Source: a virus (taxonomy: Duplodnaviria; Heunggongvirae; Uroviricota; Caudoviricetes). From it: 64,000 nucleotides of DNA. The notes under the pieces are model-generated. The model was not told the origin of the DNA. It did no database searches and worked only from the letters and a program-made list of their open reading frames with translations. Below are positions 1 through 64,000 of this stretch, piece by piece. Numbering within the stretch: position 1 is the first letter of the stretch; the number at the start of each line of letters is the position of its first letter. The position numbers and the translations under genes were made by a program. The stretch lies in the IMG/VR virus record IMGVR_UViG_3300042892_003817. The stretch is one strand, 5' to 3'.

Positions 1-85
1 ATTGCTATATCTAGCAAGGCTGCTATAAGCACACCTACCACTAAATACGGTACCGAAAAAATTGTGTTTAAAATAGATACTAACA
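1..85 (-). CDS. partial CDS, N-terminal end only; the rest of the gene lies beyond the window start. Hydrophobic N-terminus MLVSILNTIFSVPYLVVG
   Basis: ATG at 83-85 on the minus strand lies about 15 nt downstream of promoter module 96-149, and the frame stays open to position 1. Confidence 0.3.
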
Positions 86-95
86 TAACCTTTAT

Positions 96-149
96 TTTTA
101 ATTGATTTCTATACCTAAATATAAGAAGAAAGATTGGTTATAGCAACTA
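96..149 (-). promoter_or_regulatory. early promoter module; in gene orientation AGTTGCT, about 20 nt spacer, TATATTTAGGTAT, about 15 nt, ATG
   Basis: tatacctaaatataag...tagcaact motif matches the Bacteroidetes -33 TTG / -7 TAnnTTTG layout and is repeated about 30 times in the window. Confidence 0.6.
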
Positions 150-560
150 TTTCTTAAAGAAAAGTTCATAAAACTTAAAAATAATTGCACATTTCTCGTA
201 CATCTCTAATTCTTTGTAGAATTCAAGCATTTCTTCTAAAGCATATTTAATGGCCTGGGGACCAAATTCATCCTTTAGCTCTTCTACTGTATCTGCCTTT
301 ATATCCTTAACCCTCTCAAGGTAATTTACAAGGCCGTTAAAGTACTTTAGCTTTATATTTTCTCTTACGGAGCCATACCTTTCCTGATATCTATTGGCAT
401 ACATTTTGTCTATAATGAAGTAATTCTCCACACCTCTGACAACCATGCCAAAAAGTATGAAGGTATTATCCATCATATCCTCTATCTTGTGTTCTTTGTA
501 AATCTCTTCATCTCCTATGGAAAATATATTGAAAAGATCATCGCTATTTAGCTTTTTCAT
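147..560 (-). CDS. hypothetical protein (137 aa)
   Basis: ORF collinear with neighbouring genes in an AT-rich phage context. Confidence 0.5.
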   Translation of the reverse strand: MKKLNSDDLFNIFSIGDEEIYKEHKIEDMMDNTFILFGMVVRGVENYFIIDKMYANRYQERYGSVRENIKLKYFNGLVNYLERVKDIKADTVEELKDEFGPQAIKYALEEMLEFYKELEMYEKCAIIFKFYELFFKK

Positions 561-996
561 CTTATATAAATATATACTTAACCTATAACGAAAAATTTTC
601 CGGAAAAAAAACTGGGGGTAGTTGGAAAATTACCTAAAAGGTTCTATATTAAATATAAGAAACAAATCTGATAAGATACAACATAAGAGGTAGGTTAGGG
701 GTATAGGTGGTAACCGTGCTAGGGTTTAGCAGCTATATAGATCAAACTTGAGAGAGAGGACACCTTGGGCAGTAATTCTTCTTCGGAAGGACTAGGATTG
801 GATTGGTTGGGTCCATAACAACATCTCTCTTAAAGCTATGTAGTATATATAAATATATACCCCCATACCTCAATTTTCATCAGAAATATACAACTCTATG
901 TGGCTCCGGATACCCGAGTAGCTACCCGTTGAGGGAACTTAACTATCAAACTTCTCTCAACTTGACCTCACCGTGACATCACCTTGACCACCGGTC

Positions 997-1023
997 AAAA
1001 AAAAAGTTAGTCCGAAGACTAAC
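997..1023 (-). terminator. rho-independent terminator: GTTAGTC-UUCG-GACUAAC hairpin followed by U9 on the minus-strand transcript
   Basis: Perfect 7-bp stem with a UUCG tetraloop and a T9 run; it overlaps the stop codon of ORF 1019..1267. Confidence 0.65.
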
Positions 1024-1267
1024 CCTTAAAAACTTCTAGGTCCTCAAACCTAATCTTCCTATCTACTCTCTTACCTAGCATGTAAGAATAGGTTTCAAAT
1101 CTTACTCTACCTATCCTCTCTACATTCATATGATAGTCCTCCATTACTACTGTACTCCTATCAGATGTTCTAAAGACCTTTGTAATAGATCTTTGATCCC
1201 TATCCAGCTTAAAGTAATTGCCTTTAATCTCGAACTCCACTCCTGCAATAAAATCTTCTCTTGTCAT
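1019..1267 (-). CDS. hypothetical protein (82 aa)
   Basis: ORF preceded by promoter module 1279-1328. Confidence 0.5.
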   Translation of the reverse strand: MTREDFIAGVEFEIKGNYFKLDRDQRSITKVFRTSDRSTVVMEDYHMNVERIGRVRFETYSYMLGKRVDRKIRFEDLEVFKG

Positions 1268-1278
1268 AATGTATCTTG

Positions 1279-1328
1279 TTTTAATTATTGATACCTAAAT
1301 ATAAGAACTCTTATTGAGGATAGCAACT
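1279..1328 (-). promoter_or_regulatory. early promoter module
   Basis: ttaattattgatacctaaatataagaac...agcaact. Confidence 0.55.
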
Positions 1329-1510
1329 CTTTAACTAACTTTCTTCCTCTAAATCTTCTAGCCACATTCCGAAGTCTTGCTCAAATTGCCCATAAGGATG
1401 ATTGATTACCTCAGTAAGATACTTATTAAAATACTCTGCAGCTTCTAATTCATTCCATCCACACTCCCTACAAGTGTTTAATATGCTTTGTGGTATTGTG
1501 ACTTCTATCG

Positions 1511-1744
1511 TCATACTATGATTACTTTTAATGATTTAATATCTACTGAGACTAATTTATTTTCTACTGTTCTTAAGACTGCTTCATCGTTCTGATCAAA
1601 CATCTCTACTAGAACTCCTACCGTTCTTCTTCCAAAGAACTTATCAACTCCTTCATAGACCATCCCTACCATAGGGGCAGTAGACTTAGGAAGCTTACTA
1701 GGAGCTCTTAACTTCCACTTACCCTTTATACATTGCTCACTCAT
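1511..1744 (-). CDS. hypothetical protein (77 aa)
   Basis: ORF whose ATG directly abuts the stop of the upstream ORF (TAGATG), suggesting translational coupling. Confidence 0.45.
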   Translation of the reverse strand: MSEQCIKGKWKLRAPSKLPKSTAPMVGMVYEGVDKFFGRRTVGVLVEMFDQNDEAVLRTVENKLVSVDIKSLKVIIV

Positions 1745-1954
1745 CTAAACTGCCTCACTATCTAATACAGCTTGAACATTCTCTAATGCTATCTTATAAC
1801 CAAAGTTCATAGCCATCTGCATTAATAATATATCCATTGACCCTTGATTAGCTTTTGCAAATGATTCTAGATCTTCTCTCGATTTTGGAGTTGCAACTAT
1901 TCCTCTCTCTAATCCTTTAAACGATGTTTCTAAAAATTGTTTTAAATCTTCCAT
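1745..1954 (-). CDS. hypothetical protein (69 aa)
   Basis: ORF preceded by promoter module 1966-2017. Confidence 0.45.
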   Translation of the reverse strand: MEDLKQFLETSFKGLERGIVATPKSREDLESFAKANQGSMDILLMQMAMNFGYKIALENVQAVLDSEAV

Positions 1955-1965
1955 GATGTTATAGT

Positions 1966-2017
1966 TTTAATTATTAATGATACCTAAAGATAAGAAGAAG
2001 CCTCCGAAGAGGCAACT
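1966..2017 (-). promoter_or_regulatory. early promoter module with a GCCUC-UUCG-GAGGC hairpin embedded in the spacer (2000-2013)
   Basis: atacctaaagataagaag + gcctccgaagaggc + aact. The hairpin probably also terminates upstream gene 2019..2375. Confidence 0.55.
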
Positions 2018-2018
2018 T

Positions 2019-2375
2019 TTATTCATCATCTCTTTCTTCATCAACTCTCTCTAATTCAACTAAATCATCTGCTTCACCAAAGTCCATAAAGTTATTCTCT
2101 AAAGCTTCTCTTAAGTTTTCCAATTGAAGAGGAACATTAGTTACTTCAATTCTATTATTATAACTTATTTCAAACTCTACTGAATCAAAGTCAACAATAT
2201 CCGATTCATTATTATCAGCCCAGCTAATAACTTTATCAATTGCTCTTTCAATATCATCTACTGAAATTACTCTTCCTCCTCCTTCAACTGAATTGATAAG
2301 CTTAATAACATCTTCTCTACTGAAGATTGAAGATGCTGAATTTTCCACTAACTGTAATACGAATTCTTTTTTCAT
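2019..2375 (-). CDS. hypothetical, highly acidic protein (118 aa, D/E-rich C-terminus)
   Basis: ORF with strongly biased acidic composition. Confidence 0.5.
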   Translation of the reverse strand: MKKEFVLQLVENSASSIFSREDVIKLINSVEGGGRVISVDDIERAIDKVISWADNNESDIVDFDSVEFEISYNNRIEVTNVPLQLENLREALENNFMDFGEADDLVELERVDEERDDE

Positions 2376-2385
2376 AATGATTTGT

Positions 2386-2449
2386 TTTTAATTATTGATT
2401 AATTAATTTTGATACCTAAATATATGAACTAACTTTGTAACTAGCAACT
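2386..2449 (-). promoter_or_regulatory. early promoter module
   Basis: gatacctaaatatatgaactaactttgtaactagcaact. Confidence 0.55.
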
Positions 2450-2454
2450 TTATT

Positions 2455-2643
2455 TTAAAAAGATCTTTCCCAATCTCTCTCTTTGACATCATCAATAATG
2501 TCCGAAAGTGTTTGACATAATTCTTCTTCAAAGTCAACATCATCAAGAGATGTTCCTGCTTCTTTGTACTCTGCAATTAGTTCATCAATCTCTTCAATGA
2601 ATCTTGCTTTAATCAACTTTAATTCTTTAAATGCTTTTGCCAT
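2455..2643 (-). CDS. hypothetical protein (62 aa)
   Basis: ORF with promoter module 2655-2703. Confidence 0.45.
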   Translation of the reverse strand: MAKAFKELKLIKARFIEEIDELIAEYKEAGTSLDDVDFEEELCQTLSDIIDDVKERDWERSF

Positions 2644-2707
2644 GATTTTATTTGTTTTAATTATTGATACCTAAATATATGAACTAACTTTGTAACTAGC
2701 AACTATT

Positions 2708-2932
2708 TTATGCAAAAGGATCAACATATTTTTTAACCTCATGCTTCATTACTCTATATAGATTTCCATCCACTCCTTGAACAATCATAGAGACTTTGTT
2801 TATATTTCCAACTGTTCCATAAACTATTCTACGACTTGGAGAATAATTATCATCGTTATTGCTCATAGAGAATTGAACTCTCTCTCCTTGTACAAATGTA
2901 ACTTCTTTTTGATCTTTGATTAATGTAGCCAT
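2708..2932 (-). CDS. hypothetical protein (74 aa)
   Basis: ORF with promoter module 2944-2993. Confidence 0.45.
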   Translation of the reverse strand: MATLIKDQKEVTFVQGERVQFSMSNNDDNYSPSRRIVYGTVGNINKVSMIVQGVDGNLYRVMKHEVKKYVDPFA

Positions 2933-2993
2933 GATTTTATATGTTTTAATTATTGATATCTAAATATATGAAATAACTTTGTAACTAGCAACT

Positions 2994-3404
2994 TTAATCA
3001 TGACTTTTTTCCAACTCTATTAGCTCTTCCCAAAGGTCTTCTACATACCCTCTATCAGCTGAAAACATTAATTGTCTAGTCATTTGATCTTCTAGTCCAA
3101 CCTTCTCTATTATATGTTGCATTGTTTCTCCATCTATCTCCATATGTCTTAACATAGAGATTACTTCTTCTACCATTCCTGGATGTAATTGCATTAACAT
3201 TGTTTCTTCTTGTATGAAGTAAGATTTGAAATAACCTTTCTCACACCAACTAATAACTACCTCTCTTTTATCTTCAGTAGTTAATGTTATGGAATTTGTA
3301 TCATAGACCTCTATAACATCTGCGAAGTCCAATTCAAATTCTCTTTGTGTGCTATTAGAAGCCTGTACGATGTAGTAGTTTACATCTCTAAATAATTTAG
3401 TCAT
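2994..3404 (-). CDS. hypothetical protein (136 aa)
   Basis: ORF. Confidence 0.5.
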   Translation of the reverse strand: MTKLFRDVNYYIVQASNSTQREFELDFADVIEVYDTNSITLTTEDKREVVISWCEKGYFKSYFIQEETMLMQLHPGMVEEVISMLRHMEIDGETMQHIIEKVGLEDQMTRQLMFSADRGYVEDLWEELIELEKSHD

Positions 3405-3430
3405 AGTCTTATTTTTTAAATTAATATTAA

Positions 3431-3613
3431 TTACTCTTGAACATTACATAAATCCTGAGAAAGAATATAGTCATATAAACAATCCATCTTTCTTACAAAA
3501 CTTAAATCAGTCAAATAAGATCGAGATAAAAAACTCTCTAATACATGATCATCTATTCCTCCTAGATCAACATAACCATAATTCAAATCAAAGTACTCTC
3601 TAACTTCTTTCAT
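3431..3613 (-). CDS. hypothetical protein (60 aa)
   Basis: ORF with promoter module 3624-3672. Confidence 0.4.
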   Translation of the reverse strand: MKEVREYFDLNYGYVDLGGIDDHVLESFLSRSYLTDLSFVRKMDCLYDYILSQDLCNVQE

Positions 3614-3740
3614 AATATATCTTTTTAATTATTGATACCTAAATATACGAAATAGATTAGTAACTAGCAACTATTTCACAAACTATTTTAACCCAAAAAG
3701 GCCCCTAATAGGAGCCCTTTCTTCGATCAATAATTAAAAA

Positions 3741-4529
3741 CTATTCAGCTAAAGTGTGCTGAACAATATCTTTACGTAGTCCATGAACTTGATCAATTAT
3801 AGAACTAACGTTTACTTTTTCTTCTTGAGAGGCATTTCCTCCATGAGCCCATTTAAAGACTGCAGTACCTGTCTTTCCTGATTTAGAAATATCAGTTAAT
3901 CTGATGCTTACTACATTCGGAGAGTAGTTCCATTTCAATTGAATATTTCTTCCTTTCTCAAAATCAACTCCCTGCCCTTTCAAATCCATTTCAATCTTTT
4001 CTTTCTCTAAGAAAGTAATCAAATTATCAACTCCACTAATCTCTCTTCCTAAATCTTGCATTTCTTTAAACACTGCATTATATTGCTCCTTGAAAGGAAA
4101 TACAGCTTCATTTGCAGCTTCAACTATTTCATCATGCTTTTCATGAATAATTCCTGCAATCGTTCCTAACATTTGTAATCTCTTCAACTCCCAAGCATCA
4201 ACTCCTTTTGTTGAAGTTGTATAGTAAGATAAATCAATCCCTGTATAAGATCTTTTATCTTTACCTTCTTCAAAATTCCAATTCTCTCTTAAATAAAGGC
4301 TGAATAATTCCTTCTTGTAAGTAAATTCTGGATGAGCCATTTTAAAATAAACAGACCCTCTAGTTACTTCGACTTCTACATCATATGGAAATACTCCATA
4401 AAATCCTACTAAGGCATCTGATAAAGCTTTTTGCTCTCTTACATAGATGTCTCCTCTTTTACTTTCTAATGCTTCTTTCTTAACTGTAAGGATTGCTTTT
4501 TGATCCTCTAATAAATTTAATCTTGTCAT
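3741..4529 (-). CDS. hypothetical protein (262 aa)
   Basis: ORF with promoter module 4541-4590. Confidence 0.55.
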   Translation of the reverse strand: MTRLNLLEDQKAILTVKKEALESKRGDIYVREQKALSDALVGFYGVFPYDVEVEVTRGSVYFKMAHPEFTYKKELFSLYLRENWNFEEGKDKRSYTGIDLSYYTTSTKGVDAWELKRLQMLGTIAGIIHEKHDEIVEAANEAVFPFKEQYNAVFKEMQDLGREISGVDNLITFLEKEKIEMDLKGQGVDFEKGRNIQLKWNYSPNVVSIRLTDISKSGKTGTAVFKWAHGGNASQEEKVNVSSIIDQVHGLRKDIVQHTLAE

Positions 4530-4628
4530 AATGTTATATGTTTTAATTATTGATACCTAAATATACGAACATTAATTTAAACTGGCAACTATTTTAACAA
4601 CTTTTTTTAATTTATTTTTAAGCCCTTT

Positions 4629-4925
4629 TTACAGGGCTTTTAACAATTCTCTTTCAGCATCATTTGAAACTGATTTACTCATTGCTCCGATATTCCACGT
4701 TACAATTTCATCTGATGATAATGGACGATAATATTTCCAATCGTAAATCGCAAATACTTCCCCTTCATCAGTTTCCATATCCCATTCAAAATTCACTTTG
4801 TCATCTCCTGTATTATCGACAATCGTCGGATCTCCGAAAGCTTTTGTTAATTGATCAACTGAAGCTCGAATTGTAATTCCGTGAAATGACGTCCCGTCAG
4901 TGCTTTGATAAGTTTTTTTTGCCAT
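4629..4925 (-). CDS. hypothetical protein (98 aa)
   Basis: ORF with promoter module 4935-4987. Confidence 0.5.
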   Translation of the reverse strand: MAKKTYQSTDGTSFHGITIRASVDQLTKAFGDPTIVDNTGDDKVNFEWDMETDEGEVFAIYDWKYYRPLSSDEIVTWNIGAMSKSVSNDAERELLKAL

Positions 4926-4992
4926 GATTTTATATGTTTTAATTATTGATATCTAAATATATGAACTTTAATTCAATTGAGCAACTTTTTTA

Positions 4993-5265
4993 TTAATTAT
5001 TTTTCATTACTGCTTTTAAAAATTCATCAAGCAAATCTTCATCTGCTCCGAAATATCCCAATTCTTGAAGATTATCATCTTCTAAATCTTTAATAACATC
5101 TCCGAATGATTCGTAAGCGTCAATTTGAAATACTAATTCTCCGAGATTCGAATAATGAGCTCTATATGACAGAGCATCAAAATCTAAATCTTCTTTTCTA
5201 ATATCGTACAAATCATTCGCTTGAGAAATTAAAATCGCTTTTGCTTTTTCTAATAATGTTTTCAT
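4993..5265 (-). CDS. hypothetical acidic protein (90 aa)
   Basis: ORF preceded by promoter module 5275-5326 containing a GCCCC-UUCG-GGGGC hairpin (5309-5322). Confidence 0.5.
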   Translation of the reverse strand: MKTLLEKAKAILISQANDLYDIRKEDLDFDALSYRAHYSNLGELVFQIDAYESFGDVIKDLEDDNLQELGYFGADEDLLDEFLKAVMKNN

Positions 5266-5332
5266 GTTTTTATCTGTTTTAATTATTGATATCTAAAGAT
5301 AAGAAATAGCCCCCGAAGGGGCAACTATTTTA

Positions 5333-5641
5333 CTAGTTATTTTTTAAAAAGTTTTCTTTAACTGAAGTTGGAACATAATAACGATATAGATTTCTACTAT
5401 CGTTTTTCTTTTTCCATAGAAATCTTTTATACAGACCTTTTTGAAGTCCACGTCTTAATAAGTCCGCGTATTTTTTATTTGTTTCAATTTGTCTATAACC
5501 ATATCGAAAATAGTCAAAAACATTTTCTTGAATTTCAGTTTCAGTTTGAAAAGGATTTTCGATTAAATACTGAACAATTTGTTTAACTGAATTTCTTGGT
5601 TGGTCAAAACCTTTTCCCATTAACATAGTTGAATAACCCAT
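5333..5641 (-). CDS. hypothetical basic protein (102 aa)
   Basis: ORF with promoter module 5652-5702. Confidence 0.5.
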   Translation of the reverse strand: MGYSTMLMGKGFDQPRNSVKQIVQYLIENPFQTETEIQENVFDYFRYGYRQIETNKKYADLLRRGLQKGLYKRFLWKKKNDSRNLYRYYVPTSVKENFLKNN

Positions 5642-5852
5642 AGTTTATATTGTTTTAATTATTGATACCTAAATATAAGAACTAAAATTTAAACGAGCAA
5701 CTTTTTATACAACTTTTTTTAATTAATTTAAAGATAAATTTGCTTGGGCCATTCTAACAATTAATTCCTGAGGATTAAAGGACATAAAAGAAACTCCTTT
5801 TAATTCTACTTCATAGTAGATAATTCCTGGTAGTACTATTTTTTTCATATCT

Positions 5853-6227
5853 CTATTCGTTTAATAAGAAAGCTTTATCTGCCCAAGTCTTAGCATTTAC
5901 AGCTTTATATTGATTGTGATCCATTAGATTTGTATTATAGAACAATTGATTGATTGTTCCTACCTCTACCTTCTCAGCTAACTTCTCATCTAATAAGATT
6001 ACCTTTGTACCTTTCTTAGCAAATACTGTTGTCCAATAGTTAGTCCCTTTACCTTTGAACTGGATAGTCTGAAGAGCTCCTTTCTTCCATCTATTAAGAG
6101 AAGGTATATCAGAACCTATCTCTGTAGCTATCATAAAGCCTGCTGGTACTTTTGTAATGGCCTGGAAGATACCCTCTCTATCTCCTATCCAATTTACTAC
6201 CGTTAAATCTTTGATGTTGTTTATCAT
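5853..6227 (-). CDS. hypothetical protein (124 aa)
   Basis: ORF with promoter module 6237-6288. Confidence 0.5.
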   Translation of the reverse strand: MINNIKDLTVVNWIGDREGIFQAITKVPAGFMIATEIGSDIPSLNRWKKGALQTIQFKGKGTNYWTTVFAKKGTKVILLDEKLAEKVEVGTINQLFYNTNLMDHNQYKAVNAKTWADKAFLLNE

Positions 6228-6336
6228 TTTTTCTATGTTTTAATTATTGATACCTAAATATACGGACTTTATACATACGGTCCAACTCTTATACGTTATT
6301 TATACTCATTATAAATTAAAAAAAAGTTACTAAAAT

Positions 6337-6375
6337 AGTTGCTAGTAACAAAGATCGTTCGTATCTTTAGGTATG
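6337..6375 (+). promoter_or_regulatory. promoter module in PLUS orientation (AGTTGCTAGTAACAAAGATCGTTCGTATCTTTAGGTATG), the only plus-strand copy in the window
   Basis: Exact reverse-complement arrangement of the module used by minus-strand genes. No plus-strand ORF follows it. Confidence 0.5.
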
Positions 6376-6385
6376 TTAGAAGGGA

Positions 6386-6520
6386 ATACGGGGCCTGGCT
6401 TTGAAAGAGAGTCGGAAGAGTAGACGGGCCGGTACGCCATGTTCGTTACTTAAAGCAAAGCTTTAACTTAAACTGTTACTTTAACTTAAAGTGATGCTTT
6501 AACTGAATATTTTACTTAAA
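6386..6520 (+). ncRNA. candidate non-coding or antisense transcript driven by the plus-orientation promoter
   Basis: Segment downstream of the plus promoter is locally GC-rich (gggaatacggggcctggc...gacgggccggtacgcc), has no ORF, and is followed by ttaaagc/ctttaact repeats. Confidence 0.25.
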
Positions 6521-6527
6521 GGAAAGC

Positions 6528-6680
6528 TTTAGATAAAAGGAAAGGGCCCTTGTGAGGCCCCTGCTTGGAAGAGGAGTGCTTCTCCTTCCTGGTGTAGGTC
6601 TTCTTAGACTTCTGAATGGTATGCCGTGAGGCTGCCCATCGCTCTTGCATTGTAATCTGAATCTGTTTCATAGGTATAGG
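6528..6680 (-). CDS. small basic protein (about 50 aa, MKQIQITMQERWAASRHTIQKSKKTYTRKEKH...)
   Basis: ATG at 6678-6680 immediately downstream of ORF 6682..6892. Below the 60-aa cutoff of the ORF track. Confidence 0.3.
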
Positions 6681-6681
6681 T

Positions 6682-6892
6682 TTAATAAAAATACATATTG
6701 TGAACCGTCTGAATAGGAAGCTTAAATTTCTTACCCACTGAGATATTACTCCATTGGTTCCTATTATACATAGTAGGAGTTACTTCAAGTAAGCACCAAA
6801 GAGAAGTTACCGTAAGCAATTTAGCCCTCAGTGTAGGAGAATTATTACATGAACAATCCTTTCCTATTACCTTATTTAATTCCTTTACCATA
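6682..6892 (-). CDS. hypothetical protein (70 aa). The track ORF 6682..7101 is trimmed here to the first ATG downstream of promoter module 6905-6947
   Basis: The upstream part of the track ORF translates the iteron array and promoter module and is implausible as coding sequence. Confidence 0.4.
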
Positions 6893-6904
6893 TGATTATT
6901 TGTT

Positions 6905-6947
6905 TTTATATACCTAAAGATAAGAACCATAGGCCATATAAGCAACT
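6905..6947 (-). promoter_or_regulatory. early promoter module
   Basis: tatacctaaagataagaaccataggccatataagcaact. Confidence 0.5.
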
Positions 6948-7006
6948 CTTTTATAGGCTTTTTACCCCCGAAGGGGATAAGTACCTGGTTTCTACCGGGG
7001 AAAGAA

Positions 7007-7140
7007 ACGGGTTCCAAACAGGTAAAGAGAACGGGTCTCAATTGGGTCACTAGACGGGTAACAAAACGGGTAGCTAGAACGGGTTTGTAACGGGTAACCA
7101 ATCGGGTTACTAGAGAGTGAAACGGGGCTATAGAACGGGT
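7007..7140. repeat. iteron array 1: about 11 copies of (G/A)AACGGGT-like heptamers at roughly 11-12 bp centre-to-centre spacing
   Basis: acgggt at 7007, 7031, 7055, 7066, 7079, 7090, 7135 plus degenerate copies (acaggt, ttgggt, tcgggt, acgggg). Confidence 0.6.
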
Positions 7141-7410
7141 ATCTACTATAGGTTTTCCTTATTATAGAAAAAAACTATTAAGGAGACACACCCGCCACAT
7201 TTTTCCTATCCTTATTTTACCTAGCCTTATCCTCTTTCTTACACATCGTATATACTGTACAGTACCTTTTCTTACCTAGTACTCTATGTCTTTATACTCT
7301 TTGTATGGTTTTTCTACCCTTTATGTTTAATCAAAGTCCTTCACCTTTTACTATGTATCTCAGTAGTTCTCTCTATGTCTCTCCTTATATCTCCCGTACG
7401 TGATACGTAT
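7141..7410. other. 270-bp non-coding polypyrimidine (C/T-rich on the plus strand) AT-rich tract between the two iteron arrays; candidate DNA-unwinding or origin region
   Basis: Strong strand-compositional asymmetry and no ORF, flanked by iterons. Confidence 0.4.
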
Positions 7411-7416
7411 GTATAA

Positions 7417-7468
7417 ACGGGTATCGAACGGGTAGAGAAACGGGTATGGAATGGGTCTATGAATGGGT
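7417..7468. repeat. iteron array 2: five (A)ACGGGT/ATGGGT copies at 11-bp spacing
   Basis: acgggt at 7417, 7428, 7440 and atgggt at 7452, 7463. Confidence 0.55.
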
Positions 7469-7648
7469 CTCTCGCCATCTTTCCAATAGCATTTCTCCTA
7501 TCTTCATCCTGTCTTCTAGGCCCTTTAATTCCTTTATTACCTTAGGTGTCTGTTCTCTTTCCTTTAATTGTTCTCTCCTCTTTACTACCTTTCGTATTAT
7601 ATGATTTGAATTAGGATCCTTTAACTTATTTATTCCCCATACTTCCAT
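7457..7648 (-). CDS. hypothetical protein (63 aa)
   Basis: ORF. Confidence 0.35.
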   Translation of the reverse strand: MEVWGINKLKDPNSNHIIRKVVKRREQLKEREQTPKVIKELKGLEDRMKIGEMLLERWRETHS

Positions 7649-7649
7649 A

Positions 7650-7901
7650 CTATAGAATAATTGCCTTTACTATATGATAATCACTATTAGTACTGCCGTA
7701 CATATCATCTACTCTTTCATGTGTACCGTAATACCATTCTGTATTTACATCTAAGGCTACATGTATGATTGCTGGAGTATTATTATCTATACCATTTCCT
7801 ATTACCATATCATTTACTCCTCCTTCATATCCTTTTGTCATTACCTTTATGTCTTGGTCTTCTATCTTACTTAGACTTTCAATTAGTTCTTTTACGGTCA
7901 T
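7650..7901 (-). CDS. hypothetical protein (83 aa)
   Basis: ORF. Confidence 0.4.
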   Translation of the reverse strand: MTVKELIESLSKIEDQDIKVMTKGYEGGVNDMVIGNGIDNNTPAIIHVALDVNTEWYYGTHERVDDMYGSTNSDYHIVKAIIL

Positions 7902-8113
7902 ATCTTTTTAATTTGTATTTGCCAAACTTCTTTTACCTTTATATGTCCATGTTCATCTACCTTACCTATATGTTTTAATAAGGCCATATGACTATTCTTT
8001 TTTACTAGAGTGAATGTCTTTGGATCATAATAGTCTCTAAGGGTAATAATATAACCTATCCTTCTACATATTCTCCAATAAAGATTTCCTATTAGCTTTT
8101 TCATATTATTCAT
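7898..8113 (-). CDS. hypothetical protein (71 aa)
   Basis: ORF with a 4-bp overlap to its neighbour. Confidence 0.4.
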   Translation of the reverse strand: MNNMKKLIGNLYWRICRRIGYIITLRDYYDPKTFTLVKKNSHMALLKHIGKVDEHGHIKVKEVWQIQIKKI

Positions 8114-8324
8114 CCGCTGCTAAAAATATTGATACTATAAGAGCCATTACCATATACAACCTAACATAGGCCCATTCAATATTTGGTTCAAGAATACTCC
8201 ATGTCATAAAACATCCTATTGCATATAATACTATACAAAGTGCTAATGGCAAGGCTATAAAGAACCCTAAATAAATTTCTAAAAACTTTTTCATATCTCT
8301 TCCAATGTCATTATTGATATACAA
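8106..8324 (-). CDS. hypothetical membrane protein (72 aa, 2 TM)
   Basis: ORF with hydrophobic segments. Confidence 0.4.
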   Translation of the reverse strand: MYINNDIGRDMKKFLEIYLGFFIALPLALCIVLYAIGCFMTWSILEPNIEWAYVRLYMVMALIVSIFLAADE

Positions 8325-8485
8325 TGAGGGAAGTTATCATAGTCTCTGAGTATAACAAGGCCCTGAGATTCTACCACCTGTACGGCTATTCCTTCTATAA
8401 TCCTTCCTACACCTTTTCTAGAGTTGAAAGCTATTTTAACTCCCTTATACTTTTTCTTATACAATTCAACTTCCTGTATCTTCAT
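8291..8485 (-). CDS. hypothetical protein (64 aa)
   Basis: ORF. Confidence 0.35.
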   Translation of the reverse strand: MKIQEVELYKKKYKGVKIAFNSRKGVGRIIEGIAVQVVESQGLVILRDYDNFPHCISIMTLEEI

Positions 8486-8622
8486 CCTCTATAATTGTTA
8501 GTAAGTAATTAACTCCTTGTTCTGATTTCTTAACCTCTCCTGAGGCTATTAATTCCTCTACCTCTCTGGCTCTTCCATGAGACATAAGAGCAATGGTCTG
8601 TTCCATGTATATTACTTTCATA

Positions 8623-8877
8623 CTATTGTATCATTTCAAATACATGCCACACAAAATATCCTTCCATGTATGTACAAATGTATTTCATATTGTCTTCCAC
8701 TTCCCATCCTGTACCAACAGTGGATATAAATCTATCCTCTAATACATTCTCTGGATCTACTAAAGCCCATAGCATTGGTCTCCCATCTTGAATCTGTACT
8801 GTAAGTATCTCTGCCCCTTTTGGAAGCTTCATACTAGCATCTTGTGATCTTAATTCGTACTTGTAAATTGTTTTCAT
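8623..8877 (-). CDS. hypothetical protein (84 aa)
   Basis: ORF. Confidence 0.4.
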   Translation of the reverse strand: MKTIYKYELRSQDASMKLPKGAEILTVQIQDGRPMLWALVDPENVLEDRFISTVGTGWEVEDNMKYICTYMEGYFVWHVFEMIQ

Positions 8878-8927
8878 ATAGTTTTTATTTAGATTTTACC
8901 TCCAACAACCTGGAGGGTTGGGAGAAA

Positions 8928-8974
8928 TTGCGCGTGACACCTTCGGTGAGTAGTCTTGCGCCCCCTCCCCTTCG
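8928..8974. repeat. GC-rich 47-bp element, copy A: TTGCGCGTGACACCTTCGGTGAG...CGCCCCCTCCCCT
   Basis: Near-identical second copy at 30887-30927. Contains a CACC-UUCG-GUG hairpin and a G/C-rich run in an otherwise AT-rich genome. Confidence 0.5.
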
Positions 8975-8977
8975 TTC

Positions 8978-9076
8978 TTAAATCGAATCAATCTGCTCTT
9001 GCGTTAAACTATCTCTCCATTCGTTGATGTAAGTCTCTTCCTCATCAAGCAGTACTTGTAATTCTTCTTCTGTCAT
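8978..9076 (-). CDS. small ORF (32 aa, MTEEELQVLLDEEETYINEWRDSLTQEQIDSI)
   Basis: ATG at 9074-9076; lies directly upstream of GC-rich element A. Below the track cutoff. Confidence 0.25.
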   Translation of the reverse strand: MTEEELQVLLDEEETYINEWRDSLTQEQIDSI

Positions 9077-9092
9077 AGCTCTTATCCTCTAG

Positions 9093-9341
9093 TTATACAA
9101 ATACTTCATCAGTACCATCTACCAGTATACTAATACCCTGGCATACTACAACGTACTTATCCATTCCATTGTATCGGATCATTTCACATTTAACCTTAGT
9201 CTGCTTACCGCTTACTGATAGTCCATTCATCTTAAACTTATCACCTGCTTTTAAATCTTGTACTTTCATAACCTTTATTTTTAATTGATTTCTATACCTA
9301 AATATACGAAAAAAGAGCTGCGCTAGCAACTCTTTTATCAA
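9093..9341 (-). CDS. hypothetical protein (82 aa)
   Basis: ORF. Confidence 0.45.
   Translation of the reverse strand: MIKELLAQLFFRIFRYRNQLKIKVMKVQDLKAGDKFKMNGLSVSGKQTKVKCEMIRYNGMDKYVVVCQGISILVDGTDEVFV
9276..9331 (-). promoter_or_regulatory. early promoter module (variant with agagctgcgctagcaact)
   Basis: tctatacctaaatatacgaaaaaagagctgcgctagcaact. Confidence 0.5.
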
Positions 9342-9360
9342 TTATTTTTAATATATTTTA

Positions 9361-10197
9361 CTATTTTATAGTCATCATGAAGTTTCCTCCACCGCTTGTA
9401 ATATACTGAGGTACTTTAGATCCACCTTTTCTCCATGCTTCAATCCATTGTTGTTGCAATAGCATTGGAGTTAATGTTCTCTGCTTTAAAGTATTTGCTT
9501 CTGATTCAGCTCTTGCTCTTGTAAGTGTTGATTGAGCATCTCCTTCTGCTTCTGCTACTTTAATCTTTGCTTCAGCCTCTGCTTGTTTAACTCTATTCTC
9601 AGCCATTAAAGCCTTCTGTACTGCATTATTCTTAGCATTAATAGCATTCTTGAATGATGTAGGATATTCTAGATTAGTTGTAAATTGATCCAATACAAAT
9701 CCTTCTGGCTCTAATTGTTTTCTTAATGTAGCTTTTACTTTATTATCAAATGCTTCTCTACTTGAGATTAATTGATCAGCTGTATAGCCATTGGTAACGA
9801 TTCTAAATGCTTCTGTTACTGCTGTCTTAAGGAATCCATTCTCAATACCATCTAAGTCTTTTCTATATTTTGCAAAGATCTGTGTGGCTTTATCTGGATT
9901 AATTCTATAGTTGACAATTGGACTAACATGAAACTCTGATCCATCTTTACTATTCACTACAAATGATCCTTCGTCAGTATACTCTTTATGACGAATATTG
10001 ATTGGAAATTCAAAGATGTTTGTTGTGATTGGATTATAAAAGACTGTACCTGTACACTCTGTTACTCCACTTACCCCTCTTCCTGTACCAAACTTGTTTA
10101 CTTTGATACCAATGTTACCTGAGTCAATGTTCTCACATGACATGGTTACTGCAAAAACTACTAGGATTAATCCTACTGCTACTAAAATTCTGTTCAT
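9361..10197 (-). CDS. SPFH/band-7 (prohibitin/HflK-like) domain protein with signal peptide and lipoprotein-like cysteine (278 aa)
   Basis: N-terminal MNRILVAVGLILVVFAVTMSC, plus AEAEAKIKVAEAEGDAQS repeats typical of the SPFH coiled-coil region. Confidence 0.5.
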   Translation of the reverse strand: MNRILVAVGLILVVFAVTMSCENIDSGNIGIKVNKFGTGRGVSGVTECTGTVFYNPITTNIFEFPINIRHKEYTDEGSFVVNSKDGSEFHVSPIVNYRINPDKATQIFAKYRKDLDGIENGFLKTAVTEAFRIVTNGYTADQLISSREAFDNKVKATLRKQLEPEGFVLDQFTTNLEYPTSFKNAINAKNNAVQKALMAENRVKQAEAEAKIKVAEAEGDAQSTLTRARAESEANTLKQRTLTPMLLQQQWIEAWRKGGSKVPQYITSGGGNFMMTIK

Positions 10198-10228
10198 AAC
10201 TTCTTTGTTTAAATTTGATTTATAATTA

Positions 10229-10279
10229 ATTGTTTATTATTATACCTAAATATATGAAATATATTCTTAGGAGGCAACT
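10229..10279 (-). promoter_or_regulatory. early promoter module
   Basis: tatacctaaatatatgaaatatattcttaggaggcaact. Confidence 0.5.
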
Positions 10280-10667
10280 ATTCTAGCCCTAATTTTTTTC
10301 TTTTATCTGTTCTATAACTAGAATTTTCAATGTTATCTTTAAATAACTTCTTAACTCTACTATAAGATTTACTCCATATTGGAATTACTCCTACATCAGT
10401 GATATAATATGGAAATATAATAGAGTACTGTGTTTGATAAATGGAAGGATTACTATGATGTCTAATTGTATACCCTTTTACATTAAGAACATATTTGTCA
10501 TTCCATCTTAAAGTTATTCCATTTATAAGATTTTCATTTTCAATTCTATCTAAATAATCTGAGATGTCTTTGTCTGAGATTGGAGATCCTAAATCAAATG
10601 CTGTAACAGTTTCTATAATTCCTAAAACTAATAAGCCTACAATTAATATTACTAATAATACTACCAT
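10278..10667 (-). CDS. hypothetical membrane-anchored protein (129 aa)
   Basis: N-terminal TM segment. Confidence 0.45.
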   Translation of the reverse strand: MVVLLVILIVGLLVLGIIETVTAFDLGSPISDKDISDYLDRIENENLINGITLRWNDKYVLNVKGYTIRHHSNPSIYQTQYSIIFPYYITDVGVIPIWSKSYSRVKKLFKDNIENSSYRTDKRKKLGLE

Positions 10668-10669
10668 AA

Positions 10670-10903
10670 CTATTCTTCTTTTTCCTGTTTAACCTCTTCT
10701 TTTACTTCTTCCTCAGGCTTGATTATTTTCATTATATACAATCCTAAGAATCCAAATGCTACAAATACTATTCCAAGTATCAATACTCCTAAGTTGAATA
10801 GATAACTATCTGGCCTATTCAGCAGATACATTCCTAGATCTACTAACTGAACTAATCCTAATCCTAGGAAAAATCCTACTAAAACTTTAATAACTGTCTT
10901 CAT
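10670..10903 (-). CDS. hypothetical membrane protein (77 aa, 2 TM, KEE-rich tail)
   Basis: ORF. Confidence 0.45.
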   Translation of the reverse strand: MKTVIKVLVGFFLGLGLVQLVDLGMYLLNRPDSYLFNLGVLILGIVFVAFGFLGLYIMKIIKPEEEVKEEVKQEKEE

Positions 10904-11106
10904 TACTTTGAACTTGAGTTATTATTTCTAAATAAAATTCCACATAGGATATTAATTCCTAATGCTTGCCAAAAGCCAATTGGATTAAATCCATCTGCTG
11001 CTCCTACTAAAGCGTTATTCCAAAGCCATTGTGTTGGCCATGCTAATAAAATCGCTACTACAACTAGCATTCCAAATGCTGCTAATACTATTCCTAATTT
11101 TTCCAT
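10903..11106 (-). CDS. hypothetical membrane protein (67 aa)
   Basis: ORF. Confidence 0.4.
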   Translation of the reverse strand: MEKLGIVLAAFGMLVVVAILLAWPTQWLWNNALVGAADGFNPIGFWQALGINILCGILFRNNNSSSK

Positions 11107-11108
11107 AA

Positions 11109-11351
11109 CTATAATTCGTTTTCTGGTGTTCCGGTTAATGAATCTACTTCTACGTATCTTGAATTGACTTGCTCTTTAAGAACCTCTCTAAGGTATTTTA
11201 CATTATCAACTCCTCCTACTCCTCTAATCGCTCTCTGAGGATCTTTATAGAGCTTATCATGAGTCTTTCCGTTCTTTTTAATTACTTGAATGTAATTTCC
11301 TTTTAAGTCTGCCATCAATTCCTTTGGTGTTTTTACTTTGCCTTCTGCCAT
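11109..11351 (-). CDS. hypothetical protein (80 aa)
   Basis: ORF. Confidence 0.45.
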   Translation of the reverse strand: MAEGKVKTPKELMADLKGNYIQVIKKNGKTHDKLYKDPQRAIRGVGGVDNVKYLREVLKEQVNSRYVEVDSLTGTPENEL

Positions 11352-11352
11352 T

Positions 11353-11592
11353 TTAGTTTATATAAATTAAATTTCCTTGTTCGTTTTCTATTTTAGTTAC
11401 TTCCATTTTCTTATCCATATAGTCTAGAATAAAACCTCCATGCATTTGGAAGTACATATTAAAGGCCTGATGAAAAGCTTCAAAGGGAGGAGTCATTCTA
11501 TCCTTATCCTTATGCTCTAGGTAGTATTGATAGAACCAGCCAAGGTCATATTGGCCAGTTCTTCTCATCTGTAGATATTTCTCTCTATCCAT
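11353..11592 (-). CDS. hypothetical protein (79 aa)
   Basis: ORF. Confidence 0.45.
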   Translation of the reverse strand: MDREKYLQMRRTGQYDLGWFYQYYLEHKDKDRMTPPFEAFHQAFNMYFQMHGGFILDYMDKKMEVTKIENEQGNLIYIN

Positions 11593-12416
11593 TAGTTGAT
11601 CAATGCTGTAGCTAATTTGAATAGCTTTTGATTAACCTCTAGATCTTTCTCGAATGATTTAATCTTTCTAACCTTTCTTACTTTAGCACCATTCAATGCT
11701 GCTGAATATCCTCCTTGAGTAATCTTCTCTTGGATTACATTAAATACTTTCCAAAGGTCATTTCCTTTATCAGCATCTCTTGTAGGAGTTAAAACGTCCT
11801 GGATAGTCTCTTCATCCCATTCAGCATCGATTCTATTTGTTCTCAATTGCATTGCATCGATAGCCAATTGTCTTTGCTCTACCGGAGACAATTCTCTCAA
11901 CTGCATTTGATTTAAAATCATTACCTTATTAGGAAGATCAGCTACTGCTTGTGCTACTACTCCTCTTAATTCTTCGAAGGTATATCCTGTGTGACGTATT
12001 CTGAATGCTGAGAATTCCTCATCAGCTACTACCAATCCATTTGAACATACCAATCTGTAGATTCCAATTCTAAACTGAAAAGAATTAAATCCATCATGAG
12101 AGTTCGTTAAAATGATTCTTGGAAAAGCATCATCACCATTCTTACCTTTAATCATAAGGTCTGGATTCTGAAATGATACCATGTGCTTTGAGAAGATTGT
12201 AGTCTTATCAGACTTTCTAGCCTTTCTTTGAGAGGCTGTTACTGGAAGCCATCCTAACTTTTCTAAGTCATCGATGATAGTCTCAGTATTAACATGTAAG
12301 TATTTACTACTTACTTTATCGCTTGTTGGCTCTGTAGCAAATGCTACTGGTGCTAAAGCTTTTACTTGATCTTTTGTAAGGTAAGAATCTAAACCTGTAG
12401 TGAATTTTGATAACAT
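11592..12416 (-). CDS. DUF932 (phage/plasmid-like protein, TIGR03299-type) family protein (274 aa)
   Basis: ILTNSHDGFNSF and RLVCSNG motifs characteristic of DUF932. Confidence 0.55.
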   Translation of the reverse strand: MLSKFTTGLDSYLTKDQVKALAPVAFATEPTSDKVSSKYLHVNTETIIDDLEKLGWLPVTASQRKARKSDKTTIFSKHMVSFQNPDLMIKGKNGDDAFPRIILTNSHDGFNSFQFRIGIYRLVCSNGLVVADEEFSAFRIRHTGYTFEELRGVVAQAVADLPNKVMILNQMQLRELSPVEQRQLAIDAMQLRTNRIDAEWDEETIQDVLTPTRDADKGNDLWKVFNVIQEKITQGGYSAALNGAKVRKVRKIKSFEKDLEVNQKLFKLATALIN

Positions 12417-12424
12417 AACTTTTT

Positions 12425-12479
12425 GTTTTTAATTGATTTCTATACCTAAATATACGAACTAACTTCGTAACTAGCAACT
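12425..12479 (-). promoter_or_regulatory. early promoter module
   Basis: tctatacctaaatatacgaactaacttcgtaactagcaact. Confidence 0.55.
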
Positions 12480-12500
12480 AATTCACAAACTTTTTTTAAT

Positions 12501-12755
12501 TTATTTTACAAGGCCTAAATTCTTAGCTCTGTAATATCCTACTTCTTTTCCTGTTGCAGGATTTAAGAACATTTGTTTTGTTTTCGGAAGATTATTCTTA
12601 ATTTTTTCCTTTTTATTGAACTCATCTAAGTATTCTTTAGGATATTCGAACTCAGCTTTTATCATTCCATTTACAATACTTGCACCGTTATATGTATAAG
12701 TTGACTTAATTCCAGTCTTCTCACATACAAATACTTTCACATAAGGCTTTATCAT
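12501..12755 (-). CDS. hypothetical protein (84 aa)
   Basis: ORF. Confidence 0.45.
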   Translation of the reverse strand: MIKPYVKVFVCEKTGIKSTYTYNGASIVNGMIKAEFEYPKEYLDEFNKKEKIKNNLPKTKQMFLNPATGKEVGYYRAKNLGLVK

Positions 12756-13045
12756 GCTTTCAGTTCTTTGATTAGTAAATAAGTATCAATTGCTTCATCT
12801 CCCATCTCCCACTCGCTGTAATGCTTCAAGCAATTCTCTAGAGCTGTAATCCATTCTCTTTTTGAAAGTGATATTTCAAAAGAAGTCTCCATTCCATCCA
12901 TAAATATTTCAAATAAGATAGCTGTCCTCTTCTTACTCTTCATAGCTTCTTCAATACCTTCTCTGATATTGTTTGTCATATCGACTGATCTTTCTCTGAA
13001 GATAGATTCTAATTCTTCTAGAGATTCTATTTCTAATTTTCTCAT
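12752..13045 (-). CDS. hypothetical protein (97 aa)
   Basis: ORF with 4-bp overlap. Confidence 0.45.
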   Translation of the reverse strand: MRKLEIESLEELESIFRERSVDMTNNIREGIEEAMKSKKRTAILFEIFMDGMETSFEISLSKREWITALENCLKHYSEWEMGDEAIDTYLLIKELKA

Positions 13046-13371
13046 ATACGATTACTATTTGCTTCTGATTTTTGATTGACTGGCATTTTTGGATTAGTTA
13101 CAATAGTCTCTGTATCCATTCTAATTACCTCTAGATTAGTCTGAAGGATATAAACTGGGCCGTTATAGTCATACGTTCTAAATTCTATATCATTAAAGCT
13201 ATCTCCAATACCTGGCTGCTTTAAAGGCTCAGTTATTCTTCTCTTACCATCGAATGATCTGAATTCATTACAAGTAGTTCTATACCAATTTCCTTTGATA
13301 CATACTTCTAATACACCTGAGGTATTAAAATCGTGAATCTTTTTGACTGTAGCGCCTGTCTTTTCTGCCAT
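13042..13371 (-). CDS. hypothetical protein (109 aa)
   Basis: ORF with promoter module 13378-13427. Confidence 0.45.
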   Translation of the reverse strand: MAEKTGATVKKIHDFNTSGVLEVCIKGNWYRTTCNEFRSFDGKRRITEPLKQPGIGDSFNDIEFRTYDYNGPVYILQTNLEVIRMDTETIVTNPKMPVNQKSEANSNRI

Positions 13372-13537
13372 AACCTTTTTTTAATTTCTATACCTAAATA
13401 TACGAACAAAGATTCGTACTAGCAACTATTTTCCAAACAATTTCCAAAAAGAATTACTGATTGTTTTCTCTCTCAGCTTTTCATTCTGCTCTGATTGCTT
13501 TACAAGCTTGTTGGCTACAATTCTTTCTCTGGTAGGT

Positions 13538-14191
13538 TTAGTCTTCTTTTTCATTCCTCTTAAAGTTTTCTGAGATGTATTGTGAACCATCTGTTGGTAC
13601 TTCATTCCAAAGTCCTAATGATTCTAGATGCTCTTTCATTGCATCATCTACCTCCCAATCAAAATCTCTTACTTGTCTGTCTACAGAATCTTCTGCTGCT
13701 GCTACTTGCTTGTCGGTAATAGGTGATACCGAGTACAGGAAAGAACAATTGTAACACATAAGCTCTATATTAGTAAGCTCATAGTTGACTTTATTCTTAT
13801 CCTTGAATTGAAGTATCAAAGGTATTTTATGATCTGTTACTCTCTCTTCATGAAAGCCACATCGATTGCATTCCTCTTTCAAGTACCCTTCAAAGATTAG
13901 TCTCTGTTTGATCTTAGCCGGCTCAAAAGAAGCTACTGATATCTTTCCTTCTATTAATTCCTTAAGGGGTGCTTGTTTGCCTTTGTTAGGAAGATATTTA
14001 GGAATACCTATTCCGGCTGGATTCTTATGAACCTCCCATAGAGTTATTCCTTCTTCGTTTACATAAGTTCTGGCATACTTCTTATAATGGACAAAGCTGC
14101 AACGAAGAAATCGAGCTGCTCCTCTATTACTCTTAGTATTGTCCATTGCTCTGAGGCAATCATCTTTAGATATAAATTTAGCTGCTGGCAT
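13538..14191 (-). CDS. HNH endonuclease (217 aa)
   Basis: CNRCG...DHKIPL...N...LMCYNC matches the HNH beta-beta-alpha metal-finger arrangement (CxxC, DH-x-IP, N, CxxC). Confidence 0.6.
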   Translation of the reverse strand: MPAAKFISKDDCLRAMDNTKSNRGAARFLRCSFVHYKKYARTYVNEEGITLWEVHKNPAGIGIPKYLPNKGKQAPLKELIEGKISVASFEPAKIKQRLIFEGYLKEECNRCGFHEERVTDHKIPLILQFKDKNKVNYELTNIELMCYNCSFLYSVSPITDKQVAAAEDSVDRQVRDFDWEVDDAMKEHLESLGLWNEVPTDGSQYISENFKRNEKED

Positions 14192-14593
14192 TTAGTCTTC
14201 ATCTTCGTCTTCTAGATCATCTATATCTTCTAGATCTTCTAAGTCTTCTTCTACCTCTTCGATTTCTAAATCATCATCTAAGGCCTTTTCAATAACAGCA
14301 TCTAATGCTTTAGCATCATCTGTTACTTCATCTTCGTCATAGTTTAAGATCTCTAATGGAACATTTCTTACTCCTCTTGAAGTATTTTCCATCTCTTGAA
14401 GTCTTCTAGCAGTGTCTTGATCTAAGATATCAAGCTCTGTTACTGTATAGTCTCCTTCTCCTACTACTCTAATACGTCCTACCTTAGGCTTTACATCTGA
14501 GCAGTTAACACAGAAGTCGTATCCGTAACTGTCTAATCGGAGCTTTGGCATATCATTGCCACATCTTGTACAAGGAATCATTTCTAAATTCAT
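14192..14593 (-). CDS. C4 zinc-finger protein (possibly TraR/DksA-like) with an extremely acidic C-terminal tail (133 aa)
   Basis: CTRCG-x18-CVNC, and C-terminus LEDLEDIDDLEDEDED. Confidence 0.4.
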   Translation of the reverse strand: MNLEMIPCTRCGNDMPKLRLDSYGYDFCVNCSDVKPKVGRIRVVGEGDYTVTELDILDQDTARRLQEMENTSRGVRNVPLEILNYDEDEVTDDAKALDAVIEKALDDDLEIEEVEEDLEDLEDIDDLEDEDED

Positions 14594-14607
14594 AACCGTT
14601 TTTGTTT

Positions 14608-14652
14608 ATTAATTATACCTAAATATAAGAATAAAGATTCGTTCTAGCAACT
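14608..14652 (-). promoter_or_regulatory. early promoter module
   Basis: tatacctaaatataagaataaagattcgttctagcaact. Confidence 0.5.
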
Positions 14653-15061
14653 ATTTCTTTACTTCTTTTAAGCTAGTTATTACATTCCAAACCTGCTCAG
14701 GTGTTTCAAAGTCAACTGTAATCATTTTCTTTCCATCTGAGAGATCTATCTTTCCATCCCAATTATCTATTGTAGGGACTTGGTAAAGGTAGTACTGTAT
14801 TAATGCAAATTGTTCTTTGCTGAAGTGTATCTTGAATAGATTTTCTATTATTTGTAGGAACTTCTCTTCGTAGATAGACATATCTACTCCGATCTCTTCT
14901 TCCATGAAGTCTCTCCTATCCTCTATCTCTCTTAAAAGGATAATATTTTCTATGAAGAGTTTCTTTTCGATTACCTCTCTAGCCATACCCTTTTCCTTTA
15001 TACTAATACTAGCCTTTAAGAAGCTGTTTAGTGTTTTCCTTAAGTCCTTCTTGTGTACCAT
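14651..15061 (-). CDS. hypothetical protein (136 aa)
   Basis: ORF. Confidence 0.45.
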   Translation of the reverse strand: MVHKKDLRKTLNSFLKASISIKEKGMAREVIEKKLFIENIILLREIEDRRDFMEEEIGVDMSIYEEKFLQIIENLFKIHFSKEQFALIQYYLYQVPTIDNWDGKIDLSDGKKMITVDFETPEQVWNVITSLKEVKK

Positions 15062-15231
15062 ACGTGTAGTTCTTTACTTCAAAAATTGTTAGAAAATCGT
15101 TTACTGGTAACTGTTTTGATAATGAGAAGAATTTTATTGCTTCTTCTCTACTTGCTGCATGTAATACTCCTACTGGTTCTTGTGTAGGGTTATTTTTTGA
15201 ATAAAAACAAAACTGTGGCATATCTCTCTAA

Positions 15232-15585
15232 TTAGTTGTTACTTGGTTCTTGTGCTGCTTGATTTAAAGCATTGATAATAATCTTATCTAGGTATTCGAT
15301 GTATATAAAGAAGCCTACAATCGTCTTATCCTTTAATTCTCTGTCTCTCTCAACTGTTAAGCCTAGAGCCGATAGTCCTTGATTCAATTTAGCTCCTAAC
15401 TCCATAGCGATGTCGTCTTGTTGTTGCTTAGACATACCTGCAAATGTAGTTGGAAGGAATTGTACTTTGATTCCTTTCTTATTTGGATCTTCGTTTACAT
15501 CTATCTTAAGGACAAATTTGTTTCCTTTGAAGTTTACCTTTGTAACTTCAGATAGCATCTCTTTTATTTCGTTGATTAAGCTCAT
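15232..15585 (-). CDS. hypothetical protein (117 aa)
   Basis: ORF. Confidence 0.45.
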   Translation of the reverse strand: MSLINEIKEMLSEVTKVNFKGNKFVLKIDVNEDPNKKGIKVQFLPTTFAGMSKQQQDDIAMELGAKLNQGLSALGLTVERDRELKDKTIVGFFIYIEYLDKIIINALNQAAQEPSNN

Positions 15586-15604
15586 ATGTTTTTGTTATAA
15601 ATAG

Positions 15605-16795
15605 TTAATTTTTACATACTATTAGATCGTTCTGATATTCTATAAGAGAGTTAATAGTTATTTTAAATACATCTAATTCAAACTCTCCTACTTCTCCACT
15701 CTCTTTTATAATCTCTGCCAGTTGTTGTATAACGCTGAAGGACTGTTGTGTGATCTGCTTTCCATCAAACTCTACTACGATATCATTTTCTCCTTGAGGA
15801 TCGTTCCACTTCGTATTAAGTACTCGTTTCTTTAAATCGTATGATGTATTTTTATGTTCAGTTTCATAGTAGGCTGCAAACAATATTCCCAGTTCATCGT
15901 TAATATAGATTCTATCGCACCAAGGTTCAAATGCTTCTAACATCTCAGAGTTACAATTGTTAACTACAAATGCTACATTATACTTTGGAGGTACGATTGG
16001 CTTCATTAATGAATCATGCTTTATAAACGATCCCCACTTACGAATAAACTCTCTACCATTCTTAGTAGTTGTGTATAACCACTCCTCACTATTCTTTCCA
16101 GCTCCTCCTCCGGCATGTTTATTAAATCTACTTCCTCTAGAAGTAAAATGATATACTAATCCATCCCATGATTGAATTACTTTGTAACCATTTAATACAA
16201 ATCTGTTAAATAGATCTGAGTCTTCTTTTGATTGAGGTGCAAATACTTCGTCATGTCCTCCTACTGCCTGGAAGTCTTCTTTATACATACACCAGGGAGC
16301 AAATATACCCTCAGTTGTTTTATCTTTATTTTGATTTTCAAAATGACCTATAGCATTTATTACTCCGTTGAAGTCTATCTCTTCTACTTCTATTCCCCAA
16401 TCTTGAGTAATCTTCTCCGGTCCTGGTGGATGAAGAGAAGGTTCTATTCTAGTTGCACTTACAACTGTTCCTCTTTTTAAATGCTTTAATATATTCTTAT
16501 CTAGATTAGGACCTGCAATCATATCGGCATGGAAGGCAAATATGATCTCTGTTCTTGCCATCTCAATTCCTTTGTCAAACATTCCTACAATTCCTATCCT
16601 TTCTGGACCTGGATTGACATGTGTGATAAGATCTTCATCGTTAAGAGATGTAATCCATTCTGCTGTTCCATCTGTAGAAGCATCATCAAGTACTAAGACT
16701 TCATGCTTGGTTCTAAGATTTCGAATTGATTTATAAGCTAATTGTAAAAACTCTAGATTGTTTCTGGAAGGTATTACGAATGTTATTTTTTGCAT
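15605..16795 (-). CDS. family 2 glycosyltransferase (GT-A fold) with a C-terminal extension (396 aa)
   Basis: N-terminal VIPSRNN...VLVLDDASTDGT motif (GT2 DXD-type); start overlaps the next gene. Confidence 0.7.
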   Translation of the reverse strand: MQKITFVIPSRNNLEFLQLAYKSIRNLRTKHEVLVLDDASTDGTAEWITSLNDEDLITHVNPGPERIGIVGMFDKGIEMARTEIIFAFHADMIAGPNLDKNILKHLKRGTVVSATRIEPSLHPPGPEKITQDWGIEVEEIDFNGVINAIGHFENQNKDKTTEGIFAPWCMYKEDFQAVGGHDEVFAPQSKEDSDLFNRFVLNGYKVIQSWDGLVYHFTSRGSRFNKHAGGGAGKNSEEWLYTTTKNGREFIRKWGSFIKHDSLMKPIVPPKYNVAFVVNNCNSEMLEAFEPWCDRIYINDELGILFAAYYETEHKNTSYDLKKRVLNTKWNDPQGENDIVVEFDGKQITQQSFSVIQQLAEIIKESGEVGEFELDVFKITINSLIEYQNDLIVCKN

Positions 16796-17634
16796 GATAA
16801 GTATTCTTTTATGTAATCTATGATATCTTTCTCAGGATTCCAACCTAGGATGTCTCTTGCTGCTGTATCTGTACATAGAGTTATCTCTGCTTCACCTGGC
16901 TTGTTCTCTTTATATTCTACCTCTATTCCAAAAGCATCTGCTATTTCATTAACTGAATAGTTATGTCCTTTTCCTAATTCAAATATAATCCCCCAAGCTT
17001 GTTTAGTATTCACTAATACTAATCCTTCTATAATATCATCAACGTGTGTGAAGTCTCTACGCTTTGTTCCATCTCCGTAAATGATTAGTGACTTACCTTC
17101 TTCAACTCTCTTCTCCCATGCTCCTATTAGAGTAGTATATCCTCCTTCTTTTAAATGATATGGTCCGTATACATTATAAAATCGTACTATGGTAGCTTTT
17201 AAATTGTAATGTTGTTCAAATAACTGGATTACTTCTTCTCCTACATCCTTACTAAATGTATATGGATTTTTAAACTTACCTGAATGATGTGAACTACTTC
17301 CTGCATATACAAGTGGTATGTTCTTATCGGAACAATACTTAGCTATCTTCATAGTAGCATAAGCATTAGTTATAAAGTACTCTTCCGGATTGATAAAGGA
17401 TGGCTGTATTCTAGCAATTGCTGCTAAATGATATACAATATCAAATTTACCCCATGCAGAATAATCAGATATGTTTCTTATGTCTTGTTCAACATATAAG
17501 CATCCTTCTTGATGATTGCTTTTCAATCCTGTGTTGTAGTTATCAACCGATACAACTTCATGTCCTTCCTCTAGAAGTCTTTTGATTAGATTTGTTCCTA
17601 CAAATCCTGCTCCTCCTGTTACTAGTACTTTCAT
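16783..17634 (-). CDS. NAD(P)-dependent NDP-sugar epimerase/dehydratase/reductase (extended SDR family, 283 aa)
   Basis: MKVLVTGGAGFVGTNL Rossmann GxxGxxG motif and a PYTFSK (YxxxK) catalytic motif. Confidence 0.7.
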   Translation of the reverse strand: MKVLVTGGAGFVGTNLIKRLLEEGHEVVSVDNYNTGLKSNHQEGCLYVEQDIRNISDYSAWGKFDIVYHLAAIARIQPSFINPEEYFITNAYATMKIAKYCSDKNIPLVYAGSSSHHSGKFKNPYTFSKDVGEEVIQLFEQHYNLKATIVRFYNVYGPYHLKEGGYTTLIGAWEKRVEEGKSLIIYGDGTKRRDFTHVDDIIEGLVLVNTKQAWGIIFELGKGHNYSVNEIADAFGIEVEYKENKPGEAEITLCTDTAARDILGWNPEKDIIDYIKEYLSCKK

Positions 17635-17644
17635 TCTATTTTGT

Positions 17645-18217
17645 TTATAGTATTTTAGCTGGTGTTCCTATATAAGTATAAGGACCTTCTGTTGATTTTA
17701 CAACTCCGGCATTAAGTCCGATTGTAGCAAAGCTATGTACTGATAGTTTTTCTCTAATTGTTGAGTTAGTTCCCATATACACGCAGCTGTAAATTGTTAC
17801 ATTACCTGATACAATAGCTCCTGGCATTGCACTGAAGTAATCTCCGATGATGCAGTCATGCCCTATTTGATTACCTCTATTCAGTAATGCATGTTTACCT
17901 ATTTTAATATTAGTAGTAAGTATTGAATAAGCACCAATAAAACTACCCTCTCCTATCTCCACATTATTCATTATAAGAGCTGTAGGATGTATGAAGGTAA
18001 AGTATTTAGTCTCTTTTGGAAGCTTCTGAACTATGTCGTACCTGTCCTTAGAGTCTCCTACTGCTACCATTACTTCATACTCTGTAGGATCAAAAGAAGA
18101 GATAGGTAATGTACCCTCTACTACATATTGATTATCTACAAAGCATATAAGATCTTCTCCCATTTGAGCTAAGACCTCTCTAGCATGTCCCCCAAATCCT
18201 ATTAAAGCTTTTTTCAT
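17645..18217 (-). CDS. sugar N-acetyltransferase, left-handed beta-helix (hexapeptide) PglD/NeuD-like (190 aa)
   Basis: N-terminal Rossmann-like MKKALIGFGGHAREV plus C-terminal hexapeptide repeats (IGxxxxIG). Confidence 0.65.
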   Translation of the reverse strand: MKKALIGFGGHAREVLAQMGEDLICFVDNQYVVEGTLPISSFDPTEYEVMVAVGDSKDRYDIVQKLPKETKYFTFIHPTALIMNNVEIGEGSFIGAYSILTTNIKIGKHALLNRGNQIGHDCIIGDYFSAMPGAIVSGNVTIYSCVYMGTNSTIREKLSVHSFATIGLNAGVVKSTEGPYTYIGTPAKIL

Positions 18218-18858
18218 CGTGTGTATATCTCGAACTTAGATAAGTCTGGGTAAGGTAATTCTAAATCAGCATTATGTTTCTTAGTACCGTCTAGTGTGTA
18301 GAATTGATTCATTAATAACATTCCTCTTGCTGCTAACTCTGGCATCATATAGAAATTCCATCCTAACATATCCAAATCATCTTCGTGGTACGAACATTCT
18401 CTTCTTCCACTATACCTAGCTCTCTTAAACCACAAGTAAGCCTCTTCGCTATCTGTCAGTATTGCTCCTCCTTTAGATAATTTAAAATGCTTATAAGGTC
18501 CTGTAAAAGATATACACATATGAGTTCCTTGCTTATACATGTCTGCTGTAAACGATAAAGCAGAGTCCCATACATTACTTCCTTTTAGATTATAAGCTCC
18601 TTTAATAGTTCTTCCCTCTACTATTTCAAACTCTACTCTTAATCCAGCATGAATAATCTCACATGGTACTGAAGGGTATGTTCTGTTTGGTATTTTTATT
18701 GTAGGAGATGTTATGCTCTTTTTTACATAGTTCTCGTAATATAGTGCTAAGAAAAGTCCGTTACTCATATTATCTAAAGTAATTACATACTTTGCTCCTG
18801 TATAATCTCCTAAGGCTTTTTCAAAGTCTTCTGTTATTTTATAGATTCCGTTTGACAT
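18214..18858 (-). CDS. minimal DegT/DnrJ-like PLP-dependent enzyme (214 aa, about 60% of normal length)
   Basis: FEKALGDYTGAKYVITLDNMSNGLFLAL and SFTGPYKHFKLSKGGA parallel the DegT N-terminal and lysine motifs. Confidence 0.4.
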   Translation of the reverse strand: MSNGIYKITEDFEKALGDYTGAKYVITLDNMSNGLFLALYYENYVKKSITSPTIKIPNRTYPSVPCEIIHAGLRVEFEIVEGRTIKGAYNLKGSNVWDSALSFTADMYKQGTHMCISFTGPYKHFKLSKGGAILTDSEEAYLWFKRARYSGRRECSYHEDDLDMLGWNFYMMPELAARGMLLMNQFYTLDGTKKHNADLELPYPDLSKFEIYTR

Positions 18859-19826
18859 TCTCTTAATGTATTAAATTCGTTTTTAAAAGTTTCTACAACT
18901 ATAGTACTTAAATGTGTTTTCTGTACATTCTCTAAAGCTTTTCTTCCGACTTCTTTACAGAATTCATCATCAGTAGAAAGTGTTTTAATACATTTCTTAA
19001 ATCCTTCGTAGTCGTCCCATTCGAAAGAAGTGTCTGGAAATATATTTCTCTGAGCATCTAGTTGAATATTACCTACCATAGGTACTCCGAGTGATCCAAA
19101 GTCTACTGCTGTTTGTCCTGCTGAAAAGTCCCTATGAATATCTACTCCAAATCTTGAAGTATAAGCAGTGGATAAAAACTCATCATGCTGCATATAGTTT
19201 AATTTTTTAAAACCTGGCATAGAGTACGAGTCTGGTAGTGGTAACATTCTTCCAATGTGAGGAGTTCTATCATAATGCATAGTATACACTTCTAATTCTT
19301 TAGGAACACTATCGTATACTAACTTGTGAGAGATCATACCTCTCTGATATCCCTTACAGGGATTAACTATAAACACATAGTTCCCTAAATGTTCTCTAGC
19401 TGATTCTGCGAAATGCCTAGTGCAGGGCGGTACCTTTATACTATTTTCTATAAACACTTTCATCATACGTTTTTCGTATTCATTAGAGCATAGGTATGCT
19501 TTTGCTTTAGACAGTATCTTTATATACATTTCTTGTTCTGGAGCTGACCAATCTAACCAGTCCCATACGGATCCTTCCTGTACAATATACACTTCATTAC
19601 CTTCTGTAAGACTATCGGCAATCTTTAACTTAGCCAACTCATCGTGAACAGGAGTGTTTATTACGATAATATTTCCAGTACCTTTTATTACATTAGGAAT
19701 ATCTCTCCAGTTTAAGATATACCAAGGAGCTAGCTCTATGTATGCTTGTGGAAAGCGATGACGTTCGTAACTGTAATGCCCTGGGCTTACATGCCAATCA
19801 CTTATGTAGTATACTTTTTTATCCAT
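18834..19826 (-). CDS. hypothetical protein, possibly a GT-B-like glycosyltransferase (330 aa)
   Basis: Operon position; weak DFGSLGVPMVGN resemblance to GT-B C-terminal motifs. Confidence 0.35.
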   Translation of the reverse strand: MDKKVYYISDWHVSPGHYSYERHRFPQAYIELAPWYILNWRDIPNVIKGTGNIIVINTPVHDELAKLKIADSLTEGNEVYIVQEGSVWDWLDWSAPEQEMYIKILSKAKAYLCSNEYEKRMMKVFIENSIKVPPCTRHFAESAREHLGNYVFIVNPCKGYQRGMISHKLVYDSVPKELEVYTMHYDRTPHIGRMLPLPDSYSMPGFKKLNYMQHDEFLSTAYTSRFGVDIHRDFSAGQTAVDFGSLGVPMVGNIQLDAQRNIFPDTSFEWDDYEGFKKCIKTLSTDDEFCKEVGRKALENVQKTHLSTIVVETFKNEFNTLRECQTESIK

Positions 19827-19842
19827 AACTTGTTTTATTATA

Positions 19843-20544
19843 TTAGTTTTTAACTAGACCTCTTTCACATTCGTATAACCAATCGGAATCCATGTAAGTA
19901 TTTGAAAGATAGCTCATACGTTCTACTCCATATGTCTGTGTAATTTTCCACCCCAGCATTGATTGTTGCATATTACCCATAGGACCTATTGGCATATTCT
20001 CTCCTGGCTCTTCCCATACTACTTCAAAGTCATTTATATCTCTTAGATATTTTCTTACTGTACATAGGAAGCTTTCTCTAAAGGTATAGGCCATTCCTTC
20101 TTTCTGGAAGTAGTGAAGACTCTCCGGACGTGATACTTCTAGTACTGTACGTGGAAAGAACTCCTCATCGTAGATTCTAGTTGGAGACATATAGTCTGGG
20201 TAATTCATTCCATTACCTACGAAGGCAGCTCCTTGCTCTAACCTTCCTATGCATTCATTAATGAATCCCCAATCCTTAACTATGATATCGTCATGCATTA
20301 AGAACAAAATAGTATCGTCAGCAATATCTAGGTAATCTAATGCTTGTTGATAAGCTCCATCCTCTAGTCCTAAGTTAGGAAACACTTTATATTCGAAGTT
20401 AGCTTTAACTGACTCTGAAGGCTCTCTATGACATGACCAAAAGATGTTTATTGAATCTTTATTTGCCTCTTGCAATTCAATTAATTCCTGTACTAATTCC
20501 GGGTATAGGTCAAAGTGCCACCCTACTATTATAAACTGTATCAT
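19843..20544 (-). CDS. hypothetical protein in the sugar operon (233 aa)
   Basis: ORF overlapping its neighbours. Confidence 0.4.
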   Translation of the reverse strand: MIQFIIVGWHFDLYPELVQELIELQEANKDSINIFWSCHREPSESVKANFEYKVFPNLGLEDGAYQQALDYLDIADDTILFLMHDDIIVKDWGFINECIGRLEQGAAFVGNGMNYPDYMSPTRIYDEEFFPRTVLEVSRPESLHYFQKEGMAYTFRESFLCTVRKYLRDINDFEVVWEEPGENMPIGPMGNMQQSMLGWKITQTYGVERMSYLSNTYMDSDWLYECERGLVKN

Positions 20545-21143
20545 AAACTATATTTTTTGGTGTTAAAGATTATACTACAAGAGTATTTTTGATTAGGTGT
20601 GAGTAGTTGGTACCCTACTTGTTCTTTAATGTCTGTAATTTTTACTTTGTTTAGATTATTCATCCATTCAACATCGTCTCTTACTTGTGAACCTCCTTCA
20701 AAGATTACTACTGAGCCTTTTTCAATATTACTCTTGCATCCGTTATACATTTCCAGTACCTTATCTCCATCATTGTCTATGTCAAAGTACAGTAAATCAA
20801 ACTCTTTACTAGGGTCGTCACAAAATTTAAAAAAGTCCCCATAGTCCACTTTTACATAGTCTTGTAATCCGTAGTGAGCTATATTATCCACTGCTACTTT
20901 ATAGTTCGGTGATGAGCCTATTTCCCCTTTACTTTGTTTTTCAAAAGTATCATATGTGAATACAATTCCTTGATGCTGTTCCTGTTCGTACAACTCTTTC
21001 AATGCAAGTCCCATTACTATAGCCGTGCCTGCATGCTCTGTTCCGTACTCTATGACTACCTTAGGCTTTATATCAAGTACCATACTGTACAACGTCTCCA
21101 GCCAAGGATATTTGTGTTGCGGTAATATATTTGCATATTTCAT
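20541..21143 (-). CDS. class I SAM-dependent methyltransferase (O-methyltransferase-like, 200 aa)
   Basis: VIEYGTEHAGTAI (motif I-like) and LLYFDIDN (motif post-II). Confidence 0.5.
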   Translation of the reverse strand: MKYANILPQHKYPWLETLYSMVLDIKPKVVIEYGTEHAGTAIVMGLALKELYEQEQHQGIVFTYDTFEKQSKGEIGSSPNYKVAVDNIAHYGLQDYVKVDYGDFFKFCDDPSKEFDLLYFDIDNDGDKVLEMYNGCKSNIEKGSVVIFEGGSQVRDDVEWMNNLNKVKITDIKEQVGYQLLTPNQKYSCSIIFNTKKYSL

Positions 21144-21149
21144 ATCTGT

Positions 21150-21374
21150 CTACTCTTGTTTAAAAACTTCTATACATAAAACATTCTTATCATTTATCAT
21201 AATCCAAGTACCGTCCTTTTGTTTAAACTTTGTGAACTGTCCTTGCCTGATTGACGTAGATACTACATCTGTAAATGTTCTCTTCTCTCCTCCTACAAAG
21301 TGTATAATCTGAGTTGTTAATTCTCCTACTGCTTCTGTAACTGATGATTTTAAATCTACTTTAGTATCTACCAT
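21150..21374 (-). CDS. hypothetical protein (74 aa)
   Basis: ORF. Confidence 0.35.
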   Translation of the reverse strand: MVDTKVDLKSSVTEAVGELTTQIIHFVGGEKRTFTDVVSTSIRQGQFTKFKQKDGTWIMINDKNVLCIEVFKQE

Positions 21375-22567
21375 CCTTGTTTAATTAAATCTACTATGTA
21401 CTGTCTCTCTTCCTCTGTTACCCACCACCCTACTGGTATGCATATCATATCTTTTGATACTAAATCTACATTAGGAAGAGGAGCTAAGAATTCTCTTGTA
21501 CAAGTATGCTTATCATTTCTTTCATGAACTCTAGAAGTAGCCACTCCGTTCTCAGACATATACTTCATAAAAGCATCTCTGTTCTCTACTCTCATAGTAT
21601 ATAGCCAGTAAGCTGATTCTTTTCTAGGATCATTCTCCAATAGAGTAACTCCTTTTACTCCTTGCAATTCTTTATTATAGAAAGCTCCATTTGCTTTATG
21701 CTTTGATATAATCTCTTCTGCATGATTTAGATTTGAGAGTCCTACTGTTGCACAGATATCATTCATATGGAATTTAAAACCCCACTCAGGAATATCTGAT
21801 TCACATCTAAAGTCTGATCTAGGACCTTCTCTATCAATACCGTACCATCTAGTTAGTTTTGCTCTTTTGTTTAATTCTATGAAAGGTGATGTCCAGAATC
21901 CTCCATCTACAGATGTTATATGTTTAATTGCTTGTAATGAGAATGTAGTAATAGTTTCGAATGTGCCGATGTTCTTTCCATCTAATTTACTTCCCATAGC
22001 ATGAGCAGCATCATCCATAATCATAAAAGGAAAGCCGTACTTCTCTCTATATCTTTTTTGAATAGCTTGAAGTTCTACTAAGTCTACTGGATATCCTCCC
22101 CAGTGTACTACGGCTACAATTTTAGTCTTCTCTGTTAATTTACTCTCTAAATCCTTTAAGCAAATATTCATTGTAGTAGGTTCCACATCTACCCATTTGA
22201 TCTTTAATCCATTTGCTAAAATAGGCCAATTGGTTGCTGTACAAGTCAACGCTGTTGTTAATACTTCATCCCCTTCTTCAAGTCCTGGCCAGTTCTCTGT
22301 TACCATAGCCGCTCCATCAAATCCTATTGATATTTTAGAAGGCTTTTTTAATAAATGGTATGCTAAATGTTCTGCTGATGTTGCTGAATTGTAAGTAATT
22401 ACCTCTGAGTTATCTACTTTAAGGAAGTTTTGTAATTTCTTTTCAAGCTCATTAACTTTAGGTCCCTGTCCGATAAAACCGCTATTAAGTACTTCACCCA
22501 CTTCTGCTGCTGCTGTTGGTGACATAAATACTTTAAACAGATCAATTTGTTTGTTTATTTTTTTCAT
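21368..22567 (-). CDS. DegT/DnrJ/EryC1/StrS-family PLP-dependent sugar aminotransferase (399 aa)
   Basis: NSATSAEHLAYHLL and FSLQAIKHITSVDGG (PLP-lysine) motifs at full DegT length. Confidence 0.8.
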   Translation of the reverse strand: MKKINKQIDLFKVFMSPTAAAEVGEVLNSGFIGQGPKVNELEKKLQNFLKVDNSEVITYNSATSAEHLAYHLLKKPSKISIGFDGAAMVTENWPGLEEGDEVLTTALTCTATNWPILANGLKIKWVDVEPTTMNICLKDLESKLTEKTKIVAVVHWGGYPVDLVELQAIQKRYREKYGFPFMIMDDAAHAMGSKLDGKNIGTFETITTFSLQAIKHITSVDGGFWTSPFIELNKRAKLTRWYGIDREGPRSDFRCESDIPEWGFKFHMNDICATVGLSNLNHAEEIISKHKANGAFYNKELQGVKGVTLLENDPRKESAYWLYTMRVENRDAFMKYMSENGVATSRVHERNDKHTCTREFLAPLPNVDLVSKDMICIPVGWWVTEEERQYIVDLIKQGW

Positions 22568-23178
22568 AATGTATCGTAGTAGTTGTTTTGTTTCTCTTGT
22601 CTGTCAATTGTCTTTGGATGGTACAAAGCCCATTCCTCTTCTACTGGAAGCATGCCATGGATCTTAAATCCTTCTAGTACTTCATGTACCTTATTAACCC
22701 ATTTAATGTAAGGAACATTCTTATAGATTCTCATTTGCCAATCAGCCCAGTTCACCCATCCTTTTTCATTTACATTCCATCCCCACTTCTGAATATGTTC
22801 TTGAGTTAGTCCTTCTACAGTATTTACTCTAGGTATTCTGAGCATATCAACATCGTTAGTCTCTAACAGTGTAGGTAGGTTTTGAATTAAATTGAGATGA
22901 GGAATCTCATCAGCATCTATTTGGAAGATATAATTTCCTGTACAATGTGAAGTCAGTAAGTTCTTCCAATCGGCAAAGTGTCCTTCGAATTTTTCACAGA
23001 AGACTTCACAGTCGTGTACTTGAGATTCTATATAATCAAATACTTCATCTGTTCCGTTCTTCTCATCAAACAAGATTACTATCTCGTCTTCTTTTCGTTT
23101 ATGTGAAAGGAGGAAGTTGACTAGTCTTTTCACTTCCTCCAATTCATTACAAACTGTTATTGCATAACTTATTTTCAT
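22564..23178 (-). CDS. family 2 glycosyltransferase, small GT-A (204 aa)
   Basis: MKISYAITVCNE and QIDADE (DXD) motifs. Confidence 0.55.
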   Translation of the reverse strand: MKISYAITVCNELEEVKRLVNFLLSHKRKEDEIVILFDEKNGTDEVFDYIESQVHDCEVFCEKFEGHFADWKNLLTSHCTGNYIFQIDADEIPHLNLIQNLPTLLETNDVDMLRIPRVNTVEGLTQEHIQKWGWNVNEKGWVNWADWQMRIYKNVPYIKWVNKVHEVLEGFKIHGMLPVEEEWALYHPKTIDRQEKQNNYYDTL

Positions 23179-23196
23179 ACTGTAAATATACGAAAT

Positions 23197-23655
23197 CTAT
23201 TTTGATTCTGCAACTTCTACATCAAAGAAGTTTATAGCATCTAATGCTTCCATGAAGTCTTCTTTCTCAAAATGTTTAATATTTTTCATATCCATTTTAG
23301 TTGTTTGACCTTTTGGGAACTTAGATTTCTCTTCTTCTAAAATCTCTATAGAGTTTACTGCAGCCCATTTCCAATTCTCTTTTGCTGTACCATCTAAGAA
23401 TACCATTCCCTTACCAGGAAGAGTAACTGTTGAAGGGAACCATACTCTCTTATCTTCGTCAATAAACATAAGATCTTTATAAAGTTCTGGTGATGCTTCT
23501 AGTGTTTTTGCTACTAGATCTCCTCCTTCAACCATTAGAGTTGAAGTTGAATATCCACAACCAAAGCAAAAGCTTGTTGTTACTTCTTCTGTTACTGCTT
23601 GTTCATAGCAAGCATTTCCTCCACAGTGTGGACAGATTGACATTTTTTCTTCCAT
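23197..23655 (-). CDS. zinc-ribbon protein (152 aa)
   Basis: CPHCGG...CFGCG four-Cys arrangement. Confidence 0.4.
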   Translation of the reverse strand: MEEKMSICPHCGGNACYEQAVTEEVTTSFCFGCGYSTSTLMVEGGDLVAKTLEASPELYKDLMFIDEDKRVWFPSTVTLPGKGMVFLDGTAKENWKWAAVNSIEILEEEKSKFPKGQTTKMDMKNIKHFEKEDFMEALDAINFFDVEVAESK

Positions 23656-24968
23656 TATTCTATTTTTTTAAGCCTTGGTATTTCAACTTTATTAGCCTGT
23701 GGTAATTCTATTTTCTTAAGCGTAGGTAGCTTTAACTGTACTTGCTTAGGGAACTCAGGAATGTACTGTGTTAGAAGGTTATCTAGCGTCTCTCTCATCT
23801 TCTCATAAGAGAACTCAGTTCTGCTCTTATGACCCTGTCTCTTTGCTAATTCCTTATATGGTTTATAATCTTCAAAGACATCTTTTAATGCCTTGCCTAC
23901 TAGCATATCATCCGGTGTAAACCATTGACTTTCTCTTAGTATCATCTTATCAATTGCAGCTGAAGGATGTACGTTTGTGAGTTGACCTCCTATTTGTTTT
24001 GTAAATTTATTATCTAAGAAGTCTGTATGACCTGACCATCCTGATACTATAATTGGTTTGTTTACTAAACTAAACTCTAATAAAGGTCTTCCAAATCCTT
24101 CTCCTTTTGTTAGAGAGATCATTGCTTTTACTTTACCGTGATTGTATAGCTCATTCATCTCAGCATCAGATAGCTCTCCATGTAGAAGATGTATGTTTGG
24201 TAACTTTCCTTTTACAGTTTTTTTTATTTCATCAATTTTATCCAATACAGCTTCTCTATCCATAATAGATGTTCCTGATCCTGCTTGTACTTTTAAAAGA
24301 AGTGCTGGTGCTGATTTCTTATTCTTAAATGTTTCAAGGAATGCTTTGATAGTGTATCCAATATTCTTTCTATCCTCTCCAAGTACTCCCGGTAGCCAAT
24401 GTCCTACTACTAAAAAGCAAAACATTTCATCGATACTATCTAAGTCTAGTTTTACTGGCCATGCCAATGGCATATACTTCTCTATATTAGCTCCTTCAAA
24501 TACTACTTCAACTTTAGTTTTTAATTCAACTACTCCTGTTACTTGACCTGTTTTTTCATCTTGTATATTGAATTTACTTTCTTCAAATACTTTCTTAGCA
24601 TGTTGTGCTGATACAATAACTAAGTCCATATTGTTACATCCCTGTACCCAGGAAGGATCACAAAGTGTAGTCTCAATACCAGCTGTTACTCCAATATTAT
24701 ATTTACCGACCTTTTGGAATTCATTCGGTACTGTAATTTGAATCCAGATGTCTGGTTGTTGTGTTAGTTGTGTAATAACTCTAGAGTGTAGAGATTCATT
24801 TCCGTGATCTTTTAAGTATCCAAATCTAGTATTACCCCATCTCTGTGATAATATTCTAACATCATACTTATCTGTATCGATAATCGATTGTACAAAGTCT
24901 CTGGCTCTTGCTCCGTATCCTGAATATGTATCGATAGGGCAGCTTACTACTAATGTAGGTTTACTCAT
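23655..24968 (-). CDS. GT-B fold glycosyltransferase (GT4-like, 437 aa)
   Basis: C-terminal EGFGRPLLEFSLVNKPIIVSGWSGHTDFL matches the GT4 E-x7-E nucleotide-sugar binding motif. Confidence 0.65.
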   Translation of the reverse strand: MSKPTLVVSCPIDTYSGYGARARDFVQSIIDTDKYDVRILSQRWGNTRFGYLKDHGNESLHSRVITQLTQQPDIWIQITVPNEFQKVGKYNIGVTAGIETTLCDPSWVQGCNNMDLVIVSAQHAKKVFEESKFNIQDEKTGQVTGVVELKTKVEVVFEGANIEKYMPLAWPVKLDLDSIDEMFCFLVVGHWLPGVLGEDRKNIGYTIKAFLETFKNKKSAPALLLKVQAGSGTSIMDREAVLDKIDEIKKTVKGKLPNIHLLHGELSDAEMNELYNHGKVKAMISLTKGEGFGRPLLEFSLVNKPIIVSGWSGHTDFLDNKFTKQIGGQLTNVHPSAAIDKMILRESQWFTPDDMLVGKALKDVFEDYKPYKELAKRQGHKSRTEFSYEKMRETLDNLLTQYIPEFPKQVQLKLPTLKKIELPQANKVEIPRLKKIE

Positions 24969-24970
24969 AA

Positions 24971-26413
24971 CTAGTATATTAATTTATGTGTGATATATTT
25001 TTTTGGTCGGTCCTCTATTTTGTAAAGATCAAATCTAGTTCTAGGAACAAACTTCTCAAATGTTTCATCCATTGAATCAAGTACATTCTCACACATCTGA
25101 CGTGCTGACATTCCTGATTCATCTGATGTTACCCATTCTCTTGCTAGTGCTCCTCTTCTGTTTCTTTCCTCTTTACCCATGTTGTAAACTTCTTCTAAAG
25201 CTTTAGCTACATCTTCTGGTCGACATCTATCATCAAAGATATAAGGAGTTGGAACTGAGCCTACCATTGAAATGTTTGAAGGGAATACAGGGACTGCCCA
25301 CTCACCACACTCCTTATATGTTCCTCTATGATTAGAAGGGAAGTCTGAAGTGAAGTCAATCCACTTACCGTTCTCATCTGTAAATCTCATTTGATCTTGC
25401 ATACCACCTGTTACGTTGGCAATAATCATCTTACCAGCCATCATAGTTTCAGTTAAAGACAACCCCCATCCTTCATTTGAAGTGATAAGCATTCCAACGT
25501 CTGCTATATTATACAGTAAGTTCATATGTGGAGTATCTAATCTCTCTTGTGAGAAGAATACATTTACATAACTGTCATCACAAATTGCTTCTCTTACTGC
25601 ATAAAGATCTGTACCATTTTCATCTACAGCTTGTGTATGCATTACAAGGGCACATTTCTTAGCTTTCTCTTCTCCGATCAAATCACAGAACATTCTATAA
25701 GAAAGAATTACATCTCCTGGAGATTTTCTTCTAATGTTTCTAGAGTTGAAGAATGCTACGAACTCGATATCTTTTCCTTGGAATAAGTCTTTCTTAAATT
25801 TACCTAGTGTTTCTAATTCATCTACTGAAGTCATAGGAAAGAAATGCTTATCGTTTATTCCATGAGGAACATACTTAAGTAGCTTACCCTTAGCTGCTTC
25901 TCCTAAAACTATTTCATTAATATTTTTAGTTTGTTTTGAGATTGCCATCAATAAGTCACATGACTCGTAGTAAGGTTTATTATACAGAGGTGCTGGATAG
26001 TCATCCCAAATGTTTAAATACATTAAAGGAATTTCATTTCTAATCTCTCTTTCTATTTCAAACAACCAAGTCCAGTATCTTGGATCAGTAAATATAAAAA
26101 TAGCGTCTGGTTTTTCTTGAGCAATTAAATTTCTTATTTGCATAGCATCTCCATAACCATTGTTAGGAATTACCTTTACATCAGCATCTTCTATACCGTT
26201 TAACTTTCCTACCTCAGCTGAGATATTAAATGCTTTACCTGCTTCTGGATGATTGATAGCTGCTCCTAAATTGACCCAATTAAAGTGGTGAGATGTTCCT
26301 ACAACAATCTCTCTGGCCATAGTTGCGATACCGGAATGCATCCTAATATCATCGCATAACAAGAGAATCTTTTTACGATCCTCCTTCTTAACATAACGAA
26401 ATTTTTCTTTCAT
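24971..26413 (-). CDS. GT-B fold glycosyltransferase (GT4-like, 480 aa)
   Basis: SNEGWGLSLTETMMAGKMIIANVTGGMQDQM motif. Confidence 0.65.
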   Translation of the reverse strand: MKEKFRYVKKEDRKKILLLCDDIRMHSGIATMAREIVVGTSHHFNWVNLGAAINHPEAGKAFNISAEVGKLNGIEDADVKVIPNNGYGDAMQIRNLIAQEKPDAIFIFTDPRYWTWLFEIEREIRNEIPLMYLNIWDDYPAPLYNKPYYESCDLLMAISKQTKNINEIVLGEAAKGKLLKYVPHGINDKHFFPMTSVDELETLGKFKKDLFQGKDIEFVAFFNSRNIRRKSPGDVILSYRMFCDLIGEEKAKKCALVMHTQAVDENGTDLYAVREAICDDSYVNVFFSQERLDTPHMNLLYNIADVGMLITSNEGWGLSLTETMMAGKMIIANVTGGMQDQMRFTDENGKWIDFTSDFPSNHRGTYKECGEWAVPVFPSNISMVGSVPTPYIFDDRCRPEDVAKALEEVYNMGKEERNRRGALAREWVTSDESGMSARQMCENVLDSMDETFEKFVPRTRFDLYKIEDRPKKYITHKLIY

Positions 26414-26417
26414 GTAA

Positions 26418-26600
26418 CTATTTTAATTTAATATTTGTTTGTGTGTGTAACTTTTGCTTGAAGTTATCTTCTGTAAGATATAAAAAAATTGCTCTGTCTA
26501 CAAGCTTTTGTAGAGAAAATTTATGCCTTACGCACTGTTCTTTAAATTCCTGTAGAAGATCTTCTTCTACCTTAACCGATGTTAATTTTTTAGTGTTCAT
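26418..26600 (-). CDS. hypothetical protein (60 aa)
   Basis: ORF. Confidence 0.35.
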   Translation of the reverse strand: MNTKKLTSVKVEEDLLQEFKEQCVRHKFSLQKLVDRAIFLYLTEDNFKQKLHTQTNIKLK

Positions 26601-26635
26601 TGTTTATATAATTATATGTATATATAAATATACCC

Positions 26636-27577
26636 TTATCCTAAAACACCTGCATGACAGTGCTCTGTTCCTTTAAATTCACAGAACATACAATTTGATC
26701 TTGAAGGAGTCTTGTCGTACTCTTTATCGATGTACTGTCCATGACTATCAAAAGCATCGTTAATAAATTTTGTAAGTGCTGTAGTGGCTTGACCTCTTTT
26801 AATCTTTCCTGATGGAGGTACAAACTCTTGAACTCTTCTACCCATTGCTGCAAATTCTGGATCTTTAGGAACCTTTCTCTTTACAATAAAATATTTTACA
26901 TCTACCTTATCAACATCTATATCAAATTGTCTTGCTAGGAATTCTTTATAAAGAAGTAACTGTGCTAGCTTTTTATCATCTTTCTTTGCGTAGTCATTCC
27001 ATCCTGAAGTTGATGTTTTGATATCTAAAATGATATACTTATCGTCTTGGTCATCGTAGAGAACAATATCGATATACCCTTTGAAGAAAACATTGTCAGA
27101 TATTTTATGTATAAGAGGAATTTCTACTCCAACCAGCTTATAGTACTTGGTACCGAAGTAAACAGAGCGTTTCTTACGAACGTACTCTAGAATTTCAATA
27201 CCATCATTATGAAACTCAGAAAGCTCTTGAGAGGTAGAGAAATGTTTTCCGTACTTTTCTTTCTCGTGAGCATAAATTGTGTGCATTTTCTCCAGTAGAA
27301 GAGCATTCAAATTCATTTCATTTGACTTCTTTACTGTTCCTTCATAGAGTTCTGTTAACCATTCCTGCATTACTTCATGTACTGCTGTGCCAAAGACTGT
27401 ATGAATGGAAGGCTTATACTCTTGCAATCCTTTAACATATTTCAATGCCCATTGGTGTGGACAAGTATTGTATGCTAAGGTCTGACTATACGATATGGAT
27501 TTGCTGATATTGTAATCTATAACTGGATTACAGAAGTCTCTTATCAGGCTTACCTGTTTAAGAGTTTTTTTTACCAT
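26636..27577 (-). CDS. PD-(D/E)xK nuclease of the Cas4/RecB-like exonuclease family with a C-terminal Cys cluster (313 aa)
   Basis: GYIDIVLYDD...ILDIKTS (D...D/E-x-K), an N-terminal Cys and C-terminal CMFC-x7-C (Cas4-like 4Fe-4S ligands). Confidence 0.55.
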   Translation of the reverse strand: MVKKTLKQVSLIRDFCNPVIDYNISKSISYSQTLAYNTCPHQWALKYVKGLQEYKPSIHTVFGTAVHEVMQEWLTELYEGTVKKSNEMNLNALLLEKMHTIYAHEKEKYGKHFSTSQELSEFHNDGIEILEYVRKKRSVYFGTKYYKLVGVEIPLIHKISDNVFFKGYIDIVLYDDQDDKYIILDIKTSTSGWNDYAKKDDKKLAQLLLYKEFLARQFDIDVDKVDVKYFIVKRKVPKDPEFAAMGRRVQEFVPPSGKIKRGQATTALTKFINDAFDSHGQYIDKEYDKTPSRSNCMFCEFKGTEHCHAGVLG

Positions 27578-27827
27578 CCTTTAGTTTTTTGATTTCTCTT
27601 TCTAAGTACCATAAAGCTTTTTCAAGCTCTTGAACTGTAGCATCTTTCTTTCCAGCTCTGGCAATATACTTAACGGTATTTCCTAAACAGAAACCTAAAT
27701 TCCAGGCTTCAATAACTTTTATGGCTTCGTAGGGATTATCTTTTCCTCCGTAATGGTTTGGATGGTTTACTAGTTCTTTCTTTTGACTTGGCTCGTCAAT
27801 AGTAAAGATCGCTTCTCTGTCGTTCAT
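27558..27827 (-). CDS. DUF3310-family phage protein (89 aa)
   Basis: NHPNHYGG...IEAI...GNTVKYIARAGKK pattern. Confidence 0.45.
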   Translation of the reverse strand: MNDREAIFTIDEPSQKKELVNHPNHYGGKDNPYEAIKVIEAWNLGFCLGNTVKYIARAGKKDATVQELEKALWYLEREIKKLKDGKKNS

Positions 27828-27890
27828 AATAACATTTTTATATAACTATAATATAAGAAAAAAGGCCTGTAAAAACAAGCCTTATTTAAT

Positions 27891-28289
27891 TTATTTTGCG
27901 AAGTATAGTGTTGTGGATATGCTTACAAAAGCTAACACTTTATACCAGAATGTTTTATTCCTTTGACCTTTTAATTCTTTCTTTAAGTCATCAGTCATTC
28001 CTTTGTACTCTCCAATTTGAACATCTTTCTGTCCAATGATGAACTGATTGTTCTTATCTTTAACAGTTAAGAAGTTGATGATAGTATCTTTTTGTACTTC
28101 TCTTTCCTGTAATTTAATTACTTTATCTTGAGTAAGTTTTAATTCTACCTTACATCCATCATAGCGAACTAAATCTTTTGCTGCTAGTCTTACTACCTTA
28201 GTTGGCAGTGTTACCTTGGTGGTATCTGTTTGTGAAAAAGAATTCAAGCTCAGCATTAGAAAACTTATCAACAGTATTAATTTTTTCAT
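27891..28289 (-). CDS. secreted protein with signal peptide (132 aa), candidate outer spanin-like lysis component
   Basis: MKKLILLISFLMLSLNSFSQ signal peptide; overlaps the upstream gene by about 90 bp. Confidence 0.35.
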   Translation of the reverse strand: MKKLILLISFLMLSLNSFSQTDTTKVTLPTKVVRLAAKDLVRYDGCKVELKLTQDKVIKLQEREVQKDTIINFLTVKDKNNQFIIGQKDVQIGEYKGMTDDLKKELKGQRNKTFWYKVLAFVSISTTLYFAK

Positions 28290-28551
28290 CTGTTTGTTTT
28301 TTTACAATTGTTATGGTATTATCTATGTGGTGTATTTCTTTTGTAATAGAAATTACATTTTCTTTTACTGAATCGATCTTAACATCGATTTGTTTATTGA
28401 TTACTTGTGCTGAATCAATTTTAGTTTGGACTGAATCTATTCTGGCTTCATATCCTTTAACGTCTGTTCTAATACTGTTTGTAGTAAATATATTATAACC
28501 TATTAATACAATTACTATAACCAATAATAAGTTTTGCTTATTTTGTAACAT
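28198..28551 (-). CDS. N-terminal TM plus coiled-coil protein (117 aa), candidate inner spanin-like
   Basis: One TM helix followed by heptad-like repeats; position within the lysis cassette. Confidence 0.35.
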   Translation of the reverse strand: MLQNKQNLLLVIVIVLIGYNIFTTNSIRTDVKGYEARIDSVQTKIDSAQVINKQIDVKIDSVKENVISITKEIHHIDNTITIVKKQTDEKINTVDKFSNAELEFFFTNRYHQGNTAN

Positions 28552-28963
28552 CTCTGTCTCCTTTGTGTTTATCTAATCTGTCTAGTATTTGTGTTACTAG
28601 TTCGTTTTTAACTATACCTACCATTGAGGCATTTTTCAATATAGAGACTAACTGGAACACTAAGAAAGGAGCCATAATGGTTTCACTCAACCAAGATGTT
28701 CCAGTAAATCCTTTTTCTATTGATAAGATGGCTGCCAGCATTACTGTCCAGAAACCAAATGTCTTTAATACACTTAATGCTTTACAAGTCTGAAATCCTT
28801 CTCTCTTAACTCCGGCCCATATGCCAAAGAAGCCATCAGCAAAGACAACCAATCCTACTGCTAGGAATTGCTCGATGTTATCGGCTGTTAGGTGCATAAA
28901 ATATGTACCAATAAATGCTAATGCTGTTGTCAATGATAATGTAATTAATAGTGAAGTTTTCAT
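28538..28963 (-). CDS. four-TM membrane protein (141 aa), candidate holin
   Basis: Hydrophobic profile; sits immediately downstream of the endolysin. Confidence 0.4.
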   Translation of the reverse strand: MKTSLLITLSLTTALAFIGTYFMHLTADNIEQFLAVGLVVFADGFFGIWAGVKREGFQTCKALSVLKTFGFWTVMLAAILSIEKGFTGTSWLSETIMAPFLVFQLVSILKNASMVGIVKNELVTQILDRLDKHKGDRDVTK

Positions 28964-28974
28964 CTTATATTTAC

Positions 28975-29586
28975 CTATTTAACGTATTCGTAATACTTTT
29001 TAGTTTTCTCTGAACGATCTGCTAATCCGTGAGTACCCCCGTTAATTCTTTTTGTAAGAGCTAATATGGCTGCATCATTAATTCCTTTGTCGCATATCTC
29101 CCACAATTTATTTTTGTCAAAGAAGAACATTGCTGATTCAAATGAATAAGTTGTTGCTACTAAGTCTGGATTAGTCATAATTTCTGGCTTGTTTAAATAC
29201 TTAGCAAATGCTGCGTAGTTTTCTTTACCAGTTAATTGAAGAGCACCTCTTCCTCTAAATTTGAAACCATCTCCTGATTTTTCATCACCGTTACCCATTC
29301 TAGATGCGTAAACTCTATTGGCAATCTTCTCTGGATTTCTAGCGTAAGACTCTTCTAAGTTACCTGGAAAGTATTTTCCAAAGATACCTTGAAGTCCTTG
29401 TGCTGAGTAGTTTAAGTTTTCAGAGAATGCTTTAAATCCTCCTGATTCGTGTGACGTTTGAGCAAAGAAGTGAGCCGCTCTAACTGGTGTTAGTTTGTAA
29501 AACTCCATTGCTTTTTTCATTGTTCCAGGACCGAAAGCTCCATCTGCAGCTACTCCGATCTTTTCTTGTAAACTTTTTAAGCTCAT
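28975..29586 (-). CDS. endolysin, GH19/COG3179 chitinase-like muramidase (203 aa)
   Basis: FFAQTSHESGGF...ENLNYS and FRGRGALQLTGKENY signatures of GH19-type phage endolysins. Confidence 0.65.
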   Translation of the reverse strand: MSLKSLQEKIGVAADGAFGPGTMKKAMEFYKLTPVRAAHFFAQTSHESGGFKAFSENLNYSAQGLQGIFGKYFPGNLEESYARNPEKIANRVYASRMGNGDEKSGDGFKFRGRGALQLTGKENYAAFAKYLNKPEIMTNPDLVATTYSFESAMFFFDKNKLWEICDKGINDAAILALTKRINGGTHGLADRSEKTKKYYEYVK

Positions 29587-29596
29587 AATCTAATTT

Positions 29597-29905
29597 TTAT
29601 TCTTCGTTATTTGATTTGTTTCCGTTTTTCATTGCTGCAAACTTCTCTAATACATCTGGAAGGAATGAACCTAATGTGATGTACATAAATGCATCAAAGA
29701 TGTACTCGTTTAATTCTAACGCTTTACCTAGGTAACCTGTTACAAGGTCTACTGCAATTGCAATTACCATTACCATGAACGACATGAATCCAATTACAAC
29801 TTTCTCGTTGTAATCATTTGATTTTTTAAAGATACTGAAAAATCCCATAAAATAATTATTTAGTTTAGTTAAGATGTAACTAATTGGTAATAACAAATTT
29901 TTCAT
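29597..29905 (-). CDS. small membrane protein (about 102 aa from the internal ATG)
   Basis: The track ORF starts at a TTG that overlaps terminator hairpin 29943-29959; the ATG at 29903-29905 (MKNLLLPISY) is more plausible. Confidence 0.4.
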   Translation of the reverse strand: MKNLLLPISYILTKLNNYFMGFFSIFKKSNDYNEKVVIGFMSFMVMVIAIAVDLVTGYLGKALELNEYIFDAFMYITLGSFLPDVLEKFAAMKNGNKSNNEE

Positions 29906-29936
29906 AGTAACTGGTTTAATTTCTAATAAATAGCAC

Positions 29937-29959
29937 AAAAAAAAGAGGCACAAGGCCTC
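29937..29959 (-). terminator. rho-independent terminator (AGAGGC-CUUGU-GCCUCU hairpin plus U8 on the minus transcript)
   Basis: aaaaaaaagaggcacaaggcctctt downstream of ORF 29984..30220. Confidence 0.55.
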
Positions 29960-29983
29960 TTTGATGTTTAAGTAAAGTCTCTC

Positions 29984-30220
29984 TTACTCTCCTATATTCA
30001 TGTGCTTTAATTCCTTTGGAAGGAACTCAGTATTGACATGGCCGCAGGCCTTGCACGCAAATACCGGAATAGGCATGTAGGTTGTTTGACCTGTTCCTGT
30101 AAGGATTCCACTTGCCTTTCTAATGTGAAGAGCTTCTTCAAAAAATGTATGGTTACATTTTTCGCACTCTACCGGAAGTGTTTGATCAATCGATAGATTC
30201 ATTCTTGGTTGTTGTTCCAT
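29984..30220 (-). CDS. zinc-ribbon protein (78 aa)
   Basis: CEKC...CKAC. Confidence 0.45.
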   Translation of the reverse strand: MEQQPRMNLSIDQTLPVECEKCNHTFFEEALHIRKASGILTGTGQTTYMPIPVFACKACGHVNTEFLPKELKHMNIGE

Positions 30221-30477
30221 TGTTCTTGTTTTTCTTTACCACATAACTCGTCTACCTTTACCTCATCACCTGCAATTTGAAATACAGTGGCCGGGGTAAG
30301 GTTCGGACTTTTTTTGCATATGTCTGTTGCTTTCTCTAGAAGTGTTTTCATATTACCGGCACAATCGGAAGCACGAAGTATCTCTATGATGGTCATAGTA
30401 CTTCTCTGATGTGCTGTAACGGTAAACGTTCTACCTTCTTCTAGTAACTCTTGATATTTTTTTATTGAGTCTGACAT
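30199..30477 (-). CDS. hypothetical protein (92 aa)
   Basis: ORF. Confidence 0.45.
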   Translation of the reverse strand: MSDSIKKYQELLEEGRTFTVTAHQRSTMTIIEILRASDCAGNMKTLLEKATDICKKSPNLTPATVFQIAGDEVKVDELCGKEKQEQWNNNQE

Positions 30478-30489
30478 ACACTTTACGTA

Positions 30490-30855
30490 TTATTTTTTCT
30501 TAGGGTAGTACTTTCTTTTTTTCTTTGGCTTTGCTGCTTCTACTACTGCTGTTACTTCTGGAGATATTTTGTTAATCTCTTCTACCAAAGTATCGTGTGC
30601 TTCTACTACTTTTTTCATAGACTCTACCTGCTCTGTTACTTTGTCTTTCTTAGGTGCTTTCTTTGCTACAATAGGACGTAAGTCTTTATTGTACAATTCT
30701 TTAGATAACTCTACTAACTCTTGAGCTTCTTTGTTGTTGTCAAAGTCCATTTTAAATTCTTTTAAGGGCTTTGTTCCTCTTTGCATATAGTATGCAAGGA
30801 ATGCTGTTCCTGCTACTATAACTAACACTAAAATAATTGATGTTAAAATTGTCAT
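30490..30855 (-). CDS. membrane-anchored protein with a lysine-rich C-terminus (121 aa)
   Basis: N-terminal TM, then KPKKKRKYYPKKK. Confidence 0.45.
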   Translation of the reverse strand: MTILTSIILVLVIVAGTAFLAYYMQRGTKPLKEFKMDFDNNKEAQELVELSKELYNKDLRPIVAKKAPKKDKVTEQVESMKKVVEAHDTLVEEINKISPEVTAVVEAAKPKKKRKYYPKKK

Positions 30856-30886
30856 ATGTTTGTTTATTTGTTAAATTTGCGCGTGA

Positions 30887-30927
30887 CACCTTCGGTGAGG
30901 AGGTTTTGACGCCCCCTCCCCTCTCGG
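30887..30927. repeat. GC-rich element, copy B
   Basis: TTGCGCGTGACACCTTCGGTGAGGAGG...GCCCCCTCCCCTCTCGG, near-identical to 8928-8974. Confidence 0.5.
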
Positions 30928-30934
30928 TCCTTGC

Positions 30935-31102
30935 TTACTTGCTCTCTGCTGTTGAAGCTTTTCTATAATCTGTGATTAATTTCTTAACCTCTCCGATAGA
31001 CTTTCTTGCTTGTGCTTGCGATTTTTTAGTAGTTCCGTTATGGCTTGCTACAAAACTTTGATACAATTCATCGATTTGTTCGAATAATTCTTGCTTGTTC
31101 AT
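30935..31102 (-). CDS. small ORF (55 aa, MNKQELFEQIDELYQSF...)
   Basis: ATG at 31100-31102; lies directly upstream of GC-rich element B, the same arrangement as at 8978..9076. Confidence 0.3.
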   Translation of the reverse strand: MNKQELFEQIDELYQSFVASHNGTTKKSQAQARKSIGEVKKLITDYRKASTAESK

Positions 31103-31124
31103 CTTTTTTTCTTTTTAATTAATA

Positions 31125-32759
31125 TTACATGAACTGAGAAGGATCGATTCCTGCTCCTTGTTCATCTTTTGGTTTTATACTTGTGATAACACACTCTGTG
31201 ATTAACATTGTTCCTGCAACTGATGCTGCATTCTCTAAAGCTAGTCTTGTTACTTTAGTTGGATCAATAATACCTTCCTCTAACATATCAACATACTCCC
31301 CTGTTCTTGGATTAAATCCAATCCATTTGTGATTGTCAAAGATGTAGTTTACTCTCTCTTCAATTACTTCTGAAGTCTCTCCTGCATTTGCTAAGATCTG
31401 TTTGAATGGCTTCTGAAGTGCTTTGATTATAATGTCAAATCCTTTTTCTTGATCTGGATGTTGAGCTACTAATGGATGCTCTGTTAAGTGGAAAGAAGCA
31501 TTTAGTAAAGCAATTCCTCCTCCAGGTAAAATACCTTCTTGTAAAGCTGCTTTAGTTGCATGAAGAGCATCATCTACTCTATCTTTTTTCTCTCTCATTT
31601 CAACCTCTGTATGACCTCCAACATGAATCATAGCTACTCCTCCGATAAGTTTTGCTAATCTGTCTTGTAAGATTTCAATCTCGTAAGGTGAAACTGTATT
31701 CTCGATTTGTTCTTTTAATTGCTCAATTCTCTCTGCAATAGCTTCTTCAGTTCCTTTACCATCTACAATGGTAGTATCATCTTTACCTACTGTTACTTTT
31801 CTTGAATTACCAAACCACTGTAAATCGAATTTGTCTAGCTTCATTCCTTTCTCCTCCGATACAACTGTACCTCCTGTTAGAGCTGCAATGTCTTCAAGCA
31901 TAGCTTTCTTCTTATCTCCAAATTCAGGAGCTTTAACTGCTACTACTCTAAGAATTCCTCTCATTTTGTTTACAACAAGTGTCGATAAAGCCTCTCCGTC
32001 AATATCATCTGCAATGATAAGTAAGTCTTTATTTTGTTGTGATACTGATTCCAATAAAGGAAGCATCTCTTTTACGTGCTGGATTCTTTTATCTGTGATA
32101 AGGATTAAAGGATTGTTCAATACTGAAGTCATAGTATTGTTATCTGTAACGAAGTAAGGTGACTTGTATCCTCTGTTGAATTGCATACCCTCTACAGTTT
32201 CGAGATAAGTCTCTCCTGTTTTAGATTCTTCAATAGTTACTAATCCATCTCTACCAACTTTATCCATTGCTGTTGCAATAAGATTTCCTACTTCTGGGTC
32301 ATTATTACCTGAGATTGTTGCTACTTGTTTGATTTGTTCTTCTTCTGTAACTTCTTTAGAGTACTTCTCTCTTAAGTATTCGACTACTGCTTTAGTGGCA
32401 ATATCGATTCCTCTTTTTACTTCTACTGCATTTGCATTTTGTAGCTCAGATAATCCTTGGCTATAAATTTCTCTTGCAAGTAATGTTGCTGTTGTAGTAC
32501 CATCTCCAGCCAATCTAGCTGATTCGATTGCTACTTGTTTTACAGCTTGTGCTCCAGTATTCTCAATTGGATCTTCCAATTCTACTTCTTTGGCTACTGT
32601 TACACCATCCTTTGTTGAGGTTGGATTACCTCCTTGTTGTTGAATAAATACATTCCTACCTGACGGTCCCAATGTACATACTACTGCGTCTGCTAGTTGG
32701 TTTACTCCTGATAGTAATTTCTCTCTAGCTTCTTTTGAAAAACTAATTTGTTTTGACAT
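31125..32759 (-). CDS. groEL: chaperonin GroEL (Cpn60, 544 aa)
   Basis: Full-length match to GroEL including the ATP-binding [10 protein letters not shown] region; lacks the GGM tail. Confidence 0.9.
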
Positions 32760-32761
32760 AA

Positions 32762-33067
32762 CTACTCTTGTGATTTTCTGATTGTTGCTAAAATTTCTCT
32801 GTCTGGAAGTATAAAGTATTCTTGACCTTCAAAGTCAATACGGATTGTTCCTATCTTAGGAATCAATACCACATCTCCTACACTGGCTTCTACTCTAATA
32901 AATTGTCCAAATTCAGACTGGCGTCCTGGACCTACGGAAACTACTTCACCCATTTCTGGCTTTTCTTTCCCCATATCCGGAATGATAATACTTCCGAATC
33001 TTTCTTCTCCTGATTCAACAGGCTTTACAATAACTCTGTCGCTGTTAGCTGATAACTCTTGTGACAT
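32762..33067 (-). CDS. groES: co-chaperonin GroES (Cpn10, 101 aa)
   Basis: Cpn10 fold sequence (IIIPD...GEVVSVGPG) directly upstream of groEL with a 2-nt gap. Confidence 0.85.
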   Translation of the reverse strand: MSQELSANSDRVIVKPVESGEERFGSIIIPDMGKEKPEMGEVVSVGPGRQSEFGQFIRVEASVGDVVLIPKIGTIRIDFEGQEYFILPDREILATIRKSQE

Positions 33068-33097
33068 AAACTTGATTTGGTTAATAACTTATTTTAA

Positions 33098-33130
33098 TAA
33101 TATATGAATAAATATCTAAGGAAACAACTT
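33098..33130 (-). promoter_or_regulatory. variant promoter module upstream of groES-groEL
   Basis: aatatatgaataaatatctaaggaaacaactt. Confidence 0.35.
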
Positions 33131-35464
33131 CTAATGACCTTCTGCAAAGTTATTTGCTATCTGTGGTGGTGCCTTTAGAGTTACTCCCGGTAGTTGTGTT
33201 GTTAATTCCATCAACTCTTGAACGTAAGGCATAAACATTTCTGCTTGATCTTCTCTTACATTTATGATCAACTGGTCATGAATCTGAGCTTGTACTCTAC
33301 CGTCTATTCCTAACTCTTTTGCTTTTCTATTAATCTGAATTGCTGCTCTATTCACAACCGCTGCCGCTAAAGACTGTAACTGGTAGTTCAAGCAGTTGTT
33401 TAATCCATTTCGATAATCTCTATACATCTGCATTACAGGATCTTTTCCGTACTGCTGTTCAAGACTCTTTCTAAATCTCCAATCCAATACTTGATCTCCA
33501 AACTTTTCAAAGATCAATTTCACTTTTGGTAAGTGTCTGATTCGTCCTACTTTATTTTGGATATACCCTAGCCTTTTTACTTGCTCTCTAGAGTTAACTC
33601 TCCACTCTTTTAATTGAGGAAAACCATCTAGGTAACCTGCTACAAGAGTATCAGCTTCTTTCTGAGATATATTTAAAGTCTTTGCCAGAGCATATGCTTC
33701 CATTCCGTATGCAATTCCTAGAGAGTAAGCCTTAGCTTGATTTCTTTTTACTGGATCTAATTTCTTTAAGAAGATAGGAGATTTAGTATCAGGTGAAACA
33801 CCGTCTGGATATTTTACTTTATCTTGATCAAGCTTCTCAGTTCTAATAGCAACAGTAGAATAGAAATCCCATCCGTTGTTAAAAATCTCTTGAAGATTAA
33901 TATCACCTGCTACAGAAGCAAAGCAGTGAGGTTCTAGAGAAGTATAGTCATTATCGATTAACTTTCTTCCTTCTCCTGCAATTAAGAACTCTCTTACTAC
34001 ATTTGTATACTTTACAAGTAGCGGGGTATCTTCTCCTTCTTCTTTAGGCTTTGGTAATTGCTGAGCATCTGATCCATACCTTCCTGATACCGTACCATGC
34101 TGCTTGTAGTAAAAGTAGTATCTTCCGTCCTCTTGACCGTCTAGGAATCTATCGATGTAAGTTGATTTAATTTTTAGTAACTTATTATATGTTCTAAGGT
34201 TATTTGCCCATTCATAAGTCTTAGATAACTCCTCTAACATATCCATGTCAAATTGATCTTGACCTTTTTTAGTCTGAGTAAGAGGTTTGATTCCCATATA
34301 CTTGAATGCAATCTCACCTAAGTGTTTCTTAGATTGAATATTCAAATAGTCTCCTTCATTCTCTTCCTTCCACATCGACATAGAAATTCTAACAACTTCC
34401 ATTTCGTCTAGTAGGTTTAAGTCTCCTGTTAGTAGAAATTGTTTTATATTACTCTCTTCTAATTCGTCAATAGCTTTTTTAGTTAAAGAATACTTTCCAG
34501 TCTTTTCGCTTCTCTCTAAAGGAAGAGAGTGAAGCATAATTAAATTCTGTGCCCAGTTACCTTTGTGTGAAGGAGGGTAAGTATAAAGTGCTGTATCAAC
34601 TACCCATTCCTTTGCCTCTGGAATGCTTAGTATACTGTCAATTACTATCTTTTTATTCGATTGTAGGTCATTTGTAATATCATCTCTAGTCTTTTCTAGT
34701 AACGGAAGATTTAATGCTACTCCTATCTCTTCCATTGGAACAGTTACTTCTTTGTAAAGAGGCATTACTTCTTCTTCAAAGAAGAATTTCTCTAGTCCTT
34801 CTTCCTTTAATACTTTTAAGAAGTGATTACAAACTCTAAGGGTTAAATCCGTATCGGCTGCAGCATATTTGGAAAGAATTGCCATATCTGCTTTAAAGAT
34901 CTCGTAAAGATCTTTTGTAGTTGATCCTCCATTTGCTTTAATAGATTCTTTTAGCTCTACTTGCTCTTTGTTAGCTGCTTCTTCTACATTTAGTCCGATC
35001 TCTTTCTGAATAGAGATAGCTAATGCCTTTAGTCCAAACACTCCCATACCAGCTCCTTCTTCCTGTACTGTATGAACAAGGAGAGCTGTATCTACCCAAA
35101 GATCTTCTAATAAAGATACTCCGTAATAGTTCTTAGTAATTCGGCAGTCAAAAGAAGCATTGTGCATTACTAGTCTCTTACCCTTAAGCAGCGGGAGTAA
35201 CTTTTTAGTAATGTCATGTGCTCCTTTTCCGCCAATAATACATTCCTCTAATTGATTTGTTTCTGTATTCCATTTCTGAGTTGGAAGATAGAATCCTATT
35301 CCTTCTTCTCCTGATACGGACCATCCTACGATTCCATCTCTTCGGACATTTAATCCAGTTGTCTCAGTATCATAAGCAAGAACCTCTGACTGATTAATAT
35401 GCTCGATAAGAAGGTTGATAGTCTCGATACTATCGACGTGGTAATACTTTTTTTCTATTTGCAT
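33131..35464 (-). CDS. polA: family A DNA polymerase (PolA-like) with a 3'-5' exonuclease domain and no 5'-3' exonuclease domain (777 aa)
   Basis: Exo motifs YDTETTGL, HNASFD, YAAADTD; polymerase motifs DYTSLEPH (A), RNQAKAYSLGIAYG (B), QIHDQL (C). Confidence 0.9.
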   Translation of the reverse strand: MQIEKKYYHVDSIETINLLIEHINQSEVLAYDTETTGLNVRRDGIVGWSVSGEEGIGFYLPTQKWNTETNQLEECIIGGKGAHDITKKLLPLLKGKRLVMHNASFDCRITKNYYGVSLLEDLWVDTALLVHTVQEEGAGMGVFGLKALAISIQKEIGLNVEEAANKEQVELKESIKANGGSTTKDLYEIFKADMAILSKYAAADTDLTLRVCNHFLKVLKEEGLEKFFFEEEVMPLYKEVTVPMEEIGVALNLPLLEKTRDDITNDLQSNKKIVIDSILSIPEAKEWVVDTALYTYPPSHKGNWAQNLIMLHSLPLERSEKTGKYSLTKKAIDELEESNIKQFLLTGDLNLLDEMEVVRISMSMWKEENEGDYLNIQSKKHLGEIAFKYMGIKPLTQTKKGQDQFDMDMLEELSKTYEWANNLRTYNKLLKIKSTYIDRFLDGQEDGRYYFYYKQHGTVSGRYGSDAQQLPKPKEEGEDTPLLVKYTNVVREFLIAGEGRKLIDNDYTSLEPHCFASVAGDINLQEIFNNGWDFYSTVAIRTEKLDQDKVKYPDGVSPDTKSPIFLKKLDPVKRNQAKAYSLGIAYGMEAYALAKTLNISQKEADTLVAGYLDGFPQLKEWRVNSREQVKRLGYIQNKVGRIRHLPKVKLIFEKFGDQVLDWRFRKSLEQQYGKDPVMQMYRDYRNGLNNCLNYQLQSLAAAVVNRAAIQINRKAKELGIDGRVQAQIHDQLIINVREDQAEMFMPYVQELMELTTQLPGVTLKAPPQIANNFAEGH

Positions 35465-35467
35465 AAC

Positions 35468-35923
35468 TTAGTCAAGTTCTATAATTAAATTATTCTTATT
35501 TACAGGAATCCATACTCCAACACTTCCGTCCTTAACTGTACTAAAGTTTATAGACTTACTCTCAATTCTACTATTGATATAATTTCTCATCTCTTTTAAG
35601 TTGCAGTAGTACAGCTTCTTACTATATACGCTGAATAGAACTAATATATCTGCAGTAGAGGTATTAAACCATCCTAGTTCCTGCTTCTTATTATACAGTT
35701 CAAAAAACGTTAAATTATTCTCTCTTATATTAGTTTTTACTTCTGCTCTATCCCAAGTCTGTGTTTTTCTATTTAGAAATTCGAAATCAAATCCTTTCTT
35801 CTGGTAGAATTTATGCTCAGTATAATCTGTGCGATCTTTTACTTCAGTTATCTTACTGAAGTATTTTAATGCGACCTGTTCTCCAACTTGCCCTTTCTTA
35901 AGTAGTAATTCGAAATCTGTCAT
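35468..35923 (-). CDS. hypothetical protein (151 aa)
   Basis: ORF with promoter-like module 35930-35980. Confidence 0.45.
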   Translation of the reverse strand: MTDFELLLKKGQVGEQVALKYFSKITEVKDRTDYTEHKFYQKKGFDFEFLNRKTQTWDRAEVKTNIRENNLTFFELYNKKQELGWFNTSTADILVLFSVYSKKLYYCNLKEMRNYINSRIESKSINFSTVKDGSVGVWIPVNKNNLIIELD

Positions 35924-35987
35924 AACCTTTTTGTTTTTATATTATGTAAAGATAAGAAAAGAGCTGCGGTTAAGCAACTCTTTTATA

Positions 35988-36257
35988 CTAAAATTCCCCG
36001 TAAAGGTCAAATTTTTCTGGCTCTGGAGGTGTCCAGGTAACTGTCTGAGTTCTTATGGCGTATAGTTCTCCTTTTAGAGGTTCTAACCTGTAAGCTCCTT
36101 TAAACTCTGTCGCTCTCATATAAGCTGATAGAGTTGGTACCAGTCCTTCAATTGTATGTAAGGGTGCTGATGGCCATTGTCCTTTCCAGTTATCTCCTGG
36201 TGGTGTTCTTAAGGCAATAAGCTCTAATACTTCTTCTTGTCTTGAGTTAGCTTCCAT
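35988..36257 (-). CDS. hypothetical protein (89 aa)
   Basis: ORF. Confidence 0.4.
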   Translation of the reverse strand: MEANSRQEEVLELIALRTPPGDNWKGQWPSAPLHTIEGLVPTLSAYMRATEFKGAYRLEPLKGELYAIRTQTVTWTPPEPEKFDLYGEF

Positions 36258-37183
36258 TACTGACGTAATGTTTTAGCCATTCTACAAGTAATATCTGTAA
36301 AGAATCCTGGGATTAATTTCTTATGGGAAGCTCTAATTGGATTAATATCCAATCCTCCTCTACGAGTATAAAGACAAGCTACCATTAATTCTTCTGGATT
36401 GTAAGCTTCTTTTAAGTGCATGTAGATCATTTCACAAATCTCTTCGTGGAAGTGACTTACTTGTCTGTGACTTACAATATATTTTGCTAATGATTCTAAA
36501 TCAGGAACAACTCCTGCTGTTGGTTTAATATGAATAAATACATCACCCCAGTCTGGTTGGTTTGTTACTCTACAATTTGATCTTAAAAGATTAGACTGTA
36601 TTTTTATTTCTCCAATTTCAAAGTCTTCAGATACTTCTTCTGACTGTAACTGTGTAGCGTCTGAATGGTAAGAAGTAAATTCAATTTTGTTTAAGTCAAC
36701 CAAAGCATCCAATGGTGCATATCCTTTAAAGGCATAGCTTGGAGAATGCTCTGATGTAAACATCTCTACCTGTACTTTTGTCTGTAGTAAGTCAGATAGG
36801 TCTTTCTTTACTCTTTCTTTTAGTAACTTAATACATTCATGATCTGTATCTCCCAATTGAGTCATATTGAATGAATTCAAATACAATTTAATTGATTTAG
36901 ACTCTACGTGAAGTTTTGAATCGGCTGGATACCAAATCTTTAACATTCCTACTACTGGTAATCCTTTTGTAGTGATTGCAGATACTTCGTATGCATTCCA
37001 AACATCTCCTCCAACAAATGGAAGGTTATTATCGTCAATTCCATACGCTTCTCTATTCAAGTAACGTGGAATTTCTACCAATAGACTTGGATCGTAAGTA
37101 TCGCTATATCCTGCTCCACCTACTTGTCCTAGATGCTTTCCTGCAATCTTTACAACTTCTGCTTGATTTAATTCTTGTGTCAT
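36257..37183 (-). CDS. queF: NADPH-dependent 7-cyano-7-deazaguanine reductase QueF, two-domain type II (308 aa)
   Basis: Collinear with E. coli QueF (YqcD): DTYDPSLL, ESKSIKLYLNSFN, CRVTNQPDWGDV, SHRQVSHFHEEICE, TRRGGLDINP. Confidence 0.8.
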   Translation of the reverse strand: MTQELNQAEVVKIAGKHLGQVGGAGYSDTYDPSLLVEIPRYLNREAYGIDDNNLPFVGGDVWNAYEVSAITTKGLPVVGMLKIWYPADSKLHVESKSIKLYLNSFNMTQLGDTDHECIKLLKERVKKDLSDLLQTKVQVEMFTSEHSPSYAFKGYAPLDALVDLNKIEFTSYHSDATQLQSEEVSEDFEIGEIKIQSNLLRSNCRVTNQPDWGDVFIHIKPTAGVVPDLESLAKYIVSHRQVSHFHEEICEMIYMHLKEAYNPEELMVACLYTRRGGLDINPIRASHKKLIPGFFTDITCRMAKTLRQ

Positions 37184-37184
37184 T

Positions 37185-37736
37185 TTATTTTATATAGTTT
37201 AATATTTGTTCAACTCTTTGATTAGGACTTCCTGTTACTGTTAAGTAATCTCCTCCAGCAAACTTAATTGACTTTAAGTTAATTTCAAACTGCTTATCAA
37301 TTGCTTCTCTCCATCCTTCATTTACACTCCTTACTCCATCATCTACAGAAGCAAATTCAATAGGGAAATAAATAAAATGTGTATATTGATCTTTAACTCT
37401 TAACCAAGTATCTAAGATGTATGTATAAGCACTATCGGATAAATTATCCATATAAGTAGAATAAACTAATAGATCTAAATAACATCTATCAAGTATTACA
37501 TCTTTAGTAGCTAATAATGCCTCTAAATGGAAAGAAGAAATAGCAAGCTGTGTTTCAGAAGTTCCTGCTTCATTAATAGGAAATCCATAACTACCAACCG
37601 TTCTTGTTGATTCATTTATAAAATCATACTCAGGTAATTTACTTTTAAGTAATTCGTATACTGTAGTCTTCCCTACTGATGATGCTCCTACTAATGCTAT
37701 TCTTTTCATAACTAATTTTTTAAAAAGTCTACCCAA
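37185..37736 (-). CDS. P-loop NTPase/kinase (AAA_28 / nucleoside-kinase-like, 183 aa)
   Basis: Walker A IALVGASSVGKTT; small single-domain kinase-like protein. Confidence 0.5.
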   Translation of the reverse strand: MGRLFKKLVMKRIALVGASSVGKTTVYELLKSKLPEYDFINESTRTVGSYGFPINEAGTSETQLAISSFHLEALLATKDVILDRCYLDLLVYSTYMDNLSDSAYTYILDTWLRVKDQYTHFIYFPIEFASVDDGVRSVNEGWREAIDKQFEINLKSIKFAGGDYLTVTGSPNQRVEQILNYIK

Positions 37737-38239
37737 AGACTTACTGATATACTATGTAAGATATGAAATAATTCTCCTATTTCCAACCCTTTTATAGAAA
37801 CTTGTCTCTGTAAAAGTATAGCTCCTTCATCCACTCCTTCTGTTACTCTATGAATAACACATCCAGAATGTTCTAATCCTAAGTCAAAAGCTTTTTGCTG
37901 AGGATCTTTTCCTTTTAGTTCTGGATACTGAGTTATAAGTCCTGGATGTCCATTATAGATTTCAAATCGATTACAAATACCTGGTGGCATAATCCTTAAC
38001 CATCCATGAAGAGTTACTAAAGCATTATCATACTGAGCCAATAGAGGAAATAGTTCTTCTTCTGAAGGCTTATTGTCTACGAAGATTAAGTGCTTATTTT
38101 CTAAAGCAGGATGAATCTTTCTAAGATGTTCTGGTCTTTCGTTTGTAATAATAAGGTCAGGCCATCTTCCTAGTAGCTTTGATACTTCTACGATCTCTGA
38201 TCCTGTTTGACTAAAGAATGCTATCCAAGGTCTATTCAT
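37712..38239 (-). CDS. formyltransferase (PurN/Fmt N-terminal-domain fold, 175 aa); candidate preQ1-DNA formyltransferase (DpdN-like)
   Basis: IAFFSQTGSE...ITNERPE...LHGWLRIMPPGICNRFEIYNGHPGLITQYPELKGKDP...GCVIHRVTEGVDEGAIL matches the formyl-transferase catalytic core. Confidence 0.55.
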   Translation of the reverse strand: MNRPWIAFFSQTGSEIVEVSKLLGRWPDLIITNERPEHLRKIHPALENKHLIFVDNKPSEEELFPLLAQYDNALVTLHGWLRIMPPGICNRFEIYNGHPGLITQYPELKGKDPQQKAFDLGLEHSGCVIHRVTEGVDEGAILLQRQVSIKGLEIGELFHILHSISVSLWVDFLKN

Positions 38240-38397
38240 GTGATATACTTATTATTCTATCCTCATTCATAAAGATAAAATTTCCTTTCACTCTTAAACT
38301 GTACGAAGGTTTTCCTCCTGAATTACTGTCTACTATTCCAAATACTTCGGCATCTATAATCTCATTATCGAGATTTATAATAACCATTTCCCCTATC

Positions 38398-39192
38398 TTA
38401 TACTTTGCGTCCATTTGCAAACCATCTGAATTTATGAATGTTCTGAAGAATCATATTCGTATCTTCCGGTACGTAGTTGATTAATTCAAATAACTTTTGA
38501 GACTCTTTTGACCATAATCCATCTGCTCTATACTCAACTCCTTTTATACCATGTACAACTGGATTAGAAGTATCTAAAGAATAGATCCATTTATAGTCTG
38601 AGTAGAAAGAAAACTCTTGAGGTAATCCACATCCCAATAGGTGATGCTTCTTCTCTTCGTTTATAACACCGTCTCTCAATAGATCTCCTAGTAGCTTAAC
38701 CCTTCCTAGCATCCAACTAACATACTTGTTAGGATGTGAAATAGTATTTGTATAGTACGAGTAGTCGAATGAAATTGCAATCATATCTACATTTGCAATC
38801 TTATCCATATACTCATAACAAGTCTTAATTTGACTGTAAGTCTTTCCTTGAACAACTCCTATTTTCTTTCCTGGAAGATTTTTATACTTGTTATTCCATT
38901 CTGTCATTTGCTGTACAGTCTTCTTTGCATCCTCTAAAGCATCCGGAACTATATACCAATCTGGCTTTAATTCTAATACCCAGCCTGCAAACTTCTCTGC
39001 ATCAAAAGCTTCTTCTAATTCAAAGATAGAATTATCTAAAATAATTTCTCTACCTGCTTCTTTAGCATCTTGAAACTGTTTTAAGTATTCTGGATCTTCT
39101 TCAAATAAATGCACTAATGCATAATCATAGTCAGTATACTTCTGTACTTCTTTAAAGATACTCTTCGGTGATTCGTGTGCTATCTTAATCAT
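38398..39192 (-). CDS. candidate DpdA (tRNA-guanine transglycosylase-like DNA 7-deazaguanine transglycosylase, 264 aa)
   Basis: Context inside the que cluster; HHLLGCGLPQEF resembles the TGT RYLMGVGKPED loop; predicted alpha/beta fold. Weak. Confidence 0.35.
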   Translation of the reverse strand: MIKIAHESPKSIFKEVQKYTDYDYALVHLFEEDPEYLKQFQDAKEAGREIILDNSIFELEEAFDAEKFAGWVLELKPDWYIVPDALEDAKKTVQQMTEWNNKYKNLPGKKIGVVQGKTYSQIKTCYEYMDKIANVDMIAISFDYSYYTNTISHPNKYVSWMLGRVKLLGDLLRDGVINEEKKHHLLGCGLPQEFSFYSDYKWIYSLDTSNPVVHGIKGVEYRADGLWSKESQKLFELINYVPEDTNMILQNIHKFRWFANGRKV

Positions 39193-39388
39193 TATCTTCT
39201 GGTGTTATATCTTGTAAATCTTCTACTAATCCTCCTAACTGTGCTTGTAATGTTTCCATAACTTCTGCCAGTTGACTATCGATAGACTTCTCAACTGCTT
39301 TATATGCCTCTGATAAAGGAATCATATCTATACCTAAAGTATCAATAAACACTTTATGCTTTTCTAAATGGTCTAGTGCTGCTTGCAT
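39185..39388 (-). CDS. hypothetical acidic protein (67 aa)
   Basis: ORF. Confidence 0.35.
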   Translation of the reverse strand: MQAALDHLEKHKVFIDTLGIDMIPLSEAYKAVEKSIDSQLAEVMETLQAQLGGLVEDLQDITPEDND

Positions 39389-39900
39389 TATTTAATTCTA
39401 TTAAATTTACTTAACTGCTCTTGAGTAAAAAACTGAGAAAGATCTGGTCGGAAGTAATTTACATTCTTCATTACTTTTCTATCTCTTGTTCTATAAACAA
39501 CGTAATACTCTCCAACTTTTTCGTAATGACACTCCTCACCTTGCTCACTCGATCTCTGAATGACAGTTGCTTTAGCGTCTTCTTCTGTTTGGCAAGCTTT
39601 TGATAGATTTGAAGCTTGAACTTCTTGATATGCTGGCCATATCTTATCCTTAAGGCCATGTAACATAGTACCGTTCCCAGTGGCAACATAAGTAATATCG
39701 CACAAAGCATCCAGAACCTCAACGATGTCTCCTGCTTCGCAAGCTTCTCTATATTCTTCCAATTCCTCAAGGATGAAATTGTATACAAATTCCCATTCTT
39801 TTCTTTCGGGGATAGTTGGTTCATAGTTATTAGGTTTACCCATTACGGCATTAAATTCCTCTACCTCATCAATAAAAGGTACTTTTGGATCTGTAATCAT
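39388..39900 (-). CDS. mazG: MazG-like nucleoside triphosphate pyrophosphohydrolase (170 aa)
   Basis: EELEEYREACEAGDIVEVLDALCDI (E-x2-E...E-x2-D MazG motif). Confidence 0.6.
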   Translation of the reverse strand: MITDPKVPFIDEVEEFNAVMGKPNNYEPTIPERKEWEFVYNFILEELEEYREACEAGDIVEVLDALCDITYVATGNGTMLHGLKDKIWPAYQEVQASNLSKACQTEEDAKATVIQRSSEQGEECHYEKVGEYYVVYRTRDRKVMKNVNYFRPDLSQFFTQEQLSKFNRIK

Positions 39901-39909
39901 AACTTTTTA

Positions 39910-39951
39910 CTTTTTTATTAATATAAGAAATTGGCTCCGAAGAGCCAACTT
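39910..39951 (-). promoter_or_regulatory. promoter module with an embedded GGCUC-UUCG-GAGCC hairpin (39933-39946)
   Basis: atataagaaattggctccgaagagccaact. Confidence 0.45.
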
Positions 39952-39952
39952 A

Positions 39953-40150
39953 TTATTCAATTACTTTAATAATTTTAGATTGATTAACTCCTACTACTGC
40001 GAAGTTAGACTCTCCTTCGAACTCTGTATAGATCTTTGCTTCAGCTTCTGTTGCTGAAATTGCATCTACTAAATAAAGTTCTTTTACTCTTTGAATACGA
40101 CCTCGGTCATTTTCGTGCTCCAATTGCACAGTTACTTGCCAATAATTCAT
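39953..40150 (-). CDS. hypothetical protein (65 aa)
   Basis: ORF. Confidence 0.4.
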   Translation of the reverse strand: MNYWQVTVQLEHENDRGRIQRVKELYLVDAISATEAEAKIYTEFEGESNFAVVGVNQSKIIKVIE

Positions 40151-40165
40151 AATGTTTGGTTTTAG

Positions 40166-40873
40166 TTATTTTTTTCCAAGTTTAATATTTGTATAGAATT
40201 CTGCTCTTGCTGATGCTTCATCTAAGAAACACCCTGTTAACTTTGCTGTTTGCATTGAAGCTCCCTGATGTTTAATCCCTCTACACGATACACAGTTATG
40301 TGTTGCTGAAATTGCTACTGCTACTCCTAGATTACCTTCACAGATTTTATCTACTGCATTATGAATTGCAACTGTTAACTGCTCTTGAATAGCTCCACGT
40401 CTAGCAAACTGCTCTACAATTCGATTTAATTTTGAAAGCCCAACTACCTTTCCATCTGCTGAAGGAACATAAGCTATACTTACCTCTCCTGAAATTGTTT
40501 GGTGGTGATGTGAGCACATTGAGGTAACTGGTATATTACTCTCTTGTACTATTCCATCATAACCATCAGAAGGGAATGCTGTAATTCTTGTTAGTGGTTC
40601 AAATCGACCTGCCCATAAATCGTTTACGTATGCTTTTGCAACTCTTTTAGGAGTATCAGATGAATTTGGATCATTCTGCCAATCACATCCTAAAGCTGAA
40701 AGGAATTGTCCGAAAGCTTCTGCTGCATCTTCAATGATGTGTTGCTTTTCTACTTCAGTTAATCTTGCTTCTGGACCTTCTGTTAGTTGTTTTTTTGCCA
40801 ATTGAGAGGAAATACCATTAGCGAATCCGGCTTGTACTAATTCTGTACCGTCGATAAATTTTTTATTTGACAT
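40166..40873 (-). CDS. folE: GTP cyclohydrolase I FolE (235 aa)
   Basis: MCSHHHQTISGEVSIAYVP parallels the FolE catalytic MCEHHLVPF..AYIP segment. Confidence 0.8.
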   Translation of the reverse strand: MSNKKFIDGTELVQAGFANGISSQLAKKQLTEGPEARLTEVEKQHIIEDAAEAFGQFLSALGCDWQNDPNSSDTPKRVAKAYVNDLWAGRFEPLTRITAFPSDGYDGIVQESNIPVTSMCSHHHQTISGEVSIAYVPSADGKVVGLSKLNRIVEQFARRGAIQEQLTVAIHNAVDKICEGNLGVAVAISATHNCVSCRGIKHQGASMQTAKLTGCFLDEASARAEFYTNIKLGKK

Positions 40874-40944
40874 ATAAGATTGTTTTTATGGAGGTTCTAC
40901 GACTCCGTTTTATTTAATATAACATTTTTTACTTTATCCTGCAA

Positions 40945-41340
40945 CTATTTTTTCAAATAATCTTGAATAGTTTCTGAGTCATTTCTTTCCCAAGGGTATA
41001 CAATCCACTCTGTTCCTACTTCTTTTGAGTAGAAGTCTGGAGTAAAGATTGCTGTTGGTTTGTAATGAAGCGTTGCAGTATACATTCCAATAGTATTTTT
41101 TAACGTCTCTCCTGTATCACAAATATCATCTACTACCAAAGTATCTTTATTTATTCTACTAACGTAAGGTATGTGGAGCTTGTGGGAGATCATTACTGCT
41201 GGTATTAATCCTCCTCTTTGAATACCTGTTATCGATTTAATCTCTGCTCCTGATGCTGCTATTGTATTTGCTAAATCTTCTACTAAGATGTTGATATCAT
41301 CCCAGCTTAAATAAACTTTATTTCCTATTTTTAGTGCCAT
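40945..41340 (-). CDS. gpt: xanthine-guanine phosphoribosyltransferase-like type I PRTase (131 aa)
   Basis: QRGGLIPAVMIS, VVDDICDTGETL (PRPP motif) and WIVYPWE align with E. coli Gpt SRGGLVPGALLA, VIDDLVDTGGT, WIEQPWD. Confidence 0.75.
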   Translation of the reverse strand: MALKIGNKVYLSWDDINILVEDLANTIAASGAEIKSITGIQRGGLIPAVMISHKLHIPYVSRINKDTLVVDDICDTGETLKNTIGMYTATLHYKPTAIFTPDFYSKEVGTEWIVYPWERNDSETIQDYLKK

Positions 41341-41342
41341 AA

Positions 41343-41927
41343 CTATTTAATTTTTACTTGATAATCTACAAACGTTGCTTTCTTTGGTGCTTCATTTAGA
41401 AAGTAAAAAGCAATTGTCTTACTCTTAGTTTTGATAATCTTATAGAAAGCCGTAGGAATAGCTGCACCTGCCGGAACTCGTCTGGGATTTTTATCAAATA
41501 CTATTTTTATTTCAACGTTGACTGGTCCTTCTGAAAAGGCTAAAAGTCTTTCATAGTCTTCTAATAGTCTCCAATGAACTCTATTTAGTCTTTCATTTTG
41601 AAGAGTACAGTTTAGGTATGAGAATGTTTTAAATAACATTTCTCTAGTACAGTTAAAGTCAGCTGCTGGTGCACAATGTCCTTTGTCGTAGATATTGAAT
41701 GCATAGTCTTTTTCATCTGAGGTATGAATTGTTTTATCTTTATAGAAATCCATTCCTTTTCTAGATGCTCCTACTCCAGTGCACAGTACTTGGTACTTTA
41801 CCCACAATGGTTGCTCTAATGTCTCTGAATACATTACCTCGTATATGTCTGTCTTTACATAAACGCTATCTCTTAACTGTCCAAACCCTAATAACGGAAG
41901 TAAGAGTAATAATAAAAACTTCTTCAT
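41343..41927 (-). CDS. secreted Endonuclease_NS-family (DNA/RNA non-specific) nuclease (194 aa)
   Basis: Signal peptide MKKFLLLLLLPLLGFGQL; YDKGHCAPAAD matches the DRGH-x-AP active-site motif. Confidence 0.5.
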   Translation of the reverse strand: MKKFLLLLLLPLLGFGQLRDSVYVKTDIYEVMYSETLEQPLWVKYQVLCTGVGASRKGMDFYKDKTIHTSDEKDYAFNIYDKGHCAPAADFNCTREMLFKTFSYLNCTLQNERLNRVHWRLLEDYERLLAFSEGPVNVEIKIVFDKNPRRVPAGAAIPTAFYKIIKTKSKTIAFYFLNEAPKKATFVDYQVKIK

Positions 41928-41928
41928 A

Positions 41929-42222
41929 CTATACCTTTGCGATTGTAATTCCTTCCACGTCTACAATTTGTAGTTGTGAGATAACTTCGTCTCCTGATAC
42001 TTCTGGATCTGTTGACTCCAATACGTAATTTACTAATTCTTCGATAGATACTTTATCTTTAAATCCTGTCTTACCTGAGTCACTTGGTATTAATACTAGC
42101 TCTAAATTAAGGTCTTGATTGAATTGTAACTTATAATCCCAGATGTAAAGGCCATCTGCTTTTGGATATGATTTTGATAGTTCTCTATCCCCTGCTAAAT
42201 CGATTAGATCTTTTAATGTCAT
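41929..42222 (-). CDS. hypothetical protein (97 aa)
   Basis: ORF. Confidence 0.4.
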   Translation of the reverse strand: MTLKDLIDLAGDRELSKSYPKADGLYIWDYKLQFNQDLNLELVLIPSDSGKTGFKDKVSIEELVNYVLESTDPEVSGDEVISQLQIVDVEGITIAKV

Positions 42223-42234
42223 AACTTTGTTTTT

Positions 42235-42456
42235 TTATTTAATTGTATATTTAGTTTTTCCGTCTGGTGATTGTGCTGATATTTCTCCGTTTGCTAGAAC
42301 TGTTAGTTCTAAATCAAACTCTTCCTTTAAAAGTCTTTTTACTGTTGCTGCTTCAAGCCCTCTACTTTTCCATAGTGTATGAAATACTGTTAGTACTTCA
42401 AACTCTGTTGCTCTTTTTACTGCCATCTTACACTTCTCTTTGGTCTTCAAATGCAA
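42235..42456 (-). CDS. hypothetical protein (73 aa)
   Basis: ORF. Confidence 0.4.
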   Translation of the reverse strand: MHLKTKEKCKMAVKRATEFEVLTVFHTLWKSRGLEAATVKRLLKEEFDLELTVLANGEISAQSPDGKTKYTIK

Positions 42457-43201
42457 TGATGTGAGGTCTCCAGGTCAATCTATAACCGTTATCTCTAACC
42501 CAATCAAACATTTTTGGATATGATTTGAATAAAGCTTCTCTTGAATCTCCTGCTGGCATGAACCATACTTTATCTTCTGGTATGTCTAGCATTTTAATAC
42601 AATTCATAATCTCTTTTAATGCTTCTTGATCCTCTCCATCCCATACCGGTTTTAAATGGTAGTCTGAATGATAAGAGATTGATTTGGATATTGCATCGTA
42701 GTTTAATCTTAGCTTGTTATGCTGTTTAATCATTTTCTCATCTGTAATGTCTCCTTGAGGTGTTGCAATGCCAACCTTAGGGACAGAATTACTGAACTTA
42801 GGGGAGATTGATAATAGATTAATTGGGTAATCTGTCTCAAGAAAATGACTTCCTTCGGTCTCAATCGTAATGAAAATATTTCTTTCATGTGCAAAATGTG
42901 TTAATTCGTTTACTAATGCTGGATGCATTGTTGGTGATCCTCCTGTTAGCATCATCTCTGTGATGTGGGGATTGGCATCATACATGTTAATAATATCTTG
43001 AAAACTGATATGTCCTTTTTCAGGATGTATACTTGTGTACCAAGAATCGCACCATCCACCATCACCAAACCAACATCTGTGAGTACAGCCTGTTGTTCTG
43101 ATTACTACGGTTGGATAACCTGCTCTACTTCCTTCTGATTGTACTGCTGTATAAAGCTCTACAATGGGAAGTGTTTTGTTATAATCTTCTATTCTTTTCA
43201 T
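42428..43201 (-). CDS. queE: 7-carboxy-7-deazaguanine synthase QueE (radical SAM, 257 aa)
   Basis: LYTAVQSEGSRAGYPTVVIRTTGC-x3-C cluster-binding segment and MLTGGSP motif. Confidence 0.8.
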   Translation of the reverse strand: MKRIEDYNKTLPIVELYTAVQSEGSRAGYPTVVIRTTGCTHRCWFGDGGWCDSWYTSIHPEKGHISFQDIINMYDANPHITEMMLTGGSPTMHPALVNELTHFAHERNIFITIETEGSHFLETDYPINLLSISPKFSNSVPKVGIATPQGDITDEKMIKQHNKLRLNYDAISKSISYHSDYHLKPVWDGEDQEALKEIMNCIKMLDIPEDKVWFMPAGDSREALFKSYPKMFDWVRDNGYRLTWRPHIIAFEDQREV

Positions 43202-43202
43202 C

Positions 43203-43397
43203 TTAATATAAATTGTATTGACAATATTTTATGTAAAATTCAGTTCTTCCTATTTCTTGCAGCTCTTCTACATACTCCCATACTTCAGAAGCATATTTTT
43301 CCTTTCCATACAAATCATCTCCGTACTTTAGAGTTTCAAAGTCCCATCCTTTATCGAATGCTTTTGTTGCTAGGTAAATTATTTCACTCAGTTTCAT
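43203..43397 (-). CDS. hypothetical protein (64 aa)
   Basis: ORF. Confidence 0.4.
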   Translation of the reverse strand: MKLSEIIYLATKAFDKGWDFETLKYGDDLYGKEKYASEVWEYVEELQEIGRTEFYIKYCQYNLY

Positions 43398-43514
43398 CTT
43401 CCTGTTATTTGTTTTATATACCTTTCTACCGCTACTACTTTCTGTCTTAGATCTAATTTAGAGTCTATTACATTTTGTAAGTACTGATGAAACTCGTCCA
43501 TTGTTAAGTTAGGC

Positions 43515-43976
43515 TTACTCACCATAAGATGCTGAGTTCCTTTCATGTTCGTAAACTTCTACCTTAGTAGCTCTTACTCTACTGTTTGTTTCTTCAAGTA
43601 AAAATGTATTGATTTTTAAATGTAAGTATTCTGCAAATCGTTCACATCCTGTAGCAGGAAGTATTCTTAACTGTATAACGCCGTCGTTATGCATTTGTTT
43701 AAATGTATCCATATAAGGATCATCCTCTGCTACAATAGTTGTATGATCTAATAGGTAATCGAAAAATGCTTTTGGAGAATATCCTTCGATGTTTCCTTTA
43801 GCTCTTTTCATTCCTCCGAAGTCCCATACCCAGTTTCTTTCGTCTAGTTCTCCTTCGAACCATACTCGGAATGATACGGCATAGCCGTGAAGAAATCTGC
43901 AATGTGTACCCTCTGCTTTCCATTGTCGAAAGCATGCTGAGTAGCCGTCAAATAGTTTTGTTGCTTGAAATTTCAT
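43515..43976 (-). CDS. queD: 6-carboxy-5,6,7,8-tetrahydropterin synthase QueD (PTPS fold, 153 aa)
   Basis: FSACFRQW...HCRFLHGYAVSFRVWFEGELDERNWVWDFGGMK parallels the PTPS/QueD core. Confidence 0.75.
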   Translation of the reverse strand: MKFQATKLFDGYSACFRQWKAEGTHCRFLHGYAVSFRVWFEGELDERNWVWDFGGMKRAKGNIEGYSPKAFFDYLLDHTTIVAEDDPYMDTFKQMHNDGVIQLRILPATGCERFAEYLHLKINTFLLEETNSRVRATKVEVYEHERNSASYGE

Positions 43977-44138
43977 TTGTTAAAATATTAAATTGTAAAT
44001 TGTTGTCCATATAGCAATTGTGATTAGAGCAAGCCCTATCCATACAAATGCTTTTGTGTAGTCTTTCTTAAATCTCTTCTTAGGCTTTATACCTAAAGCT
44101 TCTTTTACGTGATCGTTCACCTCTCTCATAACTCTAAT

Positions 44139-44462
44139 TTAAACTAATTCTTCGTAAATTCCAACTATTTCACTTAAAATTAATACTCCAGCTCCTAATA
44201 AAAGATTAAAAGGTAATAGAAAGTATCCAAGTATTCTTATACCGGATTTGATAAATGAAATTTGTTGATGTAGTTTTGGATCTGGAATTGCTAATAGATT
44301 TCTTCTAGTTGCTTCTTCAAGCAGTTCTTGCTGAGTAGTAAAGTTTGCATAGGTTTTGAAATCTCCTGGTGAGAGTTCTTTCTTTTTTTGTTCTAGAACT
44401 CTATCCATTATAACCGATTGTTCTGCTTTCTCTATGGAAGGCTTCTTAAAATATGTTGCCAT
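44139..44462 (-). CDS. membrane protein (107 aa)
   Basis: C-terminal TM helices. Confidence 0.4.
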   Translation of the reverse strand: MATYFKKPSIEKAEQSVIMDRVLEQKKKELSPGDFKTYANFTTQQELLEEATRRNLLAIPDPKLHQQISFIKSGIRILGYFLLPFNLLLGAGVLILSEIVGIYEELV

Positions 44463-44529
44463 AAGGTGTGTTTTTAAAGTGGTGCTACGACACTGTTGTT
44501 ATATGTTAATAAATATAAGAAATATCTTT

Positions 44530-46200
44530 TTATGATCCTACTCTAGTTAAAAAGAGCTTGTTCATACGGAACCATCCCATGTACTCTCTTCCTTGATCAA
44601 AATAATCTTCCCAATCCTTCTCTGCTTTTAAATCTCGGACTAATCCTTTTTCTGCAAACTTCTCCCACCAGTAGTCTTTTGTTTGACAGTTTATATGACC
44701 TATTCCTTGCTGTCCTGGATGTGCTGCTGTGAAGATTAAAGTACCTCCTGGTTTAAGGTTTTCGTATAACTTTTCAACAATACTGTCGTTGTGTTCTGTC
44801 TCTATGTGCTCGGCTACTTCCAGGCAGATAATTAGTTCTGATTTATGGTTTAGGTCAAAGATACTCTTTTTAAAGAGAAAGTCCTGATCTTCTACTACAT
44901 CGTTAATATCGTACCCAATAGCATCAATTTTTTCTTTTCTTAAGGACCTTACATAAGTCCCACTCCCGCAACCTACATCGACTACTTTTTTAGGATTGTA
45001 ATACTTTTTAATCCACTTAGCTAGATTATCTGCAAATGGCTTTTCTTCTTCCTCCATATTTGTATAATTGAAAGCATCAGTCTTCCCTCTAGGAATATCT
45101 GTTTGATACCATCCTTCTCCTTCATAAACATTTAAAATATCTTTAAAATATTTTTCGTACATAGGAGCTACATTCTCTAATGAAAACTTTTCTCCATACT
45201 CTCTACAAGTCTTGTAATCTATTTCTCCGTTGTTAATTTTTATAGTTGCCTGCAAGTAATCATCAAACGTTCTACATCTGTAACCAGTTACTCCGTTTAT
45301 ATTATTCTCTGCAAAGGCTCCCCAGTCTGAGGTAATTGTTGGTGTTCCTGATAGTAAATTTTCTATTTGAACTCCTCCAAATGGTTCAACATATTGTGAA
45401 GGTAGGAAGCATCCTTTTGCACTCTTCATCAGTTCTTTTCTCTTTTCGGTTCCAGCATACCCTACAAACTCTACATGAGGAGGAAACTTTCCATCCTTAT
45501 AAGGTCCATCGGCGTCAATCTGTCCTGCTATCTTTAATTTATACCCTAAGTGTTCAGTAACCTGGATTGCTATATTAACTCCTTTTCCGTCAAAGACTCT
45601 TCCTAAATAAAGAAAGTAATCTTCTTTTTTATCGCTAAATTCAAAATCAGAGAGGTCGAAGTAGTTTGGAATTACTACTTCGTAGTTTTTCATATCGCAA
45701 TAATTCACTCCCATCAGTCCGTAGTATGCATGGTAGATTGCATAAGATTCAAATACTTTCCAATTTGCCCAATGCCCTCCTGCATAGCCTATTCCTGGTT
45801 CAACAGTTATTAAATCTGGATGTCCGTCACATACCGGCCTTACTCCTGACCCCCAGAATGGTAAAATGAAATCATTCTTCTGTTTTCTCTTTCCTATTTC
45901 CTTTATAGCATTTTTATAGAAGGTTTGATAGGCTTCATCCTCTACATTATATTTAAAGAATTTAGATTTATAGTCATGAGTACCGTATACTTTTTTCCAT
46001 ACCTTATTGGTGATAACTGTTACGTTTTCCGCATATGGAGCGTCGCTCTCCTCATGTCCGTAATGGTAGATAGTATGCCCTCTTTCCCCCATCATCTTAC
46101 AGAATTTCCAAGCCTTTTGTGTATAAGCACATGCTACAAATTCTCTATTAGTGATTGTATGAGGAAGTCCTAATACGTGGAATGTAAATTTATTATTCAT
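44530..46200 (-). CDS. bifunctional GT-B glycosyltransferase / class I SAM-dependent methyltransferase fusion (556 aa)
   Basis: N-terminal region with EPFGGVQIENLLSGTPTITSDWGAFAENNINGVTG (GT4 motif); C-terminal VVDVGCGSGTYV methyltransferase motif I. Confidence 0.6.
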   Translation of the reverse strand: MNNKFTFHVLGLPHTITNREFVACAYTQKAWKFCKMMGERGHTIYHYGHEESDAPYAENVTVITNKVWKKVYGTHDYKSKFFKYNVEDEAYQTFYKNAIKEIGKRKQKNDFILPFWGSGVRPVCDGHPDLITVEPGIGYAGGHWANWKVFESYAIYHAYYGLMGVNYCDMKNYEVVIPNYFDLSDFEFSDKKEDYFLYLGRVFDGKGVNIAIQVTEHLGYKLKIAGQIDADGPYKDGKFPPHVEFVGYAGTEKRKELMKSAKGCFLPSQYVEPFGGVQIENLLSGTPTITSDWGAFAENNINGVTGYRCRTFDDYLQATIKINNGEIDYKTCREYGEKFSLENVAPMYEKYFKDILNVYEGEGWYQTDIPRGKTDAFNYTNMEEEEKPFADNLAKWIKKYYNPKKVVDVGCGSGTYVRSLRKEKIDAIGYDINDVVEDQDFLFKKSIFDLNHKSELIICLEVAEHIETEHNDSIVEKLYENLKPGGTLIFTAAHPGQQGIGHINCQTKDYWWEKFAEKGLVRDLKAEKDWEDYFDQGREYMGWFRMNKLFLTRVGS

Positions 46201-46224
46201 AGTTTTTAATATAGTAAATTTATT

Positions 46225-46674
46225 TTAAGGTACCAAATGTTTTGGGTAATATTTTTCATAAAGCTCTGATTCTTTCTTTCCGCAGTCATTACATTGAACT
46301 CCTCTTCCAATACTGTTTAACATCTGATCATATAAAGAAAGCTTATCTAGTTCTTCTAGTTCTTCCTCAGTAAGATCTTCTCTTTCTAAATTGTTAAACC
46401 ATTTATTGGTAAACCATTCCAGTGAAAATTCTGAGTCTGTTTTTATTTTACTATTAAATTCTTCCTGAGTTAGGCAAGTATCAGTATAAGGACCAGCAAA
46501 TGGAGGATTTTCTAACATCCATTCCTTTTCGTAGCTTTTATAAGCATCAATCAGATTCCACTTATTAATCTTTTCTTCCATTTCAGGAATAGGGATACAC
46601 ATTGTTATAAATCCGTGATAGCAATTTTCTTTTTCTTCACCGCAGTGATGACATGTTTCTAATTTACTTTCCAT
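46225..46674 (-). CDS. Cys-rich zinc-ribbon protein (149 aa)
   Basis: CHHCGEEKENC near the N-terminus and CNDCG near the C-terminus. Confidence 0.45.
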   Translation of the reverse strand: MESKLETCHHCGEEKENCYHGFITMCIPIPEMEEKINKWNLIDAYKSYEKEWMLENPPFAGPYTDTCLTQEEFNSKIKTDSEFSLEWFTNKWFNNLEREDLTEEELEELDKLSLYDQMLNSIGRGVQCNDCGKKESELYEKYYPKHLVP

Positions 46675-46942
46675 TACCTATATCTTTTTTTACTTGATCA
46701 TCCCACTTTTTATTCATTTCATCTAACTTATCTGCTATAAGCCTTAAAGCATATGAACTCCAGTATCCAGAGTCACTTTCTGTATAGAATCCGTAGTATC
46801 CATCCTCCTGTATAAGGAAGGTACCTATTCTTTTTTCACTAAAATACACCTCATATACTCCATGTATTCTGTCTGTAGATTTAAGTTGTATCATTTCCAA
46901 AATAATTGAACCATCATTATTGCAAAAGCTAATCCAAGACAT
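46664..46942 (-). CDS. hypothetical protein (92 aa)
   Basis: ORF. Confidence 0.4.
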   Translation of the reverse strand: MSWISFCNNDGSIILEMIQLKSTDRIHGVYEVYFSEKRIGTFLIQEDGYYGFYTESDSGYWSSYALRLIADKLDEMNKKWDDQVKKDIGNGK

Positions 46943-47229
46943 ATAAGTGTCTTAAGGGTGAATGGTTCTTGAAACCATAAATGTGCCATGTAACTAAATA
47001 CTATTGCTCCGATTGAGAATCCCATTAGTCTTGAAGGCCATAACTCTCCTCCAAAATGTGATACCATATACTTTACAGACATAATATAAAGAAATGAGAT
47101 TGGTACTCCCATCAATGAAACTGCCCATGGATGTTGCTTGAACCATTCCCATCTGAATTGTCCCTGTAGTTGAACAAATGTAAGTATTTGTGCTAGTACT
47201 CCAAAGCTAAAACCTATTATAAAATTCAT
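46891..47229 (-). CDS. membrane protein (112 aa)
   Basis: Multiple TM segments. Confidence 0.4.
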   Translation of the reverse strand: MNFIIGFSFGVLAQILTFVQLQGQFRWEWFKQHPWAVSLMGVPISFLYIMSVKYMVSHFGGELWPSRLMGFSIGAIVFSYMAHLWFQEPFTLKTLICLGLAFAIMMVQLFWK

Positions 47230-47540
47230 ATGTACTGTAATAAAATGTAACTTAATTTATACCCGGTAAATGCTCCAAGTGCTGAAGGGAATGGAAATAC
47301 TATTAGCTTTCCTAAATCTGTTACGTACTTTGGACGGTTAACTATTTTACCTACAAAGAAGTAGTAGGCTAGATATCCTAGCAATACTGCAAGGTCTGTC
47401 TTTGTTGCAATGAATACTACTAGAGTTGCTCCTATGAATCCAAAAGTAAAATTATCTCTAACTCCTTCCCAAATTTCTCTATTGGTTGCTTCTTTATACT
47501 CCTTGATAATCTTATTTACTTTTATCTTCTGTGCTCTCAT
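47226..47540 (-). CDS. membrane protein (104 aa)
   Basis: TM segments. Confidence 0.4.
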   Translation of the reverse strand: MRAQKIKVNKIIKEYKEATNREIWEGVRDNFTFGFIGATLVVFIATKTDLAVLLGYLAYYFFVGKIVNRPKYVTDLGKLIVFPFPSALGAFTGYKLSYILLQYI

Positions 47541-47735
47541 TTATCTTTTTGTTTTATAGTATTTATGACTTGAGTAAACTAATAATTTTCCTGTTAATTC
47601 CCAATCATCATATACTCTATCGAAGTTTGTTATAAGAGCATCTACACTCTTAAAATGAAAATAAGTAGTACAAGAATCAATTACTTTTTCTATCCAATTG
47701 TATACATCGTACTTATTATCTGTTAGTGCTGCCAT
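47541..47735 (-). CDS. hypothetical protein (64 aa)
   Basis: ORF. Confidence 0.35.
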   Translation of the reverse strand: MAALTDNKYDVYNWIEKVIDSCTTYFHFKSVDALITNFDRVYDDWELTGKLLVYSSHKYYKTKR

Positions 47736-47953
47736 TATAGTCTGCTGAATTTTAATACTTTAGTCGCTTTTACTGCTTCTAGGAACTGTCTGTGTGCTGA
47801 TTTTTGTGAAGGCTTTCTTCCAGTTGGAGTTGTTATCTTCTTTACTGCTCTAGGCTTTCCTTGTTCTCCCCAATGAATAAAATAATGTTCTCTATCTTTT
47901 ACAAATGCAATTTCATTTCCATTCACCGTCACTGTCAATAATGTTTTTTTCAT
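47735..47953 (-). CDS. hypothetical basic protein (72 aa)
   Basis: ORF. Confidence 0.4.
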   Translation of the reverse strand: MKKTLLTVTVNGNEIAFVKDREHYFIHWGEQGKPRAVKKITTPTGRKPSQKSAHRQFLEAVKATKVLKFSRL

Positions 47954-48279
47954 TTTATATAATTTCTATCTATTAAATCATTCCAGGTTAAAATTCCTAC
48001 TAAATGTATAATTGAATAGGAGTCTGTGTAGGTTGAAACAGCTCCATACTCTGGATGATCAAAGTCAATCTGATAGCATTCATCTAGAACTGTTATAATG
48101 CATTCTAGATTATGGTATACATTGTTATCAAGTACATCTTTTGAAAATCCATTCTTAAGAAGAAATGATCCTATGTAAGGATTTTTATCTTCAACTAACC
48201 TCTTACCCCAAGTATCTGAGTTGCCTATTGGAGATTTATCATTATCAAATCTCTCAGAATATTTTTCAAGTCTTTGCAT
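47950..48279 (-). CDS. hypothetical protein (109 aa)
   Basis: ORF. Confidence 0.4.
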   Translation of the reverse strand: MQRLEKYSERFDNDKSPIGNSDTWGKRLVEDKNPYIGSFLLKNGFSKDVLDNNVYHNLECIITVLDECYQIDFDHPEYGAVSTYTDSYSIIHLVGILTWNDLIDRNYIK

Positions 48280-48281
48280 TA

Positions 48282-48629
48282 CTATAAGCTTGTTAATACT
48301 GTATCCAGCATATTTGTTTCATTTACAAATAGTTTGTCTTCTAAGGCTTGTCTATTCTCTTCCATGTGAGCATGAATTATTTTTATGATCATATCATAAG
48401 CTTTTGAATGCAAAGACTTTGCAAAAGAAAACTTAGAGTTAGTAATCTGAATTCCATTCTCTTTTAGCAAAACATAGTAATGTTTCTGCTCATTGATAAG
48501 AAAATACTTATCTGTTAGAGGTGTCATCCTTAAAGATGTTTTAGGATGTGCTAATAATTTAGTAACAATATCTATGAATTGTTGCTCTTGCTGTGTTGGT
48601 GTGTACTTGAAAAATCTTTTGAATATCAT
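48282..48629 (-). CDS. hypothetical protein (115 aa)
   Basis: ORF. Confidence 0.4.
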   Translation of the reverse strand: MIFKRFFKYTPTQQEQQFIDIVTKLLAHPKTSLRMTPLTDKYFLINEQKHYYVLLKENGIQITNSKFSFAKSLHSKAYDMIIKIIHAHMEENRQALEDKLFVNETNMLDTVLTSL

Positions 48630-48634
48630 AACCT

Positions 48635-48871
48635 TTATTTTTTAATTACTACTTGTTTTATTCTATCAAATAATGTTTCTAGTTCCTCTATTGAACCTAC
48701 TGACCATTTGTCTGTTTTTAGTATAAAGAAACAATCCTCGTCTCTATCAATTCCTATACTTGAACGTGCTTCTATCTCTAAAGATTCATACTCATCCCTG
48801 TCTGATAAACAATTAGCATCTTGTGAGAATATAAATGATGCTTGTTCTAATAATGTACCTTGATCTTCCAT
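48635..48871 (-). CDS. hypothetical protein (78 aa)
   Basis: ORF with promoter module 48877-48925. Confidence 0.4.
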   Translation of the reverse strand: MEDQGTLLEQASFIFSQDANCLSDRDEYESLEIEARSSIGIDRDEDCFFILKTDKWSVGSIEELETLFDRIKQVVIKK

Positions 48872-48876
48872 AACCT

Positions 48877-48925
48877 TTTTAATTATACTTAAAGATAAGA
48901 AAAAGGCTCCGAAGAGCCAACTTTT
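48877..48925 (-). promoter_or_regulatory. promoter module with an embedded GGCUC-UUCG-GAGCC hairpin (48905-48918)
   Basis: tatacttaaagataagaaaaaggctccgaagagccaact; the hairpin is identical to the one at 39933-39946. Confidence 0.45.
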
Positions 48926-48926
48926 C

Positions 48927-49643
48927 TTAAATAAATTTTACTGTATTTGTTTCCTTGTCCCAATCAAACGTCATTGGCTTTTGAGTGTACTCGTAAGCCT
49001 CATCCAATACTGATGCATTAAAGAAGTGAGTACCATTTTTAAACTCATAACCATATCCTGAATGAATATGTCCACATACATGGATCTTTGGTTTAATAAT
49101 TTCAATTCTTTGAGCTAACAATTCGCATCCTAATCCGTCCCAAGGTCTTCCTGCTACTGTATCTAGAGTTCCAAATGAAGGACCATGTGTAACCAAGATG
49201 TCTGTGTTGTCAGGAATACCTTCCCACTTACCTGCTATTTCAATTCCATTTTTTGGTAAATTGAATGCCCAAGAATAGAATTCCGGTTGCCAAGGTGATC
49301 CGTAAATGCGAATATTGTCTTGAGGAGAATCTCCATTTGGACCATCTCCGTATAGTACTAAGTCATCATCTTGAAGATAGATTATATCTCCAAACTTGTC
49401 TACCCATTCCTTTACATCCTCAGGATGATTTTCAAACATTCGATCGTGGTTACCTGCTATGAATACTTTGTCTTGGTATTGCTTTAGAGATTGGAACCAA
49501 TGACAGAAATCCCAGATGTCGTTCTTGTTGTACCCTGAATTCATTATGTCTCCAGCATGAATAAGAAGATCACCTCCAGGTAAATCTTCCATAGGAATCA
49601 ATCCATGTCTTGTATGTGTGTCTGATAGTACTGTTATTCTCAT
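48927..49643 (-). CDS. calcineurin-like metallophosphoesterase (238 aa)
   Basis: LSDTH, HAGD, GNHD, GH-x-H metallophosphoesterase motif series. Confidence 0.7.
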   Translation of the reverse strand: MRITVLSDTHTRHGLIPMEDLPGGDLLIHAGDIMNSGYNKNDIWDFCHWFQSLKQYQDKVFIAGNHDRMFENHPEDVKEWVDKFGDIIYLQDDDLVLYGDGPNGDSPQDNIRIYGSPWQPEFYSWAFNLPKNGIEIAGKWEGIPDNTDILVTHGPSFGTLDTVAGRPWDGLGCELLAQRIEIIKPKIHVCGHIHSGYGYEFKNGTHFFNASVLDEAYEYTQKPMTFDWDKETNTVKFI

Positions 49644-49873
49644 TATAGTTTTTTGTTTTTAAAGTTTTGCCAAGATTCATCTTCTTCTAAAAATTTCTCA
49701 ATAAAAATAACTAACCCTGCTCCTAAGGCTGCAATGTTCATTATAGGAATGAATAAAAAAGGAAGTGGTTCTAAAAAGTCTTTTACTGACCCTCCTTCTT
49801 TTTTTATTAGGAAATATGCCACTAACATACTAAGTACTAGTGGTAAAACGTAAAGTAATAATATCCAAATCAT
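49643..49873 (-). CDS. small membrane protein (76 aa)
   Basis: 2 TM. Confidence 0.35.
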   Translation of the reverse strand: MIWILLLYVLPLVLSMLVAYFLIKKEGGSVKDFLEPLPFLFIPIMNIAALGAGLVIFIEKFLEEDESWQNFKNKKL

Positions 49874-49876
49874 AAT

Positions 49877-50233
49877 CTATATTTTAAATAATTCGTAGTT
49901 ACTATTTTCTGTATTAAATTTAATATAATCTTCTCTTTGCTCTACAATCTCTGTTACTAGAGTTGTTTGCCAAGTAAATGAAGGTCCGAATGGAGACATT
50001 AATAAACTTCTTCCAACAGCAATGTCTTCAAAGTCTGCTTTATACCTTCCTTCCTCGTTAAACTCTAACCATTTTACTCCTACTGATGTTTTAGTTAGAC
50101 CGTCTCTTTCTCTTACTAATTTGTAGTTTGGTTTTAATTCTTTACCAAATATGGACTTAAATGCTTCATCTAGATCAAATGTACCTTCCTCAGTTTGAGT
50201 TAGTAATACTTTTGGTTGTGCTCCTCCTATCAT
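49877..50233 (-). CDS. hypothetical protein (118 aa)
   Basis: ORF. Confidence 0.4.
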   Translation of the reverse strand: MIGGAQPKVLLTQTEEGTFDLDEAFKSIFGKELKPNYKLVRERDGLTKTSVGVKWLEFNEEGRYKADFEDIAVGRSLLMSPFGPSFTWQTTLVTEIVEQREDYIKFNTENSNYELFKI

Positions 50234-50236
50234 AAC

Positions 50237-50647
50237 TTATACTGTATGTTCAATTTGTACTCTTACACAATTCTGAGGTAATCTGTGGATATGTCTGTAG
50301 TTGTTTATGTACCCCATCATGTTAGCACTCCCCACAGCATTTGCAGAATGTATTACAACATCAACAACAGGAGCTCCGTCCAACCATTTATCCACCAGCC
50401 ATTTAGTGCAATCCATTCCAGTTTTCTCTTCAATGTTATCATAATTTAATTCATAATTGTGATACACGTTTGAGTGCCATTCAGCCATTGCCGAAGGTCC
50501 TAAATCGTGATCTAATGAAATTATATCAATGTTTTCCAGTCCTAAGTCTTGTACCTTTTGTACAAACTCTTCGTAATTTCTTACCACGATCCAAGTTGGA
50601 TCAACTGGTGTTCTTACGTCGTCTAAGTATATTCTATGTCTTAGCAT
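50237..50647 (-). CDS. hypothetical protein with LDHDLG / VHSAN-x2-G motifs (136 aa)
   Basis: ORF; the motifs suggest a small alpha/beta nucleotide-processing domain. Confidence 0.4.
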   Translation of the reverse strand: MLRHRIYLDDVRTPVDPTWIVVRNYEEFVQKVQDLGLENIDIISLDHDLGPSAMAEWHSNVYHNYELNYDNIEEKTGMDCTKWLVDKWLDGAPVVDVVIHSANAVGSANMMGYINNYRHIHRLPQNCVRVQIEHTV

Positions 50648-50773
50648 CTTCTTTTTCTTCGTTAAATAAATCTTCTCCTTTGTAGTCTGGATGATTTGTA
50701 TTCATGTAATCAATTCCTTCTACCCACAGTCCTACTGCTATTATAAAAGCTGCTGCTACTACTGATACTATTA

Positions 50774-51391
50774 CTAATCCCACCATCCTTCAATATTTTC
50801 TTCCATTATTTTAAATAGCAATTTTCTTGCCCTATCTTGATTTATATGTGCAATGCTCATTGCAATGATTCTTTTCATTTCAGATTCATCTCTACCATCT
50901 AGAGTAAATGGCCCTTCACCTTTTAATACTCTTTTATAAACTAAAGGATACTTTTTAAAGAACTCATCATAATTTTCCCATACCTCTTCTGAATTATATA
51001 AAGATGATCCTGGTCTGTCTTCACAATCAGTAAACCAAACTCTGTCTTTATGGTAATCCATATACTCCATTGAGTAAGGCTCTTCCTGACATGCTTTAAT
51101 TAATTTAACACATAGTCTCATTCTACGAGCGTCTTGTTGTGCTCTTGTATGAAAATCTCTTCTACCGATATAATTGGCTTGAGCTTTCAATTTATGCTTC
51201 ATTATTTCATAGATGTAATGTCCATCCCAATTTCTGTCTTTCCAGATGATTGGAAACCAATAGACAATGTTCTTTACTCCTTGTATGAAGTATTTGTGAT
51301 AATACTTTCCGTCATGCTCCCACCACAGCCATATTCTTCTAAAGAAGTTTGGTCTTGGTTGGTTTTTTAAATCTTCAAAAAAATCTTCCAT
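50774..51391 (-). CDS. hypothetical protein (205 aa)
   Basis: ORF. Confidence 0.45.
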   Translation of the reverse strand: MEDFFEDLKNQPRPNFFRRIWLWWEHDGKYYHKYFIQGVKNIVYWFPIIWKDRNWDGHYIYEIMKHKLKAQANYIGRRDFHTRAQQDARRMRLCVKLIKACQEEPYSMEYMDYHKDRVWFTDCEDRPGSSLYNSEEVWENYDEFFKKYPLVYKRVLKGEGPFTLDGRDESEMKRIIAMSIAHINQDRARKLLFKIMEENIEGWWD

Positions 51392-51392
51392 A

Positions 51393-51953
51393 CTAGAATT
51401 TATTTTTTAATTCTTCTTTTTTAATTATCTCTTTTAATCTCTGAACGTAAGTTAAATCCTCAGCATAATTCTGTCTTAAGTATTCAAAATACTCTCCTTC
51501 AGTTTTAATACTTCTTAAGTAAGATGAATAGTATAAAGCATAATCGATAACTGATTCTTGCCATGTTTCATAATAGGCATGACCTCTATTTGTTCCTTTT
51601 GCTAAATTAGCTCTTAACTTAGCTTCTTTCATACCGAACATGTTATTGTTCTCTAGAAAGATAGTTGATTTAAAATGCCCTGATTCTAATTTAGCTTGTG
51701 CTAAAATAATATAAGGATACTTAAAATTTAACTCTGTAATCTTTTCAATTAGTTTAGTCTCACTAAACTCGTTATATTCTCTAACTACAATCAATTTCTC
51801 TTCCTGAGAAAGATTCTGTACTTCATTAGCTGGATTAGATGTAAATCCAAATACTAATAGTAATCCTACTGCTGCTCCGAATCCTAGTAATGACTTGTTG
51901 GTCAATTTAACTTTTTCTGGTAACAGTGTCTGTTCATTAAATTTGTAATACAT
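51393..51953 (-). CDS. membrane-anchored peptidoglycan hydrolase, mannosyl-glycoprotein endo-beta-N-acetylglucosaminidase (FlgJ-like) domain (186 aa)
   Basis: N-terminal TM; ILAQAKLESGHFKS...NNMFGMK matches the glucosaminidase-domain signature. Confidence 0.55.
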   Translation of the reverse strand: MYYKFNEQTLLPEKVKLTNKSLLGFGAAVGLLLVFGFTSNPANEVQNLSQEEKLIVVREYNEFSETKLIEKITELNFKYPYIILAQAKLESGHFKSTIFLENNNMFGMKEAKLRANLAKGTNRGHAYYETWQESVIDYALYYSSYLRSIKTEGEYFEYLRQNYAEDLTYVQRLKEIIKKEELKNKF

Positions 51954-51961
51954 AACCTTTT

Positions 51962-52013
51962 TGTTTAATTATTATACCTAAATATATGAAAAAAGAGTTG
52001 AACTAGCAACTCT
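51962..52013 (-). promoter_or_regulatory. early-type promoter module
   Basis: tatacctaaatatatgaaaaaagagttgaactagcaact. Confidence 0.5.
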
Positions 52014-52026
52014 TTTAACAATTATT

Positions 52027-53154
52027 TTAGTGAGAATCTCCTACATCATTCTTCTCTCCGTAGATCAAATAGTCTGGATTGATTACCTTTGCTACCTTTT
52101 GACGTTCACCGGTGAAGTATTTAATTACAATTCCTTCATGTGGTACTTTAGTTCCTTCAATGAAGTTGTTGAATGTAAATTTATCTTGGATTTCTTGTGT
52201 CCAATCCCCATAATGTAAAACCTCTACATAAGGTAATTTTAAATGGTTTTCAATTAAAACCCAAGCATCATATGTACTTACGTATTCTCCTTTAAGTTTC
52301 ACATCAAACCCTGCAAACTCAATATCAGTCAAACCATAGTCATAGTTTTTCTGAATACCTGCTCCGTAAATCTCTCCGTATAGGATAATACCTTCACCTA
52401 TTTCAATATTTCTGTTTTTAATATAACTCCAAAGTTTTTCTTTGATGTTATACTTTTCAGCGATTGTTCTCCAAACATCAGTTGAATAGAATCCTTGAGA
52501 GTCACTTCCTTTTTCACAGTTATGAGATCCATAAATGTATTCATAGTCAATCCATTCATCAGCTAGTCTAAAGAATTTTTTTACTTTATCCCAGAATGAT
52601 AATTTACCTTTCTTTACAATACCGTATCTAGCATTTGTACCGTGAACCTTTCTAGTAATTTCTACTAAATCTTCTTCAGTAAACATTCCTGCTACGTTTT
52701 TAAGGTTTGGGAATTTGTAGTAGATATGGAAGTTTTGATTGTCTCTCCATTTAATTTTTCTACCTGAAGCAAGTTGAATTTGCTTAACTGGTGGTTCGTA
52801 TTTTACAATACCAAATTTTTCCATCATGTCATCTCCATCTTGGTATCTGTCTCCATATCCTGGAATGTATTTGGTTGGAATGATTAGACATTCAGAATAA
52901 ACTCCTCTTAATTTTACAGTTCTTACTCTACCTCCTTTTCTTAGATAAGAAGTAACTCCCATTTTTTCAGAAAATGCTTCTGGAATTACTGCATCCGTAG
53001 TTGCAATAACTGTTAAGTCACCTTCTTTAAATTCACCTTTTTTGGTAATAGCATTCCATCCTCCAACAACTACTTGTTCGATGTTGTCAGCTCCTTCGAT
53101 TGCTTTTACTTCTTTGATTGTTGCTACAAAGCAAACACTATTTTGATTTTCCAT
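52027..53154 (-). CDS. ATP-dependent RNA ligase, Rnl2-like nucleotidyltransferase with an N-terminal extension (375 aa)
   Basis: Motif I KVHGTN (Rnl2 KIHGTN), motif IV-like EGIVIKY, motif V KVAKVINPD. Confidence 0.6.
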   Translation of the reverse strand: MENQNSVCFVATIKEVKAIEGADNIEQVVVGGWNAITKKGEFKEGDLTVIATTDAVIPEAFSEKMGVTSYLRKGGRVRTVKLRGVYSECLIIPTKYIPGYGDRYQDGDDMMEKFGIVKYEPPVKQIQLASGRKIKWRDNQNFHIYYKFPNLKNVAGMFTEEDLVEITRKVHGTNARYGIVKKGKLSFWDKVKKFFRLADEWIDYEYIYGSHNCEKGSDSQGFYSTDVWRTIAEKYNIKEKLWSYIKNRNIEIGEGIILYGEIYGAGIQKNYDYGLTDIEFAGFDVKLKGEYVSTYDAWVLIENHLKLPYVEVLHYGDWTQEIQDKFTFNNFIEGTKVPHEGIVIKYFTGERQKVAKVINPDYLIYGEKNDVGDSH

Positions 53155-53253
53155 TTTTTATTTCTTTTTAAGTTCATTTAAAATATCATGCAATTTAAAA
53201 CCTATGTACCATAAAGACACTACTATTAACCATACTTTCCAAAATTCCATTTC

Positions 53254-53661
53254 TTATAATTTTATTTCGAATCTATTTTTCATTTGTACTAATTTTTCTT
53301 CTGGGACTCCATGCTCGTTTACTCCTCCATGTCTATTTTCTACAATCAAAGAATAAACTCTGTATCTGTATTTTTCTGCTAGATCAAAGTATGGTTGCAT
53401 TTCCCATTCCTGAGTGAATGTATTCGACACTACAATCCTGTTTGCTGGGTGTATATGTGCTCCAAATCCTTTCATAATAGCTTCTACACGATCTTGGCAC
53501 CACTTATGAGCGTCTTTTAATTTAGAAGCATCAAATCTATACTCTCCTTTCTCATCTAAGAAAAAAAGATCTGCTTCAAAAAAAGATCCTCCTGTTAAAG
53601 ATTCTGCTAATGTTGATTTACCTGATCCAGGTAATCCTCTTAATAAAAATAACTCTTTCAT
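53254..53661 (-). CDS. P-loop polynucleotide 5'-kinase-like protein (AAA_33 / T4 Pnk kinase-domain-like, 135 aa)
   Basis: LLRGLPGSGKSTLAESL Walker A and FEADLFF acid motif resembling the T4 Pnk N-terminus. Confidence 0.55.
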   Translation of the reverse strand: MKELFLLRGLPGSGKSTLAESLTGGSFFEADLFFLDEKGEYRFDASKLKDAHKWCQDRVEAIMKGFGAHIHPANRIVVSNTFTQEWEMQPYFDLAEKYRYRVYSLIVENRHGGVNEHGVPEEKLVQMKNRFEIKL

Positions 53662-53873
53662 ATTTTCTTTTTTAACATCATATTACTATGGTCTCCATGT
53701 TTACGTAAAAACTCTTGAGTAAAACATTTAGGTTCTGGTATTAGATCTAACCTAGATGCAGCTCTTGCTGTATAATCTCTCTGAGTAGTTATGTTAAACT
53801 CTTCAGTATTATAAAATTTATACCATTGAGGTTCTTTAACCTTTTGTGGACTGTATGAGTATATTATATTCAT
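53658..53873 (-). CDS. hypothetical protein (71 aa)
   Basis: ORF within the RNA-repair operon. Confidence 0.35.
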   Translation of the reverse strand: MNIIYSYSPQKVKEPQWYKFYNTEEFNITTQRDYTARAASRLDLIPEPKCFTQEFLRKHGDHSNMMLKKKI

Positions 53874-53874
53874 A

Positions 53875-54525
53875 TTAAATTCTCTTTTCGTGATGATCCT
53901 TTGGTAAAGCTAATTTTTTAACTGGACGATCTTTCATCAATTCTACTATTTCATCTAATGATAAAGGCTCTAAACCATTTCCATCTACTCCAACATCCAT
54001 TGCCTTACCTTCTGCTATTCTTAGGTGTGAAGGTAAATGAACGTGGCCATGCAAGTGAATTACTCCTTGGTTCATATCATGCCATGACGCTATTGGATAG
54101 TGCATACAAACGAAAATAAACTTTTCAGTTGTTGCTTTATTGATTGGTCTTTGTACTTCTAATCTCAAATAGTTTTGTACTGAAGAGAATAGTTTTTGTA
54201 CTCCCTCTTTGTTTCTTTCGATGTGATGATCATGGTTTCCAAATGTCAAGTGAATGTTTTTACAGTTGATTTGACTTCTGAATTCTTCAATCTTATCAAA
54301 TCCTCCAAATGACCAGTCACCTAAATGGATTAAGATATCATCTTCACCGACCATGTTGTTAATGTTATCAACTAGTCTTTGGTTCATATCTTCCAATGAA
54401 TCAAACTTACGAGCATATCCATCATTCACTGACCAGTTTGTAGTAGCACTACAAATGTTTGAGTGTGAGTAATGTGTGTCTGATGTAAAGAACAATTGCT
54501 GTCCTTTTTCTAATACTAGTTTCAT
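53875..54525 (-). CDS. calcineurin-like metallophosphoesterase (216 aa); candidate 2',3'-phosphatase partner of the kinase and ligase
   Basis: FTSDTHYSH, HLGDW, GNHDHH, HGHVH motifs. Confidence 0.65.
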   Translation of the reverse strand: MKLVLEKGQQLFFTSDTHYSHSNICSATTNWSVNDGYARKFDSLEDMNQRLVDNINNMVGEDDILIHLGDWSFGGFDKIEEFRSQINCKNIHLTFGNHDHHIERNKEGVQKLFSSVQNYLRLEVQRPINKATTEKFIFVCMHYPIASWHDMNQGVIHLHGHVHLPSHLRIAEGKAMDVGVDGNGLEPLSLDEIVELMKDRPVKKLALPKDHHEKRI

Positions 54526-54526
54526 T

Positions 54527-54817
54527 TTAATCTATTGTATTAACTGGGAATAACATATTTCCTTTTATTGATATTTTTTTACTTGATGTAGAATCTATTA
54601 CCAAGTCTGCACTGTATAATGCTCTCTTTGTAATCTCTACATCCATTGTTACTGTCTTTTCATTTACCTTACTTATAGTACCTATTCGTACATAAGTAAA
54701 TCCATTTTCATTTCTGGAGTATCCGTATCGCTGTCCTATTTGAATCTCTATTCCTAATGCATCTTTCATAATCTTTTTTCTATACCTAAATATACGAATA
54801 AAAGCCTGCCTAAGCAA
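54527..54817 (-). CDS. hypothetical protein (96 aa)
   Basis: ORF with promoter module 54775-54822. Confidence 0.4.
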   Translation of the reverse strand: MLRQAFIRIFRYRKKIMKDALGIEIQIGQRYGYSRNENGFTYVRIGTISKVNEKTVTMDVEITKRALYSADLVIDSTSSKKISIKGNMLFPVNTID

Positions 54818-55158
54818 GCTTTTTGTTAATTATTTTTAAAAAAATGTTGCTGGGATGTAAAGCATATAGCCTAGGTCAAATGCAAAATCAAAGTCAAAAA
54901 CCTTCCACTACCACAAGGGCAAGGACAAAAACTAAGTCTTAGAGTCGCTAGCCACTTTTAGTCTCCCTCAAGAGTAACATGTCTAGCTGTTGAGTTCTAT
55001 CTCAGTTTGGTTTAAGTTGTAGGGAAGCGAGTTTTAAAGGGCCCATGGCCGTTTAGTCTGTAGATGATTACATATATCATATAGTTTATATTTAAAACTC
55101 TACTATCCCAGCATAAAGCTTTGGAGGATCGGCTTGTGCTTACCTCCTTAGCACCAAA

Positions 55159-56070
55159 TTATTTTAGTTGATTCAAGAATTCATCTACTACGTCCTGGAA
55201 TCTTTCTGCTACTTCAATTTTTAAATTGACAGCTTCTTGGATTCTTGCTTGACGTTTTTCTTCAAACTCGTGTTGTGCTTGACGTTCCTCTCCAGACCAC
55301 TTATCATAAGCTAACTTATAATTGTTTGCAGCTTCTGCATTCTCGTTATTCACTCTTGCTTGAATGATACCTCTCTCTTTCTGAATTCTAGCATTCTCAG
55401 AAGTAGTAGCATTTTTTACTTTAGATTTAAAGTAATTTACTCTTTGTTCAAATCCTCTATGAAGAGCTGCTAATTGTTCATGAACTGAAAGCAATTGTTC
55501 TGCTGTATGGTGAATAGATACTTTCATAGGAGTTTTCTTTCCTACTTCTATTTCCATAAACTCTAAAGTTTTAATGGTAGGAAGTTCTCCTCTCAACTTA
55601 TCCAATTTTCCTCCTTTATGGATGAATTGTCCGATATGTGAAGCATAAGCTTCTGCCTCTAGGTATTCGTTGTATTCGGCTGTAGATAAAGTATCCCAAC
55701 CAAAATCTTCATCCACTTCTGTTGGAATTACTTCTGAGATTAGTTTTGGTCTCTCTGGAGATTCAACCTCGTAGTTATACTTTTCAAATTTGATTTTAGT
55801 AATCAATTCATCCTTTGCTTTGATATTCTCCATCAAGAAAGCTTGAGTGGCAGATAATCTTGCCTTAGCAGTTAATAGCTCAACTACGTTTACTGGGATA
55901 GGATTCCCATTAGTCTCTACATAGGTTTCTGAACCTATTACTAGTTCTTTAGAAACGTTATTGATATCAGCCAATTTCGCTGTAATATCTTTTGAACGTT
56001 GATTGCACAAGTTTGAGATTGATTGTGCTTGAGACATTGATAACCCTTTTGTAGATAACGAATTTTTCAT
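55159..56070 (-). CDS. hypothetical protein with a coiled-coil C-terminus (303 aa)
   Basis: ORF. Confidence 0.45.
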   Translation of the reverse strand: MKNSLSTKGLSMSQAQSISNLCNQRSKDITAKLADINNVSKELVIGSETYVETNGNPIPVNVVELLTAKARLSATQAFLMENIKAKDELITKIKFEKYNYEVESPERPKLISEVIPTEVDEDFGWDTLSTAEYNEYLEAEAYASHIGQFIHKGGKLDKLRGELPTIKTLEFMEIEVGKKTPMKVSIHHTAEQLLSVHEQLAALHRGFEQRVNYFKSKVKNATTSENARIQKERGIIQARVNNENAEAANNYKLAYDKWSGEERQAQHEFEEKRQARIQEAVNLKIEVAERFQDVVDEFLNQLK

Positions 56071-56085
56071 AACTATGATTTTTAT

Positions 56086-56301
56086 TTAATTATTTCTATA
56101 TGTTTTTATTGGTTCTTTTAATGGAAATTCTGGGTTGTCAATAAAACCTAAGAATATACAATTCCTTCTTTTTCCTTTAACATCACAAAATCTCCAATCT
56201 GTTGTAAGATCTATATTAGATAGATCGCCCATAAATAGTCTAGTATGTATTGTCCATGCTAATTGCTCTTTTACTTCAATACTAAATACAGACCAGACCA
56301 T
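56086..56301 (-). CDS. hypothetical protein (71 aa)
   Basis: ORF. Confidence 0.35.
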   Translation of the reverse strand: MVWSVFSIEVKEQLAWTIHTRLFMGDLSNIDLTTDWRFCDVKGKRRNCIFLGFIDNPEFPLKEPIKTYRNN

Positions 56302-56368
56302 ATTACCTTTATTTTTATTTAATATAAGAAGAAAGGTTCAGGTTTCCAAACCTTTCTCCGAATATTTC

Positions 56369-56602
56369 TTATTGGTGATGTTTGATATACCTCCCATGTC
56401 TGTCTACTCTGACATTCATTCTTGTTAAATCAAAATACCAATTGTTAAACTTACCCAAGCGAGATTTTTGTCTTGCTTGTAGGTTTGCAGATTTTTCTGC
56501 TTCTTCTCTACCATTTTCTGTAGTTTCTACAAAAAACGTGGGAGCCTGAACACCAGTCATGCTGGTTGGGACTACTCTCCAAATTCTCAATTTCTGAGTC
56601 AT
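56369..56602 (-). CDS. hypothetical basic protein (77 aa)
   Basis: ORF directly downstream of the tRNA array; hairpin GTTAGC-AAUA-GCUAAC at 56605-56620 lies between them. Confidence 0.35.
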   Translation of the reverse strand: MTQKLRIWRVVPTSMTGVQAPTFFVETTENGREEAEKSANLQARQKSRLGKFNNWYFDLTRMNVRVDRHGRYIKHHQ

Positions 56603-56666
56603 AAGTTAGCAATAGCTAACCTACATTGGAGACGAAGGAATTGACCTCATAGTGGATAAAATTTAG

Positions 56667-56739
56667 TGTCCTATACAGGGCTCGAACCTGTGACCTTCTC
56701 GTTATGAGCGAGCTGCTCTCACCATCTGAGCTAAAAGGA
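56667..56739 (-). tRNA. tRNA-Met/Ile2 (anticodon CAT)
   Basis: Cloverleaf read by hand: D-arm GCTCAGATGGTAGAGC, anticodon loop CTCATAA, T-arm ACAGG-TTCGAGC-CCTGT. Confidence 0.7.
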
Positions 56740-56744
56740 CATTA

Positions 56745-56818
56745 GTAGCGAGTGAGGGATTCGAACCCCCGACCTCTAGGTTATGAGCCTAGCGAGATAC
56801 CATCTTCTACCAACTCGC
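56745..56818 (-). tRNA. tRNA-Met/Ile2 (anticodon CAT), second copy with unpaired C1:U72
   Basis: Anticodon arm CTAGG-CTCATAA-CCTAG, T-arm GGGGG-TTCGAAT-CCCTC. Confidence 0.65.
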
Positions 56819-56824
56819 GATATA

Positions 56825-56896
56825 GCGGTCTATGAGAGAATCGAACTCTCATCCCTACCGTGACAGGGTAGTATCCTAGCCGTTGAACGAATAGAC
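56825..56896 (-). tRNA. tRNA-Asp (GTC)
   Basis: Anticodon arm CTACC-CTGTCAC-GGTAG, T-arm GAGAG-TTCGATT-CTCTC. Confidence 0.75.
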
Positions 56897-56901
56897 CTTT
56901 T

Positions 56902-56974
56902 GTGGAGCTACCGGGATTCGAACCCGGAATAACAGAATGCAAATCTATCGTGATGCCAATTTCACTATAGCCCC
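56902..56974 (-). tRNA. tRNA-Ala (TGC)
   Basis: G3:U70 identity pair present; anticodon loop TTTGCAT; T-arm CCGGG-TTCGAAT-CCCGG. Confidence 0.75.
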
Positions 56975-56978
56975 TTTT

Positions 56979-57050
56979 GTACTGCCACGGAGAATCGAAC
57001 TCCGATTTTATGGATGAAAACCATAGGTCCTAGCCGTTAGACGATGGCAG
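56979..57050 (-). tRNA. tRNA-Glu (TTC)
   Basis: Anticodon arm TATGG-TTTTCAT-CCATA; T-arm CGGAG-TTCGATT-CTCCG. Confidence 0.75.
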
Positions 57051-57101
57051 CAAATTGTAGGCGTATGCTCATCACATACTCTTGGGCTCCTACACACCCC
57101 T

Positions 57102-57173
57102 GAGCGACTAGAGAGAATCGAACTCTCATCTTCAGATTGGAAGTCTGAAGTAATGACCATTATACGATAGTCG
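57102..57173 (-). tRNA. tRNA-Gly (TCC)
   Basis: Acceptor GCGACTA/TAGTCGC; anticodon arm TCAGA-CTTCCAA-TCTGA. Confidence 0.75.
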
Positions 57174-57180
57174 CAGTTGA

Positions 57181-57253
57181 GCTTCTGGACGGGATCGAAC
57201 CGACTCTATTCTGGGTTACAAATCCGGTGCACCACCATTTGTGCGTCAGAAGC
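57181..57253 (-). tRNA. tRNA-like, possibly tRNA-Thr (TGT), with a degenerate anticodon stem
   Basis: Good acceptor (GCTTCTG/CAGAAGC), D-arm and T-arm; anticodon loop TTTGTAA, but only 3 of 5 stem pairs. Confidence 0.4.
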
Positions 57254-57328
57254 AGATAATTAGAGCCGGTTTTCGTATCCGTTCTGCAGGTTAGCCCCTG
57301 CTGCTTTACTATAAGCTAACTCTAATTT
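57254..57328 (-). pseudogene. degenerate tRNA-like remnant (acceptor TTAGAGT/GCTCTAA, D-arm GCTT-ATAGTA-AAGC, aberrant 6-nt anticodon loop, decayed T-arm)
   Basis: Hand fold; lacks the TTCGA T-loop. Confidence 0.3.
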
Positions 57329-57402
57329 GTACCCAAGGAGAGACTCGAACTCTCAGTTTACGACTTCTAAGGCCGCCGTGTCTGCCAATTCCACCACTCG
57401 GG
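57329..57402 (-). tRNA. tRNA with anticodon TAG (Leu-like), short variable loop
   Basis: 5' half resembles bacterial tRNA-Leu (GCCCGAGTGGTGGAATTGG...); anticodon loop CTTAGAA; T-arm GAGAG-TTCGAGT-CTCTC. Confidence 0.5.
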
Positions 57403-57497
57403 CATTTGCCGCATGTGCGGCCACTTATCAATCGGTAGCTCCCTCTCGTTGTCCATTTGTGGGTGTAACACATTTGGTAGAGGGTCGAACCTTAAAT

Positions 57498-57568
57498 GAG
57501 GGCAGTGTTGGAATCGAACCAACCTAACAGAGTTTGCAATCCTGTGCCTAACCAATCGGCCAACTGCC
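57498..57568 (-). tRNA. tRNA-Cys (GCA)
   Basis: Anticodon loop TTGCAAA; T-arm GTTGG-TTCGATT-CCAAC; acceptor GGGCAGT/ACTGCCC. Confidence 0.65.
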
Positions 57569-57654
57569 CATTTTCACCTAGCCTGACCTTCCAGACAGTA
57601 CAAGTCGGGATTCTATTGTTTCGCGCGCCGTTTTGTAGTAGGTGATATATTTTA

Positions 57655-57703
57655 CTTTCTTATACCTTAATATATGAAACTATTTCTGGTTTTCCAAACC
57701 TTT
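57655..57703 (-). promoter_or_regulatory. promoter module (TTTCCAAACC variant) positioned to drive tRNA block 1
   Basis: ataccttaatatatgaaactatttctggttttccaaacc; the GGTTTGG -33 element is on the minus strand. Confidence 0.45.
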
Positions 57704-57838
57704 ATTGCAATACTTACAATTATTTTTTTCCTTTTCTGATTGATGGATTCTTTTATTTTCATTACAATACCATTTTTTATCATAAGGAATAAAATTCTCC
57801 CATTTATCATAATATCCTGGCTTCCACTCTTCCATTAT

Positions 57839-58345
57839 TTAAAAGAATAAAAATGTTTCCCATTCTTTAGGTATGTATGTCATACTTCTCATTAACATTA
57901 AATAATGAGGTCTTTTTGGTTCTGGAATTTCCTTACCATATTCCTCTAATGTTAAATCTGCTTTCTCATGATTACATGGTCTACAAGCTGTTACTAAATT
58001 ATCCCAAGCATCTTTTCCTCCTTTTGATTGAGGGATAACATGGTCAAGTGTTAATATTCTTTGATTTGAACTACCACAATAAACACATTCATAATTATCT
58101 CTTCGGTAAATATTCTCTCTTGTTAGAGGTACTTTTTGAATGTTTTGTTTTACATACTTAGCTACTCTAATAATAGAAGGTTTGTAAATGGTTAGTTCAG
58201 GATTAATTAAACTAAATGTTTCTGGATGCTCTGCTACTACTTCAGCATTACCCTTATAAAAAATCACGAACGCTCGTTCGGTACTTATAACTGATCTTGC
58301 TGTAAAGCTTGCATCCACTACTAGTGCTTTTTGATACTTACTCAT
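57839..58345 (-). CDS. HNH homing-type endonuclease inserted between the two tRNA blocks (168 aa)
   Basis: CVYCGSSNQ...LDHVIPQSKGGKDAWDNLVTACRPCNHEK HNH signature. Confidence 0.65.
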   Translation of the reverse strand: MSKYQKALVVDASFTARSVISTERAFVIFYKGNAEVVAEHPETFSLINPELTIYKPSIIRVAKYVKQNIQKVPLTRENIYRRDNYECVYCGSSNQRILTLDHVIPQSKGGKDAWDNLVTACRPCNHEKADLTLEEYGKEIPEPKRPHYLMLMRSMTYIPKEWETFLFF

Positions 58346-58350
58346 GATTT

Positions 58351-58542
58351 TTAATTTAAAGGTTTATACTGTGTTTTTCTGTTGTACTTCCAAGTACGGT
58401 ACTCTCTGTACTTGAAGGCCCATATTCCGGATTTACATTTACTCCAATAGTCTTCAAACCACATTCCACCATCTTTGGATTGTTTTCTTTTTTCTTTTTT
58501 ATACTCTTTCTGAGTATAGTTTTTGATTCTCATCTTGCTCAA
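58351..58542 (-). CDS. small basic protein (63 aa)
   Basis: ORF. Confidence 0.4.
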   Translation of the reverse strand: MSKMRIKNYTQKEYKKEKRKQSKDGGMWFEDYWSKCKSGIWAFKYREYRTWKYNRKTQYKPLN

Positions 58543-58600
58543 ATTTTAGGTTAATAAACCTAATGAGCATCGAATTTCTTTTTCATAATTAATAATTTTG

Positions 58601-58671
58601 CGCAGACCGTAGGAATCGAACCTACCCGTAGCAGTTTTGGAGACCGTACCGACACCTTGTCTGTGACCCGC
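58601..58671 (-). tRNA. tRNA-like with unresolved anticodon (canonical T-arm GTAGG-TTCGATT-CCTAC, acceptor with three G:U pairs, no clean anticodon stem)
   Basis: Hand fold. Confidence 0.3.
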
Positions 58672-58677
58672 TTGTTG

Positions 58678-58749
58678 TACCCCATCCAGGAATCGAACCT
58701 AGAATTAATCTTTAGAAGAGATTCGTTATATCCGTTTAACTAATAGGGC
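58678..58749 (-). tRNA. tRNA-Arg (TCT)
   Basis: Anticodon arm AATCT-CTTCTAA-AGATT (perfect); D-arm GTTA-AACGGATA-TAAC; T-arm CTAGG-TTCGATT-CCTGG. Confidence 0.75.
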
Positions 58750-58909
58750 GGTTAAAATATAATTAGTAAGTTTTATCAGGAATCTGGGATCTAATTTCTT
58801 AGTGCTTCACACACCCTTAGAGAGTTGAGTATAAATACTTATCCTTAGTGTGTACCCTTGCGCAACGTCTCTCCACGTCTTCTTACCTACGCTTTGTAAT
58901 TATATTTTG

Positions 58910-58981
58910 AGGTCTTAGTAGGAGTCGAACCTACGTTCTATCGTTCGTAGCGATAAGTTTTTCCAATTAAACTATAAGACC
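58910..58981 (-). tRNA. tRNA-Arg (ACG)
   Basis: Acceptor GGTCTTA/TAAGACC perfect; anticodon arm TATCG-CTACGAA-CGATA. Confidence 0.75.
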
Positions 58982-59070
58982 AGTTGTAGGATATCGCTTA
59001 ACCTACGATGTTTATATCATTACACATCTTCAATGTCGAACAATTAAAGAGGACATCAGCGATTTTTTTG

Positions 59071-59150
59071 TACCCCTGACTGGAGTCGAACCAGCAAGCC
59101 TGAGCGCCAAGTTTTAAGCCTGGTGTGTTTACCTATTTCACCACAGAGGC
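59071..59150 (-). tRNA. tRNA-Leu (TAA), class II with a long variable arm
   Basis: D-arm GTG-AAATAGGTAAA-CAC; anticodon arm CCAGG-CTTAAAA-CTTGG; 11-nt variable region. Confidence 0.7.
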
Positions 59151-59545
59151 ATGTTGGGTGTAAGGACGGTACCGCCCCGTCTTCTCAAGATTCACAGTCT
59201 TGCGCTTCACTAAAAAGCTTCGAACACCATATAAAATTATACTACTTTAATAACGCTTACTCAATTTTACTACTCTAACGCTTTACCTCATTAAGTCGTT
59301 TTTTGAGAAACGTTTCTTAACTTCCTACCTACCCATATAATTTAGTACCGACTACAAGTTACGCTCTTGTCTGAGAATACTTATGAGATATTCTCGATCC
59401 TAGATCAAGTCGGTAGTTGATAGGGAACCTCTTACCCTATCGCTGTACTATCTGATTTTAATGTGTCTTACCACGGGGCCCCGTTCGTACTTCCTTCTCC
59501 TGCATTCCTTAGATGCGTTGTGAGGACGGTGAGGAGGTTTTTTTG

Positions 59546-59628
59546 AGGAAAGCAGAGGTATCGAACCCCATGCCCGAAGGCACGATACGCTTAGCAAGCG
59601 GTCTCAACTCCTAGTTGATTTACTTTCC
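59546..59628 (-). tRNA. tRNA-Ser (GCT)-like, class II, weak anticodon stem; variable arm is a UGCC-UUCG-GGCA hairpin
   Basis: Acceptor GGAAAGT/GCTTTCC; anticodon loop TTGCTAA. Confidence 0.45.
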
Positions 59629-59633
59629 CTTTG

Positions 59634-59707
59634 TAGGTAATATAGGAATCGAACCTATAACCTCTCACGTATCAGGCGAGTGCTCTAACCAATTGAGCTA
59701 ATTACCT
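59634..59707 (-). tRNA. tRNA-Ile (GAT)
   Basis: D-arm GCTC-AATTGGTTA-GAGC; anticodon arm CTCGC-CTGATAC-GTGAG; T-arm ATAGG-TTCGATT-CCTAT. Confidence 0.75.
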
Positions 59708-59713
59708 ATTTTG

Positions 59714-59785
59714 CGGGCCTGGAAGGAATCGAACCTTCATAAGATGATTAACAGTCATCCGTAATAGCCGTTATACGACAAACCC
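59714..59785 (-). tRNA. tRNA-Asn (GTT)
   Basis: Anticodon arm GATGA-CTGTTAA-TCATC; T-arm GAAGG-TTCGATT-CCTTC. Confidence 0.75.
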
Positions 59786-59823
59786 AAGAAAGCGTTACTA
59801 CCGTTATACTACCGCGCCGCTAA

Positions 59824-59862
59824 CGGCCCGGATGGGACTCGAACCCATACCTCTCTACTTCG
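59824..59862 (-). pseudogene. tRNA 3'-half fragment (T-arm ATGGG-TTCGAGT-CCCAT plus acceptor 3' strand CCGGGCC-G) with no matching 5' half
   Basis: Only 39 nt lie between tRNA-Phe and the next spacer. Confidence 0.35.
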
Positions 59863-59935
59863 TGGACCCTGTAGGAATCGAACCTACTCCTCTAGTTCTT
59901 CAGACTAGCGTACGCACCAGCTATACCAAAGGTCC
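59863..59935 (-). tRNA. tRNA-Phe (GAA)
   Basis: Anticodon arm CTAGT-CTGAAGA-ACTAG (perfect); T-arm GTAGG-TTCGATT-CCTAC. Confidence 0.75.
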
Positions 59936-59997
59936 ATTGTCTCCCGTCACTCGTATACAAGCCATGGCATTACGGGAGCGATGTTATTCCATATTTG

Positions 59998-60078
59998 TGG
60001 GACACTGTGGAATCGAACCACACCTTCTTACAGAACGATTTTACAGACCGCTTATCACACCAGTGACTGAAGCATCCC
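59998..60078 (-). tRNA. tRNA-Tyr (GTA), class II
   Basis: Anticodon arm GCGGT-CTGTAAA-ATCGT; 12-nt variable arm; T-arm TGTGG-TTCGATT-CCACA. Confidence 0.6.
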
Positions 60079-60084
60079 AATTTG

Positions 60085-60156
60085 ATCATTCTACAGGAAT
60101 CGAACCTGCTTCTCCACCCTCCGCGGGCAGCGTAGTCACCAATCTACCAAGAACGA
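60085..60156 (-). tRNA. tRNA with anticodon CGG (Pro-like), non-canonical G33 and U1:A72
   Basis: D-arm GTAG-ATTGGTGA-CTAC; anticodon loop CGCGGAG; T-arm GCAGG-TTCGATT-CCTGT. Confidence 0.45.
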
Positions 60157-60255
60157 AACTATAACAAGCTTTCATCGGCAAATTAATAACTCATAATAGA
60201 CTCCATATAGACTTGAAAATACTTGCCGGTATTTTACTTGCTACCCAGAATTTTG

Positions 60256-60326
60256 TACCTCGTAGTAGAATCGAACTACTGCCATTTCCATGTAAAAGAA
60301 ATACGCTCCCATTACGCCAACGAGGC
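60256..60326 (-). tRNA. tRNA-Val (TAC)
   Basis: Anticodon arm TTTCT-TTTACAT-GGAAA; T-arm AGTAG-TTCGATT-CTACT. Confidence 0.6.
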
Positions 60327-60427
60327 TGGTGCTACACCTGATCACAACTAACAAGCATATTGGCTTATTACTTGATCTTACAACAGCTTTTAACTGAGAG
60401 ATTGTAAGGTTGTGTATGTAGCTTTTG

Positions 60428-60499
60428 TACCCCCACCAAGAATCGAACTTGGATTCCTATATTAAAAGTATAGTACTTTAGCCGTTAAGTTATAGGGGC
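60428..60499 (-). tRNA. tRNA-Lys (TTT)
   Basis: Anticodon arm CTATA-CTTTTAA-TATAG; D-arm ACTT-AACGGCTA-AAGT. Confidence 0.75.
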
Positions 60500-60505
60500 A
60501 ATTCG

Positions 60506-60581
60506 TCGGGTAAGCAGGATTCGAACCTGCGTGCTCTAGCGTCCAAGGCCAGCGAGATAAACCAGACTCCTCTACTACCCG
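60506..60581 (-). tRNA. tRNA-Pro (TGG)
   Basis: C1:G72; anticodon arm CTGGC-CTTGGAC-GCTAG; T-arm GCAGG-TTCGAAT-CCTGC. Confidence 0.7.
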
Positions 60582-60590
60582 AAATTATTG

Positions 60591-60662
60591 TTGGCTTACT
60601 AGGATTCGAACCTAGACTAAAACAGTCAAAGTGTTTTGTGCTAACCGTTACACTATAAGCCA
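60591..60662 (-). tRNA. tRNA-Gln (TTG)
   Basis: U1:A72; anticodon arm AAACA-CTTTGAC-TGTTT; T-arm CTAGG-TTCGAAT-CCTAG. Confidence 0.75.
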
Positions 60663-60668
60663 ATATTG

Positions 60669-60752
60669 AGGAAGACATGGGAATCGAACCCACAACGGTG
60701 TTACCCGCTACTTGTTTTCAAGACAAGCTCCTCGTCCATTCGGCCGCCTTCC
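60669..60752 (-). tRNA. tRNA-Ser (TGA), class II
   Basis: Anticodon arm CTTGT-CTTGAAA-ACAAG (perfect); long variable hairpin; T-arm GTGGG-TTCGATT-CCCAT. Confidence 0.7.
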
Positions 60753-60789
60753 TTATGCTTTATCCAATATGTCAATGAACTCTTATTCT

Positions 60790-60834
60790 TTATTTATATA
60801 CCTAAAGATACGATCTTTAATTCTTTCTAGCAAC
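60790..60834 (-). promoter_or_regulatory. promoter module positioned to drive tRNA block 2
   Basis: tatacctaaagatacgatctttaattctttctagcaact, immediately upstream (minus sense) of tRNA-Ser(TGA). Confidence 0.5.
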
Positions 60835-60841
60835 TTTTTTT

Positions 60842-60880
60842 AAATAAAAAACCCGAATCTTTTTTATTTGATCCGGGTTC
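60842..60880 (-). terminator. rho-independent terminator (8-bp stem CCCGGAUC/GAUUCGGG with a U-rich tail on the minus transcript)
   Basis: aacccgaatcttttttatttgatccgggtt. Confidence 0.45.
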
Positions 60881-61055
60881 TTATTAGAATTTATATGTAT
60901 AAGTTAATTATATCATACCCCGGTCTTGCCTTTTTTCGGTTCGTTATTATACGTAAAGCCTACAATCACATCTCCACATAACGAATCCGACCATATACTA
61001 ATGGCTCTCTGCGCTGTAAGATTAAGTTGATGTATGTTTTGTTGTGCTTTCATTT

Positions 61056-61105
61056 TATTTGTTTCTATATATAAATATATGAACTTTTCCTTTCCAAACC
61101 AACTA
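61056..61105 (-). promoter_or_regulatory. promoter module (TTTCCAAACC variant)
   Basis: tatatataaatatatgaacttttcctttccaaaccaact. Confidence 0.4.
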
Positions 61106-61114
61106 TTAAATAAA

Positions 61115-61597
61115 TTATTTTAAAATATTATCTAATTGTTGTCCTATTGTTTTATAGATTGTTAAATTCTGGTGAGGTTCATTTCTTCCTATTGCTGGAT
61201 TTATTATGATTCCTCCTTCTTTTTCGTACTGTTTATAATAATTATTTACTTTTTCTTCTGTTATTCTTTTGTTTCCTCCCCAACCCCATGATCCTTTTAT
61301 TACATAAATGGTAGCATTTGGAAAAGTTTTCTTTACTGCTTTGAATAATTCTTTAATATTTCCTGTTCGGAAATTGTTATTTGTTCCTATACATAAAATT
61401 ATATTTTTTACTTTAGGAGATGTTTTATAATTTGAAACCATTGAGGTCAATTTATCAACTCCTATCCCTCCCTTCCATAAAGAGCTTACTTTTTCTACCT
61501 TATTTGAATTTTTATCAATGTAAGGTGTTTGTGAGTCTCCTATTATGATATTCTGAGAATAGCATAGTAATGGGATGAAATATATTATGTATAATAG
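61115..61597 (-). CDS. putative secreted lipoprotein; the reading frame is open about 50 codons upstream of the track start and encodes a KKLLYIIYFIPLLC signal peptide with lipobox, but no in-frame ATG
   Basis: Frame stays open from 61450 back to about 61620. The track start is a TTG; the true start may be a non-ATG codon, or there may be a sequence error. Confidence 0.35.
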   Translation of the reverse strand, partial: LLYIIYFIPLLCYSQNIIIGDSQTPYIDKNSNKVEKVSSLWKGGIGVDKLTSMVSNYKTSPKVKNIILCIGTNNNFRTGNIKELFKAVKKTFPNATIYVIKGSWGWGGNKRITEEKVNNYYKQYEKEGGIIINPAIGRNEPHQNLTIYKTIGQQLDNILK

Positions 61598-61628
61598 TTT
61601 TTTAATAATTACCGTTCTTTGGGTTAAT

Positions 61629-61958
61629 TTATCCTTTTAATAACTTGTCTTTAACTGGCTCACATCCGTTTCTGTCAATTGATGTAAGTTTTTGTTCTAA
61701 TTTATCTACTCTTGAATCTGTATGTCTGATACAGTCATTGAAGACATTATTTGTTCGATCAACTTCTTGATCTATTCTACGATTCACCATCTCATCGTTT
61801 CTTTGAATCCACTCTTGATGTCCTGCAATCTTTTGTTCAATCTGCTTTACTTTCTTTACTGTCTTAAACGCTACCACAACTCCCCATACAAGAAGAGCTA
61901 TACTAACACCTAAAACAAATGCTAAAATTTGTTCCATAGTTTTGTTTTTTAAATTCAA
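61629..61958 (-). CDS. membrane-anchored coiled-coil protein (109 aa)
   Basis: N-terminal TM then heptad-rich region. Confidence 0.45.
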   Translation of the reverse strand: MNLKNKTMEQILAFVLGVSIALLVWGVVVAFKTVKKVKQIEQKIAGHQEWIQRNDEMVNRRIDQEVDRTNNVFNDCIRHTDSRVDKLEQKLTSIDRNGCEPVKDKLLKG

Positions 61959-61980
61959 AGAACGGTAATCTTAAAATTTG

Positions 61981-62065
61981 GAATCGGTGAGGGATTCGAA
62001 CCCTCATCCAGACTTATCGTCCATGTTAACCCTAGCAGGAACTTTCCCGTTGACACTAACCGATT
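61981..62065 (-). tRNA. class II-length tRNA-like element (85 nt) with a perfect acceptor (AATCGGT/ACCGATT) and T-arm (GAGGG-TTCGAAT-CCCTC), but unresolved D and anticodon arms
   Basis: Hand fold; it stands alone outside the main array. Confidence 0.4.
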
Positions 62066-62278
62066 CTTTTTTTACCAACCTTGGTCTTTCAGGGTTTCTG
62101 ATTGAGTGCAATAAGTGACGCCTTCCTACTATAAACCCTTGTTCGGAAATTAATACACTCTACTTCTCAATTAACAGCGAGCATTGGTAATTTTAAAACA
62201 TTCCAGCCACATTGGGAGAGCCGCAGTTCCCACGTTGTTTAAAGACTTTCTTGGCGGACCTATCTACTGGGGTGTGTT

Positions 62279-62479
62279 TTACTTTGTGGTTGCAGCGTCG
62301 ATTGAATCCTGAACTTTTTCAGTTTCAATGATTGCACCTTCTTCTGTTGTATCAACTGATGCTGAATCAACTACTACTGCTGTTGAGTCTACTGTTGTTA
62401 ATCTTGCAGGTGCTTCTACTTTTTTACAAGACACTAATACTGCTGATACTAATGCTAATACTAAAAATACTTTTTTCAT
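62279..62479 (-). CDS. small lipoprotein (66 aa)
   Basis: MKKVFLVLALVSAVLVSC signal peptide with LVSC lipobox. Confidence 0.5.
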   Translation of the reverse strand: MKKVFLVLALVSAVLVSCKKVEAPARLTTVDSTAVVVDSASVDTTEEGAIIETEKVQDSIDAATTK

Positions 62480-62495
62480 TTTTACTTTCTTTTGT

Positions 62496-62541
62496 TATTA
62501 ATAATACTTAAAGATACGAACTTTAATTCAATTGAGCAACT
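62496..62541 (-). promoter_or_regulatory. promoter module
   Basis: atacttaaagatacgaactttaattcaattgagcaact (close copy of module 4935-4987). Confidence 0.45.
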
Positions 62542-62547
62542 TTTTTA

Positions 62548-63018
62548 TTAAAAAGATACTGTTGAAAGTACTTTAATAATTGTAAATTCAGGATCAAAAT
62601 CTTTATCTAATTTTTTTGCAACAATTAAATCGATTGATGTTCCGTTTTTTTGCTCAACCCATAATTCTTTTACAAATGTTGTTGAATTGATTTCATTTGT
62701 ATCTACATCTCTTGTGATTGTGAATACTGCTACTTGTACTTGTCTTGGTGCCATGTTATTTTGAATTTGATTTGTTGAATAATTAATTGTTGAATTTCCT
62801 TGTAGGGTTAATCCTTGGTTAAAGTTTGTTCCCGATATTGTAAGTTTTTCTGAAGGATTAATACATCCCATTCCTACTGTTCCGTTTATATGTGTTGTAG
62901 AATTTCCGGATATTGTTGTTCCTGAGTATCCGTTTATAGTGGATGTTCCTGTTGTTATTCCTGTTGTAGTTATATTACAAGGATTGTTTGTCAGCCAGTT
63001 GCTGTTTGTTTCGTTCAT
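62548..63018 (-). CDS. hypothetical T/G/N-rich protein (156 aa), possibly a virion or fibre-associated protein
   Basis: Low-complexity TTGITTGTSTINGYSGTTISGNSTT repeats. Confidence 0.4.
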   Translation of the reverse strand: MNETNSNWLTNNPCNITTTGITTGTSTINGYSGTTISGNSTTHINGTVGMGCINPSEKLTISGTNFNQGLTLQGNSTINYSTNQIQNNMAPRQVQVAVFTITRDVDTNEINSTTFVKELWVEQKNGTSIDLIVAKKLDKDFDPEFTIIKVLSTVSF

Positions 63019-63022
63019 AATC

Positions 63023-63913
63023 TTAATTGTTATGGTTATCTAATACTTTTGTTACCTCTGCTACCACATGTTCCCATGTTACTGGTCCTGTTTCGTCTGC
63101 ATAAGGAGCTGGATCTTTTCTTCCTAATTTAATAAATGCTTCTACTCTTTCAACTGATGAAGCTGATTTATAATCTGAGTACCATTCTCCAAATTTAGTT
63201 CTAAGTGTTTCTTCTACTCTTGAGTTACTTTCAGGTCCAGGTATCCAAATTGGTTTATAAGATGTGTTAGTTCTTTTATAAACTTCATCAAAATTTAATC
63301 CTAATTCTTCACATAATACTTCTCCGTCTTGTAAGATAGTAAATTTATCTCCTTTCAAGTAAGGTGTAAAATACCCTACATTTTCAGCTCCCCAATTTCC
63401 TATTCTAAATGCATAATCATCAGCATCACGGAATTCTTGTCTACAATCAGGATAAATTGCATGATCTCCAGCGTGAATACCTAAAGCAATACTACAAAAT
63501 TCACCTGTTCTTTGAGCAACTGATAAAGCTATTGCTTGAGTAATAGAAGCAAATATTTTGTTTCTGTTAGGAACAACTGTTGCTTTCATATTATCTTCTG
63601 CATAGTGACCTTCTGGTACATCTTCACCTCCAGTTACTAAAGCTGAATCTAGTAAGTCAACTAATCCGTCTAGTTTGATTTGGCGATAGTTTACTTTTGG
63701 GTAAAATATGTAATTACTTCCATTAGCTTCAATAGAATCGTTTGAATTTATATAATTCACCAATGATTGAGCTCTATCTAGCTCTACTCTGTGTTTTTGA
63801 CCATAGTCAAATGAGATAGCTGTTACACTATCATACTCTTTTAGACATCTAAGTAATAATGTACTTGAGTCCATTCCTCCACTTAAGGATACTACAACAT
63901 GTTTTTTAGACAT
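63023..63913 (-). CDS. queC: 7-cyano-7-deazaguanine synthase QueC (PP-loop ATPase) with a C-terminal extension (296 aa)
   Basis: VVVSLSGGMDSSTLL PP-loop SGGxDS motif and QueC-like core. Confidence 0.75.
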   Translation of the reverse strand: MSKKHVVVSLSGGMDSSTLLLRCLKEYDSVTAISFDYGQKHRVELDRAQSLVNYINSNDSIEANGSNYIFYPKVNYRQIKLDGLVDLLDSALVTGGEDVPEGHYAEDNMKATVVPNRNKIFASITQAIALSVAQRTGEFCSIALGIHAGDHAIYPDCRQEFRDADDYAFRIGNWGAENVGYFTPYLKGDKFTILQDGEVLCEELGLNFDEVYKRTNTSYKPIWIPGPESNSRVEETLRTKFGEWYSDYKSASSVERVEAFIKLGRKDPAPYADETGPVTWEHVVAEVTKVLDNHNN

Positions 63914-64000
63914 AATTTATAATTTTAAATAAGCCAGGTATTTTAAGCGTATAGGCAAACGCTATAGTTGTTGAGTTTTAAAATACTCTTGTAAGAACTC

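Follow-up and report, generated by a model that had tools for sequence, protein, structure and literature searches.

The window analysed here, a 64,000-nucleotide stretch of the Caudoviricetes genome IMGVR_UViG_3300042892_003817 (IMG/VR), is related at 83–88% to Flavobacterium phage immuto, and the virus corresponds to an Immutovirus-like, distantly T4-like Flavobacterium phage. Small genes of the window, both of its tRNA blocks, and a candidate conserved non-coding RNA on the opposite strand (~6378-6565) are preceded by copies of a single module, AAAAnA-GTTGC-N15-TTC-N-TATATTTAGGTAT, with a fixed length of 43 nt. A PWM of this 43-nt module, with a match threshold of score 8, identified 28 copies (27 on the - strand and 1 on the + strand) alongside ~5 degenerate ones, consistent with the "about 30 copies" of a preliminary description.

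111..153, - strand: copy, no hairpin (PWM 47.9; MFE -0.8)
1291..1333, - strand: copy, no hairpin (PWM 41.5)
1980..2022, - strand: copy with nested C(UUCG)G hairpin at 2000-2013, terminator-like (PWM 48.0; MFE -11.3, z -3.9)
2412..2454, - strand: copy, spacer identical to that of 2667 and 1 base off that of 2956 (PWM 53.3; cassette map); 2412, 2667, and 2956 together flank window-specific cassettes W13 and W14
2667..2709, - strand: copy (PWM 56.9)
2956..2998, - strand: copy, spacer exchanged with that of 3635 relative to immuto (PWM 46.0)
3635..3677, - strand: copy, weak internal hairpin and a separate strong one ~30 nt upstream (-15.6) (PWM 50.8; MFE -5.4)
4553..4595, - strand: copy, hybrid of two immuto modules around I15, separate upstream hairpin (PWM 53.3)
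4949..4991, - strand: copy (PWM 46.7)
5289..5331, - strand: copy with nested C(UUCG)G hairpin at 5309-5322, terminator-like (PWM 47.7; MFE -10.8)
5665..5707, - strand: copy (PWM 52.0)
6250..6292, - strand: copy, divergent partner of the + strand copy (PWM 33.5)
6332..6374, + strand: sole opposite-strand copy, would drive the non-coding RNA candidate (PWM 53.8)
6910..6952, - strand: copy, separate UUCG hairpin just upstream (-15.7) (PWM 45.3)
9294..9336, - strand: copy, 11-bp hairpin including the -33 TTG, A-tract/T-tract type (PWM 51.6; MFE -13.3, z -5.1)
10242..10284, - strand: copy (PWM 46.6)
12442..12484, - strand: copy (PWM 53.1)
13390..13432, - strand: copy (PWM 57.6)
14615..14657, - strand: copy upstream of a DksA-like gene (immuto annotation) (PWM 50.2)
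35942..35984, - strand: copy, degenerate -7 box, 11-bp hairpin including TTG, top terminator-like match (PWM 18.9; MFE -13.5)
39913..39955, - strand: copy, degenerate -7 box, 10-bp C(UUCG)G hairpin with core 39933-39946, terminator-like (PWM 13.8; MFE -13.4)
48885..48927, - strand: copy with C(UUCG)G hairpin at 48905-48918, terminator-like (PWM 41.6; MFE -11.5)
51974..52016, - strand: copy, 10-bp hairpin including TTG, compensatory changes in the immuto orthologue (PWM 52.5; MFE -9.2)
54782..54824, - strand: copy, GCTTGC variant, 10-bp hairpin including TTG (PWM 36.7; MFE -13.4)
57662..57704, - strand: copy upstream of tRNA block 57569-56666 (PWM 15.2)
60798..60840, - strand: copy upstream of tRNA block 60752-58677, separate terminator hairpin just upstream (-16.2) (PWM 49.3)
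61067..61109, - strand: copy, variant TATATTTATATAT (PWM 27.6)
62504..62546, - strand: copy (PWM 46.7)
56314..56356, - strand: degenerate copy, hairpin AAAGGTT...AACCTTT and pyrimidine tail (PWM -3.1)
44505..44547, - strand: degenerate copy (PWM 3.2)
33092..33134, - strand: degenerate copy upstream of groES, GTTG-N16-TTC-A-TATATTAT
27843..27885, - strand: degenerate copy, hairpin and T-run (PWM -0.2)
23178..23220, - strand: degenerate copy (PWM 0.3)

Twenty dinucleotide shuffles of the window yielded no PWM match, compared to 28 in the real sequence. TATATTTAGGTAT with up to two mismatches was found 31 times vs. 6.8 expected, a count reached in none of 100 shuffles, and no copy of the full module is expected by chance. 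All strict copies are equally long (37 nt from GTTG to TAT, without indels), and share invariant TTG, TTC, and TA..TTTA. Copies never occur inside genes, and are typically arranged as stop codon, module, ~23 nt, and ATG (with medians of 1 nt between stop codon and module, and of 23 nt between module and ATG), so that the module fills the intergenic gap. Nearly all (27 of 28) point along the genes, and the lone exception points along its own downstream RNA. Within positions 1-15000, 19 modules bound 17 cassettes with roughly 38 ORFs, including ~9 single-gene cassettes and one with ~8 ORFs (counted from the ORF list), hence the earlier statement that nearly every small early gene has its own module was too broad. 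Similarly, both tRNA blocks are preceded by a module as first described, but groES only by a degenerate copy, and the variants TTTCCAAACC (56343, 57691, and 61091) and AGAGCTGCG (9314 and 35960) do exist, but 30-38 nt away from where they had been placed. The four UUCG hairpins lie exactly at the positions first reported.

Beyond the window, the module is carried by more than 112 IMG/VR stretches, with 550 copies (465 distinct) in 1 Mb of IMG/VR loci. Immuto itself includes 34 copies, of which 31 are within 19.8-76.2 kb, none in 1-19.8 kb, and only three, all low-scoring, beyond 76.2 kb. Searches for the full module across 185,579 bacterial and archaeal genomes and across GenBank phages found essentially none, immuto being the only exception among the phages. 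Neighboring genes include one for a DksA-like protein beside one module, and an HNH endonuclease gene within the module region. Separately, the small immuto protein gp218 is labelled "RNA polymerase subunit N (RpoN/RPB10)", which is probably spurious.

By every criterion that sequence allows, the module behaves like a promoter, given its co-orientation with genes, the fixed short distance to ATG, and its position before tRNA blocks and the non-coding RNA candidate. From this directly observed repetition, geometry, and distribution, we infer promoter activity. Bacteroidetes primary-sigma (sigma-ABfr) promoters combine a -33 TTTG and a -7 TAnnTTTG (PMC6847099, PMC9723704, PMC2483708, PMC7366714). 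The host -33 element is weak, and promoters of Flavobacterium johnsoniae almost invariably have a G at -5 (PMC6847099). Since the host -7 box, at -12..-5, is located 4-5 nt before the start site (PMC9723704; PMC6847099), conservation of the module stops exactly at the predicted +1. In this frame, and similar to sigma-ABfr promoters, the module displays an invariant TTG at -35..-33, TAnnTTT at -12..-6 (TA at -12/-11, TTT at -8..-6), never a G at -10/-9 (T and A/C instead), 5 nt between box and predicted start, an A/T-rich -20..-18, and an A-rich leader with TAAAA. This -33/-7/TAAAA triad is also shared with strong Flavobacterium promoters (PMC2483708). The module differs, however, in its last -7 box position (-5), which is A in 99% of 465 copies and not a nearly invariant G, in having, in place of TTTG, a GTTGC whose conservation greatly exceeds that of the host -33 element, and in the addition of invariant TTC (-16..-14) and GGTAT (-4..+1). 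The originally proposed fit to TTG followed by TAnnTTTG thus holds except for the final G. Across gene-strand intergenic DNA, canonical TAHHTTTG was found 0 times in the window (2.2 expected) and once in all of immuto (3.6 expected), while the same scan detected 34 and 46 TAHHTTTA, respectively, vs. about 10 expected.

Because the box ends in A, and the conservation of GTTGC, TTC, and GGTAT goes well past the host consensus, unmodified host polymerase may not recognise the modules. They could instead represent a phage-specific promoter class, akin to the middle promoters of T4 or to the PmSLs found in phage nt-1, with the GTTGC box or A(-5)GGTAT read by a phage activator, sigma-like factor, or polymerase modification, a scenario we regard as unlikely but worth weighing. 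The A at -5, the missing TAHHTTTG and excess TAHHTTTA, and the invariance of GTTGC, TTC, and GGTAT despite a weak host -33 element all point in this direction, along with the near-absence of the module from cellular genomes and from GenBank phages other than immuto, the canonical TAnnTTTG sites used instead by Cellulophaga phage phi4:1, the adjacent DksA-like gene, and the precedent of PmSLs with a Mot box (PMC4122927). Nevertheless, TTG and TAnnTTT sit at the correct host positions, the immuto annotation lists no gene for a sigma factor, an activator, or an RNA polymerase, and T4 early promoters also show systematic deviations from the host consensus (TTTACW vs. TTGACA) yet still use host sigma-70 (PMC4122927). 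Without canonical promoters, an incoming unmodified polymerase would also need templates for which the modules are the only candidates, an objection that would fall if a modifier were injected, as with T4 Alt.

A subset of modules (9 of the 28 in the window, and 15% of the 465 distinct ones) further encodes an RNA hairpin on the sense strand with a run of pyrimidines after it. These hairpins fall into two classes, with either C(UUCG)G loops on covarying stems or G·U-rich stems encompassing the -33 TTG. An MFE <= -8 was obtained for 15% of copies vs. 2% of spacer-shuffled controls, and <= -10 for 13% vs. 0.4%. These signals are strand-specific: 33 loops are C(UUCG)G and none CGAA, and these loops cap at least 7 distinct complementary stems. 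Where stems are G·U-rich, the sense strand is far more stable than the antisense strand (e.g., -9.9 vs. -0.7). Stem sequence and register vary while pairing is maintained, and free positions 3′ of the stem are enriched in pyrimidines, the T-richness of this region being partly due to the promoter itself. None of 79 modules with a spacer hairpin has a separate upstream hairpin, compared to 9.5% of 401 others, and module hairpins rank among the top gene-strand matches in an independent terminator scan. Hairpin presence showed no association with upstream unit length or with cassette rarity. Taken together, these directly observed RNA-level signals suggest that the nested hairpins are probable intrinsic terminators. 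Based on sense-strand specificity, covarying stems, pyrimidine tail, and exclusivity with separate upstream terminators, hairpin-bearing copies look like joint terminator and promoter units. The preliminary description had proposed this dual role; its central observation is confirmed and its overall interpretation partly supported. Spacer hairpins are present but restricted to about 15-30% of copies.

Such units match the promoter-early stem-loops (PeSLs) of T4-like myoviruses RB49/phi1, T4/PST, and KVP40/nt-1 (Arbiol et al. 2010, PMC2839356; Comeau et al. 2014, PMC4122927). PeSLs comprise an AT-rich upstream region, an early promoter, stem-loops with G-T pairs between -35 and -10, an RBS, and ATG, and their promoter and terminator activity and mini-circle formation were established experimentally (PMC2839356; PMC4122927). 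A hairpin between -33 and -7, initially considered unusual, hence has a described counterpart. Both types of units associate an AT-rich region containing the previous stop codon, a promoter of the host primary sigma type, a G-T stem-loop that may sit between both promoter boxes, a ribosome-binding motif, and ATG. Both also cluster where genes are small and variable, are seldom found in the structural module, bound indels and replacements between close relatives, and exist as a distinct sequence version in each phage lineage. Unlike PeSLs, the modules reflect a Bacteroidetes host, with -33 TTG and -7 TAnnTTT(A) instead of -35/-10 and TAAAA instead of a Shine-Dalgarno sequence, are more rigid (43 nt without length variation), and in one class have the -33 TTG in the 5′ arm of the stem. 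Contrary to the PeSL name, the stem-loop is not a constant part, since most module copies lack it. As for T4 early promoters, the modules form dozens of near-identical, putatively strong promoters with conservation exceeding the host consensus, but they involve a different host transcription machinery, and "early" timing, known for T4, is suggested here by genome position and the T4 analogy. In T4, the late motif is TATAAATA, and a distinct short motif before structural genes, TATTTATA in immuto, would be its equivalent.

Alternatively, the hairpins may not be terminators but 3′ end stabilisers, RNA processing marks, or DNA-level operators, cruciforms, or recombination signals, which we consider improbable. 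While the tail is interrupted after many stems, as in TTCTTCTTAT, hairpin presence does not follow upstream unit length, and PeSL stems were speculated to be targets of a DNA-binding recombination protein (Arbiol et al., PMC2839356), the signals are specific to the sense-strand RNA, with UUCG loops and never CGAA, and with G·U pairs whose counterparts on the opposite strand are A·C mismatches. The variation in stem sequence and register with pairing kept argues against a sequence-specific protein site, and the pyrimidine enrichment and the exclusivity with separate upstream terminators, as well as the termination by PeSL stem-loops in lacZ fusions (PMC2839356), favor terminators. RNA stabilisation would not conflict with intrinsic termination, which it usually accompanies.

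Entire module-to-module cassettes are gained, lost, and swapped among relatives. Compared to immuto, the window lacks cassettes I6-I8, I10, I15, and I18, while W4, W13, and W14 are found only in the window. Module 4553 is a precise hybrid of the immuto modules around I15, with flanks matching immuto 70972 (38/40) and 71242 (40/40), and the spacers of modules 3635 and 2956 are exchanged relative to immuto. More broadly, 29 of 44 well-sampled cassette clusters have at least 2 different downstream neighbours, and across 40 distinct insertion events, modules around inserted cassettes more often share at least 18 of 20 spacer bases than others (21% vs. 6%, p = 0.009). The coincidence of cassette boundaries with modules is partly by construction, and a gene with its own promoter would also move as a unit, in which case the module need not be the crossover site. 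High copy number, a rigid unit, cassette content differing among relatives, and an HNH endonuclease gene in the region could suggest a primarily mobile or recombination element (miniature transposable element, homing-endonuclease or integrase target) with incidental promoter likeness, but this is highly improbable considering the lack of terminal inverted repeats or target duplications, the orientation of copies with genes or their own downstream RNA, the fixed ATG distance, the copies upstream of tRNA blocks, the avoidance of genes, and invariant bases that correspond to correctly spaced -33 and -7 elements.

Overall, we consider it likely that the modules are lineage-specific strong promoters, probably early, a minority with nested terminators, that double as recombination patches. 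In this model, the A-rich start of the module often holds the stop codon of the preceding gene, GTTGC would provide the -33 TTG, followed by a 15-nt free spacer, TTC at -16..-14, TATATTTA as the -7 box at -12..-5, and GGTAT extending as far as the predicted start. Transcription by the host RNA polymerase and its primary sigma factor, perhaps in a phage-modified state, would begin 4-5 nt past this box and yield an A-rich ~23-nt leader with a Flavobacterium-type TAAAA ribosome-binding motif before ATG. Because the module occupies the whole intergenic gap, a minority of copies would place the terminator of the upstream transcript inside the promoter: the transcript would form a GC hairpin, either C(UUCG)G-capped or with a longer G·U-containing stem including TTG, and the T/C-rich TTCTTATCTTT of the -7 region would serve as its U-tract. 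Other copies would rely on a separate terminator just upstream, and most on none, leading to read-through. Since the repeated unit spans ~90 bp and recurs ~30 times in one orientation, it may act, in the manner described for PeSLs in T4-like phages, as a portable homology patch, with recombination between copies inserting, deleting, or swapping self-expressing gene cassettes.

The repeat underlying the preliminary description, about 30 copies of a single promoter module, is real. The 13-mer TATATTTAGGTAT has 31 matches in the window at ≤2 mismatches, against 6.8 expected, and a PWM scan recovered 28 copies at score > 8 and none in 20 dinucleotide shuffles. Five degenerate copies exist in addition, one of them upstream of groES. 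Alignment of the strict copies revealed a completely rigid unit, with exactly 37 nt from GTTG to TAT in 25/25 cases; including six A-rich nucleotides at the front, the full 43-nt module reads AAAAnA-GTTGC-N15-TTC-N-TATATTTAGGTAT. The gene strand carries 27 of the 28 copies, and their spread is uneven (19 in 1-15 kb, 0 in 15-35.9 kb, and 9 in 35.9-62.6 kb). Four UUCG hairpins occur at exactly the positions first reported, and two other variant strings exist as well, with their positions corrected by 30-38 nt. That nearly every small gene is preceded by a module was too strong a statement: the 17 cassettes (stretches running from one module to the next) in 1-15 kb hold ~38 ORFs.

The - strand of the window carries every long ORF and 21 tRNA genes. 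Megablast identified the window as a patchy 83-88% relative of Flavobacterium phage vB_FspM_immuto (hereafter immuto; NC_055915, 160 kb, Immutovirus), whose host is Flavobacterium sp. LMO8 from the Baltic Sea. The window corresponds approximately to the reverse complement of immuto 18.5-75 kb, a region encoding queuosine and nucleotide metabolism, DNA polymerase, GroES/GroEL, glycosyltransferases, and a block of small hypothetical genes, and ending a few kb upstream of the baseplate genes. Because its annotation includes T4-like Gp20, Gp23, prohead protease, baseplate wedge, tail sheath, and tail tube, we consider immuto a distant T4-like myovirus. Directly downstream of the module at 14615-14657, the orthologue of immuto gp165 (14192-14593, - strand) is annotated as a "DnaK suppressor protein"; this is a DksA/TraR-like zinc-finger protein, a type that binds the RNA polymerase secondary channel, and the orthologue is a possible phage modulator of host transcription.

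The module is confined to a narrow set of phages. Immuto itself contains 34 copies, 31 of which fall within 19.8-76.2 kb; its replication block (1-19.8 kb) has none, and beyond 76.2 kb there are only three weak-scoring copies, at 104.4, 106.2, and 149.7 kb. An exact-pattern scan of IMG/VR detected the module in at least 112 stretches, and a PWM scan of the matches listed yielded 550 copies, 465 of them distinct. The exact pattern turned up in just one 3.3-kb MAG contig, phage-like in appearance, among 185,579 bacterial and archaeal genomes, a near-absence that rules out a copied host chromosomal promoter. The module is not common to other cultured Bacteroidetes phages either, as the only matches among 50,697 GenBank phage records were the three immuto isolates, and it was not found in a 50-kb stretch of Cellulophaga phage phi4:1. 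Based on this distribution, the module is therefore private to this phage lineage.

Several features of the module suggest that it would function as a promoter. It occupies the intergenic gap, with a median of 1 nt between the previous stop codon, often located within the A-tract, and the module, and a median of 23 nt (range 12-44) between the module end and the ATG. Two tRNA blocks are each preceded by a copy, and the sole opposite-strand copy (6332-6374, + strand) precedes a conserved non-coding RNA candidate, which ties the module to transcription units rather than to translation. In flavobacteria, the -7 box of the primary sigma factor, TAnnTTTG, is found at -12 to -5, with the start 4-5 nt beyond (PMC9723704, PMC6847099). 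Setting TATATTTA at -12 to -5 by this host convention places an invariant TTG at -35 to -33, i.e., 20 nt before the TA and at the proper distance for the Bacteroidetes sigma-A -33 TTG/TTTG element, an invariant TTC at -16 to -14, and A/T-rich positions at -20 to -18, where the host also has an AT-rich motif (PMC6847099). GGTAT, the conserved end of the module, stops exactly at the predicted start, 5 nt past the box, and this limit of conservation is consistent with initiation 4-5 nt downstream. The leader contains the TAAAA ribosome-binding motif of Flavobacterium johnsoniae (PMC2483708). From this layout we infer that the module is a promoter. A scan for sigma-70-type promoters returned fewer matches than shuffled sequences and is uninformative for this host.

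The locus downstream of the opposite-strand copy is as follows.

6332-6374, + strand: the only opposite-strand module
6378-6565, + strand: candidate non-coding RNA, ~180 nt
6394-6410: hairpin within the RNA core
6542-6562: GC hairpin GGGCCCTTGTGAGGCCCC
6516-6671: 51-aa ORF overlapping the GC hairpin
6682-6890, - strand: gene converging on the RNA

This candidate RNA has no ORF ≥26 aa on its strand and is 98% identical to immuto, vs. ~83% for the flanking DNA. Across 27 IMG/VR stretches, its core, GGGGCCUG-[hairpin]-GGAAGAGUAGACGGGCCGGUAC, shows no variation, one contig carrying two tandem copies, and the core hairpin covaries (GGC/GUC, GCC/GGC, GAAG/CUUC, GGUGU/ACACC), with 89.5% of cells paired, double changes in 3/6 pairs, and 0/500 shuffles matching the observed value. 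In the 3' part, TTAAAG(C)...(G)CTTTAA hairpins, variable in number, precede a GC hairpin that in relatives has a T-run behind it. An Rfam search of the RNA returned nothing near any gathering score, and the global fold that RNAalifold proposed from 10 sequences was unconvincing; support is confined to the P2 hairpin. The GC hairpin at 6542-6562, located between the converging gene and the RNA, has in the window a T-run on no strand but the - strand, and in immuto and two further sequences (L118 and L009) a T-run on the strand of the RNA; it is probably a shared bidirectional terminator, and the overlapping ORF is probably not a gene.

The fit of the module to the host consensus is nevertheless incomplete. 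F. johnsoniae promoters hardly vary at T-12, A-11, T-8, T-7, T-6, and G-5 and have a weak -33 element (PMC6847099). The preliminary description had matched the module to the sigma-A box TAnnTTTG: this agrees at five of these six positions, but G-5 is replaced by A, so that no match to TAHHTTTG results. Among the matches listed, 99% of the 465 distinct copies have A at -5, followed by GG, and GTTGC is almost invariant.

Intergenic gene-strand occurrences of the two -7 box forms, observed vs. expected
TAHHTTTG: window, 0 vs. 2.2; immuto, 1 vs. 3.6
TAHHTTTA: window, 34 vs. ~10; immuto, 46 vs. ~10

Inside genes, TAHHTTTG occurs on the gene strand 17 times in the window and 52 times in immuto. These phages appear to avoid host-type promoters altogether; in a 50-kb stretch of Cellulophaga phage phi4:1, ordinary TAnnTTTG sites precede the helicase gene and further genes of the early region. 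The non-host A at -5 and the missing canonical boxes keep alive the suggestion, made at first sight of the sequence, that the module may be recognized by a phage-modified host RNA polymerase or a dedicated factor. We consider it unlikely, however, that a phage factor is needed: if canonical promoters are lacking, the modules are the sole candidates for the first transcription, and T4 early promoters likewise depart systematically from the sigma-70 consensus (TTTACW; PMC4122927).

Beyond its promoter-like boxes, a minority of module copies include a hairpin. In the window, 9/28 copies have an MFE ≤ -5 (positions 0-29), and four further copies have a separate upstream hairpin. Among the matches listed, 15% of the 465 distinct copies reached MFE ≤ -8 kcal/mol vs. 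2% of spacer-shuffled controls, and 13% vs. 0.4% reached MFE ≤ -10. The majority of copies have no hairpin, and three architectures recur among those that do.

Recurrent hairpin architectures
C(UUCG)G type: 5-bp GC stem with a C(UUCG)G cap, starting at the G of TTG
A-tract/T-tract type: 10-11-bp stem whose 5' arm, the A-tract plus G(A/G)(G/C)TTGC, pairs with ...CTCTTTT
GGGAGG...CCCTCC type: TTG located in the loop

In the second type, the -33 element lies inside the stem, since the 5' arm includes TTGC, and, owing to numerous G·U pairs, stability is much higher for the sense than for the antisense strand (e.g., -9.9 vs. -0.7). Among the matches listed, there were 33 C(UUCG)G loops vs. 0 CGAA, on at least seven different, perfectly complementary stems. 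This compensatory variation, the G·U pairs, and the one-sided UUCG loop indicate selection on the sense-strand RNA, and argue against a DNA palindrome or protein operator.

Hairpin copies resemble intrinsic terminators in having a GC-rich RNA hairpin, with a TTCTTATCTTT-type tract behind it, where a transcription unit ends; the preceding gene has its stop codon 0-25 nt ahead of the stem. Pyrimidine frequency at positions 23-25 is 79-85% in hairpin copies vs. 33-67% in others, and C fills the A/C position of the -7 box in 65% vs. 26%; it is these extra pyrimidines, at the free positions past the stem, that generate tracts such as TTCTTCTTATCTTT. Module hairpins were among the best gene-strand matches of a generic terminator scan, and, among the matches listed, a strong separate hairpin ≤46 nt upstream was found for 9.5% of non-hairpin modules vs. 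0/79 hairpin modules. The simplest reading is that the hairpin would act as a nested intrinsic terminator using the T-rich -7 region as its U-tract. Hairpin copies do not preferentially follow long operons (median upstream unit of 365 nt vs. 524 nt for copies without a hairpin), nor do they mark rare, recently inserted cassettes (16% vs. 16% at the 3' boundary, with a weak effect of 21% vs. 13%, p = 0.04, at the 5' boundary); hairpin presence is accounted for by neither upstream-unit length nor cassette rarity.

To map cassettes, the small-gene region was cut at modules and compared with immuto. The two backbones are collinear, and cassettes come or go whole: immuto cassettes I6-I8, I10, I15, and I18 are absent from the window, and W4, W13, and W14 are found only in the window. 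The upstream side of window module 4553 (4553-4595) corresponds to immuto module 70972 (38/40) and its downstream side to immuto module 71242 (40/40), two modules with one common spacer on either side of the 227-nt cassette I15; such a hybrid is the signature expected of a crossover between two module copies. Window modules 3635-3677 and 2956-2998, which stand on either side of one cassette, have their spacers exchanged relative to immuto modules 72160 and 72641, while their flanks remain orthologous. This pattern would arise if a crossover downstream of the spacer excised the cassette and it then re-integrated upstream of the spacer (a mini-circle cycle), and equally from two gene conversions. 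The three modules around W13 and W14 have spacers that are almost identical.

These patterns extend to the IMG/VR relatives, for which the matches listed comprise 660 cassettes in 330 clusters. Of the clusters with ≥3 observations, 29/44 have at least two different downstream neighbors among the matches listed, and these matches also include 40 distinct cases of an A-X-B order where A and B are adjacent elsewhere. Spacers sharing ≥18/20 bases were seen around 21% of inserted cassettes vs. 6% of other cassettes (Fisher p = 0.009, matches listed) and in 1% of random module pairs. Taken together, the cassette variation fits recombination between modules, without proving the module to be the crossover site in every case.

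A direct precedent for this architecture exists in the PeSLs (promoter-early stem-loops) of T4-like phages, including for a hairpin between the two promoter boxes, which had at first been regarded as unusual. As described by Arbiol et al. (PMC2839356) and Comeau et al. (PMC4122927), a PeSL starts with an AT-rich region in which the previous gene stops, continues with a strong early promoter, a stem-loop containing G-T pairs, and an RBS, and ends at the ATG. PeSLs are repeated intergenic cassettes, crowded in hyperplastic regions and bounding indels between close relatives; lacZ fusions have shown that they act as promoters and terminators, and inverse PCR has shown mini-circles. Similarly, the module occurs in a lineage that is T4-like, if distantly so, as many near-identical intergenic copies, clustered among small variable genes and scarce in the structural module; its sequence runs from an A-tract through host-type promoter boxes and a TAAAA leader to the ATG, and modules bound the indels and replacements between close relatives. 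The module differs from PeSLs in its host promoter grammar (-33/-7 and TAAAA rather than -35/-10 and Shine-Dalgarno), its optional hairpin, its completely rigid length, and its non-canonical position -5. Full-text literature searches returned no paper on such cassettes in a Bacteroidetes phage. We conclude that the module belongs to the PeSL kind, in a new host phylum, and is for the most part explained as such; it probably serves as a composite promoter, terminator, and recombination linker.

A second short promoter-like motif, TATTTATA (context nTATTTATAAt, without a GTTGC box), was observed ~20-35 nt upstream of the ATG of immuto structural genes. In the late half of immuto (76.5-160 kb; sequences L001, L003, and L004), 16/19 gene-strand matches lie just upstream of annotated CDS starts; the window has 5 matches vs. 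5 expected, i.e., no enrichment, including the following.

564-573, gene strand: match to TATTTATA
847-856, gene strand: match to TATTTATA
26622-26631, gene strand: match to TATTTATA

The motif probably represents a late-promoter class, alike in role to the T4 late motif, TATAAATA.

A more radical proposal is that immuto-like phages run their whole non-late program from a private dialect, GTTGC...TTC.TAnnTTTA-GGTAT, never used by host genes and readable only once the host enzyme has been retargeted by a phage-delivered factor or a polymerase modification; nested hairpins could then couple the end of one cassette's transcript to a new start at the overlapping promoter. We regard this full scheme as improbable. 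If true, it would parallel, in Bacteroidetes, the logic of T4 Alt, AsiA, and MotA; we know of no factor for it. The invariant A at -5 and the missing host boxes pose a concrete question, namely how the phage takes over host transcription.

The module also offers practical uses. Its sequence is a simple tag by which contigs of immuto-like phages can be recognized in metagenomes. With more than 460 natural variants, with or without a predicted built-in terminator, it also represents a compact and probably strong Flavobacterium promoter that could be of use as a genetic tool in a phylum in which, to our knowledge, standard promoters do not work. More broadly, these results extend PeSL-type cassettes and the linked gene shuffling from T4-like phages of Proteobacteria to a Bacteroidetes phage lineage. 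The promoter grammar of Bacteroidetes is very different. The extension suggests that large virulent phages with many small accessory genes share this cassette design as a general solution.

Follow-up and report, generated by a model that had tools for sequence, protein, structure and literature searches.

The window analysed here is a stretch of 64,000 nucleotides from a tailed virus (Caudoviricetes; IMG/VR record IMGVR_UViG_3300042892_003817) and is a relative of Flavobacterium phage vB_FspM_immuto, a 160-kb myovirus, at about 80% nucleotide identity. All non-shadow ORFs of at least 90 aa in these 64 kb lie on the minus strand, as do all 21 tRNAs detected by ARAGORN (56.6-60.8 kb), and no polarity switch was found in the GC skew of the whole window because all genes occupy one strand. 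Against this background, a single promoter, at 6337..6375, faces the plus strand. A search of both strands for the 13-nt promoter core pattern TANNTTTAGGTAT, with at most one mismatch, gave 29 matches in the 64 kb where about 4 are expected by chance; 28 of them are on the minus strand and one (6362-6374) is on the plus strand. The copy at 6337-6375 is likewise the only plus-facing one among 24 strict copies, and the first-pass annotation was right to describe this module as opposite to all the others (1/24 strict and 1/29 loose copies).

Bacteroidota sigma-A promoters have the consensus TTG at -33 and TAnnTTTG at -7. The plus copy has a TTG at 6340-6342 (-33), a spacing of 19 nt, and a -7 box, TATCTTTA at 6362-6369, which is extended to GGTAT at 6374 and is of the TAnnTTT(A/G) form common to gene promoters of the same genome. 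When the 24 strict copies are aligned, it carries the full consensus (AAAAtAGTTGCT, N17, TTCg and TATCTTTAGGTAT), with A-rich sequence upstream and AGTTGCT, and it agrees with the consensus of the 23 minus-strand copies, which precede ORFs and the tRNA cluster (the copy at 60798-60810 lies before the cluster of 21 tRNAs). Judged by its sequence, it truly belongs to the promoter family and is a predicted promoter, with transcription predicted to start at about 6375-6380.

The minus-strand copies are followed on their 3′ side by an AT-rich CAATAATTAAAACA leader and then an ATG; 3′ of the plus copy lies GC-rich sequence without an ORF. The faced region had been described as GC-rich and free of plus-strand ORFs, and both descriptions hold, with a GC content of 0.49 at 6350-6449 versus about 0.33 for the window and no plus-strand ORF of at least 30 aa in 5586-6892. 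The GC skew at 6350-6449 is +0.35, compared with about -0.2 for the window.

Fold and distribution of the RNA

The plus strand at 6384..6444 holds a structured RNA core, recognized by a covariance model, by covariation and by its identity to immuto. Its architecture, of about 70 nt, consists of two helices around an asymmetric internal loop, GGCC / GAAGAGUAGACGG-NNN-GGUAC-N. A closing stem, P1, joins 6384-6391 to 6437-6444 and is followed inward by the almost invariant 5′ loop strand GGCC (6392-6395), the hairpin P2 (6396-6402 with 6408-6414, loop GAAAG) and an equally constant 3′ loop strand of 22 nt, GAAGAGUAGACGGGCCGGUACG (6415-6436). The internal loop is almost invariant except at three or four N positions, and over more than 100 distinct variants the blocks GGGCCUG, CGGAAGAGUAGACGG and GGUAC do not change; GAGUAGAC is likewise a segment of the RNA loop. 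In all, about 40 nearly invariant nucleotides are packed into a compact RNA core.

A covariance model was built with P1 and P2, and 106 members were aligned to it; the window contains a single match, at 6376-6457, with 90.9 bits. P2 is paired in 96% of cases, with four of its five pairs changed on both sides (CG, UA, AU, GC), and RNAalifold run on 25 diverse members recovered the hairpin together with its compensatory changes. P1 is 75% paired, and five of seven pairs are changed on both sides (for example CG 38, GC 22 and GU 14), including CG<->GC and UA<->AU exchanges. Controls in which the partners were slid by 1-3 columns gave 34-48% pairing, as against 84% for the structure, and none of 500 shuffles reached the observed pairing values. 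The alignment was fitted to the model, however, so P1 especially is only moderately supported. The difference between cognate and non-cognate P1 duplex energies is not significant (p=0.115), and the two P1 strands are purine-rich and pyrimidine-rich in all members. The covariation-aware folding of related phages that the first-pass annotation had called for thus upholds P2 strongly and P1 moderately, whereas the two potential stems that it had picked out differ from both helices.

G.U pairs are frequent in these helices, with U.G in 99 of 103 members at one pair and G.U in 38, 62 and 34 of 103 at other individual pairs. The same positions would be A.C on the opposite strand, and the folding strand is therefore the plus strand, the promoter's own. 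APC-corrected mutual information, computed on the family alignment to look for additional pairs or pseudoknots, singled out the P2 pairs alone. RNAalifold also proposed an additional GGGCC/GGGCC helix, which we considered together with a GGCC/GGCC variant of our own: the pairing is 83%, shows no compensatory change, and every exception to it is a broken pair. A GGCC/GGCC mini-helix may form, without compensatory support. Single-sequence folding of 6376-6575 was uninformative (z = -1.1 on the plus strand and -2.9 on the minus), and the minimum-free-energy fold of the core, at -18.2 kcal/mol, is unlike the covariation-supported fold, at -8.4. The core of about 70 nt is probably the functional unit, because in some members P1 is followed at once by a terminal U-run, a minimal version of the RNA found in L027b and L029b.

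Between 6355 and 6532, 178 consecutive bases are identical to immuto, compared with 60-80% in the flanks, and the RNA core itself is 100% identical. Homologues were collected by exact-word scans of viral contigs and by a scan of metagenome contigs with at least 120 matches listed, and additional ones were retrieved through the neighbouring small protein alone, independently of the RNA sequence. More than 100 distinct RNA variants come from viral and aquatic metagenome contigs (freshwater, estuarine and marine), and in 116 of 124 members a promoter of the same type lies at a fixed distance upstream. Absence of the module from related phages would have spoken against the first-pass proposal; instead, L019-L024, L027 and L029, which were retrieved only via the small ORF, carry the RNA element. 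Among 185,579 bacterial and archaeal species, scanned with one genome per species, there was one true match, a 3.3-kb contig binned as 'uncultured bacterium' whose sequence matches the phage locus. Near-absence from bacterial genomes identifies the RNA as a phage element and not a host gene, and the scan showed no host-encoded copies. No cultured phage besides immuto was found to have the element.

The region 6200-7200 has no match at the gathering thresholds of Rfam 15. With permissive filters and E<=10, a search of 4227 Rfam families, among them Flavo-1, 6S-Flavo, riboswitches, small ribozymes and ctRNAs, returned only chance-level scores of 12-20 bits, where the thresholds are 39-100. ARAGORN and Rfam RF00005 detected no tRNA or tmRNA at about 6.4 kb, and a literature search found no described ncRNA of a Flavobacterium phage. 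The family is previously undescribed, being absent from Rfam 15 and from the searchable literature. The immuto annotation places a 32-aa CDS, immuto26A_125, antisense over the RNA region; the ATG of this ORF is lost in other clades, and the CDS is very probably spurious.

We also looked for partners of the loop. No target complementary to the invariant loop was found on the relevant strand of the window, and a 10-nt similarity to the loop at 6567-6576 was set aside as not conserved in immuto. A likeness of GACGGGCGG..GUAC to what we take to be the complement of 16S rRNA 1392-1407 was dismissed, since the four middle positions vary freely.

Taken on its own, the element has the features of an independent gene for a structured small RNA: a promoter, covariation, no ORF, and a terminator in 55 of 112 members, weak in the window. 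The proposal that the module drives a non-coding plus-strand transcript thus gains much from the comparison, in that the promoter fronts a non-coding, structured and strongly conserved plus-strand element, as far as prediction goes. We are highly confident that the promoter drives the gene of a small RNA that is structured and under strong constraint.

A large asymmetric loop that does not vary, set between two helices, is typical of aptamers and ribozymes, and a variable region followed by a terminator comes after the core. The RNA could then be ligand-sensing, in the manner of a riboswitch, or self-cleaving, with the loop as binding pocket or active site and an output in the form of termination versus antisense read-through, or of a defined 3′ end. 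This we regard as very improbable. There is no plus-strand gene to control in the 64 kb, and neither a same-strand gene or expression platform nor mutually exclusive pairings were found; the mutual-information scan revealed no conserved alternative (anti-terminator) pairing, the permissive search of the 4227 Rfam families at E<=10 gave no match, and the geometry of the module described below would go unexplained.

The 3′ end and the convergent genes

A same-strand hairpin with a U-run occurs within 350 nt in 55 of the 112 members. In these terminated members, about half of the total, the RNA ends within about 100-250 nt, just where the convergent gene has its 3′ end, and in the immuto clade the RNA terminator hairpin is bidirectional and common to the convergent small ORF. 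The window has a GC-rich hairpin common to the convergent transcripts at 6542..6562, which on the minus strand is followed by a T-run and called terminator-like, and on the plus strand by a degenerate U-run. The plus-strand hairpin of the relatives reads GGGCCC..GAGCCCTTTTTCTT, and the U-tract is degenerate both in the window, where 6530-6610 was folded, and in its closest relatives, L019 and L020. In this phage the transcript probably runs through four palindromic units to 6542-6562, giving a predicted length of roughly 170-190 nt. It probably does not extend as far as the iterons farther downstream; read-through into the antisense of the ORF at 6516..6671 is possible.

Two small minus-strand ORFs face the RNA gene. 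The nearer one (6516..6671; 51 aa, MKQIQITMQERWAASRH...) encodes a basic protein that is conserved in relatives, and it is a neighbour of the module and not a part of it; some phages have it with neither the RNA nor the iterons, and it is present without the RNA among L025-L030. The second (6682..6891; 69 aa, MVKELNKVIGKDCSCN...) occupies the interval from the RNA gene to the iterons and has a minus-strand promoter at about 6910-6950. Both ORFs had been recognized at first pass, with boundaries that needed correction from 6528..6680 to 6516..6671 and from 6682..6892 to 6682..6891. Pfam and PHROG searches with six neighbouring ORFs, including these two, gave nothing useful.

The first-pass annotation also suggested that the transcript runs antisense into these two small ORFs and could be a regulatory antisense RNA, or a small RNA controlling a switch near the origin. 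Such cis-antisense action or transcriptional interference, directed at 6516..6671, 6682..6891 and the promoter at about 6910-6950 as lambda oop is directed at cII, would suit the convergent arrangement, and the degenerate plus-strand U-tract makes read-through plausible in the window and in L019/L020. A minus-strand promoter in L105 fires across the RNA gene, and in lambda the promoter pO interferes with convergent transcription from pR (PMC3985674). The conserved part of the RNA, however, is a fold and the complement of nothing: no conserved complement to the 3′ end of a convergent gene, of the kind seen with oop, was found, the core at 6384-6444 lies outside ORFs, and overlap with the ORF at 6516..6671 is confined to the palindromes and the terminator. 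Other clades have unrelated downstream genes but an unchanged RNA, a canonical same-strand terminator stands at the 3′ end of the neighbouring gene in the 55 terminated members of 112, and the small basic ORF exists without the RNA among L025-L030. Because no gene overlaps the core and the genes downstream vary, antisense control is disfavoured as the conserved function and appears improbable to us; a local antisense effect may nevertheless occur in this phage.

A polar module of RNA gene, palindromes and iterons

The ttaaagc/ctttaact repeats noticed at first pass are real and resolve into four TTAAAG-N5-CTTTAA units at 6449..6533 (starts at 6449, 6467, 6485 and 6515; 18-nt spacing), which occur nowhere else in the window. 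Their half-sites are invariant across the family and their 5-nt spacers vary. Two clusters of iterons follow on the plus strand, the first with about 12 (A)ACGGGT-like heptamers at 11-12 bp spacing (6983..7142) and the second with 5 copies (7416..7470). The intervening stretch of about 270 bp is pyrimidine-rich on the plus strand and contains no credible ORF.

The same order recurs in relatives. For 29 loci with at least 1.4 kb on both sides of the RNA, ACGG[GT]T was counted in the orientation of the RNA, giving 0 occurrences upstream and 259 downstream; the corresponding counts for TTAAAG-N5-CTTTAA units are 0 and 74. All 29 loci have their best iteron window on the downstream side of the RNA. 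Iteron clusters, of ACGGGT in the window's clade and of ACGGTT in another, are present in 26 of the 29 at about 0.4-0.75 kb downstream and never upstream, with cluster starts 410-760 nt after the core; the ACGG[GT]T cluster is missing in L151, L157 and L171, of which L157 has other repeats. In 25 of 25 loci ORFs cover the strand opposite the RNA on both flanks. The genes that separate RNA and iterons are unrelated among clades (the 51-aa and 69-aa ORFs here, a 114-aa ORF elsewhere), and relatives that have the small basic ORF without the RNA also lack the iterons. These counts establish a polar module in which an RNA gene is followed by palindromes and then by ACGG[G/T]T iterons, and in which transcription is directed toward the iterons and against all neighbouring genes. 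The link between the RNA and the iteron region that the first-pass annotation had sensed is therefore real, and much stronger than could be seen from one sequence.

The palindromes are not bound to the transcript. Other clades also have units around the iterons, at +400 to +820, and those of L105 and L212 are located past a minus-strand promoter, which in L105 fires back across the RNA gene. Since palindromes occur outside the transcription unit in these clades, they are parts of the iteron module at the DNA level and not obligatory RNA hairpins. For the same reason we set aside the idea that the TTAAAG array is a series of tandem RNA hairpins, such as a sponge or ToxI-like repeats.

The palindromes clearly act at the DNA level within the iteron module, and the core too might work only as DNA, either as a hairpin-forming single-strand initiation or primosome site or as a set of protein-binding sites, and with the promoter match incidental or serving to open the DNA. 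RSF1010 oriV, an iteron origin that carries structured single-strand initiation sites, can be counted in favour of this explanation. It is nonetheless scarcely probable at all, given a promoter whose distance and orientation are constant in 116 of 124 members, helices rich in G.U pairs on the transcribed strand, and terminators that follow the core.

The main rival to an origin-linked role is a free-standing, trans-acting sRNA, which might be a component of a ribonucleoprotein, a sponge or decoy for a protein (for example a host defence or RNA-binding protein), or a base-pairing sRNA, with its proximity to the iterons reflecting inherited synteny. The RNA has a self-contained fold, its own promoter and often its own terminator; its loop nucleotides are invariant, as in protein-binding RNAs; the minimal version in L027b and L029b ends in a U-run after P1; and tandem or dispersed extra copies, each with a promoter, suggest a dosage effect. 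On the other hand, strict polarity and distance to the iterons persist even though the intervening genes have been replaced between clades, RNA and iterons are jointly present and jointly absent, and the window holds no target complementary to the loop. We consider such a free-standing RNA unlikely.

A putative origin and its RNA

Short repeats at helical spacing beside a compositionally asymmetric stretch are a hallmark of iteron origins. The module is read as a putative origin because its helically spaced repeats adjoin such an asymmetric region. We favour the reading in which the iteron region is the replication origin and the RNA is a dedicated RNA component of that origin, to which we assign a probability of about 0.45-0.5. 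Under this reading, host RNA polymerase would make the RNA early, and the invariant loop or the 3′ end of the RNA would mediate its action at the origin. The RNA might serve as a primer or as an activator transcript that forms an R-loop, or it might be a regulator that binds the initiator or the initiation machinery through the invariant loop. Neither option would involve antisense pairing to the two small ORFs.

Several observations concern the primer and R-loop options in particular. The RNA points toward the iterons and is G-rich (GC skew +0.35), and AT-rich palindromes follow it; the terminators argue against a direct run-in.

Other observations weigh against the origin-linked reading. The iteron cluster could instead serve packaging, partition or regulation. 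Terminators precede the iterons in about half of the members, and 0.4-0.7 kb with opposite-strand genes lies between the RNA and the iterons. Some genomes carry the RNA twice, with one copy more than 1 kb away from the iterons, and 3 of the 29 loci have no hexamer cluster. Synteny among related phages may reflect shared ancestry and would then not be independent evidence, and an invariant internal loop is also expected of a trans-acting RNA that binds a protein or ligand and needs no origin.

The nearest documented parallel is lambda, where the convergent promoter pO and the short oop RNA adjoin the iterons of ori-lambda and modulate replication initiation, and where they have also been implicated in antisense effects on the convergent gene (PMC3985674, PMC3349717). 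The RNA described here resembles oop in being a short non-coding RNA with its own promoter, directed against the surrounding operon and located a few hundred bases from iterons. It is unlike oop, which is 77 nt long, is little more than a terminator hairpin and overlaps cII at its 3′ end, in having a two-helix fold with an invariant loop, in lying outside genes and in pointing toward the iterons. Lambda oop is transcribed away from its iterons. Neither sequence nor Rfam similarity between the two RNAs was found.

Further comparisons are the primer RNA II of ColE1-type plasmids and the origins of T4 (oriF and oriG, and oriE with its iterons) and T7, in which a promoter is paired with an unwinding element; at T4 oriE an early transcript reportedly goes together with short iterons. 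The present module is similar in having a promoter about 0.5 kb upstream that is directed toward the putative initiation region, and a folded G-rich RNA followed by an AT-rich segment. It differs in that about half of the members have terminators that stop the RNA short of the iterons; ColE1, for its part, has no iterons, and we know of no origin RNA among those of ColE1, T4 and T7 with a 40-nt invariant loop conserved across distant phages. Plasmid copy-control RNAs (CopA of R1, RNA I of ColE1, RNA I/II of pT181) are also small structured RNAs that lie beside a replication region and run opposite to neighbouring genes. They are fully complementary to a rep mRNA or primer, whereas the conserved core of our RNA overlaps no gene and its neighbouring genes vary. 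The pRNA of phi29 is another structured phage RNA, restricted to phi29-like podoviruses; it is comparable in size (about 120-170 nt), in being made from an early promoter and in lying beside a cis-acting DNA end or site, but there is no similarity in sequence or structure, and nothing ties the iterons here to packaging. A phage small RNA beside an origin-like region thus has precedents; the conserved fold, the wide distribution and the fixed coupling to palindromes and iterons are new.

A stronger version of the origin-linked reading would make the RNA an obligatory, sequence-specific cofactor of the phage origin. The initiator or the primase-helicase machinery would then bind the invariant loop or, alternatively, the fold would deliver a defined primer, and the RNA gene, palindromes and iterons would together form a portable 'RNA-dependent origin cassette' in many Flavobacteriia phages. 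We consider this version unlikely; if true, it would represent an organisation of the origin that has not been described for tailed phages.

The replication origins and ncRNAs of Bacteroidota phages are almost uncharted. The family described here is a new one for RNA databases, and its recognition removes a CDS annotation that is very probably spurious. Conservation to this degree points to a partner that is specific and probably important, even for an RNA that acts in trans. Should the link between this RNA and the iterons be functional, the module would open the initiation or tuning of DNA replication in large Flavobacterium phages to direct tests, for which a cultured system exists in immuto and its host Flavobacterium sp. 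LMO8.

Promoter copies and stable-RNA genes

Apart from the single plus-strand promoter copy that precedes the small RNA (6337-6375), another copy of the same class lies on the minus strand at 60798-60810, directly upstream of 21 clustered tRNA genes (56666-60752), all of which are also on the minus strand. This placement argues that the promoter class also drives stable-RNA genes. Rfam gives an extra weak tRNA call at 57180-57253 (35.9 bits), a position at which ARAGORN reported no tRNA. Among the minus-strand promoters, a subset at 2412-2968, 3635, 12442 and other sites carries a spacer (AGTTGCTAGTTACAAAGTTAGTTCA) nearly identical to that of the plus-strand copy (AGTTGCTAGTAACAAAGATCGTTCG). 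Because the spacers are so similar, recent duplication or gene conversion among the promoter copies is suggested.

RNA duplicates and convergent transcription

The promoter and RNA core are present twice in several related contigs (L027, L029, L011, L105, L178 and L212), for example at 3120-3357 in L027 and 3120-3363 in L029. The duplicates are either tandem neighbours separated by about 145 nt or lie 0.5-1 kb from each other, and they differ in the sequence of hairpin P2, which is of the type GGCUUU..AGAGUC or GGCAC..UGUC. In the GenBank record of Flavobacterium phage vB_FspM_immuto, a hypothetical protein of 32 aa (immuto26A_125, QQO91804.1) is annotated on the strand opposite the promoter and RNA core, at 4616-4714 of that genome, which corresponds to the minus strand of 6342-6440 in the window. 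This coding sequence is probably spurious, since its ATG is missing from other clades of the RNA family.

The transcripts of the RNA gene and of the small basic ORF that converges with it (6516..6671, minus strand) have a hairpin in common within the region 6541-6588, which was compared with positions 4817-4845 in immuto. The plus-strand U-run that follows is clean in immuto and most relatives (GAGCCCTTTTTCTT); the same region reads GGCCCCTGCTTGG in the window and its closest relatives, L019 and L020, owing to a different C-terminus of the small ORF. Beyond the shared hairpin lies a second one (GGAAGAGGAG..CUCCUUCC). Three unrelated contigs of 94-120 kb (L031-L033) match the small ORF weakly, and downstream of this match they carry, besides genes resembling tRNAs, a GC-rich non-coding stretch (..AAGTCGCATTACGAGCCTGATGGGAGAGG..) that is conserved and is unrelated to the promoter-driven RNA.

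A candidate replication origin

Two clusters of (A)ACGGGT iterons, with about 12 copies at 6983-7142 and about 5 at 7416-7470, each have a repeat spacing of 11-12 bp, and the region that they occupy holds nine of the ten exact AACGGGT copies in the whole 64 kb. The intervening stretch of about 270 bp (7143-7415) has no credible ORF, and its plus strand is strongly pyrimidine-rich, with a GC skew as low as -0.64. Together, the clusters and this stretch form a candidate replication origin, and the region could instead be a pac or centromere-like site. The immuto phage group may also carry modified guanines, since a paper on 7-deazaguanine modifications of phage DNA (PMC10516641) names vB_FspM_immuto 13 times.

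Repeat modules in a divergent family member

In L157, a divergent member of the RNA family on a 153-kb contig, the TTAAAG palindromes, which in the window occupy 6449-6533 between RNA core and iterons, are replaced by six 19-nt tandem repeats (CTTTTTCCTTGATAGAGTG), and the downstream repeats are likewise of another sequence (GGGAAGA.GCCGTGAGGA-like); the repeat regions of this contig lie at 3402-3510 and 4050-4147. Because these repeats differ in sequence, L157 suggests that modules have been swapped within the family while the architecture was retained.

What the first reader, a model, noticed from the sequence alone, without database searches (positions are those of the whole stretch)
6960..7480. 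Candidate replication origin: two iteron arrays in 11-bp helical phase flanking a 270-bp polypyrimidine tract
A (G/A)AACGGGT-like heptamer occurs about 11 times between 7007 and 7140 and 5 times between 7417 and 7468. Centre-to-centre spacing is almost exactly 11-12 bp, so all sites lie on one face of the helix.

Between the arrays (7141-7410) is an ORF-free, AT-rich, strongly C/T-biased tract typical of DNA-unwinding elements. The whole region is non-coding: the ORF-track call 6682..7101 simply translates the repeats.

This architecture matches iteron-type origins and suggests a phage-encoded initiator that binds AACGGGT. An alternative is a high-affinity array for a transcription factor.
Basis: seen in the sequence. 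Interest (0 to 1): 0.65.

Follow-up and report, generated by a model that had tools for sequence, protein, structure and literature searches.

The report
Conserved protein-binding repeat arrays in phage
Two same-direction arrays of a 12-bp repeat (core AACGGGT) flank a non-coding spacer of almost invariant length in a clade of Flavobacterium phages; this is clearly a real, conserved DNA element that some protein must bind, but whether it starts replication, marks DNA for packaging or regulates transcription cannot be decided from sequence.

Summary
The repeats are real. There are 12-13 units at 7006-7153 and 5 units at 7416-7468. All point the same way, and the exact core occurs 9 times in 470 bp against 1.8 expected in the whole 64 kb.

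The same module occurs once per genome in Flavobacterium phage immuto (88% identical) and in about 25 other environmental relatives. Array A has 9-14 scored units in complete copies and array B 5-8. The repeat unit is RAACGGGTnwCwA. The last-A to first-B distance is 282 bp in 12 of the 21 relatives where both arrays were scored.

- Spacing averages 11.9 bp, not 10.5, so the sites do not share one face of B-DNA.
- The spacer is not AT-rich: its GC equals the window mean and its duplex stability is average.
- It is only moderately pyrimidine-biased (66% against 58%).

The spacer has no ORF, no codon periodicity, no Rfam match and no RNA covariation. No initiator gene lies nearby. No skew switch exists, but every gene is co-oriented, so that test says little.

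The closest architecture I verified is the T7 concatemer junction (5 heptamers, terminal repeat, 12 heptamers, early promoters). However, the relative's terminase is T4-type, which predicts headful packaging.

Best guess: a replication-origin nucleoprotein site (about 0.35). Packaging and regulatory readings remain open.

The parts
7416..7468 (+). Array B: 5 units (AACGGGT x3, AATGGGT x2), spacing 11, 12, 11, 12 bp. It comes first in the direction of transcription (minus strand).
   Evidence: Relatives have 5-8 units.
7141..7415 (.). Non-coding spacer or core. The conserved block 7144-7416 is exactly 273 bp in 5 of 6 aligned relatives. It is 66% pyrimidine on the + strand and has average GC.
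   Evidence: No Rfam match.
7006..7153 (+). Array A: 12-13 units of RAACGGGTnwCwA, spacing 11-13 bp, in the same orientation as array B.
6965..6976 (.). G+C hairpin (CCCCC GAA GGGG on the + strand; a UUCG-loop hairpin in minus-sense RNA), preceded on the + strand by a T run. It is present in all six relatives aligned, with different stem sequences.
   Evidence: Read directly. It is not an intrinsic terminator on either strand.
6910..6950 (-). A copy of the phage's repeated Bacteroidetes-type promoter (minus strand: GTTGCT, about 19 nt, TATCTTTAGGTAT). It is the first promoter after the module.
   Evidence: (family D4).
6682..6891 (-). Probable 69-aa gene. It is replaced by an unrelated gene in immuto. 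It is the real 3' part of the ORF call 6682..7101.
   Evidence: found in 12 relatives.
6516..6671 (-). A 51-aa basic protein gene, found in all 28 sequences with enough left flank. Where it can be measured, its start lies 559-609 bp left of the spacer anchor. Function unknown.
7457..7648 (-). A 63-aa ORF whose stop codon lies inside array B. No terminator follows it, so read-through into the module is likely.
7650..7901 (-). An 83-aa gene, the usual immediate upstream neighbour of array B (found in the window and 22 other sequences). No family assignment.

Best explanation
The module is a cis-acting DNA site on which a sequence-specific protein assembles cooperatively. The protein is probably phage-encoded and was not identified.

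**Proposed structure**
- One subunit or domain binds per 12-bp unit (core CGGGT plus a C at +9 and an A at +11).
- The 11.9-bp period exceeds the B-DNA repeat, so a continuous protein array would have to wind around or wrap the DNA rather than sit on one face.
- Two such polar arrays, 5-8 and about 9-14 units long, bracket a spacer of almost invariant length and hold it in a defined structure.

**Proposed use**
The most likely use is as the phage's origin of DNA replication, in the middle of the early gene region.
- Early transcripts read into the spacer.
- This gives a purine-rich RNA (66% purine) on a pyrimidine-rich template, the composition that favours a persistent RNA-DNA hybrid.
- The hybrid could prime synthesis as at T4 oriF/oriG or ColE1, while the flanking protein arrays open or delimit the region and recruit the phage DnaB-type helicase.

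**Shown versus inferred**
- Shown: the arrays, their conservation, the non-coding spacer of near-constant length, its strand bias, and the transcriptional context.
- Inferred: protein binding, wrapping, R-loop priming, and the replication role itself.
For: - The arrays are far beyond chance. They are unique in the 160-kb genome of the relative.
- The architecture is conserved in immuto and about 25 distinct IMG/VR and metagenome relatives. Units are gained and lost in whole-unit steps.
- The unit logo spans the whole 12 bp.
- The spacer block is 273 bp in 5 of 6 aligned relatives. The last-A to first-B distance is 282 bp in 12 of 21 scored relatives.
- A distant relative, L326, keeps the CGGGT core, a 283-bp spacer and 66% pyrimidine, at only 44% spacer identity.
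- The spacer is not coding, not a known RNA, and shows no covariation.
- The module sits inside the region dense in host-type early promoters: 14 in 111-6911 and 5 in 9295-14616.
- 23 of 24 relatives, including the window, have no terminator-like hairpin upstream of array B, so transcription can enter.
- The phage encodes DnaB-type helicase, DnaG primase, RecA-like recombinase, SSB and split PolA, but no annotated initiator. This fits a transcript-primed origin.
- Repeat clusters at phage and satellite origins are an established pattern (for example PMC7145576).
Against: - There is no AT-rich or thermodynamically weak segment.
- No recognisable initiator or DNA-binding gene lies among the neighbours scanned. 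The conserved 51-aa neighbour gave only a low-confidence model (pLDDT 64).
- The replication genes lie about 60 kb away in immuto.
- No skew switch occurs at the site, although that test is weak here.
- Classical iterons are 17-22 bp at about 22-bp spacing (from memory).
- The spacer's purine/pyrimidine bias is only 8 points above the genome-wide coding bias.
- immuto itself has a strong terminator just upstream of array B.
- The closest verified architectural match, T7, is not an origin.
Confidence: 0.35

Rival explanations
1. The module is a packaging or terminus site. There are two versions.
- (a) A T7-style concatemer junction, in which the spacer is a short direct terminal repeat collapsed by assembly and the arrays correspond to T7's SRR and SRL.
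- (b) A pac site, where an oligomeric small terminase binds the arrays and the first headful cut is made in the spacer.
For: **T7, checked directly**
- The terminal repeat is 160 bp.
- It is followed by 12 CCTAAAG-type heptamers, mostly at 12-13-bp spacing (175-338).
- It is preceded by 5 such units (39621-39706).
- All units point the same way, and the host-type early promoters A1-A3 follow.
- The last-SRR to first-SRL distance across a junction is about 252 bp.

**This module**
- It has 5 units, then 282 bp, then 12-13 units, then the first of 14 early promoters.
- Like T7, the genome is transcribed entirely in one direction.
- The element occurs once per genome.
- About 12 units would match a ring-shaped small terminase with one unit per subunit (inference).
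Against: - The large terminase of the relative is T4 gp17-type. It matches Pfam Terminase_6N at 6e-16 and is 32-35% identical to RM378 and T4-like cyanophages over about 90% of its length. The portal, protease and capsid genes are T4-like too.
- Terminase clade predicts packaging mode, and the T4 clade is headful without fixed ends (PMC5000459).
- The terminase gene is about 52 kb from the module, whereas known pac sites lie in or beside terS (from memory).
- Contigs run through the module, and contig ends near it are scattered: 41, 79, 209 and 297 bp to the left of the anchor, and 45, 62, 116, 126 and 198 bp to the right.
- Early-type promoters occur on both sides of the module.
Confidence: 0.22
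2. The module is a transcriptional boundary or regulatory site. A phage or host DNA-binding protein coats the arrays to block read-through from upstream genes into the downstream early genes, to silence or time the adjacent early promoters, or to titrate a host factor.
For: - The module lies exactly between the end of an upstream gene and the first of a dense series of promoters.
- No terminator-like hairpin precedes it in 23 of 24 relatives, so something else would have to stop read-through.
- immuto, which does have a terminator there, keeps the arrays.
- A separate operator-like set of four inverted repeats lies 500 bp downstream.
- Known array-binding repressors such as ParR on parC and omega on heptads bind tandem short repeats (from memory).
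Against: - This does not explain why a 273-bp non-coding spacer keeps its length and much of its sequence between the arrays.
- Seventeen or more sites are far more than operators need.
- No promoter matching the phage's own consensus lies inside the module.
- If a terminator sufficed, the arrays would be dispensable in immuto.
Confidence: 0.2
3. The module acts at the RNA level. It is transcribed as a long 3' untranslated region or non-coding RNA carrying 17 or more ACCCGUU motifs. The RNA ends at the UUCG hairpin and sequesters an RNA-binding protein, in the manner of CsrB or a TRAP-binding leader.
For: - Read-through from upstream genes is likely.
- A conserved stable hairpin with a UUCG loop in the minus-sense RNA closes the module.
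- Repeated short motifs on one strand only are typical of protein-sponge RNAs (from memory).
Against: - There is no Rfam match.
- None of 57 predicted pairs shows a compensatory change, and the covariation term is unfavourable.
- The tight 11-13-bp spacing fits duplex-DNA geometry better than RNA sponges, whose motif spacing is irregular (from memory).
- immuto terminates transcription just before array B.
Confidence: 0.08
4. The module is a partition (centromere-like) site of the ParR/parC or TubR/tubC kind.
For: It has two blocks of 11-12-bp direct repeats in one orientation, as in R1 parC (2 x 5 x 11 bp) and pBtoxis tubC (12-bp iterons in two blocks) (from memory).
Against: - No ParM, ParA, TubZ or ParR-like gene appears among the neighbours or in the relative's annotation.
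- The phage looks strictly lytic, with no integrase or plasmid functions annotated.
- In parC the arrays flank a 39-bp promoter core (from memory), not a 273-bp spacer.
Confidence: 0.04

Closest known systems
Bacteriophage T7 concatemer junction (short-repeat arrays SRR and SRL flanking the 160-bp terminal repeat)
   Same: - Two same-sense arrays of a heptamer at 12-13-bp spacing.
- The short array (5 units) is upstream and the long array (12 units) downstream of a unique segment about 250 bp away.
- Strong host-type early promoters follow.
- The genome is transcribed in one direction.

The T7 anatomy was checked in sequence.
   Different: - The heptamer sequence is unrelated (CCTAAAG against AACGGGT).
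- T7 also has copies inside the repeat; here the spacer has none.
- The T7 phage is a 40-kb podovirus with a T7-type terminase and fixed ends. This is a roughly 160-kb myovirus with T4-type terminase and head genes.
- The function of the T7 arrays is itself unresolved (from memory).
Iteron-type replication origins (lambda, P1, and plasmids RK2, R6K and pPS10; also the 11-bp repeats bound by pMV158 RepB)
   Same: A cluster of direct repeats in one orientation, in non-coding DNA, conserved with whole-unit indels, and present once per genome.
   Different: - The units are 12 bp rather than 17-22 bp.
- There are two arrays flanking a spacer rather than one array beside an AT-rich element.
- There is no AT-rich or unstable segment.
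- No adjacent initiator gene was recognised.
Phage T4 oriE '12-nt iterons'
   Same: [quoted passage not shown]
   Different: - The only tandem array found near T4 oriE lies inside gene 5. It has period 24 at L131 5427-5558, within the CDS at 3960-5687.
- It most likely reflects the repeats of the gp5 beta-helix (the link to the beta-helix is from memory).
- No role in oriE activity has been shown.
- The arrays here are non-coding.
ParR/parC (plasmid R1) and TubR/tubC centromeres
   Same: Two blocks of 11-12-bp direct repeats. These are coated cooperatively by a small DNA-binding protein that forms a helical or wrapped complex (from memory).
   Different: No partition NTPase or adaptor gene nearby, a lytic phage, and a 273-bp conserved spacer instead of a promoter core.
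Phage phi29 protein p6 nucleoprotein complex at the replication origins
   Same: A 12-bp-per-monomer (24-bp) binding periodicity that forces right-handed wrapping and helps open the origin (from memory). The 11.9-bp period here would impose a comparable geometry.
   Different: p6 reads bendability rather than a sequence motif, and acts at the ends of a protein-primed linear genome.

Membership tests
Iteron-type replication origin | Tandem direct repeats in one orientation that serve as initiator binding sites | tested here: inconclusive
   The repeats are present, significant and conserved. Binding by an initiator cannot be tested in silico.
Iteron-type replication origin | Adjacent AT-rich, easily melted DNA-unwinding element | tested here: not met
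   The spacer GC is 34.3% against a window mean of 34.2%. The 60-bp duplex stability is within 1 SD of the mean, and the least stable 60-mers of the window lie elsewhere (10201-10213 and about 49870).
Iteron-type replication origin | Cognate initiator gene next to or overlapping the iterons | tested here: not met
   Seven neighbouring ORFs scanned with Pfam and ten with PHROGs gave no DNA-binding or replication family. The conserved 51-aa neighbour has no family and a low-confidence model. A novel initiator is not excluded.
Iteron-type replication origin | Replication starts there (copy-number peak, skew switch, autonomous replication) | tested here: inconclusive
   There is no skew switch in the window or in the complete genome of the relative. 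4-fold-site GC skew has no significant structure. All genes are co-oriented, so skew is uninformative. Coverage and cloning tests cannot be done here.
T7-group concatemer junction (SRR-TR-SRL) | Two same-sense heptamer arrays at about 12-13-bp spacing flanking a unique 160-230-bp segment, followed by early promoters | tested here: met
   Window; T7.
T7-group concatemer junction (SRR-TR-SRL) | The flanked segment is a direct terminal repeat present at both physical genome ends | not testable with these tools
   This needs read-level data. Contigs pass through the module and nearby contig ends are scattered, which neither proves nor excludes it.
T7-group concatemer junction (SRR-TR-SRL) | Terminase of the short-terminal-repeat (T7) clade | tested here: not met
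   The relative's TerL is T4 gp17-type. Terminase clades track packaging mode (PMC5000459).
pac site of headful phages (P1 or SPP1 type) | Clusters of short repeats on both sides of a cleavage region | tested here: inconclusive
   The form is compatible. Cleavage cannot be tested.
pac site of headful phages (P1 or SPP1 type) | Located within or beside the small-terminase gene | tested here: not met
   TerL is at 119.0-120.6 kb and the module at 66.3-66.9 kb in immuto.
ParR/parC or TubR/tubC centromere | Arrays adjacent to the operon encoding the adaptor and its actin- or tubulin-like NTPase | tested here: not met
   There is no such family among the neighbours or in the relative's annotation.
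Structured non-coding RNA (any Rfam family) | Match to a covariance model, or conserved base pairs with compensatory changes | tested here: not met
   No Rfam match at E<=1 in 5500-9000. None of 57 predicted pairs shows a compensatory change.

The most novel reading that the evidence does not exclude
A myovirus with a T4-type head and terminase nevertheless uses a T7-style fixed junction. The 273-bp spacer would be a short terminal repeat, or a unique packaging-initiation site, bracketed by heptamer arrays that an oligomeric packaging protein wraps.

In the close relative every G is replaced by a 7-deazaguanine derivative. The GGG-centred units would then be read on hypermodified DNA, or only on not-yet-modified DNA. 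That would give the phage a way to tell its own DNA states apart.
Probability: 0.12. Interest if true: 0.7.

Novelty: new variant of a known kind. Interest (0 to 1): 0.45.

Why it matters
- Replication origins and packaging signals are unknown for almost all environmental large phages, including this widespread freshwater and marine Flavobacterium phage clade.
- The module is a sharply defined, single-copy, conserved cis-element with a simple repeat code. It therefore gives a direct experimental handle: pull-down of the binding protein, deletion, coverage mapping.
- It is also the closest parallel I know to T7's still-unexplained short-repeat arrays, but in an unrelated phage type. Solving one may explain the other.
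- The relative's DNA carries no ordinary guanine, so whatever reads the GGG core must cope with, or exploit, major-groove modification.

Tried and rejected
1. **Scan for ACGGGT x3 in viral contigs.** It gave more than 119 hits, many at contig ends, which at first looked like support for genome termini. Inspection showed that nearly all are 6-bp coding tandem repeats (ACGGGT/CCGGGT)n in high-GC contigs. The end enrichment is an assembly artefact, so I rejected it.

2. **Scan for AACGGGT x3 in bacterial genomes and viral contigs.** The hits were mostly coding 12-bp repeats. No host plasmid or chromosomal site pointed to a binding-protein family. The scan did yield three more distant phage relatives (L326, L328, L329).

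3. **Module near contig ends.** Seven of 11 long contigs have the module 0.6-1.75 kb from an end. The most likely cause is the near-identical promoter repeats just downstream breaking assemblies, not physical ends.

4. **T4 oriE iterons as a precedent.** The only tandem array found there lies inside gene 5 coding sequence.

5. **Coding potential of the spacer, including a recoded frame.** There are stops of all three kinds in all six frames, and variable sites fall 36/38/42 by codon phase.

6. **Conserved RNA structure.** None was found.

7. **The conserved 51-aa neighbour as a ribbon-helix-helix array binder.** There is no Pfam hit and only 9 database homologues. The AlphaFold model has pLDDT 64 with one short helix. 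Unsupported.

8. **Search for an equivalent module in Microcystis phage Mel-JY01 (TerL 51% identical).** I found only a palindrome-rich non-coding region of a different design.

9. **Literature.** Searches for a description of these repeats or of immuto's genome ends found nothing.

Full report
**What the window is.** The 64-kb window has about 34% GC, and every ORF of 150 aa or more is on the minus strand. Its closest described relative is Flavobacterium phage vB_FspM_immuto, a 160-kb myovirus from the Baltic Sea. Identity is about 88% where the two align. I fetched the whole immuto genome. All but a handful of its small ORFs are on one strand. It has a T4-like head module (portal gp20, protease, capsid gp23) and a large terminase. 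It also has a split family-A polymerase, DnaB-type helicase, DnaG primase, RecA-like recombinase and SSB, and a 7-deazaguanine DNA-modification pathway. In immuto all guanine is replaced by 7-(formylamino)methyl-7-deazaguanine (PMC10516641). The window encodes a DpdA 96% identical to immuto's.

**The observation.** AACGGGT occurs 10 times in the window against 1.77 expected, and no shuffle reaches that count. Nine copies lie between 7006 and 7445, all on the + strand. Counting one-mismatch variants, array A has 12-13 units between 7006 and 7153. Array B has 5 units between 7416 and 7468.

Successive units are 11, 12 or 13 bp apart. The mean is 11.75 bp in the window. Pooled over relatives it is 11.90 +/- 0.74 (112, 162 and 72 spacings of 11, 12 and 13 bp). 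This is not the 10.5-bp B-DNA repeat, so the sites rotate by roughly 45 degrees per unit and do not share one face of the helix.

The pooled logo is R-A-A-C-G-G-G-T-n-w-C-w-A. The GG of the core is invariant and the flanking G and T are 95-98% conserved, C is 71% at +9 and A is 78% at +11. The whole 12 bp is therefore constrained, not only a heptamer.

**The spacer.** The 275 bp between the arrays (7141-7415) has no ORF conserved with immuto. It has stop codons of all three kinds in all six frames. Variable alignment columns fall 36/38/42 over the three codon phases.

It is not AT-rich. Its GC is 34.3% against a window mean of 34.2%, and duplex stability is average. It is 66.4% pyrimidine on the + strand. 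That is the 99th percentile of 265-bp windows, but only 8 points above the 58% background that follows from all genes being on the minus strand. Rfam gives no match at E<=1. A five-sequence consensus fold has no compensatory pair among 57 predicted pairs.

**Conservation.** immuto has the same layout: array A with 13 units, spacer, array B with 8-9 units. In immuto the motif cluster is unique in 160 kb.

Pattern scans of IMG/VR and JGI/ENA metagenomes with a conserved spacer block returned 10 and 22 loci. After removing duplicates, about 25 distinct versions show the same plan:
- Array A has 9-14 scored units in complete copies.
- Array B has 5-8 units.
- All units point the same way.
- Spacings are 11-13 bp.
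- Differences between relatives are whole-unit insertions or deletions.

The conserved spacer block is exactly 273 bp in five of six aligned relatives and 272 bp in the sixth. The distance from the last A unit to the first B unit is 282 bp in 12 of the 21 relatives where both arrays were scored. It is 294-295 bp in five relatives whose last A unit lies one unit further from the spacer anchor.

A more distant relative, L326, keeps 11 strict 12-bp units with core GTCGGGT, a 283-bp spacer and 66% pyrimidine, while spacer identity has dropped to 44%. Motif core, polarity, spacer length and strand bias are therefore the durable features.

**Context.** Reading in the direction of transcription (minus strand), the order is as follows:
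- An 83-aa gene, present in the window and 22 other sequences. In the window an extra 63-aa ORF follows it, and its stop codon lies inside array B.
- Array B, the spacer, then array A.
- A conserved G+C hairpin, CCCC-UUCG-GGGG in RNA sense. It is not a terminator on either strand.
- A copy of the phage's repeated Bacteroidetes-type promoter.
- A variable small gene.
- A 51-aa basic protein gene found in every sequence with enough flank.
- A terminator.
- Four TTAAAG/CTTTAA inverted repeats.

This order rests.

The promoter repeat occurs 14 times in 111-6911 and 5 times in 9295-14616, so the module lies inside the early region. Only immuto has a terminator-like hairpin just upstream of array B. 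The other 23 of 24 sequences scanned have none, so transcription probably enters the module. Neighbouring ORFs have no Pfam or PHROG assignment that suggests DNA binding or replication. The 51-aa protein has nine database homologues, no domain, and a low-confidence model.

**Testing the origin idea.** Cumulative GC skew is monotonic through the site in the window and across the whole immuto genome. At 4-fold degenerate sites the detrended cumulative GC skew has a range no larger than gene-order shuffles give: 331 of 500 shuffles reach it.

But in a genome with all genes co-oriented, skew is dominated by transcription. A unidirectional or rolling-circle mode would also leave no switch. I therefore treat the test as uninformative.

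Against an origin:
- There is no unwinding element.
- There is no identifiable initiator.
- The replication genes are far away.

For an origin:
- The module is single-copy and non-coding.
- It has repeats.
- It lies in the early region.
- It is likely to be transcribed.
- Minus-sense RNA over the spacer is purine-rich on a pyrimidine-rich template. That is the most stable class of RNA-DNA hybrid (established knowledge, from memory). It would suit an R-loop-primed origin of the T4 oriF/oriG kind described in PMC3016281.

The often-quoted 12-nt iterons at T4 oriE are a poor precedent. The only tandem array found there lies inside gene 5, and no role has been shown for the iterons.

**A closer architectural match.** I checked phage T7 directly.
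- Its 160-bp terminal repeat is followed by 12 CCTAAAG-type heptamers, mostly at 12-13-bp spacing.
- It is preceded by 5 such units in the same orientation.
- The last upstream unit and the first downstream unit are about 252 bp apart across a concatemer junction.
- Host-type early promoters follow.
- The genome is transcribed in one direction.

The module here (5 units, 282 bp, 12-13 units, early promoters, one-directional genome) matches this point for point.

However, the relative's large terminase is T4 gp17-type (Pfam Terminase_6N). Its best characterised matches are RM378 and T4-like cyanophages, at 32-35% identity over about 90% of the protein. Terminase clade predicts packaging mode, and the T4 clade packages by the headful without fixed ends (PMC5000459). 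Contigs run through the module, and nearby contig ends are scattered rather than stacked at one base. The module is 52 kb from the terminase gene. A fixed-end or pac reading is therefore possible but disfavoured.

**False leads.** Two broad motif scans mostly found coding hexamer or dodecamer repeats in unrelated organisms. The apparent enrichment of the module near contig ends is best explained by the repeated promoters breaking assemblies. Mel-JY01, the nearest phage by terminase outside the clade, has no equivalent module.

**Verdict.** The element is real, conserved and almost certainly a protein-binding platform on double-stranded DNA. Its anatomy is two polar arrays of 12-bp units holding a non-coding, strand-asymmetric spacer of almost invariant length. 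My confidences:

| Reading | Confidence |
|---|---|
| Replication origin | about 0.35 |
| Packaging or terminal junction | 0.22 |
| Transcriptional boundary or regulatory site | 0.20 |
| RNA sponge | 0.08 |
| Partition site | 0.04 |

I found no published description of it. I rate it a new variant of a known kind (repeat-array cis-elements) and of moderate interest. The interest is raised by the T7 parallel and by the fact that the GGG core must be read on DNA in which, in the close relative, guanine is fully hypermodified.

Noticed in passing
window 6446-6532: Four TTAAAG-N3-7-CTTTAA inverted repeats at an 18-bp period. They are identical in immuto (L001 6208-6296). They lie between a terminator hairpin (6542-6562, minus strand) and the next promoter, and look like an operator array for a dimeric regulator.
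   Followed up: partly
window 6516-6671 (minus strand): A 51-aa very basic protein (MKQIQITMQERWAASRH..KSKKTYTRKEKH..), found in all 28 sequences with enough left flank. Where it can be measured, its start lies 559-609 bp left of the spacer anchor. It has only 9 database homologues, no domain, and a low-confidence AlphaFold model with one short helix. Its 3' end overlaps a terminator hairpin.
   Followed up: yes
window 111-14655, also 51975, 54783, 60799: A 40-100-bp intergenic repeat carrying a Bacteroidetes-type promoter (minus strand: GTTGCT, about 19 nt, TATATTTAGGTAT). It precedes most small genes. Two copies (1980-2020 and 5289-5329) have a G+C hairpin in the promoter spacer. These repeats probably break metagenome assemblies next to the module.
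   Followed up: partly
window 38398-39192 (minus strand) and neighbours: A DpdA DNA-guanine transglycosylase 96% identical to that of immuto, whose DNA has all G replaced by fdPreQ1. The window phage presumably carries the same hypermodification.
   Followed up: partly
whole window; immuto genome L124-L127: Essentially every gene is on one strand across about 160 kb, which is unusual for a phage with a T4-like structural module. 4-fold-site GC skew shows no large-scale structure. AT skew at 4-fold sites drops to about 0 in the early small-gene block (immuto 68-76 kb).
   Followed up: partly
L131 5427-5558 (T4 genome 79.4 kb): The only tandem array found near T4 oriE has period 24 and lies inside gene 5. 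It most likely corresponds to the gp5 beta-helix repeats (that link is from memory). This may explain why no replication role has been found for the oriE '12-nt iterons'.
   Followed up: partly
L161 34620-35050 (Microcystis phage Mel-JY01, 134.6-135.1 kb): A 560-bp non-coding region after a strong terminator, packed with TACCCCCGGGGGGT-type palindromes and ATACCCC repeats. It is a different design of repeat-rich intergenic element in the nearest phage by terminase similarity.
   Followed up: no
L321 8071-8417 and L343 3139-3175: An unrelated low-GC (26-28%) viral contig type carries AAACGGGTAGGC repeats as two inverted arrays about 300 bp apart. The same core motif is used in a different arrangement.
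   Followed up: no
L328, oriented 10932-12031: One relative has two extra AACGGGT-type units inside the spacer, replacing part of the conserved block. This shows that the spacer can tolerate units internally.
   Followed up: no
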